Part shown: positions 1 through 64,000 of the stretch, one piece after another
Layout: every line of letters starts with the position of its first letter
Position numbering within the stretch: position 1 is the first letter of the stretch
Source: Vermamoeba vermiformis
Lineage: Eukaryota
Reading direction: 5' to 3'
Assembly: GCA_045837725.1 (NCBI GenBank)
Contig: JBEWZL010000304.1
Coordinates: forward strand, 124,001-188,000
Length of the DNA stretch: 64,000 nt
Made by a program: the position numbers and the translations under genes
The notes under the pieces: generated by a model
Told to the model about the DNA's origin: nothing
What the model saw: the letters and a program-made list of their open reading frames with translations, nothing else
Database searches by the model: none

Positions 1-128
1 GATTGGTCACTTGGACTTGGTCGTTTCGTTAAAATACACGAACGATTGTTATTTAAAAGGCGGGCACAAACCTTTTGGTGATTTAGTCACCGTTTTGTAC
101 AAAACACAACCGTTCATAACATTAAATT

Positions 129-3100
129 ATGAGCACGAAGAGAAAATCCAGGGATGGTGGTGCTGAAGATCGCCCGCAGAAGAGAAGAAAAGTAGATCCA
201 GGTAAAAAATAAATTAATACCGCGAAAAAATCGCAAAAATCAAATTAACGCTATATTTAGATGAATTAAATTCAGGAGAAAATCATGCACTACATGATTA
301 TTTTAGCAGCTTGCCAAGAGAGATTTTTACTCACATCCTGTCTTTTGCTGATGATCCTATAGCCACGCAAATATTATCTATGACTTGCAAAATATTCAAC
401 GATTATATAGATCAATCAGCGAATGAAAATCGTTTGTGGCACTCGATCTACCTAAAATCCAAATTCCACGTCACCTGCGCTACTGTTAAGAACAATTCGT
501 TATTAACGTGTAAGTAACCATACCAATACATGCAACATATTGATATAAGAGCGTCAGTGGAGGATGTTCAATTTTGGGAAAACATGAACAAACTGGATGG
601 TGCCGACTTGACGCTGGATTCGATAAGGGCGCAACAAGAACTTTACAATTCGCCCACTACGTACATACAATCGGAGAGAGAATGTGAAGAGGTAATTTTG
701 TGCCGGGACAAGTGCAAATACGAACAATTATTTTTTGCTAGGCCATAAATTTCTTTTAACAAAAATACGCTAATCTGACTCGGAGGGAGCTTGTCGAATT
801 TTTAGTTTATTACATGTTCTTTTAATATTAACCACTTGGTCAGTTAGCGGGTTACAGCCCTGAATGGTACTGGCCGAGGCCTCTAGAACTTTCAAAAGAG
901 AATTACGATCCGAGCGTGAATTACAGAGAGTTAGCGATCGATTGTTGGTGGAAAAAATTGCAATTTGAGTTGTTTTTGAAGTTGGACGGCACTCAACAAT
1001 CACGGTTAAAACGACAACAAAATCCAGAATCGGAGAACGAAGAAGAAAATAGCGATGACGATGACGATGTATCTACAGAAGAAAATAATAATAATTCCTC
1101 CGTAGAATCGCAAGAGGAATCGAGCGAAAATTCCGATAATGAAAATCGGATCTCGTCGGTTTCGGAGGAAGCAAAAGACGAAGAAGATGATGAAAGTGTT
1201 GATATGGAGCCTCAGTATTTGGAGCACGATGCTACATTAGCTTTTCTCAGGTAATTAATTGAAGTAGACAGACCAAGATCTTGAAATTTAAATGACGACC
1301 TTGTAGAGCGGAAAATAATGATTCGCTTGGTCTAACGTGATATTTTTAGAGAAATATCGGGCTCGGACCAATTTGGCCTCTTTTTACAAATCTTGAGCGG
1401 AGCTGCCGCTGGTCACATGCCTGCTCTCGATTACGAAGTCCCTAAACATAGCGTAAGCCCACTTATATTACATGGTATTATTCTGAGGTCTAACTTACGA
1501 TTTGATAAAGAAATTGAATTGCTCATGTTCATCAAGTCTATCAAAGAGCGCATCCGAGGCTGAACAATTTTTTGAACTTGTCAAACAAGCTTTTAATCTC
1601 GATTCGATCGTCTGCATGCAACACATCATATGTGCCTTATATATGATAGGCATTATCGATGTATTATATCTGCATGAACTCGTTTCGCAGAATTTTCCTT
1701 ATTTGGCAACTATTTATTCAGGTAAGTAATTGCCACAACTCCCTCAACTATTGCTAGCAAGATACTAATATTGATCTAGTATATAATATTGAGCAACACT
1801 TCCTGCAATTAACCGTTGCAGAAAGCTCTTTTTTCTTTCTGTTCAACGCTGATCTGGATGCAAACGGCCCAAAATTGCCAGATTGGCTTGCTCGTAAGTG
1901 AAATTAAACGTTTAATTATATCATAATAACCTATAAATCCAGTCAACCAATCGATGTTTAAATTGATGCGCCGAGCTGGAATGGCTTTTGCCTCGCCAAA
2001 TGCTACAGGTACTCATAATTAACTCACTAATAAAGCCTAATACTAATAACTTTAATATAGGATATGCTATTGAGACGCTTCGTGATTATATTAAAACCGT
2101 TATTAGTACGATCATCGAAAATAAGAAGCAAGATCCGACAGCGAAAAATACTAACGGCATTGACGTTGATTCGAGTGACATTCAAAAAGCATTGATATCC
2201 ATGACTATAGACAACGGATATGATTCCCATAATATACTCTATCGCGAGCACGAGTGGCTGAACGAGAACGAATTGATGATGTATTCGGACAGCGAGTGCG
2301 AGACTTATGAAAGTAGTTATGAAGACAGCAGTGTTGAAGACGAAGATTTGAGCGAATATTCGCCACAAGAGCCTGAAAAGAAGAAAAATATGTTCGCTGA
2401 TGAAAGTCTTGACGATGAAGATATTTGTGGCTTGCTCAACAATTTTATCGATGAAAGTGAGGAGTATACGCCCTTGAATGAATTGCTGAAGGTAAAAACA
2501 TTGGCTAAATAAGGTAATTTATAGTACTAATTTTTTATCCTAATTTAGCAACAAATTCCGGGCCTTGCGAAAATCGACGACGATAGTCAATTATTCATTA
2601 ACACCGCGATAAGGCACGCACAAATTGACGAAATAAAAAAAGAAGAAACTATTGTTAATCCACGCAGCAATGAGTGGCAAAGCGTAGCCGATGAAAAGGA
2701 ACATGAATTGGATGCCAGGTACGCCATCACCACCAAATTACAGCGAAAACTTTTTCCGCGAAATTTCATCAATTTTTTGTATCCGAGACGAATGCATTTT
2801 AGAAATAGCCTTACTAGCAGTAACTAATAGATATGTATTGCTTCAGGATTGAACAATTTGAGCCAACGTATCAGACTAATTTGCAAGCACTCGAAGGAGA
2901 TGAATTGGCCGCAACTTGGATGAACGTTTGTTTGACCGAAGAAGCGTATTACTATCACGGCACAACTAAGCTTGATTCGGAAACAATTGACAAATTCATC
3001 GCAAAGTATGGCGAAGATATTCCGATCAATGAATTGTCCGAAGAGAAGCAAGCTCAAGTATTAGAAATTAGGCGTAAGCTTCCAAGAAAATTTAATTATT

Positions 3101-3996
3101 TTTATTACAATAATTGAACTTATTTTTCTAAAGGCGAAACCAACAAACTGTTAAAAGAACAGTTTTTAACGGAGAAGACTGAATTTGAAACAAGACGAGT
3201 AAGATTTACTAATATTTTTTATTGCACCTTCGATGAGGCCGAAATGCTAACAATTTGGTTTCAGTGGCAACGGTTGCATGAAAATTACGACAAATATTGC
3301 AAAGAAATTAGCCAAGAAGACTTGACGACTTGCAAATCATTGGAGATTAATTTAACGGTCGATAACGAGTTGATCAAAAGTATTATCGAACGCGCCATTA
3401 AAATTATTCGTAAGTAATTTAGAAAAGTAAATCAGAATTATTTTTTTAAATATTAATAATATTAATAATATTTATTATTAGCTCAATGCACCAGTTTGAA
3501 AACCGTCAAAATCAGGAGCCAGTGGACCGAAGAAGAATTCAATTATAAAAATGAATTGACCAAATTATTCAATCAGTTATCAAAGTGTCGAACTTTAGAG
3601 GCCTTAATAGTGACCGACGATCAATTGCCTGAAGATTTGCTCGTCAAATTCTTAACGAAGAAAAAATTGAAGAGATTTCATTACTCCGGCCGAGAACAAC
3701 TCAACGAAGCTAAAGATTTATTGAAGGCAATACTGCAGCACCAATCTGACTCGCTGAAAGATTTTTATATCACCCATATCGATGCTGATAATTTGAAGGC
3801 ATACGCAGCGTTGCTGAAAAACGTTCAAGTCTTAAGAACTGCAAGTGTCAAAACTGACGAGGAAACAATCAATTTACTCAAAGAAAAGTGCCCGTCATTG
3901 CAACGAGTGCAAATTTGCAACATTGACAGATGGCGAACTAACGTGCAGCAACAACTAAAAGAACTGAATGAGAAAGTATTTGGTGACGAGCACTAG
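129..3996 (+). CDS. Multi-exon F-box protein with N-terminal basic NLS-like motif, acidic tracts and C-terminal LRR-like region
   Basis: ATG at 129 gives MSTKRKSRDGGAEDRPQKRRKVDP. After an intron ending near 260 comes the F-box-like LPREIFTHILSF...LSMTCKIFN. D/E-rich segments lie at ~1030-1210 and ~2280-2460, and the last exon ends ...VFGDEH* at 3996. Joining all exons into one gene is inferred from GT-AG sites. Confidence 0.65.
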
Positions 3997-4382
3997 TGAA
4001 GAGTGACGTACGGTTGCTTTAAATGTGACAACTATTATCTATTAGCAAGAATTAATAAATACCGGTATCCATCGTTTCAAAATCTAACCGTTTCACCTTC
4101 AGAAATAGAAAAATAGAAATATTTCCTAATTTGGTGGTAGATGTGGCACGTACTTTGTTATGTTGTATCTCAAGAAAAAATTACTCATATCCTTTTTTAA
4201 TAAAAAGCAAAAATCGAATATTTTTAGCTCAAGCGCACCAAAGTTTTTTTGAAACTTTCAAAATTGACACGTGTCAATTACTCACCGGCTAATGTCGAGG
4301 AATTAAGACTTGTACTGCTGCGGACGTGCATGCAACATGAAATGGTAGTCATAGGAGGGAGTTTTTAACATTGCTGTAATTT

Positions 4383-7300
4383 TTATTGCTTGGGCTTTCG
4401 TACAAATCGCAGTAAAATGTAGGCGAGAATATTCAACACGACGAACATGCCAGCCAAAATACCCACATTGCGCCAATAATTGTCCGCATTCAAACTGAAC
4501 GCCACCAAAAACACATTCGCACCTAAAAATACAACACTATTAGCACCGTTATATTAATATGTTTGTTATAGTCTTACTTATATCAACGGATCCGTAGCCT
4601 TGCACGCTCAGTGATAAATTCAGTCCGGTCAATTCATTTGCAGCGATTGATTCGAATGCGTAGCTGAAGAACGACAGATAACGCAGCCAAATGAGCCAAA
4701 TAGGAATACTATCGTTGTTGACTAAGAGGCCACTGAATAGCATCAGGAACAATAAAATCGCTGCACTGACGATGCTTCCAACTGTCAAAAAAAAAAACCG
4801 TCAGATCTCGCTTGATCCAAAAATTTTTTCTCATTAAGGCATTATTTAAGAATATTAATATTATTCTATGTTATTGTTATTGTTATTAATAGTATTATTT
4901 ATGTTTCCTAATAAGGAAAGTGTGAGTAAGATATTTTTTTAAAATTACCTGTGACAGAAGGCACGCCAATGCTAATGACGTAGAACATGGAGGCCACGAC
5001 CATGTTGAACAACAAAAACACGAAAATGAACTTCAAAAAGTGCTCGGGGTCACCAACGAATCCAGCCATCCAATAGACTACCACGCCGTAAATCAACGGG
5101 AAAATGATTCGTAGCGGCAGCAGATCCGATAACATCGTCGACAAATAATACGAGGACGTATAATAACATCCATTCGCGCGTTCTTTTTTGAACATGACGC
5201 GATCGCCAATGACTAAAAAAGGAAATATTATTAATATCAATTCCGAACGTGTCAAAAGTGTCAAAAAATGTTAATTGAGCACGTGAAAAAGCCCAAAAAA
5301 TTCGTAAGTGTCAAAGTGTCAAAAGTGTCAAATTTTGGATCCGGACTTACACAAATCAATGGCACTCAAGCAACCAAATCCGAACAAAATCAATGAAAAG
5401 AAAATCATTCCTAGTCTGTTTTGGAATCCTGCCACGTCATTGGCGAGATTGAGGAAAATAACTCCGATGAACACTGCTACAACCACCGTACTATATTAAT
5501 ATGATTACTATTAGACCTCATATATTCAACATTACTTAGTAGTAGCTAATACGTACATAATTAAGTGCGTTCTTAATAACGCTGGATTACGCCACATTTT
5601 AACTGCCTAATTAGGAAAATTGATTGTTAGAATACGAAAAGCGTTCATAATTTACATTGATATTAATTTTGGTACTTACATTACGATGAGCCAATACTAG
5701 GAATTGTTTGTCCCAAGACGATGAATATCTCGCTTCTTTAGCACTAGCTTTTTCTGCAAGAAAGAACGAGGTCAGATCCGGAAAGTAAAAATATTTCCAA
5801 AAAAGGAAAAATTAATTAATTCTTCGTACCTTGCGGTTCATCGTTTTGCTTTGGGAACTTATCCATGCTGACTAACACCTCTTTATCGTCATCATTATTA
5901 TGTTTTTCACCGTCAATTTCATCCACGTTAGCAATGCTCGACGCTAATTTTTCAACAGGCTGCAAACGCAATTCTTCATAGGCACTGGTCAATTTTTGCA
6001 ATTGTTCTTCGCTCTCTTCATTGACAACTGACACTATGAACACAAAATACGAGTCAGTAACAGAACTTCAACAAATGACACGTGTCAAAGTGTCATCTAC
6101 GGCGTTTTTCACAACGTTGTGAAAAATGTCAAGTGAAGGTCTACGTTTGACACGTGTCAAATCAAATACTGTCATTTAGTCGACTTTTTGCGAGCAGGTC
6201 AAAGAATGACATCCAAACTTGACACGTGTCATTTCGAATCCTCACGTGTCATAAATTTTTCACGGGTCAACTGGCTCGTAGTGTCATATCAATTAAAATA
6301 CTTACGCATATAGTCCGCAGGGTTCTCGTATTCCGGACACTTGAATCCTTGCTCGGCGAAGAAATTCATGGCCTCTTGCGCAGGTCCGTGATACACCACA
6401 TTGCCGTTCCACAACAACACGAGCACATCGAACATTTGATAGATCATGCGTCGCGGCTGATGAATGCTGCAAATAATGCTGCAGTTGCGCTTTTTGGCCA
6501 AATCTTGCAACAATTGCATCACTACTGTCGCGTTGTAGCTGTCAAGACCTGAGGTGGGCTCGTCCAACAACAAAATGCGCGGGTAAGTCACTAGTTCCGT
6601 CGCAATAGACACTCTGCACCGCGGAACAATTAGCGAAATTTCGTTGCATGTGATCGACGTGACGTACCTGCGTCGTTCACCACCAGACAATCCGCGGACG
6701 GAGGTATCTCCGATAAGCGTGTGGGCCACGTGGCTCAAGCGAAGATCGGCAATGACATTGCTTACCTAATAAGGAAAGTTAGTACTAGGTACGCCAAAGA
6801 AAATGATTCGACGTACTATTTGTTCTATTTGCGAGTACGGCACGGAGCTGGGCAATCTCAATTGTGCGGAATAAATCAATTGTTCCGTGACTGTTAATGT
6901 TCCGAGCAAACATTCTTCTTGCGTAACATAACTGTACAAACAAATATTAATAACGAATTTTTTTCAGTGAATCATTTACACGAACAAGATTTCTAAATTG
7001 ATCGAATGTAATTACCCTGTAATTCTTTTGAAGTGTTTCGGCAACGGTTTTCCATCCAACAAAACATCGCCCAAGACATCGCCGCGCTTGCCAACGTCAC
7101 TCATAATGTCCAACAATGTCGTTTTGCCAGCACCAGACGAGCCCATGACAGCGCAGACTTGACCGGGCATGATCTTCATATTCACATTTCTCAGCACTGT
7201 TTTCTTTTGCACGTCTTTCTGGCACGAATTGCCAGATCTGATCGTCACTTTGTACTCGACATTGATCAGTTCGAGCGTTGAGCCCTTTGTTGCTGCACTG

Positions 7301-9581
7301 ATCGCTGTGTTTGCCGGCCTGCAAATTAAATTAGATCGAAATATTCGTGGAAAACATAACACGCATAGAAAAATCTGTATTATTGATATCGCCGTAGAAA
7401 TTTCAGAATTTAACACCTCAAAATTTATCGAGATTAGTACCAATATATTATGTGAAAGGTAAATAGTCCTATTATCAATGTTATAATATTATTGGACTTT
7501 TCAAAATTTCATTTTTTAAATATTTCGACGACGTCAGTCTGAGCAGTACGATGCCCATTCGAGTATATCAAATAATAATAGATGAATTATGACGTACCTG
7601 TCTCGTTTCATATCAGCAACATATATAATAAACGGTAGTATTAATAGCACCGCTATGCCAATCGGTAAAACTAGCGCACCCAAAACGATGCCGGTAACCT
7701 AAATGCAAATTACAATTAGCAAATATTCCGTTTAATATTAATAATATACTATTTGACAATAGTACTACTAATTATTATAAATACCTTATCAGTTTCAGTC
7801 GCTACTAAGCCCGTTGGTTTTCCGCACTCGGATGCAGAACAACTTAAACTGACTTGCACGGGAATATCGACCTCTATAATAGTAATATTAAGAAAATATT
7901 TCCTTTTTAGGAAAGTTGAATCTATATTTGGCTTACGATCGAGGGTACAAACTGGATTTTCTTTGTTCTCGCAAGAAAATTTAGAATAGCCTCGAAGATT
8001 ATCCAAGATAAATTGCGCTATTAACAAGAATTAGCTATCATAATTTCTAAATATAGTAATCATCTGTTATAACGACTTACAAATCGTTTCTGAACAGTTG
8101 ACCAAAAGCGGATCCGGATTGCACGTGCAAGCAATGGAATTGCATTCAAATACGACGTTGTTGTTTCCATCGTCTGAAACTTTACAGTCGTACATAGTGC
8201 AGTTAATTTTATAAGGCTGGCCTGCTGTTCTCTTCCACACTACATCGATTTAAAAATTATGATCCGGATGTAGGCAACTTAAATTTGTATAGAAATGGCG
8301 TATTCGAATTCATAACATCATATTTAAATATGTACGTGAGAAATTAACCTACGATAAATCTGGGACTGCGCTGCTTCTACGTCGTAAATGTACGAGATCG
8401 TGCCTTCGCCGAACAACTGCTTTACGATATCCTCTATTTAACGACGAGTAATATTAACTTGATTGCTATAGTACTATAATATATATGATTTAGGAACGTA
8501 CGTTGCGGATAACATTCGAGTATTTTTCGTTTGTACGGAGAAGGCGTTCGATTGCACTCAATCAAAGTGTTGTTTTGAGTGCATGCGTCGTTAGTTGTGC
8601 ACACTGTATTACCAAATTAGGAAATTTGGAAACGTAGGTTGAGCGTTAGCGAAAGAAATTAAATTCAGAGGGATATCTCATGAGCGTTTTTTAACTTAGC
8701 CCAGTTTTCGTTGTGAACTATTTTCCTTATATAGTAGTGCCTCCCTACGTTGCGCAGCATGCCGCCCCCGATCCAGGACTCGTCCAACCTTCGGGCTAGA
8801 CAAGTTCGAGATCAACCTAGTGCCTCTCAGTCGTCTCTTAGGGTTGTTTGGACGGGGGTGCAGTGCACGAGGGTCACTGCTATATAAGGAAGGAATTTCA
8901 TTGAAAATTGAAGTGAGCTAAGTTATCTAACGTGTTTAAGTTATCCCTCTCAGAATTTTGACTTTGGATCTCGTGTAAAGATTAAAATTATATTAAATCA
9001 ATTTAAATTCGCTTACTTCCGCACGTTTGTCCGGTCCAACCATCAGCACAATCACAATGAATCGACCATATTGAACTATTTACACCTGTATCGATATTCG
9101 TCACATCCAACGTTGAACAGCCCAGTGTCGAATTATTTTCGCACTAATAAGTAAAATTAATACTAAAATTAATATAAAATTATTATGTAATCAATTTACA
9201 ATGTACAAGGGATCCAACGGCTCCCAAGTGCCACCCAATCCTGTTGGGCAGTCGAATCCGATGGTATTCGGGTACGCATTGTCGCAAACTTGACGGCAGC
9301 CTATTATAAACGGTATAAATATTGTTGTTAGAATATTTTTAACCGACCTTGAGCGTATCCACTGCTGAAATAACAAAATAAAATTATTGCGCAAATAGAT
9401 GCGCTTCGAAATACAACGTGCATCATTAATAATATGCACTTATAGGTGCCTTATGTACATCATATAATGAAAGTAAACAAAATAATCTAAAACGCGCTAT
9501 TTTTAAATTTTGTCAGCTCACACGATTAACACAAACACATACCGCGGCTTTAATTATATTACGCAGTAGTATTGCGTCCAT
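4383..9581 (-). CDS. ABCG (White/ADP1-like) half-transporter with N-terminal Cys-rich/EGF-like extracellular region
   Basis: Walker A GSSGAGKT, signature LSGGERRRV, Walker B ILLLDEPTSGLD, SIHQP and NPAD motifs, then an ABC2 membrane domain (FKKERANG, WLRYLSFFSYAFE). Upstream exons are Cys-rich (CDCADGWTGQTC) and followed by a TM helix. Stop at 4383; the start near 9581 is uncertain. Confidence 0.9.
5247..5332. repeat. Intronic tandem (A)AAGTGTCA half-site array
   Basis: ACGTGTCAAAAGTGTCAAAA at 5247 and AGTGTCAAAGTGTCAAAAGTGTCAAA at 5307, in the intron at ~5213-5350. Confidence 0.75.
6076..6251. repeat. Intronic cluster of TGACACGTGTCA palindromes
   Basis: Exact copies at 6076, 6148 and 6220, a partial copy at 6242 and several TGTCA half-sites, all within one intron (~6031-6305). 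Confidence 0.85.
8661..8958 (+). ncRNA. Candidate structured RNA (long imperfect fold-back with branched apex) inside an ABC-transporter intron, antisense to the host gene
   Basis: Nested complementary blocks: 8661-8675/8942-8958, 8692-8700/8917-8925, 8702-8710/8902-8910, 8721-8739/8875-8893 and 8764-8778/8847-8859. Non-Watson-Crick positions within these blocks are mostly G-U on the + strand. There is a C(UUCG)G loop at 8789-8794. Identity unknown. Confidence 0.55.
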
Positions 9582-10364
9582 AATATTTCCGTAAATATAA
9601 TCACGCCAGTTCACGTGGCTTTACACGGTTCTGGATGCTCATACACATCTGATTAAACCGTCTAGACTTGCTTGCTTTTAAATCAAAAGGTACTAATATT
9701 GTTCAAATATTATATTACTTTATAGGTTTATATGGACGCTCATTATAGTCATCGGCTAAGTTGCCGAACCGTTCAAAATTTAATAACCGTTTGAAAATTG
9801 ACCTAATTTTAAGTTGGTCTTCAATATCATGGATAGCATCGCGCATGTAATATTTAAAATTAATAGCGTGCAATAGACGAGATTTCGGAGTAGGCGCGGT
9901 ATCAATTGCGCTTTGTGTTCTTGTTTCACTGTGTGGAGTCCGTCGCAGAGGTACGAAGCGACCCATGCATGAATTATAGCGTAATTATGCCAGATAGGTG
10001 CAAGGAAGCATTTTAAATGGATTGGCGGAAAAACGGCGAGATGCTGCAGATCGTTACAACTAAATCTGAACTCGCGCTATTGAGGGATACTTGTAAAGGC
10101 GGGTCATCGGACTAAAATAATAAGTTGCTTTATTGCCTTACAAAACGCCGATTGAGTTCATCGAAACCGTGGTATACTTAATTCGATCTGATTAGTTGAC
10201 GCAATTCTACAATTCTATATATTCCAATCATTTTTTAAGGTATGATATGAATCACATTAATATCTCCACCAAGATTGGAGGCATTTTTGGTTTTGTCGCT
10301 TATTTGCCTACTTCCATTTTTTTGATCTGTTAGGAAACAACACAAATCAACTAAAATATACGAA

Positions 10365-11415
10365 ATGATGAAAGTATTGTTGTTAGTGCTTGCCTTGACG
10401 GCCGTTGTTATGAGCCAAACCTTCCCTGACATTAGTGGTAAATGGGTTAGCGATAACTGCGAGCAAGTTACTCCTGGAAGTACGTAAATTATTATTTCTG
10501 TATTTTTTAGCGCACCTTTATTTATACTAATTTTTATTATTTTAGTCCCTTTCTACTACTTCAGAACCTACGAGATCGAGGCTAACGGTCACTGGATGGT
10601 TACTGCCAAGCTCTACGGCGGCGCCAACTGTACCGAGGATAAATTGAATGCCGAATTTTTCTCTGAGGGAACTTGTAAGCCTGAATATTTTATAATTGAA
10701 TTTACCCCGTTTCATTACTAAATCCGATCGGTAGACCAATTTACCGCGGAAAGCAACGCTACTGCTTGCTACGGCTCTGGTGCGAAGGTTTACGATATTC
10801 AGTTCTGGTCCAACACCACTAAGACCCTCACTCCCGTAAGTAAATCCGATCGCGCGCTATCTGTAACTAACGTTTGAACAGAGAACTAGTGCCTTTGCCG
10901 GAACTGCTTCCTCTTTTTGCAAGAGTAATTTTACCGTCAACGTTACTTCTGATATTAGCACCTTGGTACGTTTCTTAAGCCGTTAACTTATGAGGTCATA
11001 CTTAATCTGCTGCGTAGGACTGCGCTACTTTCCAAATCTACTCTCCTTGCCCTGAGGGTGAGTATGATATCATTACCGTTTTGGACAGCCCTACCAGGTA
11101 AGTTTTAGCTCTATTTTAAGTGCAATCGAACCCGTGCCTAAATCCGGATTTACCCCGCTCAGATTTTACAACGGCAAGCGCAGTTCCTCCAACCAATGCC
11201 AAGAGGTCAACAGACCCAAGACCCTCTCCCCTAATGCTGCCGTTAAGGACGGTACGGGCGTTTCTAGCTCGCCTCTGGTGTGCTCTTTGACCGCTCCGAC
11301 CCCAGTCGCTGCGCCACAAGCCAGCACTACTCCTACTGCTGCCACTCCTAAGGCCAGCAATGCCGTCATCACCTCCGCGTCGATGCTCTTGTTCGCTGCT
11401 TTCTTGTTCTTCTAA
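10365..11415 (+). CDS. Secreted, probably GPI-anchored APCDD1-like domain protein
   Basis: Signal peptide MMKVLLLVLALTAVVMS. Spliced translation contains GKWVSDNCE...YGGANC...EYDII...FYNGKR...NRPKTL, resembling the APCDD1 repeat. A Pro/Thr/Ala stalk is followed by the hydrophobic tail SNAVITSASMLLFAAFLFF*. Confidence 0.7.
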
Positions 11416-11639
11416 GCTTTCTTGCGGCGCTATCAGAAATAAACGCATCCACACGGAACGTTCGCATCGCTTCTTGATTGAACCTATCATTGCTATACTT
11501 ACAGCATACGTTAATCAATGTACTGGCAGATAATTAATTAGCTATGACCAACCACTTCCGATAGATTTTAGGAGCATTTTCTATTTTTGATTGTTTAGAA
11601 CAGCACGTGCGAGAAAAAATCCATCATAATTAATTAATT

Positions 11640-13367
11640 ATGGATAAAGAAAGAGGAATATTTGGTTGTATTCCCTTAGAGCTATGGCAGTTGATTACGA
11701 CGTTTTTGGATGCAAGATCGAAACGAATTCTTCGTTTAGCAAACAAAGAATGGTTCAACATAATTCACTATGATAATTTTAGAATATTTTTAGCAAATGA
11801 CAACAATTTTTTCAGCATTACAGAGCATTTATCAAAGGTCCCACATCTAATTTCACTTTCGTTCGCCAAGTCCAAACTTGGTATGCCAGCCACAGACGTA
11901 GTTTCAGCAATATCAATGCTAACAAATCTAAGGTCATTTATATTCAAAGAAAGACTCTCGGACGAAGACCTCAGATTTGAAGAATGGATGAAGTTAACGA
12001 CTCTGACCAATATCGAGGAATGGGAGTTTCTTAGATGGCAGCATCCTCCTCCAGAGCTTATTGCTAAGTACTCTAAAATTCGAAAATTAGCTTTAAGCGC
12101 TAGAACCAAAGATCTCGCTCAAACTCTGAAAGGGACACTACATCTAGAGTGCTTGAGGATAACTCACTCTGGCGAATTGAGCATCGATCCATTCACTCAA
12201 TTACAGAACCCTAGCAAGTTAACCAAGCTATATCTAAGAGTAGAAAGGCCGATTCAATTATTTTCAACAGACGAATCTGTCGAAAAATTCAAACAGCTTT
12301 GCAATTTGAAAGTCCTCAGATACAAGTGTTTTGATACAGAAATTACAGACATCCATTTGGACAAATTAACATCGCTAGAGTCAATAAAATTCTTGGCAGA
12401 TGAAACGCAACCATTTCACACGAACACAAATCTAACTTACTTGCAAATCCTCTGCGACAAAATTCCTGTGGATCATTTAATGCAATTTTCGAGGTTAAAG
12501 AAGTTACGAGAATTGTGCATGTATTGGCCGCCAAATGCAACGTACAAACGATTTGAATTTTTGACAGCATTGACAGATCTGCAAAAGTTTGAAATCAATG
12601 ATTCAACACCGCATAATATTCGTGATAAAAGCGAAGATAGATTACTAGTCAATCTATTATCGACAAATTTAAAGTCGTTAGTTGGAAACTTTGACGTTCA
12701 ATGCTTGATCCGATTCGAACAATTAGAATCGTTAGAATTACGTGGAGTCACCGATGATTTGAATTATTTGCGGCACCTTACCAATTTGACATCATTAGAC
12801 GCATATTTAGCACATAATATCAGCACTATCAATATTTTGACCAAGTTGAAGATCCTCGATTTCCACGGAAGAAAAATTCCTCGAGATTACAAGCAGCTAA
12901 ATTTAGACCAATTAACAAATTTAGAACGTTTGTCAATTCCGTCATTAGCACCGCTGGCCAACATCGTCAGTAATTTATCAAAATTAACAAAGTTGTCAGC
13001 GCTCACTTTAGCAATCAATTTTCAAGTTAATAACGAAGATTTTGAATATAAGTTTGACAATTTAAAATTAACCTCATTTTCCAATCGTGGCACGAACAAT
13101 AGTGAAAAATTGATGGACTGCTTAGTGAAGATAACAACGTTGCGGAGTCTGTCATTTGACAATTGGAGAAGCGAAGAAAACGTGCTATTATTAACAGCAT
13201 TGCATCATTTGACGTTTTTGCGCGTTTCTAAAGCAGAAGACGCTGTTTTCTTTGGTCGACATTTGACGACTTTGACGACCTTGCAAGACATTCGCGGTCT
13301 TGGTTACACGCGATCAGAATGCGAGATTTTAACGAGTAAGATGCCTCATCTACGCTATTGTTCTTAA
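11640..13367 (+). CDS. Intronless F-box/leucine-rich-repeat protein
   Basis: 575-aa ORF with N-terminal IPLELWQLITTFLD...LRLANKEW (F-box-like) followed by many LTNLxxLxL repeats. Confidence 0.85.
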   Translation: MDKERGIFGCIPLELWQLITTFLDARSKRILRLANKEWFNIIHYDNFRIFLANDNNFFSITEHLSKVPHLISLSFAKSKLGMPATDVVSAISMLTNLRSFIFKERLSDEDLRFEEWMKLTTLTNIEEWEFLRWQHPPPELIAKYSKIRKLALSARTKDLAQTLKGTLHLECLRITHSGELSIDPFTQLQNPSKLTKLYLRVERPIQLFSTDESVEKFKQLCNLKVLRYKCFDTEITDIHLDKLTSLESIKFLADETQPFHTNTNLTYLQILCDKIPVDHLMQFSRLKKLRELCMYWPPNATYKRFEFLTALTDLQKFEINDSTPHNIRDKSEDRLLVNLLSTNLKSLVGNFDVQCLIRFEQLESLELRGVTDDLNYLRHLTNLTSLDAYLAHNISTINILTKLKILDFHGRKIPRDYKQLNLDQLTNLERLSIPSLAPLANIVSNLSKLTKLSALTLAINFQVNNEDFEYKFDNLKLTSFSNRGTNNSEKLMDCLVKITTLRSLSFDNWRSEENVLLLTALHHLTFLRVSKAEDAVFFGRHLTTLTTLQDIRGLGYTRSECEILTSKMPHLRYCS

Positions 13368-13572
13368 TTTGGCCAATAAACACCGATTGGGCTGGCCCTG
13401 CAGATCTGATCGATCTTTCCTTCAGTTATGGAGATCTACTTCGGAATACGAATTCCATTCAAATATTGCACGTGAAGAATAACGAAATTTCACTCGAGTG
13501 AAACCGTACTAGCTTGAAATAGAAGCCGAGTTAGTTTTAATTATCATTGACCGATTAAAAAGCAACAAGAAG

Positions 13573-15164
13573 ATGGCAAAAGTGGCAGTAATTGCGGGTG
13601 CTACAGGAATCGTAGGCTCGCTCATCATAGAGCAGTTGATTAAGAACACGAACAAGGCAGATTGGTCCAAGATTATCGCGATCTCGAGAAGAAAGCCTGA
13701 ATTGGAGAAAGAAGATGCTCGATTTGTTCATCTGCCTATCGACTTGACTATTTCTGAAGAAGAAATCGCAAAGAAAGTAAGTTTGGCTTTGATCTACGAA
13801 ATTCTTTCGAATGCAATTTCATTAATTAAATACTATTGCAATGTACAAAAAAATAGTATTATTAGCTCAAAGAAGGAGGCGCTGCAGATGCTACCCACGT
13901 ATTTTATAGCGCTTACGTGCACGAAAAGAAGTGGGATGCGAAAACTTTGTACGAAACCAATGTTCCAATGTTCAAGACCTTTATAAAGGCTATCGATAGC
14001 GTCGCCAAAAATTTGCAACGCATTGAACTTCAAACAGGTGGAAAATATTACGGGGTAAGGCATTGTTACGGTTCTATCTAGCCGATCTTTTTCGATCGGA
14101 TCTTCAATATGTCTCAAAACGCGCTTTGATAGACACTAATATTATGGTAGATTCACTTAGGTTGGGATCACGTTATTGACGATAATTCACCTCCCTACAA
14201 GCCCGAGAAAGACAAGCCAGATTTCTACATGGGACAAGAGGACTTTTTAACCAGCTTCCAGCAAGGCAAAAAATGGAAATATACCATATATAGACCACTC
14301 GTGATATCTGGTGTTACTCGCGGTAAGACTCAACCAAGTTAAACCAGATCTGATGCAGAAGAAATTTCGGATGTGGTCCAGATCTTTCGAATATTGCAAT
14401 ATTTCAAACATCAATACAATAAAGAGCATATATTAATCCTTTTTCAGGTAATGGCATGTCCATGGCGGTCAGTTTAGCGATCTACTTTTTGGTTCAAAAA
14501 CATTTGGGCAAGAAAGCGCTATTCCCTGGCAACGAAGCGCAATATAAGAGTATCTGCGATTGCTCTCATGCCGATTTAATCGCTAAATTCGCTATTTGGA
14601 CTTCAACTTTGCCTGCCGCCGAAAATAATGATTTTATTATTATGGATAGCGATACGCAACATGAAACTATCGAAGAACAGTGGAAAGCAATGGCAAATTA
14701 TTTCGGAGTTGAGGTTGAAGAACCTACTTTCCCTAAGACGCATGACAAACCAAAGGTAAGCTACATCCGCCAAACCAGAATTCGAAAACTCAGGTGAATA
14801 ACGATGGTTTATAGGGATCTGGTCATTATCTTTTAGAGTACTCATTGGCTGAGTATATGAAGGACAAAAAGCCCGTTTGGAAGGAAATCGCGAAAAAGTA
14901 CGGCGTGGATGAGAAAACATTTGATTACCAAACGTTTGATTTTTGCGGTAAGTCTTAATTAATATGACGAATAGTACTATGTAGCGTATTAATATAATTA
15001 TAGATGCACAATTTTCATTTAGCTGGCCTCAACATTACGCAATGCCTAAAGCGAAGAGTATTGGCTGGAAAACTGATCAGAAAGCGAGTATTGGATTCAT
15101 CCAAACGTTCGATAAGATGAAACAGTATAATATGATTCCTAAGGATGTCATTAACTCTGCATAA
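13573..15164 (+). CDS. PRISE-type atypical short-chain reductase (progesterone 5-beta-reductase/iridoid synthase-like)
   Basis: VIAGATGIVG Rossmann motif, ISRR, LQTGGKYYG, DFYMGQED, RPLVISG, FPGN and SHADLIAKFAIW appear across spliced exons. Stop at 15164. Confidence 0.85.
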
Positions 15165-15387
15165 GTTTATTTCTTTCCGAATCCGGTTCTCAATCTGGAA
15201 CTTTTTCGCCCAGAAATTCTTTTACTCAATAAACTTAGGTCAGATATGATTCAACTTATTGTATTGATATCTATTTAGGCAATATTTAAAGGTTTTCGTC
15301 GGATTGATCAATTTTGCAACAAAGTTTTGTTTTGGTTATTTTGTGGTATTTGTTCCTTAGAGCACGAGAGTTCAATTATATTCAAAT

Positions 15388-18120
15388 ATGAAAACCCTCT
15401 CACTATATATCACTATTATCGTTGTTGCCTGCGTCTTCGCTGGCGTTCTTGCCGCCGACGCTGAAGCTGATCGCATCAAGGCGTTGCCCTACCTTGTAAG
15501 CAATTAATTCGCACGATCATAAAAAAAAATATAGCTAAATTTTATATTAATAAATATACCGACGGTATCAATAAATCTTTATTTTTAATAATAGAAATGT
15601 CGCAGATATTTTCTAATCCGTGTCAATTTTATTAATAATTTGATTTAATTCAGAACGCACCTTTGGGCCGTCAATTCTCAGGATATCTTACCGTTAATGA
15701 GACTACTGGCAAGGCTTTGCACTACTGGTTTGTCGAATCTAAGAAGCAAGCCTCAACTGATCCTCTTGTTCTCTGGTTGAACGGAGGTCCAGGCTGCTCA
15801 TCATTGGACGGATATTTTTACGTAAGCAGTCATAATATTTCTCCATTTTATTTCGTAAATTAAGCAACGGAAAAGTTCTGCATCGTGTACCAACAAGCTA
15901 TTCAGGCCTTAGTTTAACTTGATTATGATTAGGAACATGGTCCTTTTATCTTCGATGACTCAACTAGCGATCTTAAGCTCATTGAAAGACCCTACAGGTA
16001 AAGATCCTCGCGTGGAGCTCCACTAAACTAATATTTTTTCTTAGCTGGAACCGTATTGCCAACGTTATCTATTTGGAATCGCCTGCTGGTGTTGGTTTCA
16101 GCTACTCTAACACCTCTTCTGACTATAATGTTGATGATTATCAAACTGGTAAGGCAGATTCGATGCTCGCGTACCAGATCTTCGATGCTTCACCGATTTT
16201 ATGGTACTAATAATGCTCTATTTATAGCCATTGATAACTACAACGCTATTCAAGCCTTTTTGGACCGTTTCCCTCGCTTCCGTGGCAACGATTTCTACAT
16301 TGGTGGAGAATCCTACGTAAGTATTCAGACACATGCAGCTCGCTCAAAAATAGGCCCATATTGTGAACAAAATATCCATATAATATTATTGGACAAAGAC
16401 AAAAATTTTGCTGACGCCTGAAGGATGATCTAATTGGATTTGCTTTTAGGCCGGAGTTTACGTTCCCTCTCTTGCTAAGAATGTTGTTGAAGGAAATCTC
16501 GCTGGTAAAAAGCACATTAACTTGAAGGGGTACGTACATAATCCAACAATATATTGTTAAGTCCCGTAATGCTACCGAAGAAAATTTTTGTTCGGCTCCG
16601 GATGTAGCATGAAACATCGTTCTTTTAGTATTGATTGGTATGATTACGGATACTAATAGTTTTATATCGCTAGTATCCTCGTCGGAAACGGAGTTACTGA
16701 TCCTACATCCGACTCTTTGACCAACTCGATCTTGCCTTTCTTGTACGGCCACGGTATTTACAGCGCTAAATTGAACAACCAGATCAATCAATACTGCACG
16801 TCCAATCCTAACGGCAACCAATGCCAAGACTTGCTTAACGACGTGTTCAACCTCATGAACGATATCGACGTAAGTTCGAAATCAGATCTGCCTTACAAAC
16901 CCTTTAAATATAATAGTGATAGTATTATATACATGTAGTTAATGATATTGAGATGATATAGCGGTATTTTAACGTGCTTCTAACTACAGGCTTACGACAT
17001 CTACTCGCTCTGCTACCACCAACGCCAAACTTCCAATCCTCTCCTTAAATACATGATCAACCCTCCTAAGACTAAGAGGTATATATATATATGGTCCTAT
17101 AAGGACGATATTAATGATGAAAGACGGCGTACTAAGCGAAACTTTTTTATTCTTTAGAGCTGCTCAAGATGTTCCTCCTTGCGTTGATGCTTCCAAGGTA
17201 TGTTATAGTCGCTATTATATTATCGATTGTGTATAGTACTAATATTTTGGCGTTATTTTAGGGAACTAATTACTTGAATGTAAGAAAAGTCAATCGTCTT
17301 CGCGGATTCACCATTCAAGTCCTGTAAGAACTCTTACTAATGAGTTGTTTGTAGCTTCCTTCCGTTCAAAAGGCTATTCACGTCAAGCCTAATACTTGGG
17401 CTATTTGCTCTGGTGAGTTCTGAACTCGTGTAACGGCAACATCCGCCTCGATCTAATTTTCGATTTAGATGCTATTAACTACTCGAGCGACATTCCATCG
17501 ATGGTTCCCTACTACCAATATTTGGTTAGCAAGAACATTAGGGTTCTTGCCTACAGCGGTAAGTCAGATCAGATCGACCGCCAAAAACAAAGAATTGAAA
17601 ATTATGGATTAATAATTATGATTTCTATTGAAATATGATCAATCTTACTAAATGTTACCTTATATAGGTGATGCTGATTCCGTATGCCCTTACACTGGTA
17701 CTGGTAAGTTTTTGTGGATTCGTTGCAAATCTGCTTCGATCGAGTACCTGCCGTTCTTACACTTTTAACAGAATACTGGACCTCAAATATGTTGGGTTTG
17801 CCCGAGAAGCAGGCCTGGAGACAGTGGACTTACAAAGCTGACAAACACGGTGGCGAACAAGTCGGTGGAATGGTTACTGAGTACGCTGGTCCTCTCTACT
17901 TTGTGACTATTAAGGGCGCTGGTCATATGGTGCCGCAATTCAAGGTAATAACGCGATCTGTGACCTCGTGTAACGGACATCTACTAACGCTTTTTTAAAT
18001 CTATTCTTACAGCCCGAGCAAGGTTTCGGTAAGTAATTTAAATGCATAAAATGGAGATGTAGACTAATTTATGCAATTATAGTCATGTTTGAGCGATTCT
18101 TGAACGAAAAGCCTTTCTAA
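15388..18120 (+). CDS. Secreted serine carboxypeptidase (peptidase S10, cathepsin A-like)
   Basis: Signal peptide; motifs [26 protein letters not shown] (catalytic Ser), [10 protein letters not shown] (Asp) and GAGHMVP (His). Many short exons, including 16-18 nt micro-exons. Confidence 0.95.
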
Positions 18121-18160
18121 ATCTGATCAAAAAGAATAGCGGTTTTCATTCGAATAAAAG

Positions 18161-18385
18161 TCACGGGTGTTCAATGAACATCGTGACTTTAGGCTTCTTA
18201 ATCGGAGCATTACATATGACAAGAATGGGATCGCAAAGAATTGATTTGATTGGTGGAAGAATAGGTTTGTTTAGAATAGGTTTGGTATCCTTTTTAAAGC
18301 CCAAAAGAATAGGTTTTTGGAGGCTTTTATACCCGCCGTATTGTTCATTGTTGAGTAATGAACTGTGAGTAACAACAGCTTTCAT
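18161..18385 (-). CDS. Possible small protein with KPIL repeats
   Basis: 74-aa ATG-initiated ORF with KPIL three times plus KSIL and DPIL. No recognisable family. Confidence 0.3.
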   Translation of the reverse strand: MKAVVTHSSLLNNEQYGGYKSLQKPILLGFKKDTKPILNKPILPPIKSILCDPILVICNAPIKKPKVTMFIEHP

Positions 18386-19090
18386 AACAATCTACGTCTA
18401 GCGAGACATAACCTGTGTCGATCTAGATTCGGATCTCATTTCTCGACGTGGCGGGAATGAACTCTTTGATTGATTTCTCTTTGTTTCGACTCACGTCGTA
18501 TAACTAAATTAATAAGCCCATTATAATGATGAGAATATCGAAAATTAATGCGCTCGGGGGAAAGGGACAAATCAAATTAATATTCAATTCTTTGATTTCA
18601 ATTCTTTGGACAAAGATAAAAAGGGTTTTTTTGCACTATCATTTTGATTGCAAAGGCGCATTGAATAACACACACCTCGTTGGATGTCAATTAGCGATAA
18701 TTATTCCAGTGCAATTAAAATCCAAGTGCAACTTATTATACAAAAGGGTGCCTGATGAATTATTTAGTACGAGCGCTTGTTAATCAATAATTCGTTGTTT
18801 GATCCAGCCCAGCAAATGCGGATGCAGATGTCAAAGATTGTCCGCGGACAAAAAGCAGCACATTAACAAAAGGATTTCATTGTTCATTTGTTAGTTAAAT
18901 TTTATAACAGACTCAGCGGTGTCTAGACATGCGAGTTCAACAAGGTCGTTTGTAATGTTAGAACGGATTAAGGGATCTCTGAACAATTTGTTTCGCTAAA
19001 ACTCGATGATTAGAAGAAATGACTGCTATTTATGTTTAATAAGCACACGCACAAAGAATTGAGCAACAAATCAAATGATTGGACCAAAGA

Positions 19091-19816
19091 ATGTTGATCT
19101 GGCCAGAATTCAAAGACAAATCATTTTTCAATTCTTTGTGGCACCTATATAACCTGAACAGACCGGGAGGTGGGTATAAATCAAAGCTAAACACCACAAT
19201 GGCTGACCGAAATGACAGATACAAACGCCTCTTTACTCCATCATCGTACGACGTACCTACATACGAAGAAGCTCGAATTGAACTTGCGCAAGATAGGCTC
19301 AGAATTCAATATGCCGAAAAGATAGTGAAGCACATGATAGATCTCACTATTTGGAGGAACCAAATGGGCGACTCTATGCTTACGTATATCGACAAAGTTT
19401 TAAACCAAATCTACAACATTTACCAACAAGGCCTGAATATGTTAATAGCCGCTCGCCACGATAATATAGAGGAATTACAGTTAATACTTAACGATGAGAA
19501 AGACGCAGCTGAAGCAGATTTATAGTAAGCCCGAAATAATAATTATTTTATTTTTCCGCGACTAATTATTAATTATTAATTAAGCGCAAAATGCGAGCAA
19601 ATGAGGGAATTAATAGATAAAGTCATTCAAAACCCTAGTAGCAATAAAATGCTTAAAAAGGAGGTCCTAGCTCTTCTCCAAATCATGCGCAAGCCAAAAT
19701 TGCCGGATTTGACTATAATCTCGAATACGCTCAAACTTAGCAAGCCTAATAAAAAACACAATAGAATGCGGGCGATGTTTAGTTTTCGTCCCAAAAAGAA
19801 AACAAATCAAGAATAA
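19091..19816 (+). CDS. Hypothetical two-exon protein (helical, basic C-terminus)
   Basis: ATG at 19091. An intron at ~19525-19583 (GTAAGC...TAAG) joins the two ORF-track segments in frame (...EADLYAKCEQMRELIDK...). Confidence 0.65.
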
Positions 19817-20323
19817 AAATGGCTTTCCAAAGAACGAGTGGCTGGTACATCTACGACCATTACTTGCAACACCTCCAATTATTGTGGATTATGCATTATT
19901 AAACCGTTTTAAAGTTATACAAGGGCGTAAAAATGATAATATTAGGAAGATCACCGAGATACGCTACAAAACGACGTCGGAAATTTGGATCAACTCGGTA
20001 TTTCATCAAATAAATTAATCAACGAATATATATTCCAACAAAAAATCATGTGCGCCGTACGTATTATTAAAGAAATATATAATAGAATTACAAAAAATGT
20101 AGCGCAATAAGAAATTTTCATGCGTTGTTAGATCAACTAACCAATTTCGACGAGCTTTCGAACCCTTTATAGCTAAAAATCTTTACGTAGAGTATTTTTG
20201 ATAGTAAATTGAATAATTAATGGAAATTATGACCGTTATTTTGAATAAAAGAGGCGGGAAGACAGTATGACATTTCTGACGGGCACTTAATCCTCTCAAA
20301 GTCCCGTTAACGACCACAATTGA

Positions 20324-21583
20324 ATGGATCCGTTTATTGCCTTTCCAAGCGAGATTATAGAACATATTTTAGAATATTTATTTGTTGACTGGCAATGCGT
20401 GTCAAGGTACGATCCGATTGAATAAAATTTAAATTAATTCTAAATTAATATTTATAGCTGCCGAGTGGTCAATAAATATTGGCACGAATATATTACAAAT
20501 TGGATCACGATCTCGCTTGAAAGAGAATTAGGTGCAGATCCAAGGCTAGATGAAGGACGAAACATAGATTTTACGCACACAATGTACTTCGTTAATGGGC
20601 TGTCCTATTTAAGAAGTATTACGAGACCGCTGGCATTGTCTATCAATGTTAAAGGCGTGCGCAAATTCGGCATGCGAAGATTTCAAGCGGATTTGCCAAC
20701 ACTGTCCAACTTAGTCGCCTTACGTATAAATGGCTGCCCTAATTTTCCATCACTAAGCCATCTTACGAAGTTGGAGTATATGGAGATATTGCACCCGGGC
20801 TCAGATTTCCATGTTGAATCGTTGCCGAGCGACATCCGCACCGTGCTCTACGCAAAATCGTAAGTAAAATTCAAAATAAAGTTTCATGCACTAATTCAAT
20901 AGTAAAGCCCTTACAATGAGTCACTACATGAAGCTCTACTCAAATTGACGAAGCTAGAAAGCCTTCAACTGGCATATTCAGGCGTTAGAGTACGATTTAT
21001 GGATCAAATCTGCAAAACTCTTGGAACGAATTTGAAAAGCTTAGGATTGATAGAAGATCAATCGATTATGCTTATTGGAATATACGACGAGCTTACTAGA
21101 CTAACAAACTTGGAGTTCCTGCACGTAGAAAATTCGTTTTACGAGGAAAACTCGCACCTCAAAATATTTGGAAGTCTGACCAAGCTAACGGCTCTAGGCG
21201 TTCGTGGGTGCGCACATAATCACGAGTTAGATGCACCTACGTATCGGCACTTATCCAGCCTAACAAGACTTGAAGAATTATTCTTCTTTCCGTCGCATCT
21301 GAACATCAGAAGGTTTTTACCGAACATTACAACGCTAACGAATCTAAAACGATTATATATGGACGCTAGCAATCTCAATGATAGTGATATAACTCCGATA
21401 TTATCCTTCAAAAAGCTAGAAACGATCAATATTTATTATTCAAAGAATTTTTCTTCGAAAATTTCAGCTATTTTCAATCAATTACCAGCGCTACGAAGAC
21501 TTAACATCTACTCATTCCAATTACTTCCCGAAGAAGTTGTCTTAGCGGATTTATCGCCGTTAATTTCTGTCACAAAATGTTAG
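20324..21583 (+). CDS. F-box/leucine-rich-repeat protein
   Basis: MDPFIAFPSEIIEHILEYL...CRVVNKYW F-box spans an intron, followed by LTNLEFL/LTKLTAL LRRs. Two introns. Confidence 0.85.
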
Positions 21584-21882
21584 GTAGCTTTGCGACGATT
21601 GGTTTACTCGTCATTCCTGTAAAATTTAACAAATAAATAGTAAATAATATCATTTCAAAGTCTAAAAATTACACGTTAAGGTGATTAGGTGCCAGCTTAA
21701 ATCCAGCCCGTTACAATTTGGCTGAGAACGTTGGGCCAACACTAGAAGACTTCAAATTCTTAACGTTTAGTCTAAGGACGCATTATTTAACTCCCGAGAG
21801 AAAACAGGTAAGTTTAAATCCTTATTTAGTTACAAACATTACTTTACAATTGGGCTTTGGTTACGATCAATTAAATTTCCTT

Positions 21883-24320
21883 CTAAATTTCCTGTAATTC
21901 ATCGTTCTTACTATCATTTCCACCACTATCAGTCGTAGTTCTTTTACCGTGTTCCTTGCTACTAACAAAATTACTAGCTGTATTGTGCTTCGTGGTCATA
22001 GAGGCGTTGACAGTCTTAGTCTTCATGAAGTAGACTTGAATAAACGTAATCAGACCTAATAATATTGAGGTCTCGTATAATGTAGCTACGAGGAGGTAGT
22101 CGCTAGTGAAAGCTGATAGGCCGTTGAGAACTAGAACGACGACTGGATGCACCGTCGAGATCACGCAGGAGATTACGATGGAGATACGCAACTGTTGTAT
22201 GAAAAGTGATTAGTAAGATTTACATATTACAAGCATTACGAGCAATTTGGGCAAAGAGAGGCAGCTAAAAGTAACGCCGAAAAGAATTGCCCCACGTGCT
22301 TTTTAAACCTTTGATTGATTGCAATTTGCAATTTCAAAACAAACTAATCAACACTTGAGTTGAGTTGAGTCACTTACGCGTTGTAAATTCGCCAGTCGTT
22401 TCTTCTGCGAGTTTTGTTTTGACCGTTTGATGGCTCGAAGAACTTTCACACCTTAAAATCAATCTCGTTAGTACTGTTAATACAAACTTAAAACAATTTA
22501 AATGCCCTGGAAAAATTTTGCTGGCGGATTCAGATCGGTGTTGTTAATGCAAATATTTGCAGGTGTTTTGAATGGTACGTACTGACGGTAATATAAAAAG
22601 CAGCCACAATGAGCAGCACAACACCCAACACGACACCAATCGCTGAAGATCCAGCGACACTGTCAGGCACCGTCATCGTTAAAATTGCTGCAATGACCGG
22701 AATGCAATTGATCAGGCCTGCAAACACGTAGAACGGTACTTGAACTCTAAATGAATGCGTTAATGATTATTACCATATTTGGAAATGTACGTACTTGTTG
22801 CTCAAGAACGCTGAAGTTTTTAGACCGGAATACTGACTGACAGTTTCGAACCAGAAAAATGCCATCAATAGTAATGCGGTGACTATAGATCGTCAGTTAA
22901 GGATCACTATGTTATTACCAAATAAGGAAATATTTTTGCGCAAAGGATACAGGCCCACGAATCAGGAAAAAATCCGAAAAATACTCGCAAAGAATAGGGG
23001 AACAGTCCTCGGCTATTTAGCGGGTCAACGTACGATACAATGTTTACTATAAAAGGAAATTGGTAAGCTTTAGTGATAAAAATAGTTGCAAAGCTTACCC
23101 AGGCAAAAAATCATTTGGATCATCAAGTAGACGAAACTAATGTTCCAATGAAAGCCAGCGTATTTGATCTTCTTAACAAATTTTATCGTAATGAAGATAA
23201 ATAACCCGGTCCACATTAATATGAAGAATAATTGCAGTGTTAGAAACCAACCGGTGCCCAATACGTCCTCGATCCATTCGTTCCGACCTAAAAAAGCCAT
23301 TTAACGTTAAAATTTAAAGCCTAAATAACCTAATTATAATTGGCGCTTCTTATCATTAATGCCTCACGTTGCGGTACCGCAAATTATAGGTTCTAATTAA
23401 GGAAATTTCTGACAAACATAAAGTCTCGTGAGAACTGAGATAATATTAAATGATGTGCTACTATCTAGCGACAGGAGCGTACTTTAATGTTTGTTTGATG
23501 CTTTATAATCAGAAAAAACTTACCTGGAACGACTTCCAAAAGAACTTCGCTGGATTTAGCCATGGCAGCTTCGATTTCTTTGGCGCCTATTGTTCCTATC
23601 TATTAAAGTATATTAATATAATGGTCAGTGCCTCGATTTGGACCTTATTTAACTTACAATAACTGCCGGAAAATTCGGCGGATCTGTCGTTACTGGCGTT
23701 CGACCTAATCGACCGACACGCTGCTCAGTGGATCTTAATAATATTCCAACAGCTCCAGCTATTTAATGATAAGATAATCAGCGGGATTGAATGGATTTTG
23801 AGATGTGATCGTAAACAAATCCGGTGACTCTGCGAGCTCACACTGAATTAAATTAATTCATGCGTACCTTCTATTGCTTTGTGTATTTTTTCTATTATTT
23901 GACATCCTCCTAAGAGATAAACTAAGGCTAAGCGATCTTTCGCATCATAGCTGTCGCATCCGTTTCCCTAAGAATTGAAATTGCAATTAATACTCAAAAT
24001 TAGAGAGAATATGATTACTATAATAAATAATCAGTAATTAATTACATATTGATCCGCTTTGATGGCATAATTTCGTTGATTACTTCAACTTACATGAACT
24101 GAAACGTTAGCTATTAAATGAAAATCATCCGGAAAGCCTCCGACGAGCCCGTTTAATAATATAGGCGTCTCAAATTCATTGTATCTATTGAAAAATAATT
24201 ATTAGCCTCGAAATAATTTCTCTGTGTTCCTTACCCTGTCGGATCTAATATTCTTGATGCATGAGCGAGATAAGCTACGAACAATATCGCGAATAATGTC
24301 CGTAGACTGTGGTGATTCAT
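21883..24320 (-). CDS. Signal peptide + PA (protease-associated)-like domain + ~7-TM membrane protein
   Basis: Signal peptide MNHHSLRTLFAILFVAYLAHA; PA-like motifs GCD...GGCQIIEKIHKAIE.AGAVGILL...FPAVI; then about seven hydrophobic segments (including YVDPL...AFFWFE) and a Ser/Thr-rich cytosolic tail. Confidence 0.7.
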
Positions 24321-24639
24321 TGTAAAAAAATTCGAAACTTACCCCGAATTGATTCGGACAGCGGTAAATCTTCACAAAATTACTTAATTTGGCAATTCGC
24401 AAAAAAGAGTTTAGCGATTCGGTAAATTAGTTATGATTCGATGTCAATAGACATAGTTGTATAGGAATTGGTCCTATATTCACTAAATGGTTCGCAAAAA
24501 GTTCGATCTGGGTCGTATCCGAAAATTGTCTGAGAGAAGAGCTTTATTGTTATGGATCTAACAAAGAAAACTGACTAAAACTAACTTTGAAGATGATATC
24601 AATTAAAAAGGGTCACTAGTGATTTGAGATAGGCCCGAC

Positions 24640-27600
24640 TTAAACCAAAGGCACGAAGCTAAAATGTACAGTGATTAGTTCGGTGTATATTTAAAGGGTC
24701 CAATTATCACTTACTCAACGGTGGTGATGTCTTGCTCGTAGTAGCCGTTGCCAATAGAACCGGACAAACCGACGTAGTAAGTCGAAGTGAAGTCCAACGG
24801 CAAGGGGTTCGTGAAGATTGGGTACTCAGATGTGGCGTTGACTTGAGACAACTAACAATAAAAAGTTAATTATTTGCAGGCATAATAATAATAAATGATA
24901 GTACGACTGTTAATAAACCAATTTTGTATGACACTGCAGTCATGACCGTGAAAAAAATTGACACGCGTCATCGATGACACTTTGACACGTGTCACGCAAG
25001 TTGGTTGAACTTACTCTTAAGGAGTAACCGTCGTAGTTCAAAGCAAATACCACAGGGTCGTTGCAAGTGTAGCGTTGAGGATGAACAGTGTTATAAACGC
25101 TGTTCGCGATTGTTTGACATCCGGGATTGGTACGGAAGACTGGCAAAGGCGAAGACCTTCAATGAACAGGTTAGTTTGGCAAGGTTGAATATATTTGACA
25201 CGTTTTCACGCTTACCAAGAGCAAATATAGAATTCGTTGTAGTATGAGCTGTAGCCAACCATAGTAACATTAGGCACTTGTTGAATGCCGAGACCGGTAC
25301 CGCTCGATGTGAGAACTGATCCGTTGGTAGGAACGGCTTTGGTGAACACAAACGCGAAGCTGCAAGTGATGTTAGTGTCAAGTGTCAAAAAATGACACGT
25401 GTCAAAGTGACTTACCCATCTCCGCCGTTGTAATTAGAGTCGCAGCTCGTAGCGAGCCAATTGAAGTTAGCTGTGAATCCGTAGTTCATCTTCACTGCTT
25501 GAGGATGGAGCATCAATCCGGCATTTGCAATGCTGGAAAATCCGTTTGTGAGTGTCAAGGCAGCTCCGTTGACTTGCGCGCTTCCTCGAAGAATTGGGTT
25601 CGAGGCGGCATCAAAGCCGTATGAAAAGTAACCGTCAGGTTGTGGGTAATAACCAACAAATTTCCAGTTGGTGATTGTTTGAATCATGTAACGGGAGTCA
25701 GTTGACGCGGAAAATCCTCCGTAGTAGAATCGAGGATAAATCGTGACACTGCGTGACACGTAGAGGACGCCGTTCATGAACAACTGTCACGACCGTTAGA
25801 AATTTCGTTGAAAACTACGCATCGGACTTACTCTCAAAGTGAACGAGTCATAAGTCAGAGTAAAGTTCACTGGAGTTCCACAGGCGGGGGTTAAAGAAAG
25901 TGGCACTCGGGTGCAGACGTTAGAGTTTAGACCAATCGGCGCAGTACCCCTACATTATGATAATTAACATTCCTGCCAACGGGTAATTGCTGTTCGACGT
26001 ACCAGTCACAAAGAGTCAGTGATCTGCCACGTGCGTCGTAGCTCATCATGTAGACGTCAGGAACGTTTCCAATGCCCAGTTCATCGGGAGTAGTGGTTTG
26101 AACTTGCGCCAATGTCGGGGCAAAGCGCGAGAAGTAGTGAGAGAAACTAAATATTTCCATATTAGGCAAGTGTAACGCGGAAAGAGTGCCTCTTACCCAG
26201 TAGCAGGACTTCCACTGCAATTAGATCCGGTCCAAGTGAACGATGATGTAAACTTGTAGCTGATGTAAAACTGCGAGTCTTTAACATATGCAGCACTTGA
26301 TTGTTGAGAGTAGTTTGTAAGTACGAGGACTGGTGAAACGGAAACGACGGATCCAACTCCGACAAAGTTGCTTGGAGCCATGACATTAGTGTTGACGGCA
26401 GTTGCCTTGATTGACCAATCAGAGATCTCCTGTTGGAAATATCCTTGACCAGTGGCTGCAGAAAGACCAACGTAGTAAGGTGAATTGTCAATGACCACAT
26501 CCGTCGAAGAAATTTGAACTTGACCATTCACGGACAACTATGAACCAATTATAAGTAAGATATGTTTATAATATTATTTTCATACCGATAGCATATTGTC
26601 TAATGTGTAATCGACTTCAATGGAGTAGTTCGATCCGCAAGTGAACTTCGGATTTGGATTCGCGACCTTGAAACAATCATAGTGGATAGAATTTACAGGA
26701 GAAGTCCTATACTTTAAGCGTAAGATCGCATATTATTCGTTGAATATTCGCTAGTAACTTACCAATTGCAAATGTAAAACTCGTTCCAAGTTGCGCTGTA
26801 GCCAGCCATCACAGTGTTGGGAATGTATTGCACGCCAAGACCTCCTCCAATAGATAGTGCTAGTTCTCCATTCGTAGGGTATGATTTAGTAGCAAAGAAC
26901 GTGAATCTATTCAAATAAAATGTTGGTTCTTGATGATCCAAAAAAAAATAAGATATTATTTCTTATTAAGGAATATAAAACAAATTTGGTTGAGCAATAT
27001 AAATAAATCGGTAATAATTACTCATATGAATAATCATGTTATTTCTTACCCGTCAGCTCCGTTGTACAAAGAGTCGCAGCCCGATGGTTCCCAAGTGAAT
27101 GTAGTTCGCAAGCCAAAGCCAAATTTCAACGAACTAGGATACAGAGCCACACCTGCTATGAATTGTGTCGCGTCGGTCAATCGGATCCGACCTAACTGAC
27201 TCGTCGCAGAACCAAAGTACTGCACGCTAAGACTGTCGATTGAATCGTACTCGTTGAAGCTGTCAGTAGTCGAATAGAACGACCATTGCGTGATGAATTG
27301 ATTGAAGTAAGCACTGCCAGTACCACCGCTCAAACCGACGTAGTAATGATCGACGTCAAGAGTCTTAGGATAGCTCGCAAGCAATGTAGTGTAGTTATAG
27401 ACCTACAAAATCGATTAAATTAAAAAAATTGCAAATATTTTGAGTTTTCAGTGAAATAAACTTACCGAGAGAGTAGCGCCATCAAAGAAAATTCTCATGT
27501 TCATTGTTTGTCCGCAACTTATTTTACCGATATCAGTTTGATTGCACGAAGGGTTCATATAGAACGGAGTTGCAGTGGGCGTGGTCCTGAGATCCAATAA

Positions 27601-28102
27601 GAAAAAAGTCGTTCGTGGATTTGCGGATTCGGGATTAACTTACCATTCACAAACAAACAACTTGCCGAGGTAAGCACTGTATCCAATCATGAAGGTATTA
27701 GGTACGGTGCCAATGCCAAGATAATAGCCTGAAGAAGAGATCGTGGGTGCATCTTTCGTCAAAAAGAACGAGAACCTAAATACGTTATTAGCTTCATATC
27801 CATATATAGTCAAATGATAGTATGTAGACTTACCCATCACCTCCACCATTAGCGGCATCGCAAGTATCAGGAACCCAAGTGAAGTTGGTCGAGAACCCCA
27901 GATTCGCTGAAACTTTTGTCGGGTAATACGCAAGTCCTGCCGTATTAGCCGTAGCAGGCGTAAGTTGAAGAGTAGTTCCGTTCACTGTTGCAGCGCGCAG
28001 GGTCACCAAGTTGGTCGGAAGCGTGAACTTGTAGCTGAACTGTTCAGCCACTGCAGATGCGGTCAATAGCGCGAGCGCTAGCCACCAAAGAGATCGATTC
28101 AT
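24640..28102 (-). CDS. Secreted protein with four tandem legume (L-type) lectin-like domains, paralog 1
   Basis: Signal peptide MNRSLWWLALALLTASAVA. Four repeats contain L.LT...AG...F.T.FTW...(G/A)DGF.F and YYVGLS(G/A).TG, typical of L-type lectins. There is a 5'UTR intron. Confidence 0.85.
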
Positions 28103-29545
28103 CCTAATTACTAACATCAGAATTGATTTGCGATGGAAGATATTATAATATGAATTGAAGAAAGAAAGTTTAAGTTGGTGGCATCCGATCGGATCCGCTC
28201 AGACTTACGTTTGAAGAGACTACTTGAAGATTTGAGCAATAGGAGAGGTCAGAGTAGATTTGTGGTAGTTAATTCGATTGAATTGACTGATACTAAACTC
28301 AAATGAGCGAACTGTTTATAAGGCTGCCTGACGCATGACGTTTGCAGCAGATCTGGGTATCTTGGCTCCACGAACATTTTCAGCAAGAAAACACGTCGGA
28401 AACTATGTAAGTAACGGTATTAAATATATGGATGAAAGAAGGAAGTTTGTAGATGTAAGTAGACGAGGCGTACTGCCGCGCCAGATCCAAAGTTAAAAAA
28501 AGGAGTTAAAATCGATATTTGCGCATATTAAATTGTGAACTTTTAATATTTGAGCGGGATTCTTCTCCGACACGTTGCAAAATAGCCCTTCTTAGCAAAT
28601 TAAAGCCAAAAGCACCTTAAACTTACCACACTGCATAGTACAATAAGATCAGGCCAAATCCATCATCAATCACTTTAATCGATCAATAGGCACTATAAAG
28701 TAATGCGCGGAATGCAATCGTTGTGCTACATCCAGGTCAGGTTCTGGAGCCTAAAAAAAAACAGCTTAGTACGCCTTAGATTGGGTAAAATATCACTGTC
28801 ACCTCGTCAATTAGATATTTGTGAAAGTAGGAGTCACTATGACAGCAAATAGATTGATTAAGCCGCTGACAGGATCGTAAAATTGCAATTCTTAGACCTT
28901 GCTCTAAATGGCCATTAATAATTTTATAAATCACAAAATATGCCATACATCAACGAGTGGAAGGAAAAAATCGTTCAATTATTTTTGCTAGCGAGATAAA
29001 ATTAGATCAAACCAAAAAAAGCGGATCGCAACTTAACGTGCGTTTAAATGTGCGAAGCGTACTGACTTACGGTTAGCAAGTACTAATTGATATTCAACAT
29101 TCCATTCTCCTCCTGAATTTCCGCCGCTGATTCTTTTCTTGATCTAACTTAAAGATCGAGTATGCAAGAGCTAAACTTACTAAGCCCAGATGGTATAGTA
29201 TACTACAAGACGTAAAGTGTTCGCGAGCAGTATTGATATGTAAAAAAAGTAAATCGAGAAGCGGGAAATCATTTGGCTTGCGACAATAGGAAGTTTTCCT
29301 GTAACAAGTACTAGTACTCAGTAACTGTTAAGTTACGCATAACGCGTTAATAAGGTGTAAGACGTATATACACGCTATCTTCGAAAGAACGGTTAGTTGC
29401 GTCAGAAACTGATTTGACAAGTGTTTGATAGATCTGACTTTCGACAACTGGTGCGCAATATAATGTTTATTTATTACAATGATTTGATATATACACGTGC
29501 TAAAGTGTCGAGTACAGTAGTACTATATACTCGATTCGTTATTAT

Positions 29546-30407
29546 TTACATTCCTACGTTCATGAATTGAATGCCAAGTACCAGCCAATCAAAAACAAAA
29601 TCACCAATCGCGTAATTATGCTTCATATTTCCTTTGTGGTGATAATAATGCAATGCACGTAGTTGTTGGAACCATCCATATTTCTCCATATAAAACCCTC
29701 GGCTATGAAATCCTTGGTGCAAATGATCCGCGAGCTTGAGGATCAAAGCTCCGGATAAGAACGAAATGATGAATATTTTGATCGACCACGTGTTCAATAG
29801 CGCACAAACAACGAACGGTGTGAATAAAATTGTGGGATAATACGCTTTGCTGTTGTCTTTCTTGGCTGGTTCGTATCCTTCCGTAATAAACCTAAAAAAA
29901 TTATTAGTTCTTCGACACTAAACTTTATACTAATAATCGAAGTATTATTATAATTATAGTGATATTTTTCGTCTTTATTGCTTAATGTCTGAATGTTGAC
30001 GCGCGACAAAATTTTTTTTACCTGGTTGGAGGGTAATCTGCCAAATGATGACCCATATGTGCTTCGTACCACCAATTAATTATTTTACGATGACCCGCCC
30101 AGTGAGTGGCTATAGCGAGAATCTAAAACGTATTTTAATTTTTACGAGATCCAAAAATAAATTATGAAAAATTCAAAATAATGCTTTAACAGTGCTAAAT
30201 GGCGTTTTTAGCTTATATATCACATTATATCTTAATAATTTAATTTACCTCGGTAATATAAGTAGAAAATAAGATGATCCACCATGGAATCGTTTCGTCA
30301 AGCAGATGGAGCGCTGATCCAATTGTTATGTAAGAAAAGACGTGAAGACCCGTGAGAGCTATAACAAAGCTCTTCGATACGGGTATGGGCTCGTATGGTT
30401 TCGACAT
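29546..30407 (-). CDS. Fatty acid hydroxylase/sterol desaturase superfamily membrane enzyme
   Basis: His boxes HWAGH, HMGHH, HQGFH and HYYHH, plus HNYAIGDFVFDW and TM segments. Two introns. Confidence 0.85.
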
Positions 30408-30752
30408 GATCTGTTCTGTCGTGTTGCTGTTGATCAGGGAAAATAAATTTAACCAAACTTTTCATTTAAGCCCACATAAAAGAAGTAATGCCACAAATGA
30501 TTCCACCGTATGTCATGGTATTTTACAATTAGTACAAAACCGAAACAAGGAAAGTCCGCGTGGGCAAAACGAATCCGGATTTCCTGGACGTCTTGTAGAT
30601 CTACACAAATATTGAGTCGCACTGCCATTATTAATATTTCGAAGAAAATACTATCGTCCAAAACTAGACGTTTACAATTATCGATGACGAGGGCATCACA
30701 GTACAAAATATCGTTTTACCAACTAGTACACAATATTTCTTTGTTTAAATGA

Positions 30753-33700
30753 TCAGTTAAACCCACGCAAGCTGAAAAAAACATTATTAGTACACAAATA
30801 TTCAAAATATGGCGTCGATAACGTACTATACGTAATTGCTGACTTGCTCATAATAGCCATTTCCAACGGATCCGGACAGACCAAAGTAATAAGACGATGA
30901 AAGGTCCAATGGGAATGGCCCAGTAGTGATCAAATCAAATTGTAAGTTTGACGCGGTAACATTGTTGAAGTTGAGCTAAAATAAGATTAAGTAAGGATTC
31001 ACAAATATAAGGTCCAATACTCACTCTAAAATTATAGCCGTCATAGCTAAGCTTTATGAAAACTTGGTCATTGCACGTAAGGGGCTGCGGATGAATTAAA
31101 TTGACCGCGTTGGAAACATTTTGACACGCGGGATTGTCGCGATAAGAGCCGACCAAAGGAGACGCCCTGAAGAAGTAAAAATATTAGTTTAAATTACGCA
31201 TGCGTTGAAGCAGAAAACAGTGACACTTACCAAGAACAAACATAGAACTCGTTGTAGTATGAGTTGTAGCCGACCATCGTAACATTAGGCACTTGTTGAA
31301 TGCCGAGACCGGTGCCGTTCGACGCTAGCACGGAGCTATTGCTGGGAACAGCTGTCGTGAACACAAACGCGAAGCTGTAAGTGAAGTTAGTGTCAAGTGT
31401 CAAAAAATGACACGTGTCAAAGTGTCAAAGTGTCTTACCCGTCACCACCGTGCTGCACAGGATCACAACTCGAAGCATTCCAATAAGATGCTGCAGTAAA
31501 GCCGTACTTCATGGTCAATGGTGTTGGACTCAACATTAACCCAGCATTTTCATCGCTGTAAAATCCATTCGTAAGCTTCAACTGAGGGAAGTTCCACGCA
31601 GCAAGCACCGTTCCTGCACTGCCCAAAAATGTTGCAGTGTCTGGTAACCCGTAGTACACGTATTGTTGCGTGGGAGTAACAGCGGTAATGCTCAATTGGT
31701 AGCCAGAAATTTGTTGCGTGAAGGAGTTTGTCGATATCGCAGTAAATCCGCTATAGTAAAGGCGTGGAAAAATTGTGACACTCCTTGAAAGCGTGAAAGT
31801 GTCGTTGACGTACACCTGTAGTATAAAAATAAGTATAGTGGATATTCGAGCTCTTATTTTGTCACAAATGTCAAAGTGAGAGATATTTATGTTTGACACG
31901 TGTCAAATAAAATGACACCGTGAAAAATTTGATATTTTACCTTCAAACTGAAAGCATCATAGGTAAACTTGAAGTTCAACGAAGTATCGCACACGTAGCT
32001 TGGCATCGTTGCTGTTGAACATATTGTTGATGAGAAGCCCGTCGGCGATGCACCCCTACGATCATTCCGTTTAATACCAGGGCTTAAGAAGCACAACAAA
32101 TGTACATACCAATCGCAAATCAATAAGCTATTCATTTCCACATCATAGCCCATCATATAGACATCGGCCACATTTCCAATGCCGAGTTCGTCTGGAGAAG
32201 TTTGAATTTGGCTAGCACTTGGAGTCAAGCGCGAGAAGAAATACGAGAAGCTGTAAATATTCAGTGAGTATACTCACATAATAATAAATAACGTTACCCT
32301 CGCGAAGGAGTTCCAAAACAGTCAGATCCGGTCCAAGTGAACGAAGATTCAAACTGGAAGCTGATATCCTCCCAACCACTGCTATAGACAGCCCCGGCTT
32401 GATTTGGCCCGTTGGTCAATAGAATAACTCGTGTATCACTCGAATTGAAAACAGCGGCGCCAATACCGACAGATAAATAGCCATAGTTGAGCTCGACAGC
32501 ACTGGATCTGAATGACCAATCGTAGATGTCTTGCTGGAACCATCCTCCGCCAGTAGCACCAGTGAGTCCAAAGTAATAATTCTTTGAATTGAATATCACA
32601 TCGGTAGTTGCGATTTGTACTTGACCGTCAACCGACATCTGACAAAAAAAGTTAGTAAATTGCTAGAATTTCGATATTAAGGATTAACTTACTGATAGTT
32701 TGTTGCCAATGTAAGCGACTTCAATTGAGTAGTTTGATCCACAAGTGAACTTTGGGTTGGGATTTACGACCGTGTAACAAACATAACGGAACAGATCCGG
32801 TCGCGGATCAGTCCTATCCAAAAAGGTTAGTACCATCTAATACTAGCGATTCTCTAAACATACCAGTTGCAAATATAGAACTCATTAAAGGTGGCACTAT
32901 ACGCCGCCATCACGACGTTCAATTCAGAGTTGCCCCACGCATACTGAATTCCAAGACCTGAGCCTTGAGATTGTATGACAGAGCTATTCGATAAATAAGG
33001 AACAGCAACGAACGCAAATCTATTGACAAATCGAAGTTAGATCTAGTTTGTCGAAGACTAAAACATATCGAAGTATCATACCCATCAGCCCCATTGTATT
33101 CAGTATCACAATTCGACGGTGACCAAGTGAATGAAGTTTTGAATCCAGTTCGAAGAATGATCCAGTTGTTGTAAAGTACAGCGCCAGCCTGCGATCCGGA
33201 TGTGGTCAAGCGCAACGCTCCATCGCCCGTAGGAATAGCGTCACCAAAGAACTTAATGTTGCTTGTCATTGTAGAGAGTGCAAGATCAGTGAAGCCGCTG
33301 GTAGTGGATTGGAAAGACCATTGCGTGATGCTTTGTTTGAAGTAGAGCGCACCAGTACTGCCGCTCAAACCGACGTAGTAATGATCCAGATCCATGCCTT
33401 TAGCAACAGTAACGAGCAACATGTCGTTGTTATATACCTAATGTATATTATTAGGATATGATTTGAAGCCAATTTTGTTCGGATCTTACGGTCCAGAAAG
33501 TGCCGTTAAAGTTGATCTTGATATTCATACTGCCACCACATTGAACGCTGGCAACATTAACGACCGTACATTCAGGAGACACGTCAAAAGTATCAGCCAA
33601 GGGTGTTGTCCTAAATATAGTAGTTCAGACCCAACTTGTGTTTTGGATGTCGGCCGACTTACCAATCGCAGACGTAAAGTTGACCCACAGAAGCACTGTA

Positions 33701-34140
33701 GCCGACCATATATGTGTTGGGGACATTACTAATGCCAAGGCCTTTATCTACTGAGTTACTGACTTGTTGATAAGTCGGAGCGTCCTTCGTAAAGAAGAAG
33801 GCAAATCTGCAACACGAAAAAAAAATCAACTTGTTTGTCACGCTTTAACTAATACTAGCATTAAAACGTACCCTTCTGCACCAGCAGGAACCGAGCAGCT
33901 TTCAGGAACCCAAGTGAAGTTGGTCGAGAAACCCAGATTCGCGGACACTTTCGTTGGGTAATACGCAAGTCCAGCGTATCCAGAATAAGGGGATGTCAGT
34001 CGCAAAGAAGTCCCATTGACGACGGTATTGACAAGAACAAGGTTTGTTGGTAAAGTGAACTTGTAACTGAACTGTTCTGCCACGACAATTGTCGCAACAG
34101 CGAGCCCAACGATGAACCACAATAATACTAATCGATTCAT
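30753..34140 (-). CDS. Secreted protein with four tandem L-type lectin-like domains, paralog 2
   Basis: Same architecture and intron positions as 24640-28102, with shared EQFSYKFTLPTNLV and AGLAYYPTKVSANLGFSTNFTWVP. The exact stop (30753 or 30757) depends on which last donor site is used. Confidence 0.85.
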
Positions 34141-35249
34141 CCTAATGAATATAATGTTAATAAATAGTACGTTAATTAGGGCTAGCAAACAACTAGTCGT
34201 TTGAAATGGTAGATCGTAAGCGCTACCAAAAAAAGTGAAAACTTACACTGATTGACTTGCGCGTGAGTTGTGGTCGCTGTCTCAATAAAATTGCTATAAT
34301 AATGAATAGCGATTCAACAACTTTATGTATTCAATGGGCACGTGACTTTGGGCCTTAGATACGATTATTACTGAGTTTAGGTCAGCATAACTATGACGAC
34401 AATCAGTCGGAAACTGTATAAAAGGCATATTTAAATGTATATCAGCTAAAATTATCGGTCTAAAGTGCTATGGAGCTCTGCTCTTGAGCCGCAGCGGGTA
34501 GGCAAACTTAAAAAAGGTTTAAAAAACTGCATTTTTATATTTGTGCGCGGTCTATTTTGGTAATCTTGGCGGACTGCCTTTCCGCTCGTATTTTTCATTA
34601 AACTTCTCGAGCTTAAATTAAGCGCGCGCATCCAAGTCAAACAAATTCAAACCGTACCTTGCCGCATTGCAATGATTTCTACAGCTGATTGCAACTGAAG
34701 GAGGGCACTGAGCTATTAAGGAATCAATCCAGGGCAACGTTCATTGATGGTTTCCTTCAGGGTTTCTGGCAACGAGAAAAATCAACTCAGAACCAAATCT
34801 GGGAGAAAGAGGTAAGAAAAAATTAAAAAAATTCCATACGGCAAATGCACTATGAAACTGCACGAATTATTTCTTTTTGTTAACAAAAATAAGTTTTCGA
34901 TCTGCATAATAATTTATAAATTAATTCAATTATCTGCAATGGCAATAGCAATCATTGAAATACTACGTTTAGGAGCAAATGTTTTTCATAATAATAATAT
35001 AAAAGAGCAATTGTTATTACCTGAGGAAAAGTCCGATGAAAGAAAACTGATCAAAGTATTTAACGCTCAGGCGACTACTAATGACTTTAAGGCACGTCAA
35101 TAATCGCATAATGAGCGACCTAACTAAATTCTACTGTCCGCGTTCTGCGCTCGACTGTTCGTGTGTTCTATTTTCGCGTTTGTCTCCAATTTTAGATTTA
35201 TTTAATTGTGCACGCAGATTGCTTATTAATATTATTTAGGTAAACAACC

Positions 35250-36368
35250 ATGAACACTGTATTTAATGACGCTACCTGGCTATCGCCGGTACTACGGTTT
35301 GCGGCGTTAGGTATTGCGATCTCAAATGCCTATCGAATACACAAACACGTAAGTTCTTAAATAACAATTAACGCTTGAATTTTATTAACAAAATTGCAGA
35401 TTAACTTGTCTACGTTAACAAGGAGGCTATACCTATTCAGTTTTTGTAAGTTTTTGACTTTACCCACCTGGATGAGCGAGTAAATAACGAATATAGTACT
35501 GAATTATACGATTGTATATTGAATTCATTATTTTAGCAGTTTCGAATTTAATTTTGAGCGGCATTGAAATTTAATTAAATGACACTAATTCAGTTCTTTA
35601 ACTGAAGTTGCCCAAATTCTTGTCATCACCTTAGCGTGTATAAATGGCATGTATAATAATAATTGGGTAGGTATAATTGCTAAAATCTAGTCGTATAACC
35701 GGATTAGGACTAATTCTTGAATTGTCAGCTAAAATGTTTACTCGAAAAGCTTCATATCATCTCTTCGACTGTGATAGGAGGATGCATATCCCAAGGATTA
35801 GTACGGGGATCAATCTTCTTCAATACCTACGGCAAAATAACCAGATCTATTTTTAGGTTCACTCGATCTGGCTTCGAAACCAAACTTTACAGCTATTTCA
35901 AGCGATACTTGGAGCGACAATAATATTATTGAACTCAGTTGCCACGCTATGGCTATTATTCACAGGCCAATCGACGTAAGTGACTAAGTTTAGACCGAGA
36001 GCTATTTTTGGATCTGGAGCTAAAGTATTCGTGATAGGCCAGTGGATCTGTTTTCAGTAGTAGCTCTAATAGCAACGTGCTTATTTATGGCTCTTAAAGC
36101 ATCCGAATATCCTTCGGCTGCGGCAAATGTTTTTCTCGGATTCAGCATTCTCGTTGTTGGACTAATGATCCGTGACCGATTTTCAGCCAATGTGCTATAT
36201 ATTACCGACAATAAGGACGTCTACTTGCTAGTAGTACGCATTGGATTCATATTCTTATCCAATGGACTCATCGCTATCGAAGAAATTAATAAGGAGCATC
36301 TCCTACTCGCTCAAGCCAATAACAAGGGCAAACAAAACCATTTTTATTTGAAAAGTACTAAAAGGTGA
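35250..36368 (+). CDS. Uncharacterised multi-pass membrane protein
   Basis: ATG at 35250 (MNTVFNDATWLSPVLRFAALGIAIS). Spliced exons give several hydrophobic segments and end ...KSTKR*. Confidence 0.6.
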
Positions 36369-36547
36369 TATAATACTAATACAAATAAACACCAGACAAA
36401 TGTACTATAAGACAAAAAAGTAATTAGTGTTTGTTTTTTGAGCGCTCAATTCCTGAGAGCCGACAAATAGTATTTAATGTACTGCCTAAATATCATACTA
36501 CTAGGAAAGCCGTTAGCAACCAATGAAATAGCTGAATAAGTTTTTAT

Positions 36548-38211
36548 TTACAAAGTGAAGAGCAGTATAAATACGGTAGTTATTACAAACGGAGCTGCAA
36601 CTATACTGTGGCCGATAGAACACATCTGCCGTAATCTTTTGCAGTCATTGGCAAGTGACGTGTCTTTGATCAACAGATTGACAGTTGTTGCCAGATCGCA
36701 TCCGTCAGAAACAAAGTGCGGCTCAGTCAAGTTGTAGTACCAATTCATCGCGTAGTACGAACTGTAATGACCATCTAGTTGGAAATCTCCGTCAACCCAG
36801 GGCAGAATATGAAGAAAACACGTGGTTGTAACGCCTCCGCTGCCGGATCTGGCCGCAACAGTGGCATCAAGTGAGTTATGAACAGCAGTGCCCAATCCAA
36901 CCGTCCAATCATTCGCTTGCTTTTCATTGCCAGGCGTAAGACCTAGTCCTAAATACTGAGCAAACGAGCTATCTATGACCGATTGTAGCGTAAACAGTCT
37001 GTTCGGGATGTAATTGAACGCAATTTCGGGGAAAACACAAAAAGTAGCGTTATTAGGATTAGCAGCCGTGCAATTCTGATTGAATCGACTATGAAAGTAC
37101 GTCGCTGTGTTGCGAAAGAGGTCTTCGATAGGCAGGATCGAATTACTGAACGGCGGATAGGGAATAAACCAGCCTGCGTTCAATAATACGGATATTGTTG
37201 TGTTGGGCAGTCTCTGCATTAAAATTAATCAATATTAATTACAAGATAACATCGTTATTACTAATCTGTAGCAAATTAAAAAAAAGTTCGTGTCGCAATT
37301 TCAGCCGGTACAGATCCCAAATCGAATTCCATTTGTAGCTTTCAAAATAATTTTCAAATAATTAATACGTACCTCGCTGACCCAATCAACATTAGCAGTA
37401 GCCCCAAGAGCTCCGGCACTGGCACCAGAGAAAATTAAGTCGGTCGCTTTGTCCAGGTCGTACTTTCCAATTAACTCTAAACAAGCACTTATGAGTATAC
37501 ATATAATTTGTAATATAAAGACTATTATAATTTACTGGTATTACCTTCAATAACTGCCTTAACAGTCATATGACCGGCAAAGTAAACTCCGTTGTAAGCT
37601 GATTCGGTGTCCGTACGAGTACCGGACCACAAATCTCCGCTACAATAAGGAATATGAACCCTAGTCCAGTTCCAAAAGCCCTATTTTTATTCAAGCCAGA
37701 TCAGAAACAAATCCGAAAACGAAAGAGAATCGTAATAATTACCGGATTAGCCTCTGCCGCTGAGGTGCTTCGTCCTCCATATGTAACGTCAAATCCTTCG
37801 TACGTTGGAGGAAAGTAGTTTGACGAGCCAAGTGAATTCTGGATTTGCGTTGATAAATCTTTCGGTGTTCTCAATTACATACGCTCAAACGGCTGTTACA
37901 CTCATCGACGGTCGAACATAGAGCACCACCCTCTAAGGATATTACCCATTTGTTCGGCACAGTGCCTGATTTTCATAAATAATTATTTTTAAAATTAACA
38001 CCGTACCTGCCTCAAAATAATAACCACTAGGGGTACCATCAAGACTAATTGAACGTTAATTAAAATTATTAGTCGAATATAATTTGATTTACCATCGGGC
38101 GCCAGATGCAGAAGATGATTGCTCCGAAAATACTGTTAGATCAAGTAACGCTTGAGACGTTATGAAGAGCGTTGTTAATAAATAACATAGTAATCGAATA
38201 CGTGCCAACAT
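36548..38211 (-). CDS. Pectinacetylesterase/Notum-family carboxylesterase, secreted and probably GPI-anchored
   Basis: Signal peptide; ARCLDGTPSGYY, LEGGALC, SLGSS, NPGFWNWTRVHIPYCSGDLWSG, nucleophile motif SGASAG, QSVIDS and CFLH; hydrophobic C-terminal tail. Confidence 0.92.
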
Positions 38212-38370
38212 GTTGGCTTGCACGGGAAAAATAATTGTTAACAAATAATCAACGTAAAAAAATCCTAACCAAATCTTTTCACACAAGAAATGAGATCCAA
38301 CACTTCATATAACACCTAAGATTATTTAGTGTAACTAACATTCGGTTCCAACGTAACTGACGAGATAAAA

Positions 38371-41314
38371 ATGGATGCGACATCGAGGATCTCAAGATGG
38401 TCTTCAATTGTGTCAAAAATTGCCGAAGTAATAGCTAATACGGGTAAGTAACTTGATCATTATAATATTAGTATTAAAATGCGCAAGTAAACGACTTGTA
38501 TTCTGCAATATTTCTCAAAAACAATTATAATAATTATCTACGGCATTATTTAGACCCACAAAAATTATCAAATGGTCAAATGAATACCACAGAAAAGAAA
38601 TTATACGAGGTTGCAATTTATCTTTCAGATTTGCATAAAAAATATCCTCTCGACAAACCTACAACCTCAGATCGATTCCCAAATGAGCACTATATACAAT
38701 ATATCATATCAGTATGTATATATTATTAGTTTAAAGTACCTACGTCCAATTTTATTTGACATTAATTCGATACTATTTTCCGATGTACTAACAAAAACTA
38801 TTTTTTGCGTCAGTTGGTAGAAACGCGGGACTTTACAACAGCAGCTATATTTCCTCGATTAGAATTACACGGACTCGATGGAGTTGTCGAAGGCAAAAAC
38901 ATTTGGACGGAGTATATTGGTACGAAAAAAAACAGATCCCGTTTTTAAACCTAAATTTTAACATTAATAATTAGCATATGTCATTAAGCGTTATGGAAAG
39001 AATAGGACTTGTATATGGAAACCTTTCATAAGAAAATTGATAGTTTTAATCGACGAGAAGATTATTGACATCAAATCTTGTTTGGATCGGCCAGTCGTCT
39101 TCACTACATTCTTTAAGCTTGGATTAGACACTATAGAAAAATGGAAATATACACCTAGCAAAGATGAACAACCTCAGCCTTGGCTACGATTAATTTTAAA
39201 TAGTTCTGCTACCTCTCACGTGCAAGACGATCTAATTCGTTTTCTTCGAAAATTTGATGAACGAACGATTCCTATTGATGCAAATAGTGTTAAATCAATT
39301 ATAGAGTACGGAAAGCATCGAATTTTCAAAGAATGGTTGCAGATCGCGGATTTTTCTAAAAGTACGTATTTTTATTTAGTCTACGATGTAATAACGTCTT
39401 ATTTATTGAAGTGCAATTTGAATTTGGAAGAAATATATTACACGAAATAATTCCAAGAGGAAAAGGCCTCTTCAGACGATATATTGAAAAATATAAGGAC
39501 AAACTCATGCGGCGGTAACAACATAACGCCAATTTTTCTTCGAATCCTCACTAATATAAGATAAATAGTGACTCACGTGGTATTTACCCTATAGAAGATA
39601 TCCTACGTGCACCTTCTTTACTTCGTGATCGTAAGTTCAAAATTTTATCAATTTTATTTTTCGTTACAAATTTTTTATTAACGCTTTAATATTAAATTAC
39701 GCAGCGATGATTGCCAAAGTATTTAGTACAGTAGCAAACAGGAATATGACTGCTGCTGAATTTAAGACTCTAATGCAGCGGTTCACGGTTTATCATCCGG
39801 ACTTTTTGATAAATCCAGCGCGCTTCAGATTTGCGTTGGAAGGCTTTTTCGATCCTGAACCCTCAAATTTGCCCAATTTAAAGAACAGTAAGTATATAAC
39901 TTTATATTTTTATTATTATTCGATTCTAATTTTTAACTGTAGCGTGGATCGAAAACGTAAAACAACGCAGAACAAGCGGAAATGATATTCCGTTACTAGA
40001 ATTGCCTAGAGATATATTCTATACCATCTTAGAATACGCAAGCTTGACGATAGCATTATCGTTCACCGTGGTATCAAAAGCCCTTCGTCAATACGTGAGA
40101 TCAGATCCGTCGTTCTGCAAGAGGATTGTTCAAATTACTCGACCGCTCATTTTCAAACAAGAAATTTCAAAAGAAAATATTAACTGGGAAGATATAATGA
40201 AAGACAATATGAGGTAATTCTAACATTTGTTTCGAGATCCGTTATTGATATTCTTTTTTCGGCAGAGTTGAATACGGATGGCAAAATAGCAAACCGAAGG
40301 AAACTAAGATATTACCTTGGTTTTATTTTCAAACATTGACTCGTGTCGAAGCAATGGACGACGAATTCATTGTGCACTCGCGCGGCAGAAGAGTGTTAAA
40401 TCTTTGGAGCTTCAAAACTGAAAAAACTTTGCAATCTTATTCCATCGATTTGTCTTTTACGAAACGAGCGACATTGTTCCGACCATCTTCGACCAAGAAC
40501 CGTGTTTGCTGTCCGTGGATAGAGCCAATTTACACATTTTACGGAATGGACAGAAAACGACCCAAAATTTGGGAAAAGTTAATAATTTTTCTTCTTGTAG
40601 ATCAGCTATCGCCGTTGACGATAAGACGATACTTTTAGGTAATTACTAATTTGTACCGAGCAAATTAATTCTGACCTTTTTTTCTTAGAAAATTCGAGTA
40701 TTTTGTGGGACGTAGAAACGGCCAAAATTAGCATGACGCTCGATATTCCTAGTGCCGGCTACAACCACCACTACGTCACCGTTCCAGCACTATGCAATAG
40801 AAACTCTAAATTGTTGGCAAAAGTCTCATCTCAAAACAAGAAACTTCATTTTGTTGATTTGAGAACCGGCAAATCAATATGGACTATGAATGATATATTA
40901 ACAACTTCGATGGGATTTATGAGAGACAATTTAATGGCCGTAACAACTCAGTCATCGATTTTCAAGCTTGATCTCCGAAATTTCCAACAACAAGTACTTT
41001 TATCGAACGTAAGTCAATAATACAAAATCTACTACTACTCATTGCTCGTTATTTTTAACCGAAATTTTTATTTAAAAATCCGAGCTTGCAATAACATTTG
41101 AACGATCCAGGAAATGTTGGCTGAGATAACTCCATTTATGGATGCACCCAATGGTCGGTTAATATTAGGAACGCAAGATATGCACGGCTATATGCTATGG
41201 GACTTGCGAGAAGAGCACTGGAGAAAAGTTCAATTCGGATCGCGTTTGTTGCAAATCAATTCACATTCAGCCGTTGGATCTAACAAAAACAACATAATAA
41301 TTGAAAAATATTAG
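38371..41314 (+). CDS. Protein with internal F-box and C-terminal WD40-like beta-propeller
   Basis: Splicing 39888-39941 puts the N-terminal exons in frame with LLELPRDIFYTILEY...VVSK (F-box). Downstream are LNLWS, LWDVET, FVDLRTG, LDLR and LWDLR strand-end motifs. Confidence 0.7.
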
Positions 41315-41873
41315 CTTCGATATAAGCTAGTTAGTGCTAGGCATACTTCAGCGCTCGCGGTGGATCGAGCAGATCTAGTAACGAACTTAACTCACTGTTA
41401 GTAAGTAATAAACTACATCTTCAACATCAAATCCAATATAATATAATAATATACTAAATTATTAATAGACGACAACGCACAAGTTAAAGGTTGAACTTGC
41501 GGTCCAATCGGAAAGCGGGCGATTATGTAAGTAGATCTATTCAGCGGATTGACTGCATTAAATCGATATCAAAAATAGCATTCTGTTTTTCTTCTGGCAC
41601 ATCGATATTATTGTGCGCCGAGTGTCACATTTGCAAAGATATTTTTAGATACGCAATTTATAGTCCCGTAGGACAGGCCAAAAGGCCAATGCAAATCATT
41701 GGTTGGTGATCACGTGATCATACCAAATTTAGAATTGATGTACTAGAGTCCCTTACCTTATAAGGAAATAGCCGTAGGATACATCTGTGGTTCGAAACAC
41801 AAGTTTTCCTCCGAAGTCAGAGATAAATTCGAACTTGCAAGGAGATTTTTTCAATTATATCGTGTTGGACACA

Positions 41874-44480
41874 ACAAACGACATCGCTGCAAAATGAAAA
41901 TTGTTGTATTTTGTTTGATATATCTCGTTGTAGTGTTTCTGGATTCGACATCCGCACAATCTCCTTCGGATGCGGCACTCAAGTTCGACGTAACGCTCAG
42001 CAAGAACCCTCCTTCTATCATTCTCAAGTGGGACTTGGTTCGTATTAGCGGCTACGACTTTACAAATGCTGTGTTCACCGTCTACCGAACGAATCCGACA
42101 AATCTAGGTTCTTGGGGCGCCGTAGTCAAGAACATACCAATCGTCAATACCACCAATACTTATTCATATAGTGATACTAACGTATCGGTAATTACAACCA
42201 TATTTTTGAGCTCGATGATTTGTGTACTGATTCACAATTTGTCTCATGCGGATGTAGGTCGGTGTTGCGTACGAATACAGAGTCGTCTGTCAAATGTCCT
42301 CGCAAGATATAGAAGGCCTAACAGTAGCTGGTATTGAAATACCGCTCGTTGAAAACAGAGGCAACGTGATCTTGGTCGTTGAGCAACAAGCGGCCAGTAA
42401 TATGACTGCGGAACTCAATCAGCTCAAAATGGACTTAATTGGTGATGGATGGACCGTAAACTCGTTAACAGTAGCTAAGACTAGCACCGGTAAGTAAATC
42501 GTTCAGATTTTTGTTCGATCAAGTACATCCGCCGGATGCGATCTCCGAACACCTCGCGAGATATTGGCTAATTTTATTATGACGTAGTATCCCAAGTCAA
42601 GGCTCAGATTGTTTCAGCATTGGGAACCAGCAACTCGTCAACGATATTTGTTTTTGGAAGCGTTCCTGTTCCATACAGCGGTGAACTAAATCCAGATGCG
42701 CACCCGAATCACATCGGAGCATGGCCTGCAGATGGTAAGCTTACGTATATTTACTATTATAGAAGAAAATCTTTTGCGGTTTACTGCGATACTGGACGCA
42801 ATCAATCAAAACTCGAACTTTGTTATTGCAAATCCGCTAAAAGCGAATCAGGAGAATGACTAACTTTCTGTTTAGTATACTATACCAGTTTAACCGAATC
42901 CGTATGGCACGATAAAACCGTAAACGATAACTCCTCCACGGATTCACGCAACTGGAATTGGCCAGGTGATGGAAAATTCGATTTATCGAGTATCTATGAC
43001 GCTGGAATTCCTTGGACAGTATCTAACCTCGAAGTAAGTACCAAATTTCGTTAATTGTTAATCAGTAAGTTGGTAAGTACTAACGGATTCTGAACGCAGA
43101 TTGGCCGTGTGGATCTCTCCAGATTCACTGGACAAGACGAGATGGCGCTTCTTCGTAAATATTTAATTAAAGACCATGGCTACAGACATCGAGATCCTGA
43201 ATACACCTTCGCTCAACGAGGAGTTGTGAATGACGGATTTGGCTGGTTTGGTGGAGAAGCTTTTGCTGTTACAGGGTAAACTTTAACACTTATTTATTAT
43301 GCCTTAATAATTACTCCATAAACTAATGCTTTTATTGTTAGATGGAGACTACTTTCGAGTGTCGTTGGTAAAGCGAACGTCATCGCTGGCAACATTTTTA
43401 CCACATTAGGAAATACTTCGTAAGTCTAATAATAGATATAATTTGTCCTATCCGCCGGCTTCTTAACGATAATATGTTTATTAGAGCTATTTGGGCATTT
43501 GGTACTGGTGGCGGATCGTTCACAAGTGCTGGATCCGTTGGTACGACGACTGACTTTCTGACCAAACCAATGCGCGCTGCTTTCACGATGCTGTTCGGCA
43601 GCTATTTTATTGACTGGGACAGCAGCAACAACTTCCTTCGAGCACCACTTGCAGGCAGTCACGCACTGACATGCATCTCTTCTGGTCGTCCTTATGCGTT
43701 CTTCCATCACATGGGTGCTGGCTATCACACTGGCTTTTCTGCGCGTCAAACACAAGCTAATTTCTACAAGTACCCTAACTCTGTACGTGACATGTGTTTC
43801 AGTTCATTCTATTGAACTAACTATCTTAATTAAGGGCGCCTATCGTAATTATATTCATCAAAACTTAATGGGTGGTAAGTTTCATAGAGTTTGTTGAAAT
43901 AGTTGCTTTAGTTCGAAAATCTCAATTTTTTTTTGCAGATCCGACGCTCCGAATGTACATGGTGGATCCGCCAAAGAATGTCACGTTACAAGCTGGCAGC
44001 TCCAATGGTGTTTCTTTGACATGGAAAGCTTCGTCCGATACAATTCAGGGATATCACGTGTACAGATCGACCACATCCATCGAAGGACCGTATACCAGGG
44101 TCACGTCACAACTTGTCACAACGAACTCATATGTCGATACGAGTGCAGTCAAAGGCACCAATTACTACATGGTGCGTGCAGTGCAGTTGACTCAAACACC
44201 CACAGCAACTTTCTTCAATCCGAGTCAAGGAGCGTTCTTCCAAACAAACTACGTGCCTCCTGCCCAGGCTCCTAATGCTGCTAGTGGTCCAGCATCTAAT
44301 GGCAATATTCAAAACGAACCTAGCGCTATTTCAGCGGCAACCGGATTTACGAATCTGATCGGTTTTTGGATTTCAGTTTTTGCTTTTGTAATTCTATCCT
44401 TTTTGTAATTCTGTTAGTATGACGTTATAAACTTTAACTGATTAGTAAATCGAACGTAACAATCGGGTATTTAGACTTGT
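41874..44480 (+). repeat. Segmental direct duplication, unit 1
   Basis: Runs from ACAAACGACATCGCTGCAAAATG to GGGTATTTAGACTTGT and matches 45368-47916, including introns and 3'UTR. Confidence 0.95.
41894..44408 (+). CDS. Secreted, probably GPI-anchored FN3-containing protein with bacterial-like central domain, copy A
   Basis: Signal peptide; FN3-like domains at both ends (LTWKASSDTIQGYHVYRS...YVD...YYMVRAV). The central region has FGSVPVPYSG.LNPDAH, GAWPAD.YY, PGDGKFD and IGRVDL. C-terminal SAATG precedes a hydrophobic tail. Confidence 0.8.
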
Positions 44481-45305
44481 TAACGGGAGGCGTAAAACTC
44501 CTGTCGGTTTTCAATTTAAACCGCACCGGATTGGTAAGCATTAATATAATAAAAAGAATCATAAAATTATTACTAAAGAATAGAATTTTAGCTCGTCGCG
44601 ATCTCTGTCTATGGTTCTTGGAGACAACATTTTGTGAATCACAATATGATGAGGATGATTACCAAAGAAATTCGCTGCATACGCGAGAATTTAAGCGGAT
44701 TCGATATGCAACTACAGTAGAACAACAAAGAACAAAGAACTAAAAATATATGTATTATATATACCATATATATAGGCGTATTCTTGGCAAAGACACGAGC
44801 GCTATCAAGCGCTACCGTTTTTCAGCGAATCAGCAATGCTGTAATACGTATTGCTTGCTTGTCAATGCTCAGGACCTATTCAATACTATCAATGTACATC
44901 GATTCTTAGCTTGGGTTATTAAAAAATACTTATCGAAGCAAAAGCGGATGCGATCAAGTATTCCAGATCCTCGATCAATTTTTTTCCCTGGTATGTAAAG
45001 TAAATAAGCTTGGGCTATAACGAAATTAAAATTTATGAATGAGACACAGAGTTATAAAATTCGAATCTGGATTTCATTGTAACCTTGCTGTATTAGCACG
45101 GAATTTTTTTGTTGTTGCAGGGATCGTTTGCCATATTTATTTGGCTCTCACAAGCACGTTCAATCGCTGTAACCACTATTCACCTCTAATTTTGATTGAT
45201 ATCGATAGAAATTTCACAAAATCCCATTAAACTATTGGCCGACTATTTATAAAATAGACCAATATAAAAATAGTCGGCCAATCCCAATAGGATTTTACCG
45301 ACACC

Positions 45306-45360
45306 CAAAAACTGAATAAGTAGAGCCGCCTTGTTAATGTAGACAAGTTAATCTGCAATT
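45306..45360 (-). pseudogene. Orphan exon fragment paralogous to exon 2 of the 35250-36368 gene
   Basis: The reverse complement matches 35392-35446 at 51/55 nt and encodes the same INLSTLTRRLYLFSF. No upstream exon is present because duplication unit 2 begins there. Confidence 0.75.
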
Positions 45361-45367
45361 GTGTTAC

Positions 45368-47916
45368 ACAAACGACATCGCTGCAAAATGAAAATTGTTG
45401 TATTTTGTTTGATATCTCTCGTTGTAGTGTTCCTGGATTCGACATCCGCACAATCTCCTTCGGATGTGGCACTCCAGTTCGACGTAACTCTCACCAAGAA
45501 CCCTCCTTCAATCACTCTCAAGTGGGACTTGGTTCGGATCAGCGGCTACTACTTTACAAATGCTGTGTTCACCGTCTACCGAACGGATCCGACAAATCTA
45601 GGTTCTTGGGGCGTCGCAATCAAGACCATACCAATCATCAATACCACCAATACTTATTCATTTATTGATACTAACGTAGCGGTAATTACAGCCATATTTT
45701 TGGGCTTGATGATTTGTGTACTGATTCACGTCTCATGCGGATGTAGGTCGGTGTTGCGTACGAATACAGAGTCGTATATCTTGACATAGAAGGCCTAGCA
45801 GTAGCTGGTATCGAAATACCGCTCGTTGAAAACAGAGGCAACGTGATCTTGGTTGTTGAACAACAAGCCGCTAGTAATATGACAGTGGAACTCAATCAGC
45901 TCAAAATGGACTTAATTGGTGATGGATGGACCGTAACCTCTTTAACAGTAGCTAAGACTAGCACCGGTAAGTAAAGCGTTCAGATTTTTGTTCGATCAAG
46001 TACATCCGCCGGATGCGATCTCAGAATACCTCGCGAGATATTGGCTAATTTTATTATGACGTAGTATCCCAAGTCAAGGCTCAGATTGTTTCAGCATTAG
46101 GAACCAGAAACTCGTCAACGATATTTGTTTTTGGAAGCGTTCCTGTTCCATACAGCGGTGAACTAAATCCAGATGCGCACCGGAATCACATCGGAGCATG
46201 GCCTGCAGACGGTAAGCATATGTCATATCTTACTATTTATAGAAGAAAATCTTTTGCGGTTTACTGCGATACTGGACGCAATCAATCAAAACTCGAACTT
46301 TGTTATTGCAAATCCGCTAAAAGCGAATCAGGTGATTGACTTACTTTCTGTTTAGTATACTATACCAGCTTAACTGAATCCGTATGGCTCGATGAGACCG
46401 TAAACGTTAACTCCTCCTCGGATTCGCGCAACTGGAATTGGCCTGGTGATGGAAAATTCGATTTAACGAATATCTATGACGCTGGAATTCCTTGGGCGGT
46501 ATCTAATCTCGAAGTAAGAATCAGTAAGTTGGTGAACGTACTAACGGATTTGATGCAGATCGGCCGTGTGGATCTCTCCAGATTCACTGGACAAGACGAG
46601 ATGGCGCTTCTTCGTAAATATTTAATTAAAGACCATGGCTATAGACATCGAGATCCTGAATACACCTTCGCTCAACGAGGAGTTGTGAATGACGGATTTG
46701 GCTGGTATGGTGGAGAAGCTTTTGCTGGTACAGGGTAAACTTTAACACTAATTTATTATGCCTTAATAATTAATCCATAAACTAATGCTTTTATTATTAG
46801 ATGGAGACTATTTTCGAGTGTTGTTGGTAAAGCGAACATCGTTGCTGGCAACATTTTTACCACATTAAGAAATACTTCGTAAGTCTAATAATCTACACAA
46901 TATATCCTAGCCGCCGGCTTCTTACGGTCTATACGTTTATTAGAGCTATTTGGGCGTTTGGTACTGGTGGCGGATCGTTCACAGGTGCTGGAACCGTTGG
47001 TACGACGACTGACTTTCTGACCAAACCAATGCGTGCTGCTTTCACAATGCTGTTCGGCAGCTATTTTATTGACTGGGACAGCAGCAACAACTTCCTTCGA
47101 GCACCGCTTGCAGGCAGTCACGCACTGACAAGTATCTCTTCTGGTCGTCCTTATGCGTTCTTCCATCACATGGGTGCTGGCTATCACACTGGCTTCTCTG
47201 CGCGTCAAACACAAGCTAATTTCGACAAGTACCTTAACTCTGTACGTGACATGTGTTTCAACTCGGAGTATTGAACTAACTATCTTAATTAAGGGCTACT
47301 ATAGTAATTATATTCATCAAAACTTAATGGGTGGTAAGTTTCATAGAGTTGAATTTATCGTTGCAAAAGTTGTTTCTAAAAACCAAATTTTTTTTTGCAG
47401 ATCCGACACTCCGCATGTACATGGTGGATCCGCCAAAGAATGTCACGTTACAAGCTGGTAACTCCAATGGTGTGTCGTTAACATGGAAAGCTTCGTCCGA
47501 TACAATCCAGGGATACCACGTGTACAGATCGACCACATCCATCGAAGGACCATACACCAGGGTCACGTCACAACTTGTCACAACGAACTCATATGTCGAT
47601 ACGAGTGCAGTCAAAGGCACCAACTACTACATGGTGCGTGCAGTGCAGTTGACTCAAACACCCACAGCAACGTTCTTCAATCCGAGCCAAGCAGCGTTCT
47701 TCCAAACAAACTACGTGCCTCCTGCCCAGGCTCCTAATGCTGCTAGTGGTCCAGCATCTAATGGCAATATTCAAAACGAACCTACAAATCTGATCGGTTT
47801 TTGGATTTCAGTTTTTGCTTCTGTAATTCTATCCTCTTTGTAATTCTGTTAGTATGACGTTTATAAACTCACACTGATTAGTAAATCGAACGTAACAATC
47901 GGGTATTTAGACTTGT
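45368..47916 (+). repeat. Segmental direct duplication, unit 2
   Basis: Same boundary sequences as unit 1; separated from it by ~890 bp of unrelated sequence. Confidence 0.95.
45388..47843 (+). CDS. FN3-containing protein, copy B (recent tandem duplicate)
   Basis: Near-identical exons and introns to copy A. Two in-frame deletions (12 bp and 27 bp); no stop or frameshift seen. Confidence 0.8.
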
Positions 47917-48000
47917 GGACCATAAAATTGCCATAAAAAGCAAAAAGATTTCATTCTTATCGATACCTACTGCCGATACCACAAGTCATTCGAATATAAG

Positions 48001-48141
48001 ATGGGAGCCCAAGCCAGTGCCCAACGTCAATTGAACTACGCTAACAAAGAGCTTAGGAAGATAAAGAAGGAAACGAAAAGGATGGAGAAATCCGGCTACG
48101 GAAGCAAAAGCAAAAAGGGAAAGAGAAAGTACTCGTACTAG
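48001..48141 (+). CDS. 46-aa basic micro-protein with N-myristoylation motif
   Basis: MGAQASAQRQLNYANKELRKIKKETKRMEKSGYGSKSKKGKRKYSY*. Below the ORF-track cutoff; supported by a diverged paralog at 48437. Confidence 0.65.
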   Translation: MGAQASAQRQLNYANKELRKIKKETKRMEKSGYGSKSKKGKRKYSY

Positions 48142-48436
48142 TGCTACTTGATTATGGTTGGTATTATGACCATCAATTTTGCACTAAAAAACGTAAACCA
48201 CCGCAAAATGGAATTCCAGATTTAGATCTTGTATTTACTGTAGTAAAATTAACTGTTTTTCATCCTTGCTAGCGTTGATCTCTTGTAGATCTTGAAGATC
48301 GCATCAAAATTACTAACGCCGCTCTGAATTTTAGACCGCAGATCTAGCCTAGAAATGGCGGTTAACCTTCTTGACCAAAAAAAACGCTTTCTTCTTAAAA
48401 ATAATAATCAATATTACTGATAATAATAACAACACT

Positions 48437-48633
48437 ATGGGAGCCCAAAACAGTATAGCCCAACGTTCAATAACGACTATAACAAAGAGGTCAAGCGATT
48501 AAAGAAGGAAACGAAAAAGGTGGAGAAACAATACGGATCTGGAAGTAAGAGCAAGGGAAGTAAAAACAAAAAATCCAAGAACCCAGCAGCTGCAAACCCA
48601 TTGTATACCTCTGATCTCCACACAGATGCCTAG
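48437..48633 (+). pseudogene. Paralog of the 48001 micro-protein with a 1-nt frameshift (pseudogene or assembly error)
   Basis: MGAQNSIAQRS, then a frame shift to NDYNKEVKRLKKETKKVEKQYGSGSKSKGSKNKKSKNPAAANPLYTSDLHTDA*. The span is 197 nt, one short of a codon multiple. Confidence 0.6.
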
Positions 48634-48973
48634 GCAAAACTAATGACCACCATTATAAAATATTGTAATAAATATTGTAATACCTTAACAAATTAAATCC
48701 AAACTTGATAATTACCTCTGATGGTTAATTAAGGGATCGAAAAGATCTGACCGTTTTTAAATTTTTCTTAACGTTTGCTCTGCTTTTCTTTTATTATTAG
48801 AAGATCAAGTACTTCCAGAAACTTTACATTATTTGCAAGTGGATTTAACTCGATGGAACGATGTTCGGGCAAGGGTTAGGAATTCGGTGGATTTACTTAG
48901 GAATTGCGTAAAACTTGTGGTTAATATTAATTTTTATTATCGATCGGATGGAGCTTTTCTACAACGTTATCTC

Positions 48974-51900
48974 TTAGTTAGCCTTAACGATCTTAAGCAC
49001 GTAAACGTTGCCGATCTGATCTCCTGCAACCACATGTACTTCGCTATTAACGGACTTGGCGCTGAGAGCCGTCACTGGTGCTTGGCAGAAGAATTCGTTC
49101 TTGAGATCCAAAGTCTCTTTGTCGCGGATGTTGATGCTGTGATCCTGACCAGCGGTCACAAGGTACGAGCCACCGAAACGCACCTTGTTCGCCTTGCCTT
49201 CGTGCGGGGTGATTCTATTAACGAAGCCCAAGGAATAGCCATTGGTGTACACAGCCAACTCTCCGTAGTAGTTGGTCGCGACGAGAAGAGATCCGTCGTC
49301 GCTGAACTGCACGTCACTGACACGATTGAACACTTCACTGCGTCTGCTTGAATGGGTCCAAACAGACAGCTCATTGTCCCAGCCGCCGGCAGCTAGCTTG
49401 TCGTCGCTCTTCGGGTCAAAGTCAACGGCATTGATCCAGTCGCTAGCCCCGCGCAAGGTCGTGGTCGGGTTGCGATAGCTCGGGGACCAAAGGTTGAGCA
49501 CGTTGTCCCAACCACCTGTAACCAATTTCAAGCTGTTACGTGCGAATGCAACGCAGGTGGCGGGGCCACGGTGAGCCACGAGTGAGCCTTGTGCAGCGAA
49601 TTCCATGGTCTTAGTTCTCGATCTCAAATCGTACAACAACACCGCTCCGTTGTCGCATGTAATTGCGGCCATGTTGTTGTCGCTCGAAACAGCGCACGAT
49701 TTGATTGGCACGTTGTCGGGATGGTACAAAGAGAGCAGCTTCTTGTTGGTGTGCAAATCCCAGAACATGCCTTGACCGTCGTCACTGACCGTCAATAACT
49801 TGGTTGCGTCACTAGTCAACGCGCAGTCATTGATCGAGCCCATGTGGCCAGTGATCTCGGGGACGACTTCTTCGGGCTCAGTTTCTTTAGCCTTCTTCTC
49901 CTCTTCTTTCTTTTCAGGTGCGCCAAAGTAAGAAGACATAGAGCTGAACGAGGAGCTGTACGAGGACGTGTACGAAGAAGAGCCGTAAGAAGATGAAGAG
50001 TAGCTAGACGAGAAGAACGATGATCCGAATGCAGAAGAGCTGTTCGAATCTTCCTGGTTGTCTTTGCCCATGGCAGGCTCCCAGATCTTCACGCTGCCGT
50101 CGTCCGAAGCAGAAGTGATTTGGTTGTTGACCGGGGAGAACTTGGTCTTGCGAACACTTTGCGAGTGGCCAATGAGTGCCGCAACCTCGGTGGCTGCCAA
50201 AGGATCCCAAATCTTGATAGTGCCGTCGTCACTGACACTAGCAAGGAACTTGCCGTCGCCCGAGTAAGTGAACATGTTGACACGCTGAGTGTGGCCAGCA
50301 AGTGTCGTGATTTCGGAGGCCGATTGCGAGTCCCAAATCTTCAAGGTACCGTCGTAGCTGGCTGAAATGATCTTGGTACCATCGGGCGAGAAACGGCAGA
50401 AAACCACTGCAGAGCTATGGCCGGACATAGTTGCAATGTCTTCACCTTTGCGCACGTGCCACAACTTCATGTTGTAGTCCCATGAAGAGGTGACAATTCT
50501 GTTGCCGTCAGGGCTGAAGTGGCAGCAGTTCAACCAGTCTTTGTGCGCTCTCAAAGTCTGCAAGCACTTTCCATTGCGTGAGTCCCAGACTCGGAGGGAG
50601 TTGTCACGTGATGCAGAAGCAATGAGCTTGCCGTTGGGTGCGAAGCTGCAAGCACGAACGACGCTGTCGTGACCGGTCAACTCGGTCAACATTTCACCAG
50701 TCATGTAGTTCCAGACACGCAAGGAGAAGTCGTCTGAGCACGAGACCAAGCGTGTGTCACCCGCGACAGGACTGAAAGAAATCTGCGCAACGCAGTCGCG
50801 GTGACCGGTGAACTTGCGAACTAACTCGCCTGTTTGTGCATCCCAAAGCATGATTGAAGCATCGTCAGAGGCCGAGGCAATGTATTTGCCGTCAGGAGAG
50901 TACTCGCAGTGGTTGATCGCGCGAGTGTGGCCCTTCATGGTGACGATCTCTTCGTTGTTCTCCAAGTCCCAAATGTGCAGGGTGCATTCGGATGAGCCGG
51001 TCACGAGTCTCAAGTTGTTTTGCGGGTGGAACGCAACGCACAACATATGGCCAGCCTTGACTTTGATGACGTTCTTCTCTTTGCCCAAGTTCGAGCTCCA
51101 CACACGCAAAGTGCAGTCATCAGATGCAGAGATGACGTGCTGTCCGTCGTTAGAGAACCCGACGGAGTTGATGGGCTTGGTGTGGCTAGGCAGCACCGTG
51201 ATGGGCTTGGCAGCTGCCGGGTCCCAAATGATCAGGGACTTGTCGAGAGAACCGGAGACAACTTGCTTTCCTGTTGGCGAGTAAGCAACTGAAGTGACGG
51301 ACTTGTTGTGTGCTTTGAGGGTTGATTCGCAGGTACCAGTTTCCATGTCGAAGATCTTAATGGTACCGTCCCAAGAGCCCGAAATCACCTTAGTGTTGTC
51401 CGGTGAGAACGAGCACGAGTTGACAGGCTTGCTGTGGCCCTTATAACTGCGCTTAATAGAGCCATCGGATGTGTTCCATAAGATCATGGAGCAGTCCCAT
51501 GAGGCAGATAAGATCCATTTGCCATCATTGCTGAAGCAAGCGTCGTTGACACGTCTATCGTGACCAGACAATGTCATCGACTCACGGCCCAAATACAAGT
51601 CCCAGACCTTCAAGGTCTTGTCCCAAGAAGCGGAGACGATTTGGCGGCCGTCTGGTGCGAATGCAAGGGATGCAATCCAGTTAGAGTGGCCCGAGAACGA
51701 GGCAATCTCGAGGCCAGTCTGTGCATTGAACAAGCGAACGACGTTGTCCTTTGCAGCGCAAGCAAGATACTTGCCGTCAGGGCTGAAGGCAGTGGCTGTG
51801 ACTCCTTCGCCGAACCCATTGAATGTCATCTTGCAGGCGTCTTTTTCTTGAGGCTTGTTGAGCCACTTCACCCACGATTGGACCACTTGTTGATCGCTCG

Positions 51901-54900
51901 AAGCGGTCTTGATCTTGTTCCACAATCGTTGCGCTTCCTTGGCAGGGGCGGTGTGGTCGGGCTGATTGGCAGCCTGTTGGAAGCTGAGTGAAGGGTTCTT
52001 GCTCAACACGTGTGCGCTCGATTTGACAAAGTTCATGAACTCGCGAATCTCTTGCTTTCCGGCAAATTCTTCGGTGTCTTCAGCACAAGCAAGGTTGTAA
52101 TCCGCAATCAAATCGAATGTCATTTCGTACGAGCACTTGATTTCGATGTATGACATGTCGCACAACACCTTTTGAAGCTGCTTCCACATCTTTCCAGCAG
52201 TCAAGTGGTAAGGCAATTCTCTGATCGCGCGTTGATCCGTTGCACCGAGCCATGTGCCATCGGTCTTAGGATCAGCTCTGCTGTAGAAGTGTTGAGCAAT
52301 CTTCTCGTGAATCTTGATCTCAGACTTGGCGATGCTCAAGTATCGCTTCTTGACCGCGATAGCCATTTGTTCATGGAAGAAGTTGAGCGTGGTCTCGCCA
52401 TTAGTCGAGTCACCTGAAGGCTTCAAGTAGTAGCCCAGACTACGGTACAGTCTGTTCCAGTGTTGTCTCACTGCTTCAGGTGAGGAGTCCAAGTTGTTGG
52501 TCTTGTTGTAGACTTGGAGCAGATCTACCATTTCGTTCTCCATCAAGCCACCTCTGCTGCACAAGATGAGAGTAAGTGCAGTCTTGACGAATTCTTTGCC
52601 GTGGTCTCCCTCCAATCGTTGCAACACTTCGTCAAAGAGCTTAGGAACGGTGGCACCAAGATTCTTGATTCTTTCGGAGATTTGCTCGTAAACTCCGAAC
52701 ACTCGCAATTCCTCGCAAGCCACAACGAGGTAGAGCGGCTTAGTTGCCTCGGCCTTGCGCAAAAGAACGCGCATTTGGTTGTTCATCGGTCTCTCGTCCA
52801 ACTTTTTGTGGTACTCCCAGAGAATTTCACGGACGAGTTCAGTGCGTTCAGCAACGCTCAAAGGAGTCAATTTCAACTCGGACATCTTGAGGGCAGTGCG
52901 CTTCTTGAGGATTTCGTAGGGCTTAGTCTCCACAGTAGCACTGACGATGAACTTGCAAGGAAGCTCTTCAGGCAACCAATCGAGTCCTTGCGCGCGATGC
53001 ACTTTGTCGTTAAGTTGATTCAAGGCGTCAATGACGACGACCAAGCGACCCTTGAATGAGGCCTGTTCCAAGAGGATCGGGAACTGTTGGGTCAACTCCT
53101 TAAAGTCTTCTGGAACGTGCACGTCAAGCGCGAACGCGTGCTTAAGTTCCAAGCACAAACGACGCAAAGTCTTGCGGATGTCGTTTGATTCAGGGCTGGC
53201 GTTGACAAAGTGCGGCAACACGAATACGTCGGGATTCTCTTCGGCGTATTTCTTGGCGAAGGCTGACACAAGAGCTGTTTTACCCTCACCAGGTTTGCCA
53301 GAAACGACCATCAATTTGCCCTTGTTTCCGTTGGCAAACTTCTTCATGCTGTCGAGCAAGTCCTTTCGGCCAATGAACTTGCGAGCCTTCTCTTCAACCA
53401 GAGCTTGGTGGAAGGATCTCTCGACGTGCAAATCTTCCTTGTGGCTTTCTTCTTCGGGGAAGTGTTTGCAGATGGCGCCCCACAAGTCGTTGAAGACTCG
53501 TTCGCCAAACTTTTCCAAGCCTCCAATCATAGGCTTGCCGTCTACAATTCCGTGCCATTTAGCGGGATAGTCGAACACGGGCAGTCCGCTGTCCTTGATG
53601 GTCTTCTTCAAGTTATCCATCTTAGACTTGGCTGTAACGTCACCAGCCTCGAAGTACTTCTTTTGTTCCTTGGGTACTTCATTGAGCGAGTTGGGATCAC
53701 GGATGTAGAAGAAAGTGCCGCCTTGTTGCTTGGCGACTTCGGGGTTGTTCAAGCCGGCAGAGTACATTTCCAATTCAGTGATGGAGCGACCGGCAGGATA
53801 GTTGTTGAGCCAAGAGAATCGCTCGTGTTGTGGGACCTCGTATTGAGCAGGAGCCCAGCCATAGCGATCACCGAGCATACCAACGAAGAATGGACGGCAT
53901 CGCTCCACTTCGTCCAAGCACAATTGGATGGATTTGCCCAATTGTGATTCTTCTTCGGTGACACCCCAACGAAGATCAACTTCGACCAGATTGATCTTTC
54001 TCTTCTTGCATCGTTCTTTGAGCTCAGGGAACACGATGCGAGTGAGGTAGTCACGTTCACCGTGCATGTCCAAGAAAGTGGACGAGATGAATACACGGGC
54101 TTCACGCCATTGGGAGCCAACAGTGATGTTGGGGAAGGTTTGCTTTTGGCCTTCCTTCTCGTAGATGCTTTCGAGCCATCTCCACCAGGGCGAGACTTCA
54201 GCCTCTTGAGGAGCGTTGTTGTTCTCGTCCTCCTTAAGGCCGGCAGCTTCGTCGATGTGCTCGACGTAGTTGAGTTGGTTGTTGTCACCACGTTCAGCAA
54301 TGAAGCGAAGGATCTGCTCGCTGAAACCAGTGATGGCAATGTTGTTAGGATTAGCCTCATCGTCAGCAACCATAGCGCGTCCAGATCCGCTGAGATCCAC
54401 GCTGACGAACAATAATTCGGGGTTGACTTCTTGGCGGTACTTGGTGAGCAAGTTAGCCAAGCGATTCTCGTCTTCGGAGGCGCTGATGACCTTGAAGGAC
54501 AACACCAACAAGTTGTCAATTCGCTTCTTCTTCAAGATAGCTTCCTCAAGGTAATCGTAAGGGAACTCGTTACCGCCGCCCAGTTCAGCGGCCTTTTGAG
54601 CGACGATCTTCATGTTATCCAAGATCGTGCCTTCGATCAAATCAACGCCAACGTGACAGTTCTTGTGAAGACCAGAGGGTGAAGAGAACAATCTGAAGTC
54701 GCACTCTTCGCAGACGTACTTGCACATGAGACCGAGCAAGTAGCCAACCTCTTGAATGCTGCGCACGGAGTTACCCATACCCTTGGCACCATTGCATTGA
54801 ACCTTGCTAGCCTCGCTAGTGTTGCAGAACACAACAGTCGAACCACGGATCGGATCAACGTTGTGAATGGTAGCCAACTTGACTGCAGTGTCAAGTGCCT

Positions 54901-56545
54901 TGCGGTAGTCAGCGAAGACGTTAGGAGGAGGCATCATGGCAGGGATGATGGGCTTCTTCTTCTTGCGCTTCTTGTCGGCAGGAGCGCCAGGCTTATCTTG
55001 ACCAGACACGAGCTGCTTGAAGGTGTCAAGATCAGCAGGGATGACTTCGTACGCAGAGAAGAAACGGAACGGGAACTGTCGTGATTGAGCCACGGCACGT
55101 TCGTTCGACAATCTGTTTTGAGCCCACTTGTGGTACTTGGGATTCACACCAGTGTAGATCAAGTTACGCAAGTTACGAAGCATAGCCATAAAAGGCAACT
55201 TCTTGTGCTCGATCAGTTCCTCCCAAGCCGAGGCTTTGTTGCCCTTGGCAGAGAGCAGGGTCTCCCAAGTTTCAGGAGTAGGCAACTTCATTCTTCGGCC
55301 AGCACGTTCAATCTCAAACTGGCCAGACAGTCCACTCAAGCGGAAATCAGACTCGGCGACTGGATACTTCTTGCCCAAGAGACACATGACGTTGTAAACG
55401 GGCTTCGACAAATGGAGCTGTCGAATCATTTGCTTCATGGTCAACATGGGCTTGTCGGGCTTATTCATGCCCAACTCGCGCATCTTCTTTTGCTTGCGCT
55501 TGATGGTACGTTCTTTGTTGTACTTTCCGAGTTGATAGACATCAAAGTTAGGGAATTTATCGACCATTGATTTTCTCAAGCAGGTCGGGATTGACTTTCC
55601 TTTGAGGACTAAAAATAGAACATTGTGAGCAAATCTCGCGATACGAGGCTAATAGAGTCGATCTAGTTGTCGTTACAGTAACTCTGAGACTTACGTTTGT
55701 CAGGCAATGTTTGATAGGTTGCCGCGACATCAAGCCAATCAGAAGGCAAAACGATGATTTTGCTAAAGTATTTGCGAACATAAGGCTGGCACTCAGTAAT
55801 GTTGCAAGCGAGAGCAACCAAATAGTTAGCGGTTGATCTGATTTGAATCAAAGTTAGAAAATATTGAATCATATTATTTCCGTCTACCGCACGTACCTAA
55901 TGTTTAAGTCCTGACGAACGTACAACGCGAGCTTAAGTACAAACTCAGGGTCATAAAATGCAATAGTCTTGCAGGATTTAGTAATCTTAATGTAAGTAGG
56001 ATTGGTTGGGGAGAGTTTTGGTTCGTTGATTAAAGCAGCAGAGACCATATTCAATAATTTCACCTAAAGAGACCAAGCGGTGAGTCACCAAATCCGACGG
56101 AGATATTTTTGGCAGATGATCTTACCTTGGTCTGCTTGAGCTCTTGTGGGGTCATGCTTTCGAATTCTACGTGAGTCGCTTGGGCGTAGTCGCTAAAATA
56201 GCAAAATCAAGTTAATAGCTGCTTCAAAAAGGTGGCTAAAGTAAGTCAATCTGGCTCAATTCAAAAATAAATTTTAAAAATCAATATTCAGCAGAAAAAT
56301 AATTAATTCAGTACTTACATTTGTGGCTGGTTATCACGCACCAATTCCATAGCTTGCGGGTTCTGAGTGGCCGTTACAGTTTGAGTAGCCGATCCAAGAC
56401 CTCGTCCACGAACAGCACCACCACGAACAGCGCCACCACGACCCCCGCGAGCAGCACCGCCACGTCCTCCGCGTCCTCCACGAGCAGGACCACCACGACC
56501 TCCACGAGAACCTCCTCTACCGCCTCTGTTACCGCGTCCCGACAT
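48974..56545 (-). CDS. TEP1: Telomerase/vault-associated protein TEP1 homologue (RGG - TROVE - vWA-like - DUF4062 - NACHT-like NTPase - WD40 repeats)
   Basis: TROVE motifs DPEFVLKLALYVRQDLNIRST, FDVYQLGKYN, PETWETLLS, LPFMAMLRNLRN and SRQFPFRFFSAY. DUF4062-type RVFISSTFLDMHGERD...VDLRWG. P-loop GKPGEGKT with VVIDALNQL. About 20 GH...WD repeats. Four short 5' exons plus one ~6.6 kb terminal exon. Confidence 0.95.
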
Positions 56546-57054
56546 CTTAGCTGAAAGTTATCGAAGACAGATGTATTTGAAAGAGAATGTGTAATAATAA
56601 TACAACAACAGGGTGTAACAAGAAGGTTTCAATTAAGGTATGTATTAGCTTGATTGAAACAAAAAAATAACCTCTTTATGCGCGTCAAGAATTTTTTTAA
56701 ACTCTTCTTGTGTTCTGTGATTTTTCTCAGTCCGTCAAACTGCCTTGTCTTCGCCCACAACCAGAATACGCTTCGCATCCTCCACACTACCACATATATG
56801 CAAATCAGCAAATTAAAAATATTTTTTTGAGTGATCAGAAGGGATCAGCAATCAGAGCGGTCAGAATGTAATTATTTGTGGATAACTACACGTTAAAAAT
56901 ATTATTATACTCAGGTACATTTTTTAAAAAAGATTTTACGTGCAACGGTAACACTCAACGGTAACGCGAATTTTAATAATTTAGATCAAATCGAATGCTT
57001 GCCTTTCAAATACTTTTTAGTGCTATCAACAATTACATTTTATTATTGTACAAT

Positions 57055-60000
57055 TTATCTCAAATCGACACGAGCAGCATTTCGTGGTTCGATCTTGAGC
57101 GACTGCTCTTCCACAATGGTTTCTTCCAAAGTGGGCAGGTGATTAATGACTCCTTGTAAGTCGTCTTCGATTTCAATGTCATATTTAAACTGTTGGAACC
57201 GCAAGACGGAGTTAAAGATCAGGTTGTAGATCATGCGTCTCTTGGCGAAGTTGATCAGCTTGACGTTGTTTACTTTGACCCAATCGGGATTTCCTTCGTC
57301 AATGAAAGTCAAATCCTTCATAACGACACCCCTAAATAGCATTTGGTTAGTATTTGCGTTCAGGATTGCCAACCTAGAATAAATTTGTGGATGCGATCCA
57401 AAGCTCGCTGGAGCTTCGTGGTTTTTGTTTGAATTTCATAATGCTACGAATAATTCCTCGACTATTGTACTTCAAGTGGGTACTTACAAATAAGGAATGC
57501 ACGGGCCTTCGATCTTTTCGATCTCCGCACGGTAATTTTTGAAGCTGCCTTGCATGTCCATTAATTGTTCTAACTCTTGCAGAACTTGAATAAGTTGCTT
57601 AGGTACTCGCGCCATAGTCCACTTTAGGCGAGACACTATTAATAGAACAAAAGATTAGTATCAAAAATGATTGGATCTGCACGACAAGATCTTACCAGCA
57701 AAATGATTCAGACCAGAGATGATCGCGGTTAATAAGTGGAAGTTGTTCATGTCTCGTAATCGCTTTGCGATCTTAATAAACTTGATCACCAAGTCAACAC
57801 GCTTCTTCAGTTGATGTTCGAAGCAAACAGTCGTTGTGACCCACCTTGGTTTGCAACATTAGTCAAGCTGCTAGAAGAGATCGACAAACGTTCAAAACTT
57901 ACGAGGCTACTGTATTGAACATTTCAATCATTTGGCCAACCATGCCATCCTTATTCTTGAGCCAGGCTTGGTTCAGCAATTCCGAGATCTGACACGAGCA
58001 CGTTAGATCCGATAGTTTGAGGAACTTGGATTTCTTACCTTCATTTGTGAGAAAACATTGGAGAGTCTGATAGTCAGTTGCTTGGCAATATCATTTGTGC
58101 GAAGCTCAGAGCGAGTCCAATCGACCTTATCAATAATGCTCATGTTCTTAAAATCCTTCGCAGTCAACACTTTGTAGATGTCTCTCGTCGAGGCATTTCT
58201 CTTCAACTTGAAGCTGTTGCTTCGGGATACTGAAGGACTGGCATCTCCAGGCTGTCCATCACTTTCTTTCTGTTATTGAATATTATTAGCAAAAGTTGAC
58301 ACGTGTCAAACATCACTCATGAACGTACTCTAAGTTCGAATAAAGTGATGACCAAGCGCGTTACTGTTTCGTTCTTGATAGTAGGATCCTTTGTGACGAC
58401 GTTGCGGACCAAATGTTCGAGTTTCTTATTTACATTGACTTCTTTAGCATCTTCGGGTGAGTAGTATTTCTCGATGAAATGACCCAAAATGAAACACACT
58501 CGCAACTTGATGCGGCGTTGAAGATGAGACTTTTCTTTTGGTACTTCGAACCTGAGAGAGATATTATTAGGTAAGCTAAGGGCTTAAGAACGTCACGTGA
58601 TTCTACTTACAATTCAGCCAACTTGTCAAGGAAATCTTCGACGCTCATGAACGTGGATAAACTTCCCAAGAACGGATTCAAATAGTGCTTGTCGCCTATG
58701 ACAGTCGTTAGCACGTGCAAGTTAGGCAGAGTTCGTGAGGACTTACCAAATTTGGTGTTAACGAGCGCCAAGATCAGTTGGTACAATGAAGAGGCCTCGA
58801 CAATAAGTTCTTCGCCTTGTTTCGTGAACTGAATGTCGTCTTGCTTGCTCAGGTCTTGTTCGACATCGGCCCAATTGATCTTCTTTTTCGCCAGCTCACG
58901 TCTCGCAGTCAATTTAGCTTCAAAATCTTGACGTGTGATGACAGTGACGCGATTGCCTTCGTTAATGTTGTACTCGAGTAAAGACTTGTTGATGTCCATT
59001 TCAATCATCTTGCCGTGCACTTTGCGGTAGGTAATCAATTGACCCACTGGCGCGTTAAGTTTCGGGAATTGACTGGACTCAACGACCTGCTTGAACGGGA
59101 TCGCGGAATCAACTTTGACAGGTGTCACTTTCTTATCGCCGGTCTTCAATTGGATAGTGATGAATCGTCTAAGCAATTGCAAATTCATCTAAGCCGATTG
59201 GTGTCAGTAAGTTTTTCAATATTTTTTTGCACTGACTTACTCTGTTGTTAGGTTTCAGTTGGGCTAATGTCATGTTGCCATCGAGCCATGAGAGTGCTCC
59301 GTCAACACTAGCCGATACAAAGCTAAAGTCTTTAGGATCGCCGAGTTGAGTGCGGATTACTGCTAGGGAGACCAACTTGTTGACTTTCATTTGAGGATCC
59401 GCTCTGAATTCAATTGAATTAGTTACAAGAAAGGATTATAATATTTGTAAAATAGGTGGAACTAATTATTAAATAATAGAGTTCTTTGAGAAAGGCGTAC
59501 CTGAATTTTTCTTTTTGTCTGGATGCACCTTCAGAAGATCTCGCTCGGCCGCTAGCAGAATTTTCTTCATAGTAAATAATCGTATCAACGAATTTAGGTC
59601 GCAGCTCGATAATGTTCGATTGAGTAACGACGGAGCTATATTTAGCCAAGGGCTCCGTGTCTTCAAGTGGCAAGTAGAATTTCTCGCCGTCGCCTTCAGC
59701 AGCCTTGACAAATCTCCATTCGGAGAGTTCAGCGGAATTTCCTTCGTTTTCATTGTGTTTGTAGTAAAGACCCCATTCTTGCGACAGATCGCCTTTGAGT
59801 TGCTCGACCAAAGCCAAAGTCAATTCGCTGCATTGCTTGTTTGCATCAATTTCGACGATATGATCTTCGGTCTTAGTACCAGACTTATATTGAACTGTTA
59901 AAGTCCATGGCTGGTATTTAAACTCGAATAAAACCTAAATTTTCTTTGATTAGATCTGACGTTCTTTCCATACATAGAAGGTAAAGACAAAGCATAATCG

Positions 60001-63000
60001 GAGCATTTCCGTAAAGAGATCAATATTCGAATGATTAATATACTTACAGGTCCTTTAATATTACGTTGGAATAAGGAAACGTCTCCGTGTAACCAAGATC
60101 CAGGCTCGATCATGACTTGTGGTACCTCGCTCTGTAAATTAATGTTTAGTAAATAGCGCAAATAATATTGTCATAATTATTTAATTAATTAGAGTTGCGT
60201 TCACCGAATTTAAAATCCTAGGATTTTAGTCCGTATTACGGATGTAGCTAAATTATGTGATTTTGGGTATGCAAGTAGTGCTTACTTTACGAGGCGAGGA
60301 ATCAGGTAATACATTTCCAGGCAAGAACAGTCCAAAGTAATGGAATTCGCTTTCAATGAACCCTTTCTTCATGAGTTCTATGATTATTCGTTTGAATGTT
60401 GTGGTGGCGTCGTAAGAGAGCAGTAAATAATAAAAACCAAAAGTATTGGTCACTATAACCACAAAATTCTCGTCCAGACGGAAATGCTGGCGGTTTGCAA
60501 CGAAATACTAAATAAGGAGATTAGTTCAAGTGAACCAGATCAAAAAGACACGCGAGATTGAACGGGAGATACATGAATTATTGCAAGAATTTGGATTCGT
60601 TCCAATCGTAAGCGGATAAATTATATTCCTCGTTATAAAATTTCGATAAGAAATGGAGCAGGATCCGTCAAGAAAATTTAAATCAACGTCCGATCCAACT
60701 AAAAATAGCTTACCTCAACGAGCTTTTCTCTTCCATGTTGCACAAATAGCTCTTCCAGATCATCGTTGAATGATTTATGAAAGGTTCGCATTAAGGGCTG
60801 AATATCTTGCGAGGCTCGAGATTTCCATTCCTGAATGATAAAGATTAAGTAATCTCCATTAATCTCATCGTTTAGGATTTAACTTTAAGAATATACTTTA
60901 AATAAACATAAACAATATATTATACTGTTTAAATATGAGCTAAATACTTACACCGAGGTAAAACACGATGCCCACGGCAATGAATTCATCGCGGATCTTC
61001 ATTCGGGTTTTTAAGTCCTCAGTATGATGTAGAACTGTATTAATGAACTCTAATACGCATTGGACGTGCTAAATAGTAAAAATTAAGTATTAGTAAAGCA
61101 ATATCCAAGCACTATATTAGTTGTCATTTAACAGCCAGATCGTTCTCATTACTACCGTTATTAAGCGTGTATTTGATGCAAAAATGATTGATTATTTGTG
61201 ATATTGTATCGAAGGTGTATACTTACTTGAGGATAAGAAAGAGATCCATCGAGGTAGAAAAACAGCGGATCCATTCGATTGTTCTTTGTCGGTGAAACAG
61301 CAAATTGAGCGGAGAATCCATCGAGAATAGTACTATAACATTAGACCGTTAATAACGGTTAATAAAGCGAATACTGCGTGACACTTTGTTGACATTTTTT
61401 GACACGGGACTTTGCGTTGTTTTGACACGCTACTTACGGAATGCCTCGCGGAGCCTTTGTAACGATTTTTCCAAGTAATTTGATGACATATAAATACATT
61501 AATGGCACGTCTTTGAGCGTCAATAATAACATTAGAACGCGTCCCATGTTGACTGATTGTTCCATCGCTTCGAACATTTCATAAATATGGTCCTAAAAAT
61601 AGCATTAATGAACGTATATAGATGCTAATATTAATAACAATAAAGCTTGTTTGTTATTAATGAATCACATAATTTAGTTGATAAGACTTACGTTTGCAAA
61701 ATAGGCTATAATCGCCAATAAATCTAAGATAATTTCTTTAACGTCCTCAGTGAGCCTATAATAAAAAAGAGAACATTACTATGAGAATTCTATTCACAAG
61801 AATTTTTTGGTACGCGCGCGTTGAATAAAAATTTAGCCGCGAAATAGTTGCAAAGCTTGACTTACTTAGTTTGCGTATTGACTTTGAGTAAATATTCGAA
61901 TATATACTTGATTCCTCCTGACGATACGAATGACGTCATCCATTGCGGAGTTACACGGTGAATAACAGATCGAAGTGCTGCAATGTCGATCCAGCTCAAT
62001 GACGGTTTAGCAAGTGCTTCTAAATAATATTCTACTTGTAATTTGCGCGGGTCATCTACTTCCCCGGTAAGAGATCCGCGTCGCGAGGTTGATGGCGATG
62101 AATCAGCAGAATCACTATCGCTGTTACAAAAAAACGAGTCAGTACGAATAAATCGAAAAGTGGCGTATAAATATGCCTTCTAAATGATTGCGTATTAATA
62201 TAGCGCTAAACATTTTATTAGATGAATAGTTTTTATTCGTTGAAAGATGACGCGATCCAGAATCAAAATAATTTTTTGGTCAAAATAGAGATAGTTCGCG
62301 AGTATAAATATGCGTAAAGCTAATTAACTAATGAATAATAATATTTTTTGTAATGTGAAAGCATTGTAACTGTTGCGAATTGTCTAAATTTGGAATGTGG
62401 ACCTAAATAACTGAAACGCTTCATAAAAAGCAATAGCTATTATTTAAATATGCTCTATACTATTATGAATATTAGCTTACCTATTTCTCCTTTGCAATTC
62501 AGGCGGCAACTCACCAAAAAATTTAATTGAAGCTGAAGATCTTCGAGCGGGTACGGCAGGTGCTTTTAAAGATATTAGTACGAGCGTCTTGCTTATAATA
62601 AATATACTATCGATGGTATCATTCGATCACAAAATTTGCGTTGGAACTCTTAAACATGTGACAGCTTGGCAGCACGTTAATTAAATCAATTCAACAAAAT
62701 CTGATGGAAAATCTTCTATAGAAATCGATAGGAAATATTCAATACGAGGGCTAAATATGCCTTTGAAGCTGACAAACGAATATTTAAAAATTGTTACCTA
62801 AAACCGGAGATGTGGGCGCTGAATACGCTGAACCAATTGTAAATCCTCTATTTCTATTTTCTGCATTACTAGTGCCATTTGCTTGTTGAGGAGAGCCCGG
62901 AGCGCTGCCAATTAACGACCGAGTAGTGAGCGATCCGACGGATTTAGGCGCTGCGGGTACTGGAGGCGGCGTGTTAACTCTTCTGACAGTACCCATGGAA

Positions 63001-64000
63001 GGGTCCGATGAACGCAGTTGTGGTGTTGATATTGACGAGTTCATAGTAAGAGTGCTTGATCCAAATATAAACGAGCTAGAATCTCCGTGGCTGGATGATA
63101 ATTCAGGCTTGGATTTTTTTCTAATGAGAATTGGATTCACTCCTAATCCGTGCGTTGGACTTGATGGCGTGCTTTGTGAATTGCTAAGTAAATCAGCAAG
63201 ATTGCCTTTTCGCGACGATTTTTTGTCGATCTTGACTGTAGCAATTTGATCTAGAGCCAAAAAAAATTAATAAATAATTTTTGGCGTTGATTTACTATTG
63301 ACTTGTGTGTTTACAACGGACAATTTAAAAATAATTCTTCAGGCGGTTTCAAACAAAAAAAATTTGACACGTGTCAAACATTTACATTGTGCTTTGATAT
63401 CATGAAGGCACGCTTATTATGTACATAGATTTTCGGGTCTTAAAGTTACTTGTATACTTTATACATAACCGAAGCAGAAAAATTTAAATTCAAGAAATGT
63501 GTCAATTTGTGAACCGCGAATAAAAAGTACTTAAATTGAGCTGCTTATGCTATGTAATTACTTACATTTGCCTTCTTTATCGACTTCTAGCGTTTTCATG
63601 TTCGCCCAAAGAATTTTCGCTTGCGATTTCCACTTGGTCTTCGAGTTTTTGCAATTGTTTCCGTACAGCGACAAGATCGACAAACTTAATTGCGTCTCGA
63701 CCTCCGCTGGTGTTGTTTCTATCATATTATTGTGCAGGTATAATTCTACTAACGTTGGAAGCTTCAATAATTCCATAGGCAATTGCTCGAGTTTGTTGCC
63801 GGACAAATCCAACGTTTGAAGGGCATCAAAGTGCTTAATTTCGTTAGCAGTCGATGTTACTAGCTTGTTGTTCGATACATCTAATACTTCTAACGAGGAA
63901 ATTAAGCCGTGAACGGGTTCAGGTTGATACCTCTCGAGCCAAACCCAAATCTGGTTATTTTGGAGGAACAACGTGTTGAGGCTTTGCATGAATAACAACT
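57055..64000 (-). CDS. RasGEF with N-terminal LRRs, Ser/Pro-rich linker, formin-type GBD/FH3 domain and ubiquitin-like folds (Dictyostelium GefL-like architecture); 5' end outside the window
   Basis: LRR LDLSGNKLEQLPMEL. GBD/FH3-like WMTSFVSSGGIKYI and LEFINTVL...TRMKIRDEF. CDC25 motifs IAKQLT, ELLNQAW, NNFHLLTAIISGLN, FKNYR, PCIPY, KDLTFIDEGNPD, INFAKRR and SLKIEPR. Confidence 0.9.

Follow-up and report, generated by a model that had tools for sequence, protein, structure and literature searches.

In the window (the whole 64-kb stretch of Vermamoeba vermiformis DNA analysed here), four minus-strand genes harbor a recurrent 12-bp palindrome, TGACACGTGTCA. They encode an ABCG-type transporter (4383..9463; the 5' end of the model is uncertain and two small exons were missed), a legume-lectin-domain protein (lectin 1, 24640..28102), its paralog lectin 2 (30826..34140) and an LRR/RasGEF protein (57055..64000) extending past the window. 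The gene model was built with the motif masked, and genes were named by Pfam. All ten exact copies listed in a preliminary description were recovered at the same starts, versus 0.09 expected, in agreement with its estimate of far less than one per 64 kb. As it had proposed, nine are intronic in these four genes and the tenth sits between convergent 3' ends. Allowing one mismatch gave 12 matches (0.09 expected; none of 100 dinucleotide shuffles reached 12). The additional two are the variant TGACACGCGTCA at 24959, already described, and a new one, the GG-spacer site TGACAGGTGTCA (59116..59127), within a predicted coding exon. The seven host introns (7/7) have GT..AG ends, leave an open frame when spliced and would introduce stops in three frames if retained.

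The intergenic copy (4265..4276) is 268 bp from the stop of the plus-strand gene and 118 bp from the ABCG stop, outside the coverage of the RNA contigs and read depth over the window. Directly before it on the minus strand lies GTGAGT, and a 3'-UTR intron is possible there. ABCG intron 5213-5350 carries an array of lone half-sites (TGACAC or its complement) with a period of 7-9 bp, together with the word CGTGAAAA (5247..5332); contigs from two probable RNA runs, X1 included, skip this intron with CT..AC ends. Two further raw runs were left out: X6 yielded 11 reads and X8 yielded 16, almost all of which matched only in part and at <90%. ABCG intron 6034-6305 holds three putative dimer sites (6076, 6148 and 6220) and extra half-sites (6076..6264), with words of a second, partner motif at 6090-6113 and 6246-6264. 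RNA depth over 6042-6275 dropped from 3.7 to 0.3 in run X1, with no intron-spanning joint among those shown. The cluster is not recognisable as a tandem repeat: apart from the 12-mer, the three 72-bp units match at just 15-24 of 60 bases.

The lectin genes differ in two modules. That at 24947..24994 in lectin-1 intron 24852-25014, consisting of a partner word (24947), the one-mismatch site (24959) and a dimer site (24983), is missing in the paralogous lectin-2 intron; that at 31894..31927 in lectin-2 intron 31816-31940 (dimer site at 31894, half-site at 31913 and partner word) is missing in the lectin-1 paralog. Dimer sites with half-sites are also found in the 56-nt lectin-1 intron 25360-25415 (25375..25410, dimer site at 25393) and in the 64-nt lectin-2 intron 31375-31438 (31390..31434, dimer site at 31408). 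The 31408 site is not an independent copy, because these two paralogous introns are near-identical; the shared intron lies inside an apparent 200-bp conversion tract. In the LRR/RasGEF gene, lone dimer sites occupy a 59-nt intron (58297..58308 in 58270-58328) and a 315-nt intron (63365..63376 in 63251-63565), and a lone half-site array (61379..61430) lies in intron 61333-61437.

Modules gained or lost between paralogous introns, and thousands of dispersed copies, could suggest a transposon or introner family that left these words as remnants or footprints or used them as targets. We consider this barely conceivable, since all-against-all BLAST of 81 flanks turned up nothing beyond overlaps, a single paralog pair and 18-bp hits to motif copies nearby. 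The flanks are unrelated, which upholds the earlier argument against a transposon body. Moreover, motif introns are no longer than others, some copies lie in frame in coding sequence, and sites are conserved in place in a relative.

Genome-wide abundance and motif architecture

The CG-centred palindrome TGACACGTGTCA occurs 2,793 times genome-wide, compared with 4 for a reversed control, so the abundance seen in the window extends to the genome. The CC/GG-centred form TGACACCTGTCA has 1,060 copies and the GC-centred form TGACAGCTGTCA 124, giving 3,977 for the three C/G-centre classes; any 3-base spacer accounts for 106 and the four A/T spacers together for 33. The architecture is that of two TGACA half-sites, followed by C in preference to G, placed head-to-head around a strict 2-base centre (in an 855-kb sample, 105 pairs have a 2-bp spacing, vs. 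0-7 for any other spacing from 0 to 7 bp). Mixed-centre sites (1,060 vs. 1,177 predicted) follow the expectation for independent half-sites, with a C:G preference of ~4.75 per half-site. Palindrome perfection in general was rejected as an explanation: the runner-up among perfect 12-mer palindromes has 11 copies, versus 68.

Half-sites are also enriched by themselves. Intronic TGACAC was counted 157 times (43.9 in shuffles) and GTGTCA 109 times (20.7 in shuffles), 38 of each belonging to exact palindromes. The lone half-sites are strand-symmetric (66:61) and tandem ones recur at 7-9 bp; a nucleosome-length periodicity between motif copies was looked for and none was seen. The partner motif, TTTTTCACG, adjoins 171 half-sites (control, 1), with half-site-to-partner spacers of 3-8 bp in 75 of the 99 listed. 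All of the 20 composite loci examined were intronic, and viral contigs gave no match to the composite.

Candidate readers of the motif

A profile search found 10 TALE homeobox matches in the genome. The TALE protein L056 has PKNOX1, TGIF2LX, TGIF1 and Meis as nearest relatives and retains the NARRR recognition helix; a TGIF/MEIS/PKNOX-type homeodomain with this helix is thus encoded. Known TALE factors use PBX/HOX as partner site, instead of which the partner word here is TTTTTCACG. The Vermamoeba motif shares with TALE homodimer sites (TGIF1, MEIS3, PKNOX2) the TGACA half-sites, their head-to-head arrangement, the 2-base centre and the T/A flanks. TGIF1 was crystallised with two monomers bound to ATTGACAGCTGTCAAT, and its word is TGACAGCTGTCA (PMC6158717); the MEIS3 site is TGACAGGTGTCA (PMC5449588), and the strongest PKNOX2 dimer is head-to-head (PMC5934673). 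In the Vermamoeba genome, the MEIS3 word ranks second in abundance and the TGIF1 word third. Unlike the cited animal sites, in which at least one half is TGACAG, Vermamoeba prefers TGACAC; it also differs in its preference for a CG centre and in having thousands of perfect sites that are excluded from promoters. The tandem spacing of 7-9 bp does not obviously match the head-to-tail spacings of PKNOX2 (PMC5934673). A literature search on the yeast Cup9/Tos8 motif did not confirm a TGACAC specificity of Cup9, which is given no weight here. The head-to-head geometry and the ten homeobox matches strengthen the earlier suggestions of TALE-type half-sites and of a DNA-binding factor, and a TALE protein probably binds the motif.

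Every TGACA-NN-TGTCA dimer contains CANNTG, and the reader could alternatively be a bHLH dimer with an unusually long flank preference (TGA-CANNTG-TCA). CAC and CAG being E-box half-sites, the multiplicative spacer pattern would fit as well; the genome has five bHLH matches, and the same domains show an enrichment of TCACGTGA. We nevertheless regard a bHLH reader as quite improbable: CANNTG is missing from 145 of the 189 lone intronic half-sites, TCACGTGA is mostly exonic (68/89) whereas the palindrome is mostly intronic, and the published TALE dimer geometry is matched exactly. Plant/CREB3-type bZIP factors require an ACGT core in the G-box and favour a GCCAC half-site; this candidate was rejected, with 57 copies of TGCCACGTGTCA versus 1,060 sites lacking ACGT. 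The T-box profile PF00907 had no match in the genome, nor in the control genomes.

Placement in genes and conservation

The distribution over compartments was studied in the 855-kb sample, which is non-random and whose gene models are self-trained, with start codons as proxy for transcription starts. Of its 68 copies, 49 are intronic and 14 lie in predicted coding sequence. Intron enrichment is about tenfold, as anticipated; the claim that exons lack the motif was correct for the exact copies of the window and fails genome-wide. Coding copies number 13 versus 0.3 under synonymous shuffling. The reported absence upstream of genes was borne out, with no exact copy in the 79 kb of sequence preceding start codons. 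Motif density climbs steadily with distance from starts, the intron density going from 0 within 250 bp of the start codon to 9.8 per 10 kb at more than 3 kb from it. The sites lie mostly in non-first introns, and also in coding exons and convergent 3' gaps; rather than a subset of introns, as first proposed, promoter-distal gene bodies are marked. Copies were associated with 16 of 104 convergent versus 4 of 84 tandem genes (p=0.03), in the same sample as the promoter-distance test. The distances to the nearest start and to the gene's own start could not be told apart, so the convergence effect may only reflect promoter distance.

Tenfold intron enrichment, with some copies abutting the donor or overlapping the branch-point zone, might indicate an RNA-level splicing element or hairpin. 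This is very improbable, as the sites have no fixed position (3 to 385 nt from the donor), intron length and branch-point frequency are unaltered, half-sites show no strand bias, and copies also occur in coding and intergenic DNA. Folding was no better than in shuffles in 3/5 introns, and the common CC/GG spacer spoils the perfect palindrome. The splicing-linked element of the preliminary description is thus not supported.

Local GC is a strong predictor of density (p=8e-7). The motif tracks GC at the domain and within-gene scales, and reaches its highest density in housekeeping domains rich in GC and in genes. A gene-body enrichment resembling that of the 12-mer is also seen for MEF2-, CArG- and E-box-like words.

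At three orthologous sites, 29/30 arm bases are kept versus 233/383 fourfold-degenerate sites (one relative, one locus); one of the conserved sites abuts a donor and another overlaps the branch-point zone. Two of the three centres switch, from CG to GG and from CG to CC, which disagrees with the notion of a CACGTG E/G-box as essential core. Synonymous sites inside motifs are kept in 12/13 cases (p=0.02). At this one locus in this one relative, the arms are thus constrained and the centre tolerates C/G exchange.

A non-adaptive drive would explain part of these data. Biased gene conversion or mutation protection of bound alleles would let the sites of abundant factors accumulate where tolerated, much like the uptake sequences of some bacteria, and be purged near promoters. 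The tracking of GC, the excess of coding copies, the similar behaviour of several unrelated factor motifs and the conversion tract around the shared lectin intron are all compatible with it. We judge it improbable in view of the tight two-factor composite and the multi-site clusters in longer introns, both suggestive of a selected grammar, and of orthologous sites staying in place despite spacer changes. If true, coding sequence in a eukaryote would have been remodelled by words that bind protein. The GC dependence, too, would be expected from a process driven by conversion, a point against selection.

Possible role and relation to known systems

In the reading we prefer, at somewhat under even chances, the 12-mer would be the optimal double-stranded DNA site for a dimer of TALE homeodomain proteins reading TGACA. 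The same protein would also read lone and tandem half-sites, and at some sites a second factor would read TTTTTCACG 3-8 bp away, beside it. Purifying selection would keep the sites within transcribed DNA distant from promoters, mostly in non-first introns because sequence is free there. Together with the MEF2-, CArG- and E-box-like words, they would act on promoters nearby, as intragenic elements of an enhancer-like or chromatin-opening kind. The sites combine location away from promoters (start codons as proxy) with clustered conserved factor sites, as distal enhancers do. Given binding, sequence evidence leans slightly towards an enhancer-like effect over a repressive or neutral one. Promoter exclusion is unusual in an activator, which speaks against an enhancer.

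The same TALE dimer site could instead serve repression: a TGIF-like factor, acting through deacetylase co-repressors, would block cryptic or antisense initiation in gene bodies and at 3' ends; it would silence promoters, hence its exclusion there. We find this unlikely, though the lack of upstream copies and the density climbing with distance fit it and a fixed position would be unnecessary. The MEF2, CArG and E-box factor families are mainly activators, and words resembling their sites have the same distribution; density also peaks in housekeeping-gene domains. The TGIF1 structural study itself presents the protein as a repressor (PMC6158717).

Literature searches on V. vermiformis genome and intron motifs (subscription titles largely outside their scope), on TALE homeodomains and TGACA in Amoebozoa, and on Acanthamoeba gene-body or intron transcription factor motifs and chromatin yielded nothing on the 12-mer element among the titles listed; the exact 12-mer returned two papers, both on Ebola virus judging by titles. 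Bacterial DNA uptake sequences are single short words far above chance that also enter coding sequence. The Vermamoeba word resembles them in both respects and differs in being eukaryotic, a transcription-factor dimer word and avoided in promoters; we know of no uptake system in such a host.

Protein comparisons make an amoebozoan affiliation likely: the named hits of beta-COP included amoebozoans and plants at 48-54%, and a search with the TEP1 homolog did not place the lineage. In Dictyostelium, probably of the same supergroup, ATAC and histone marks define 1,165 enhancer-like elements; these are enriched in convergent gene pairs (PMC11754127), where the putative Vermamoeba elements are also over-represented. 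The former are chromatin-defined, with no DNA motif described in the accessible part of that report, whereas the Vermamoeba sites are known from a conserved word alone. Ctenophore loop anchors, detected by Micro-C, carry a GC-rich motif bound by the zinc fingers CTEP1/CTEP2 (PMC12221973); it is likewise abundant, lineage-specific and conserved at intronic and intergenic sites, but is an animal motif with zinc-finger readers and promoter sites too. Capsaspora, also a unicellular eukaryote with animal-type transcription-factor motifs, has promoter-proximal regulatory sites (first introns, 5' UTRs) depleted in gene bodies (PMC4877666), the reverse of the Vermamoeba distribution.

The ~4,000 gene-body sites, kept in a relative, suggest gene control from inside gene bodies rather than from promoters. 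That they constitute an intragenic enhancer or loop-anchor system encoded in the sequence across the genome is doubtful; such a system would comprise ~4,000 TALE dimer sites and a partner factor of its own, with the sites kept out of promoters and concentrated both at convergent genes and in a single housekeeping domain of each large contig. Published work places the regulatory sites of unicellular relatives of animals close to promoters and regards distal enhancers and loops as having arisen in animals (PMC4877666, PMC12221973). The Vermamoeba word is strong and conserved, its distribution is opposite to that of promoter sites, a partner motif accompanies it and ten proteins are candidates for reading it; the question of distal regulation is therefore testable here. 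If the system is real, promoter-distal multi-factor regulation would not be an animal innovation.

Abundance, geometry and candidate reader of the palindrome

The preliminary description had reported ten exact copies of the 12-bp palindrome and a variant at 24959, and all were recovered at those positions. With up to one mismatch, the window contained 12 matches compared with 0.09 expected, a count reached by none of 100 shuffles. Across the whole genome assembly (43.3 Mb in 309 contigs, with the window at G000:C304:124001-188000), the exact palindrome occurred 2,793 times and its reversed control four times. Its density was higher in the window (1 per 6.4 kb) than in the genome (1 per 15.5 kb). 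Dictyostelids, Planoprotostelium, Arcella, Balamuthia and plants were among the named hits of beta-COP (48-54% identity), and the source is probably an amoebozoan. An 855-kb sample held 68 exact copies (1 per 12.6 kb); contig C3 contributed 340 kb, the region of the window 115 kb and six other contigs 400 kb. This sample was not random, since C3 was picked because many of the listed hits were on it and C263 because it carries TALE genes.

Head-to-head TGACA..TGTCA pairs numbered 105 at 2-base spacing in the 855 kb, compared with 0-7 at each other spacing within 0-7. Genome-wide, the centre was CG in 2,793 sites, CC/GG in 1,060, GC in 124 and any A/T pair in 33, with 106 sites for all 3-base centres together. 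Two independent half-sites (C:G = 4.75) predicted 1,177 mixed-centre sites, close to the 1,060 observed.

This geometry is the same as that of published sites of TALE homeodomain proteins. The TGIF1 crystal is described as two monomers on ATTGACAGCTGTCAAT, with TGACA read by an Arg-Arg-Arg helix (PMC6158717); a MEIS3 site is given as TGACAGGTGTCA (PMC5449588), and in the strongest PKNOX2 dimer two TGACANN units share two bases (PMC5934673). Amoebozoan TALE genes are already known (PMC6219170). The assembly yielded ten TALE homeobox matches, several of its TALE homeodomains retained W-F-(I/T)-N-A-R-R-R, and the TALE protein of locus L056 was nearest to PKNOX1, TGIF2LX, TGIF1 and Meis. The sites would probably be bound, on DNA, by a TALE dimer. 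A bHLH protein is a less likely reader, with five bHLH matches in the assembly and CANNTG present in every dimer site; however, 145 of the 189 lone intronic half-sites lacked an E-box. The bZIP-like word TGCCACGTGTCA had just 57 copies in the assembly, where a T-box gene search, run without a positive control, returned none. Two divergently oriented TALE genes (L058/L065, G000:C263:147.2-151.0 kb) were located in a motif-dense region. In the adjacent gene there were six sites of dimer form along with 26 half-sites, many of them coding.

Distribution within genes and accompanying words

Gene models for the 855-kb sample were produced by a self-trained gene HMM with the palindrome and half-sites masked. 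As proposed earlier, they placed nine window copies in introns (seven introns of four genes) and copy 4265 between convergent 3' ends. All seven introns were GT..AG, left the frame open once spliced and introduced stops if retained. In the ABCG transporter gene (4383..9463, minus strand), contigs of two probable RNA runs contained CT..AC joints, including 5213-5350 (run X1), and revealed two small exons absent from the gene model; X1 depth fell at 6042-6275. Copy 4265 lay outside the coverage of the RNA contigs. A donor-like GTGAGT, not covered by any read, immediately precedes this site (4277-4288, minus strand), and the ABCG gene may therefore have a 3'-UTR intron there. CArG-like words were seen in six places in predicted ABCG introns and one in the ABCG 3' gap (4125, 4907, 5606, 5797, 6765, 7902 and 8612). 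The window also carries a TEP1-like gene (48974-56545, minus strand) with TROVE, many WD40 repeats, an RGG-rich N-terminus and a final exon of 6.6 kb, and a recent tandem duplication of a gene for a fibronectin type III protein (41894-44408 / 45388-47843, ~94-96% identical including introns).

The 68 sampled copies comprised 49 intronic, 14 coding and 5 intergenic ones (28.8, 2.8 and 2.7 per 100 kb). The reported absence from exons, true of the exact copies in the window, did not extend to this genome sample; complete gene models had 13 coding copies, compared with 0.3 under synonymous shuffling. The absence upstream of genes was borne out, with 0 copies in 79 kb before start codons and 7 in 68 kb past stop codons (complete gene models). 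Only 2 of 308 first introns had the palindrome, and 31 of the 44 carrier introns fell in the last two-fifths of the gene by rank. The intron density of CG/CC/GG forms was 0 at <250 bp from the closest start codon and climbed to 9.8 per 10 kb at >3 kb. A distance term, in which nearest and own start are inseparable, raised the log-likelihood of a length and GC model by ~14, with local GC remaining significant beside it (p=8e-7). Intronic sites near the 3' end were present in 16/104 convergent vs 4/84 tandem genes (p=0.03) and gap sites in 4/73 convergent vs 1/184 other gaps (p=0.02), both being small counts from one sample.

The CC form was clustered, with 8-16 of 13-24 copies inside 70 kb on each of five contigs. 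The C3 cluster was a domain of 46-51% GC with densely packed genes, presumably of housekeeping type to judge by the predicted proteins. TALE-, E-box- and MEF2-like words filled even coding exons there (~410-480 kb, L037-L043), and similar clusters were seen on C8, C11, C12 and C13. Many contigs measure 540-580 kb and may be small chromosomes with one GC-rich housekeeping-type domain each.

Words of MEF2, CArG and E-box consensus type (a MEF2D motif is published) were enriched in introns or CDS and scarce near starts, and MADS-box matches were present in the assembly. Of the words with this broader distribution, the palindrome is thus the strongest. A composite of GTGTCA followed by TTTTTCACG at 3-30 bp occurred 171 times, compared with once for the control; among the 100 matches listed, the spacer was 3-8 bp in 75 of 99 lengths, peaking at 7. 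All 20 fetched composite loci (some overlapping) were intronic in the gene models, the introns measuring 60-323 nt; 17 of the loci also contained an exact palindrome, and the partner word also occurred in the longer motif introns of the window. One gene (L134-L136, G000:C11:516.5-520.4 kb), whose product presumably has an HMG-box-like sequence, is a candidate strongly regulated target; its introns contained the exact palindrome seven times and the composite three times. Other words enriched in the sample were CAGATC/GATCTG (every compartment, without promoter avoidance), ACCACAA/CAACACA (before starts) and TGTA(A/C)ATA (past stops).

Flanks, splicing and conservation

All-against-all BLAST among 81 flanks gave only overlaps, lectin paralogs and 18-bp matches to neighbouring motif copies, in agreement with the earlier view that the flanks are unrelated, and a transposon body was rejected. 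The suggested splicing-linked element was not supported: across the 44 motif-bearing introns among 1,879, the site-to-donor distance varied from 3 to 385 nt. Median intron length was 59 with and without the motif (p=0.52), and the frequency of branch-point words was similar (0.77 vs 0.82). By strand, lone half-sites were divided 66:61. Three of five motif introns folded no better than shuffles, and the two paralogous lectin introns folded better (z ~ -2.8) by half-site pairing. Two motif modules were each found in only one lectin paralog. The shared motif intron and next exon formed a ~200-bp high-identity tract (25208-25415 / 31223-31438) in otherwise diverged paralogs, with an 8-bp duplication of a half-site in one copy; the tract is probably gene conversion.

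We have examined conservation by scanning a beta-COP exon against metagenomes, which gave 23 loci. Three (L106, L116 and L128) were close relatives (87-91% protein identity) and represent one organism, because 1,283 of 1,309 overlapping aligned positions agree. In this relative, 233/383 fourfold-degenerate sites were identical, as were ~35-45% of aligned intron bases in five of six other-position sets (38/51 in the remaining set). Both intronic beta-COP sites kept 10/10 arm bases, with centres changed from CG to GG and CG to CC, and the 3' gap site kept 9/10. Fourfold sites within exonic half-sites or E-boxes were identical in 12/13 cases vs 7.0 expected for the same codons. The signal is weakened, though not removed, by the fact that one conserved site shares a base with a donor and another extends into a likely branch point. 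The 20 distant loci contained no exact palindrome. The relative's contig L128 is without the second predicted beta-COP intron of L041 (G000:C3:455.9-456.2 kb).

Gene-body sites and their significance

Selection would hold the sites inside transcription units and off promoters; this distribution was seen in one sample, and selection was shown at one locus. We tentatively read them, at somewhat below an even chance, as intragenic enhancer-like or chromatin-opening elements. That they repress through the gene body seems unlikely, and that they spread by non-adaptive drive quite improbable; the enhancer-like or chromatin-opening reading was favoured over both because a spaced partner and other factor motifs co-occur with the sites, which are concentrated in housekeeping domains and convergent pairs.

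The regulatory sites of Capsaspora are described as proximal and depleted in gene bodies, with distal enhancers called an animal innovation (PMC4877666), and loops are reported absent from unicellular relatives of animals (PMC12221973). A Dictyostelium study describes 1,165 enhancer-like elements, which are over-represented in convergent pairs (PMC11754127). Our literature search found no account of such a gene-body distribution for this site; supplements to papers about amoeba genomes or chromatin may list the motif. The site type is known already, and its distribution in gene bodies would be what is new.
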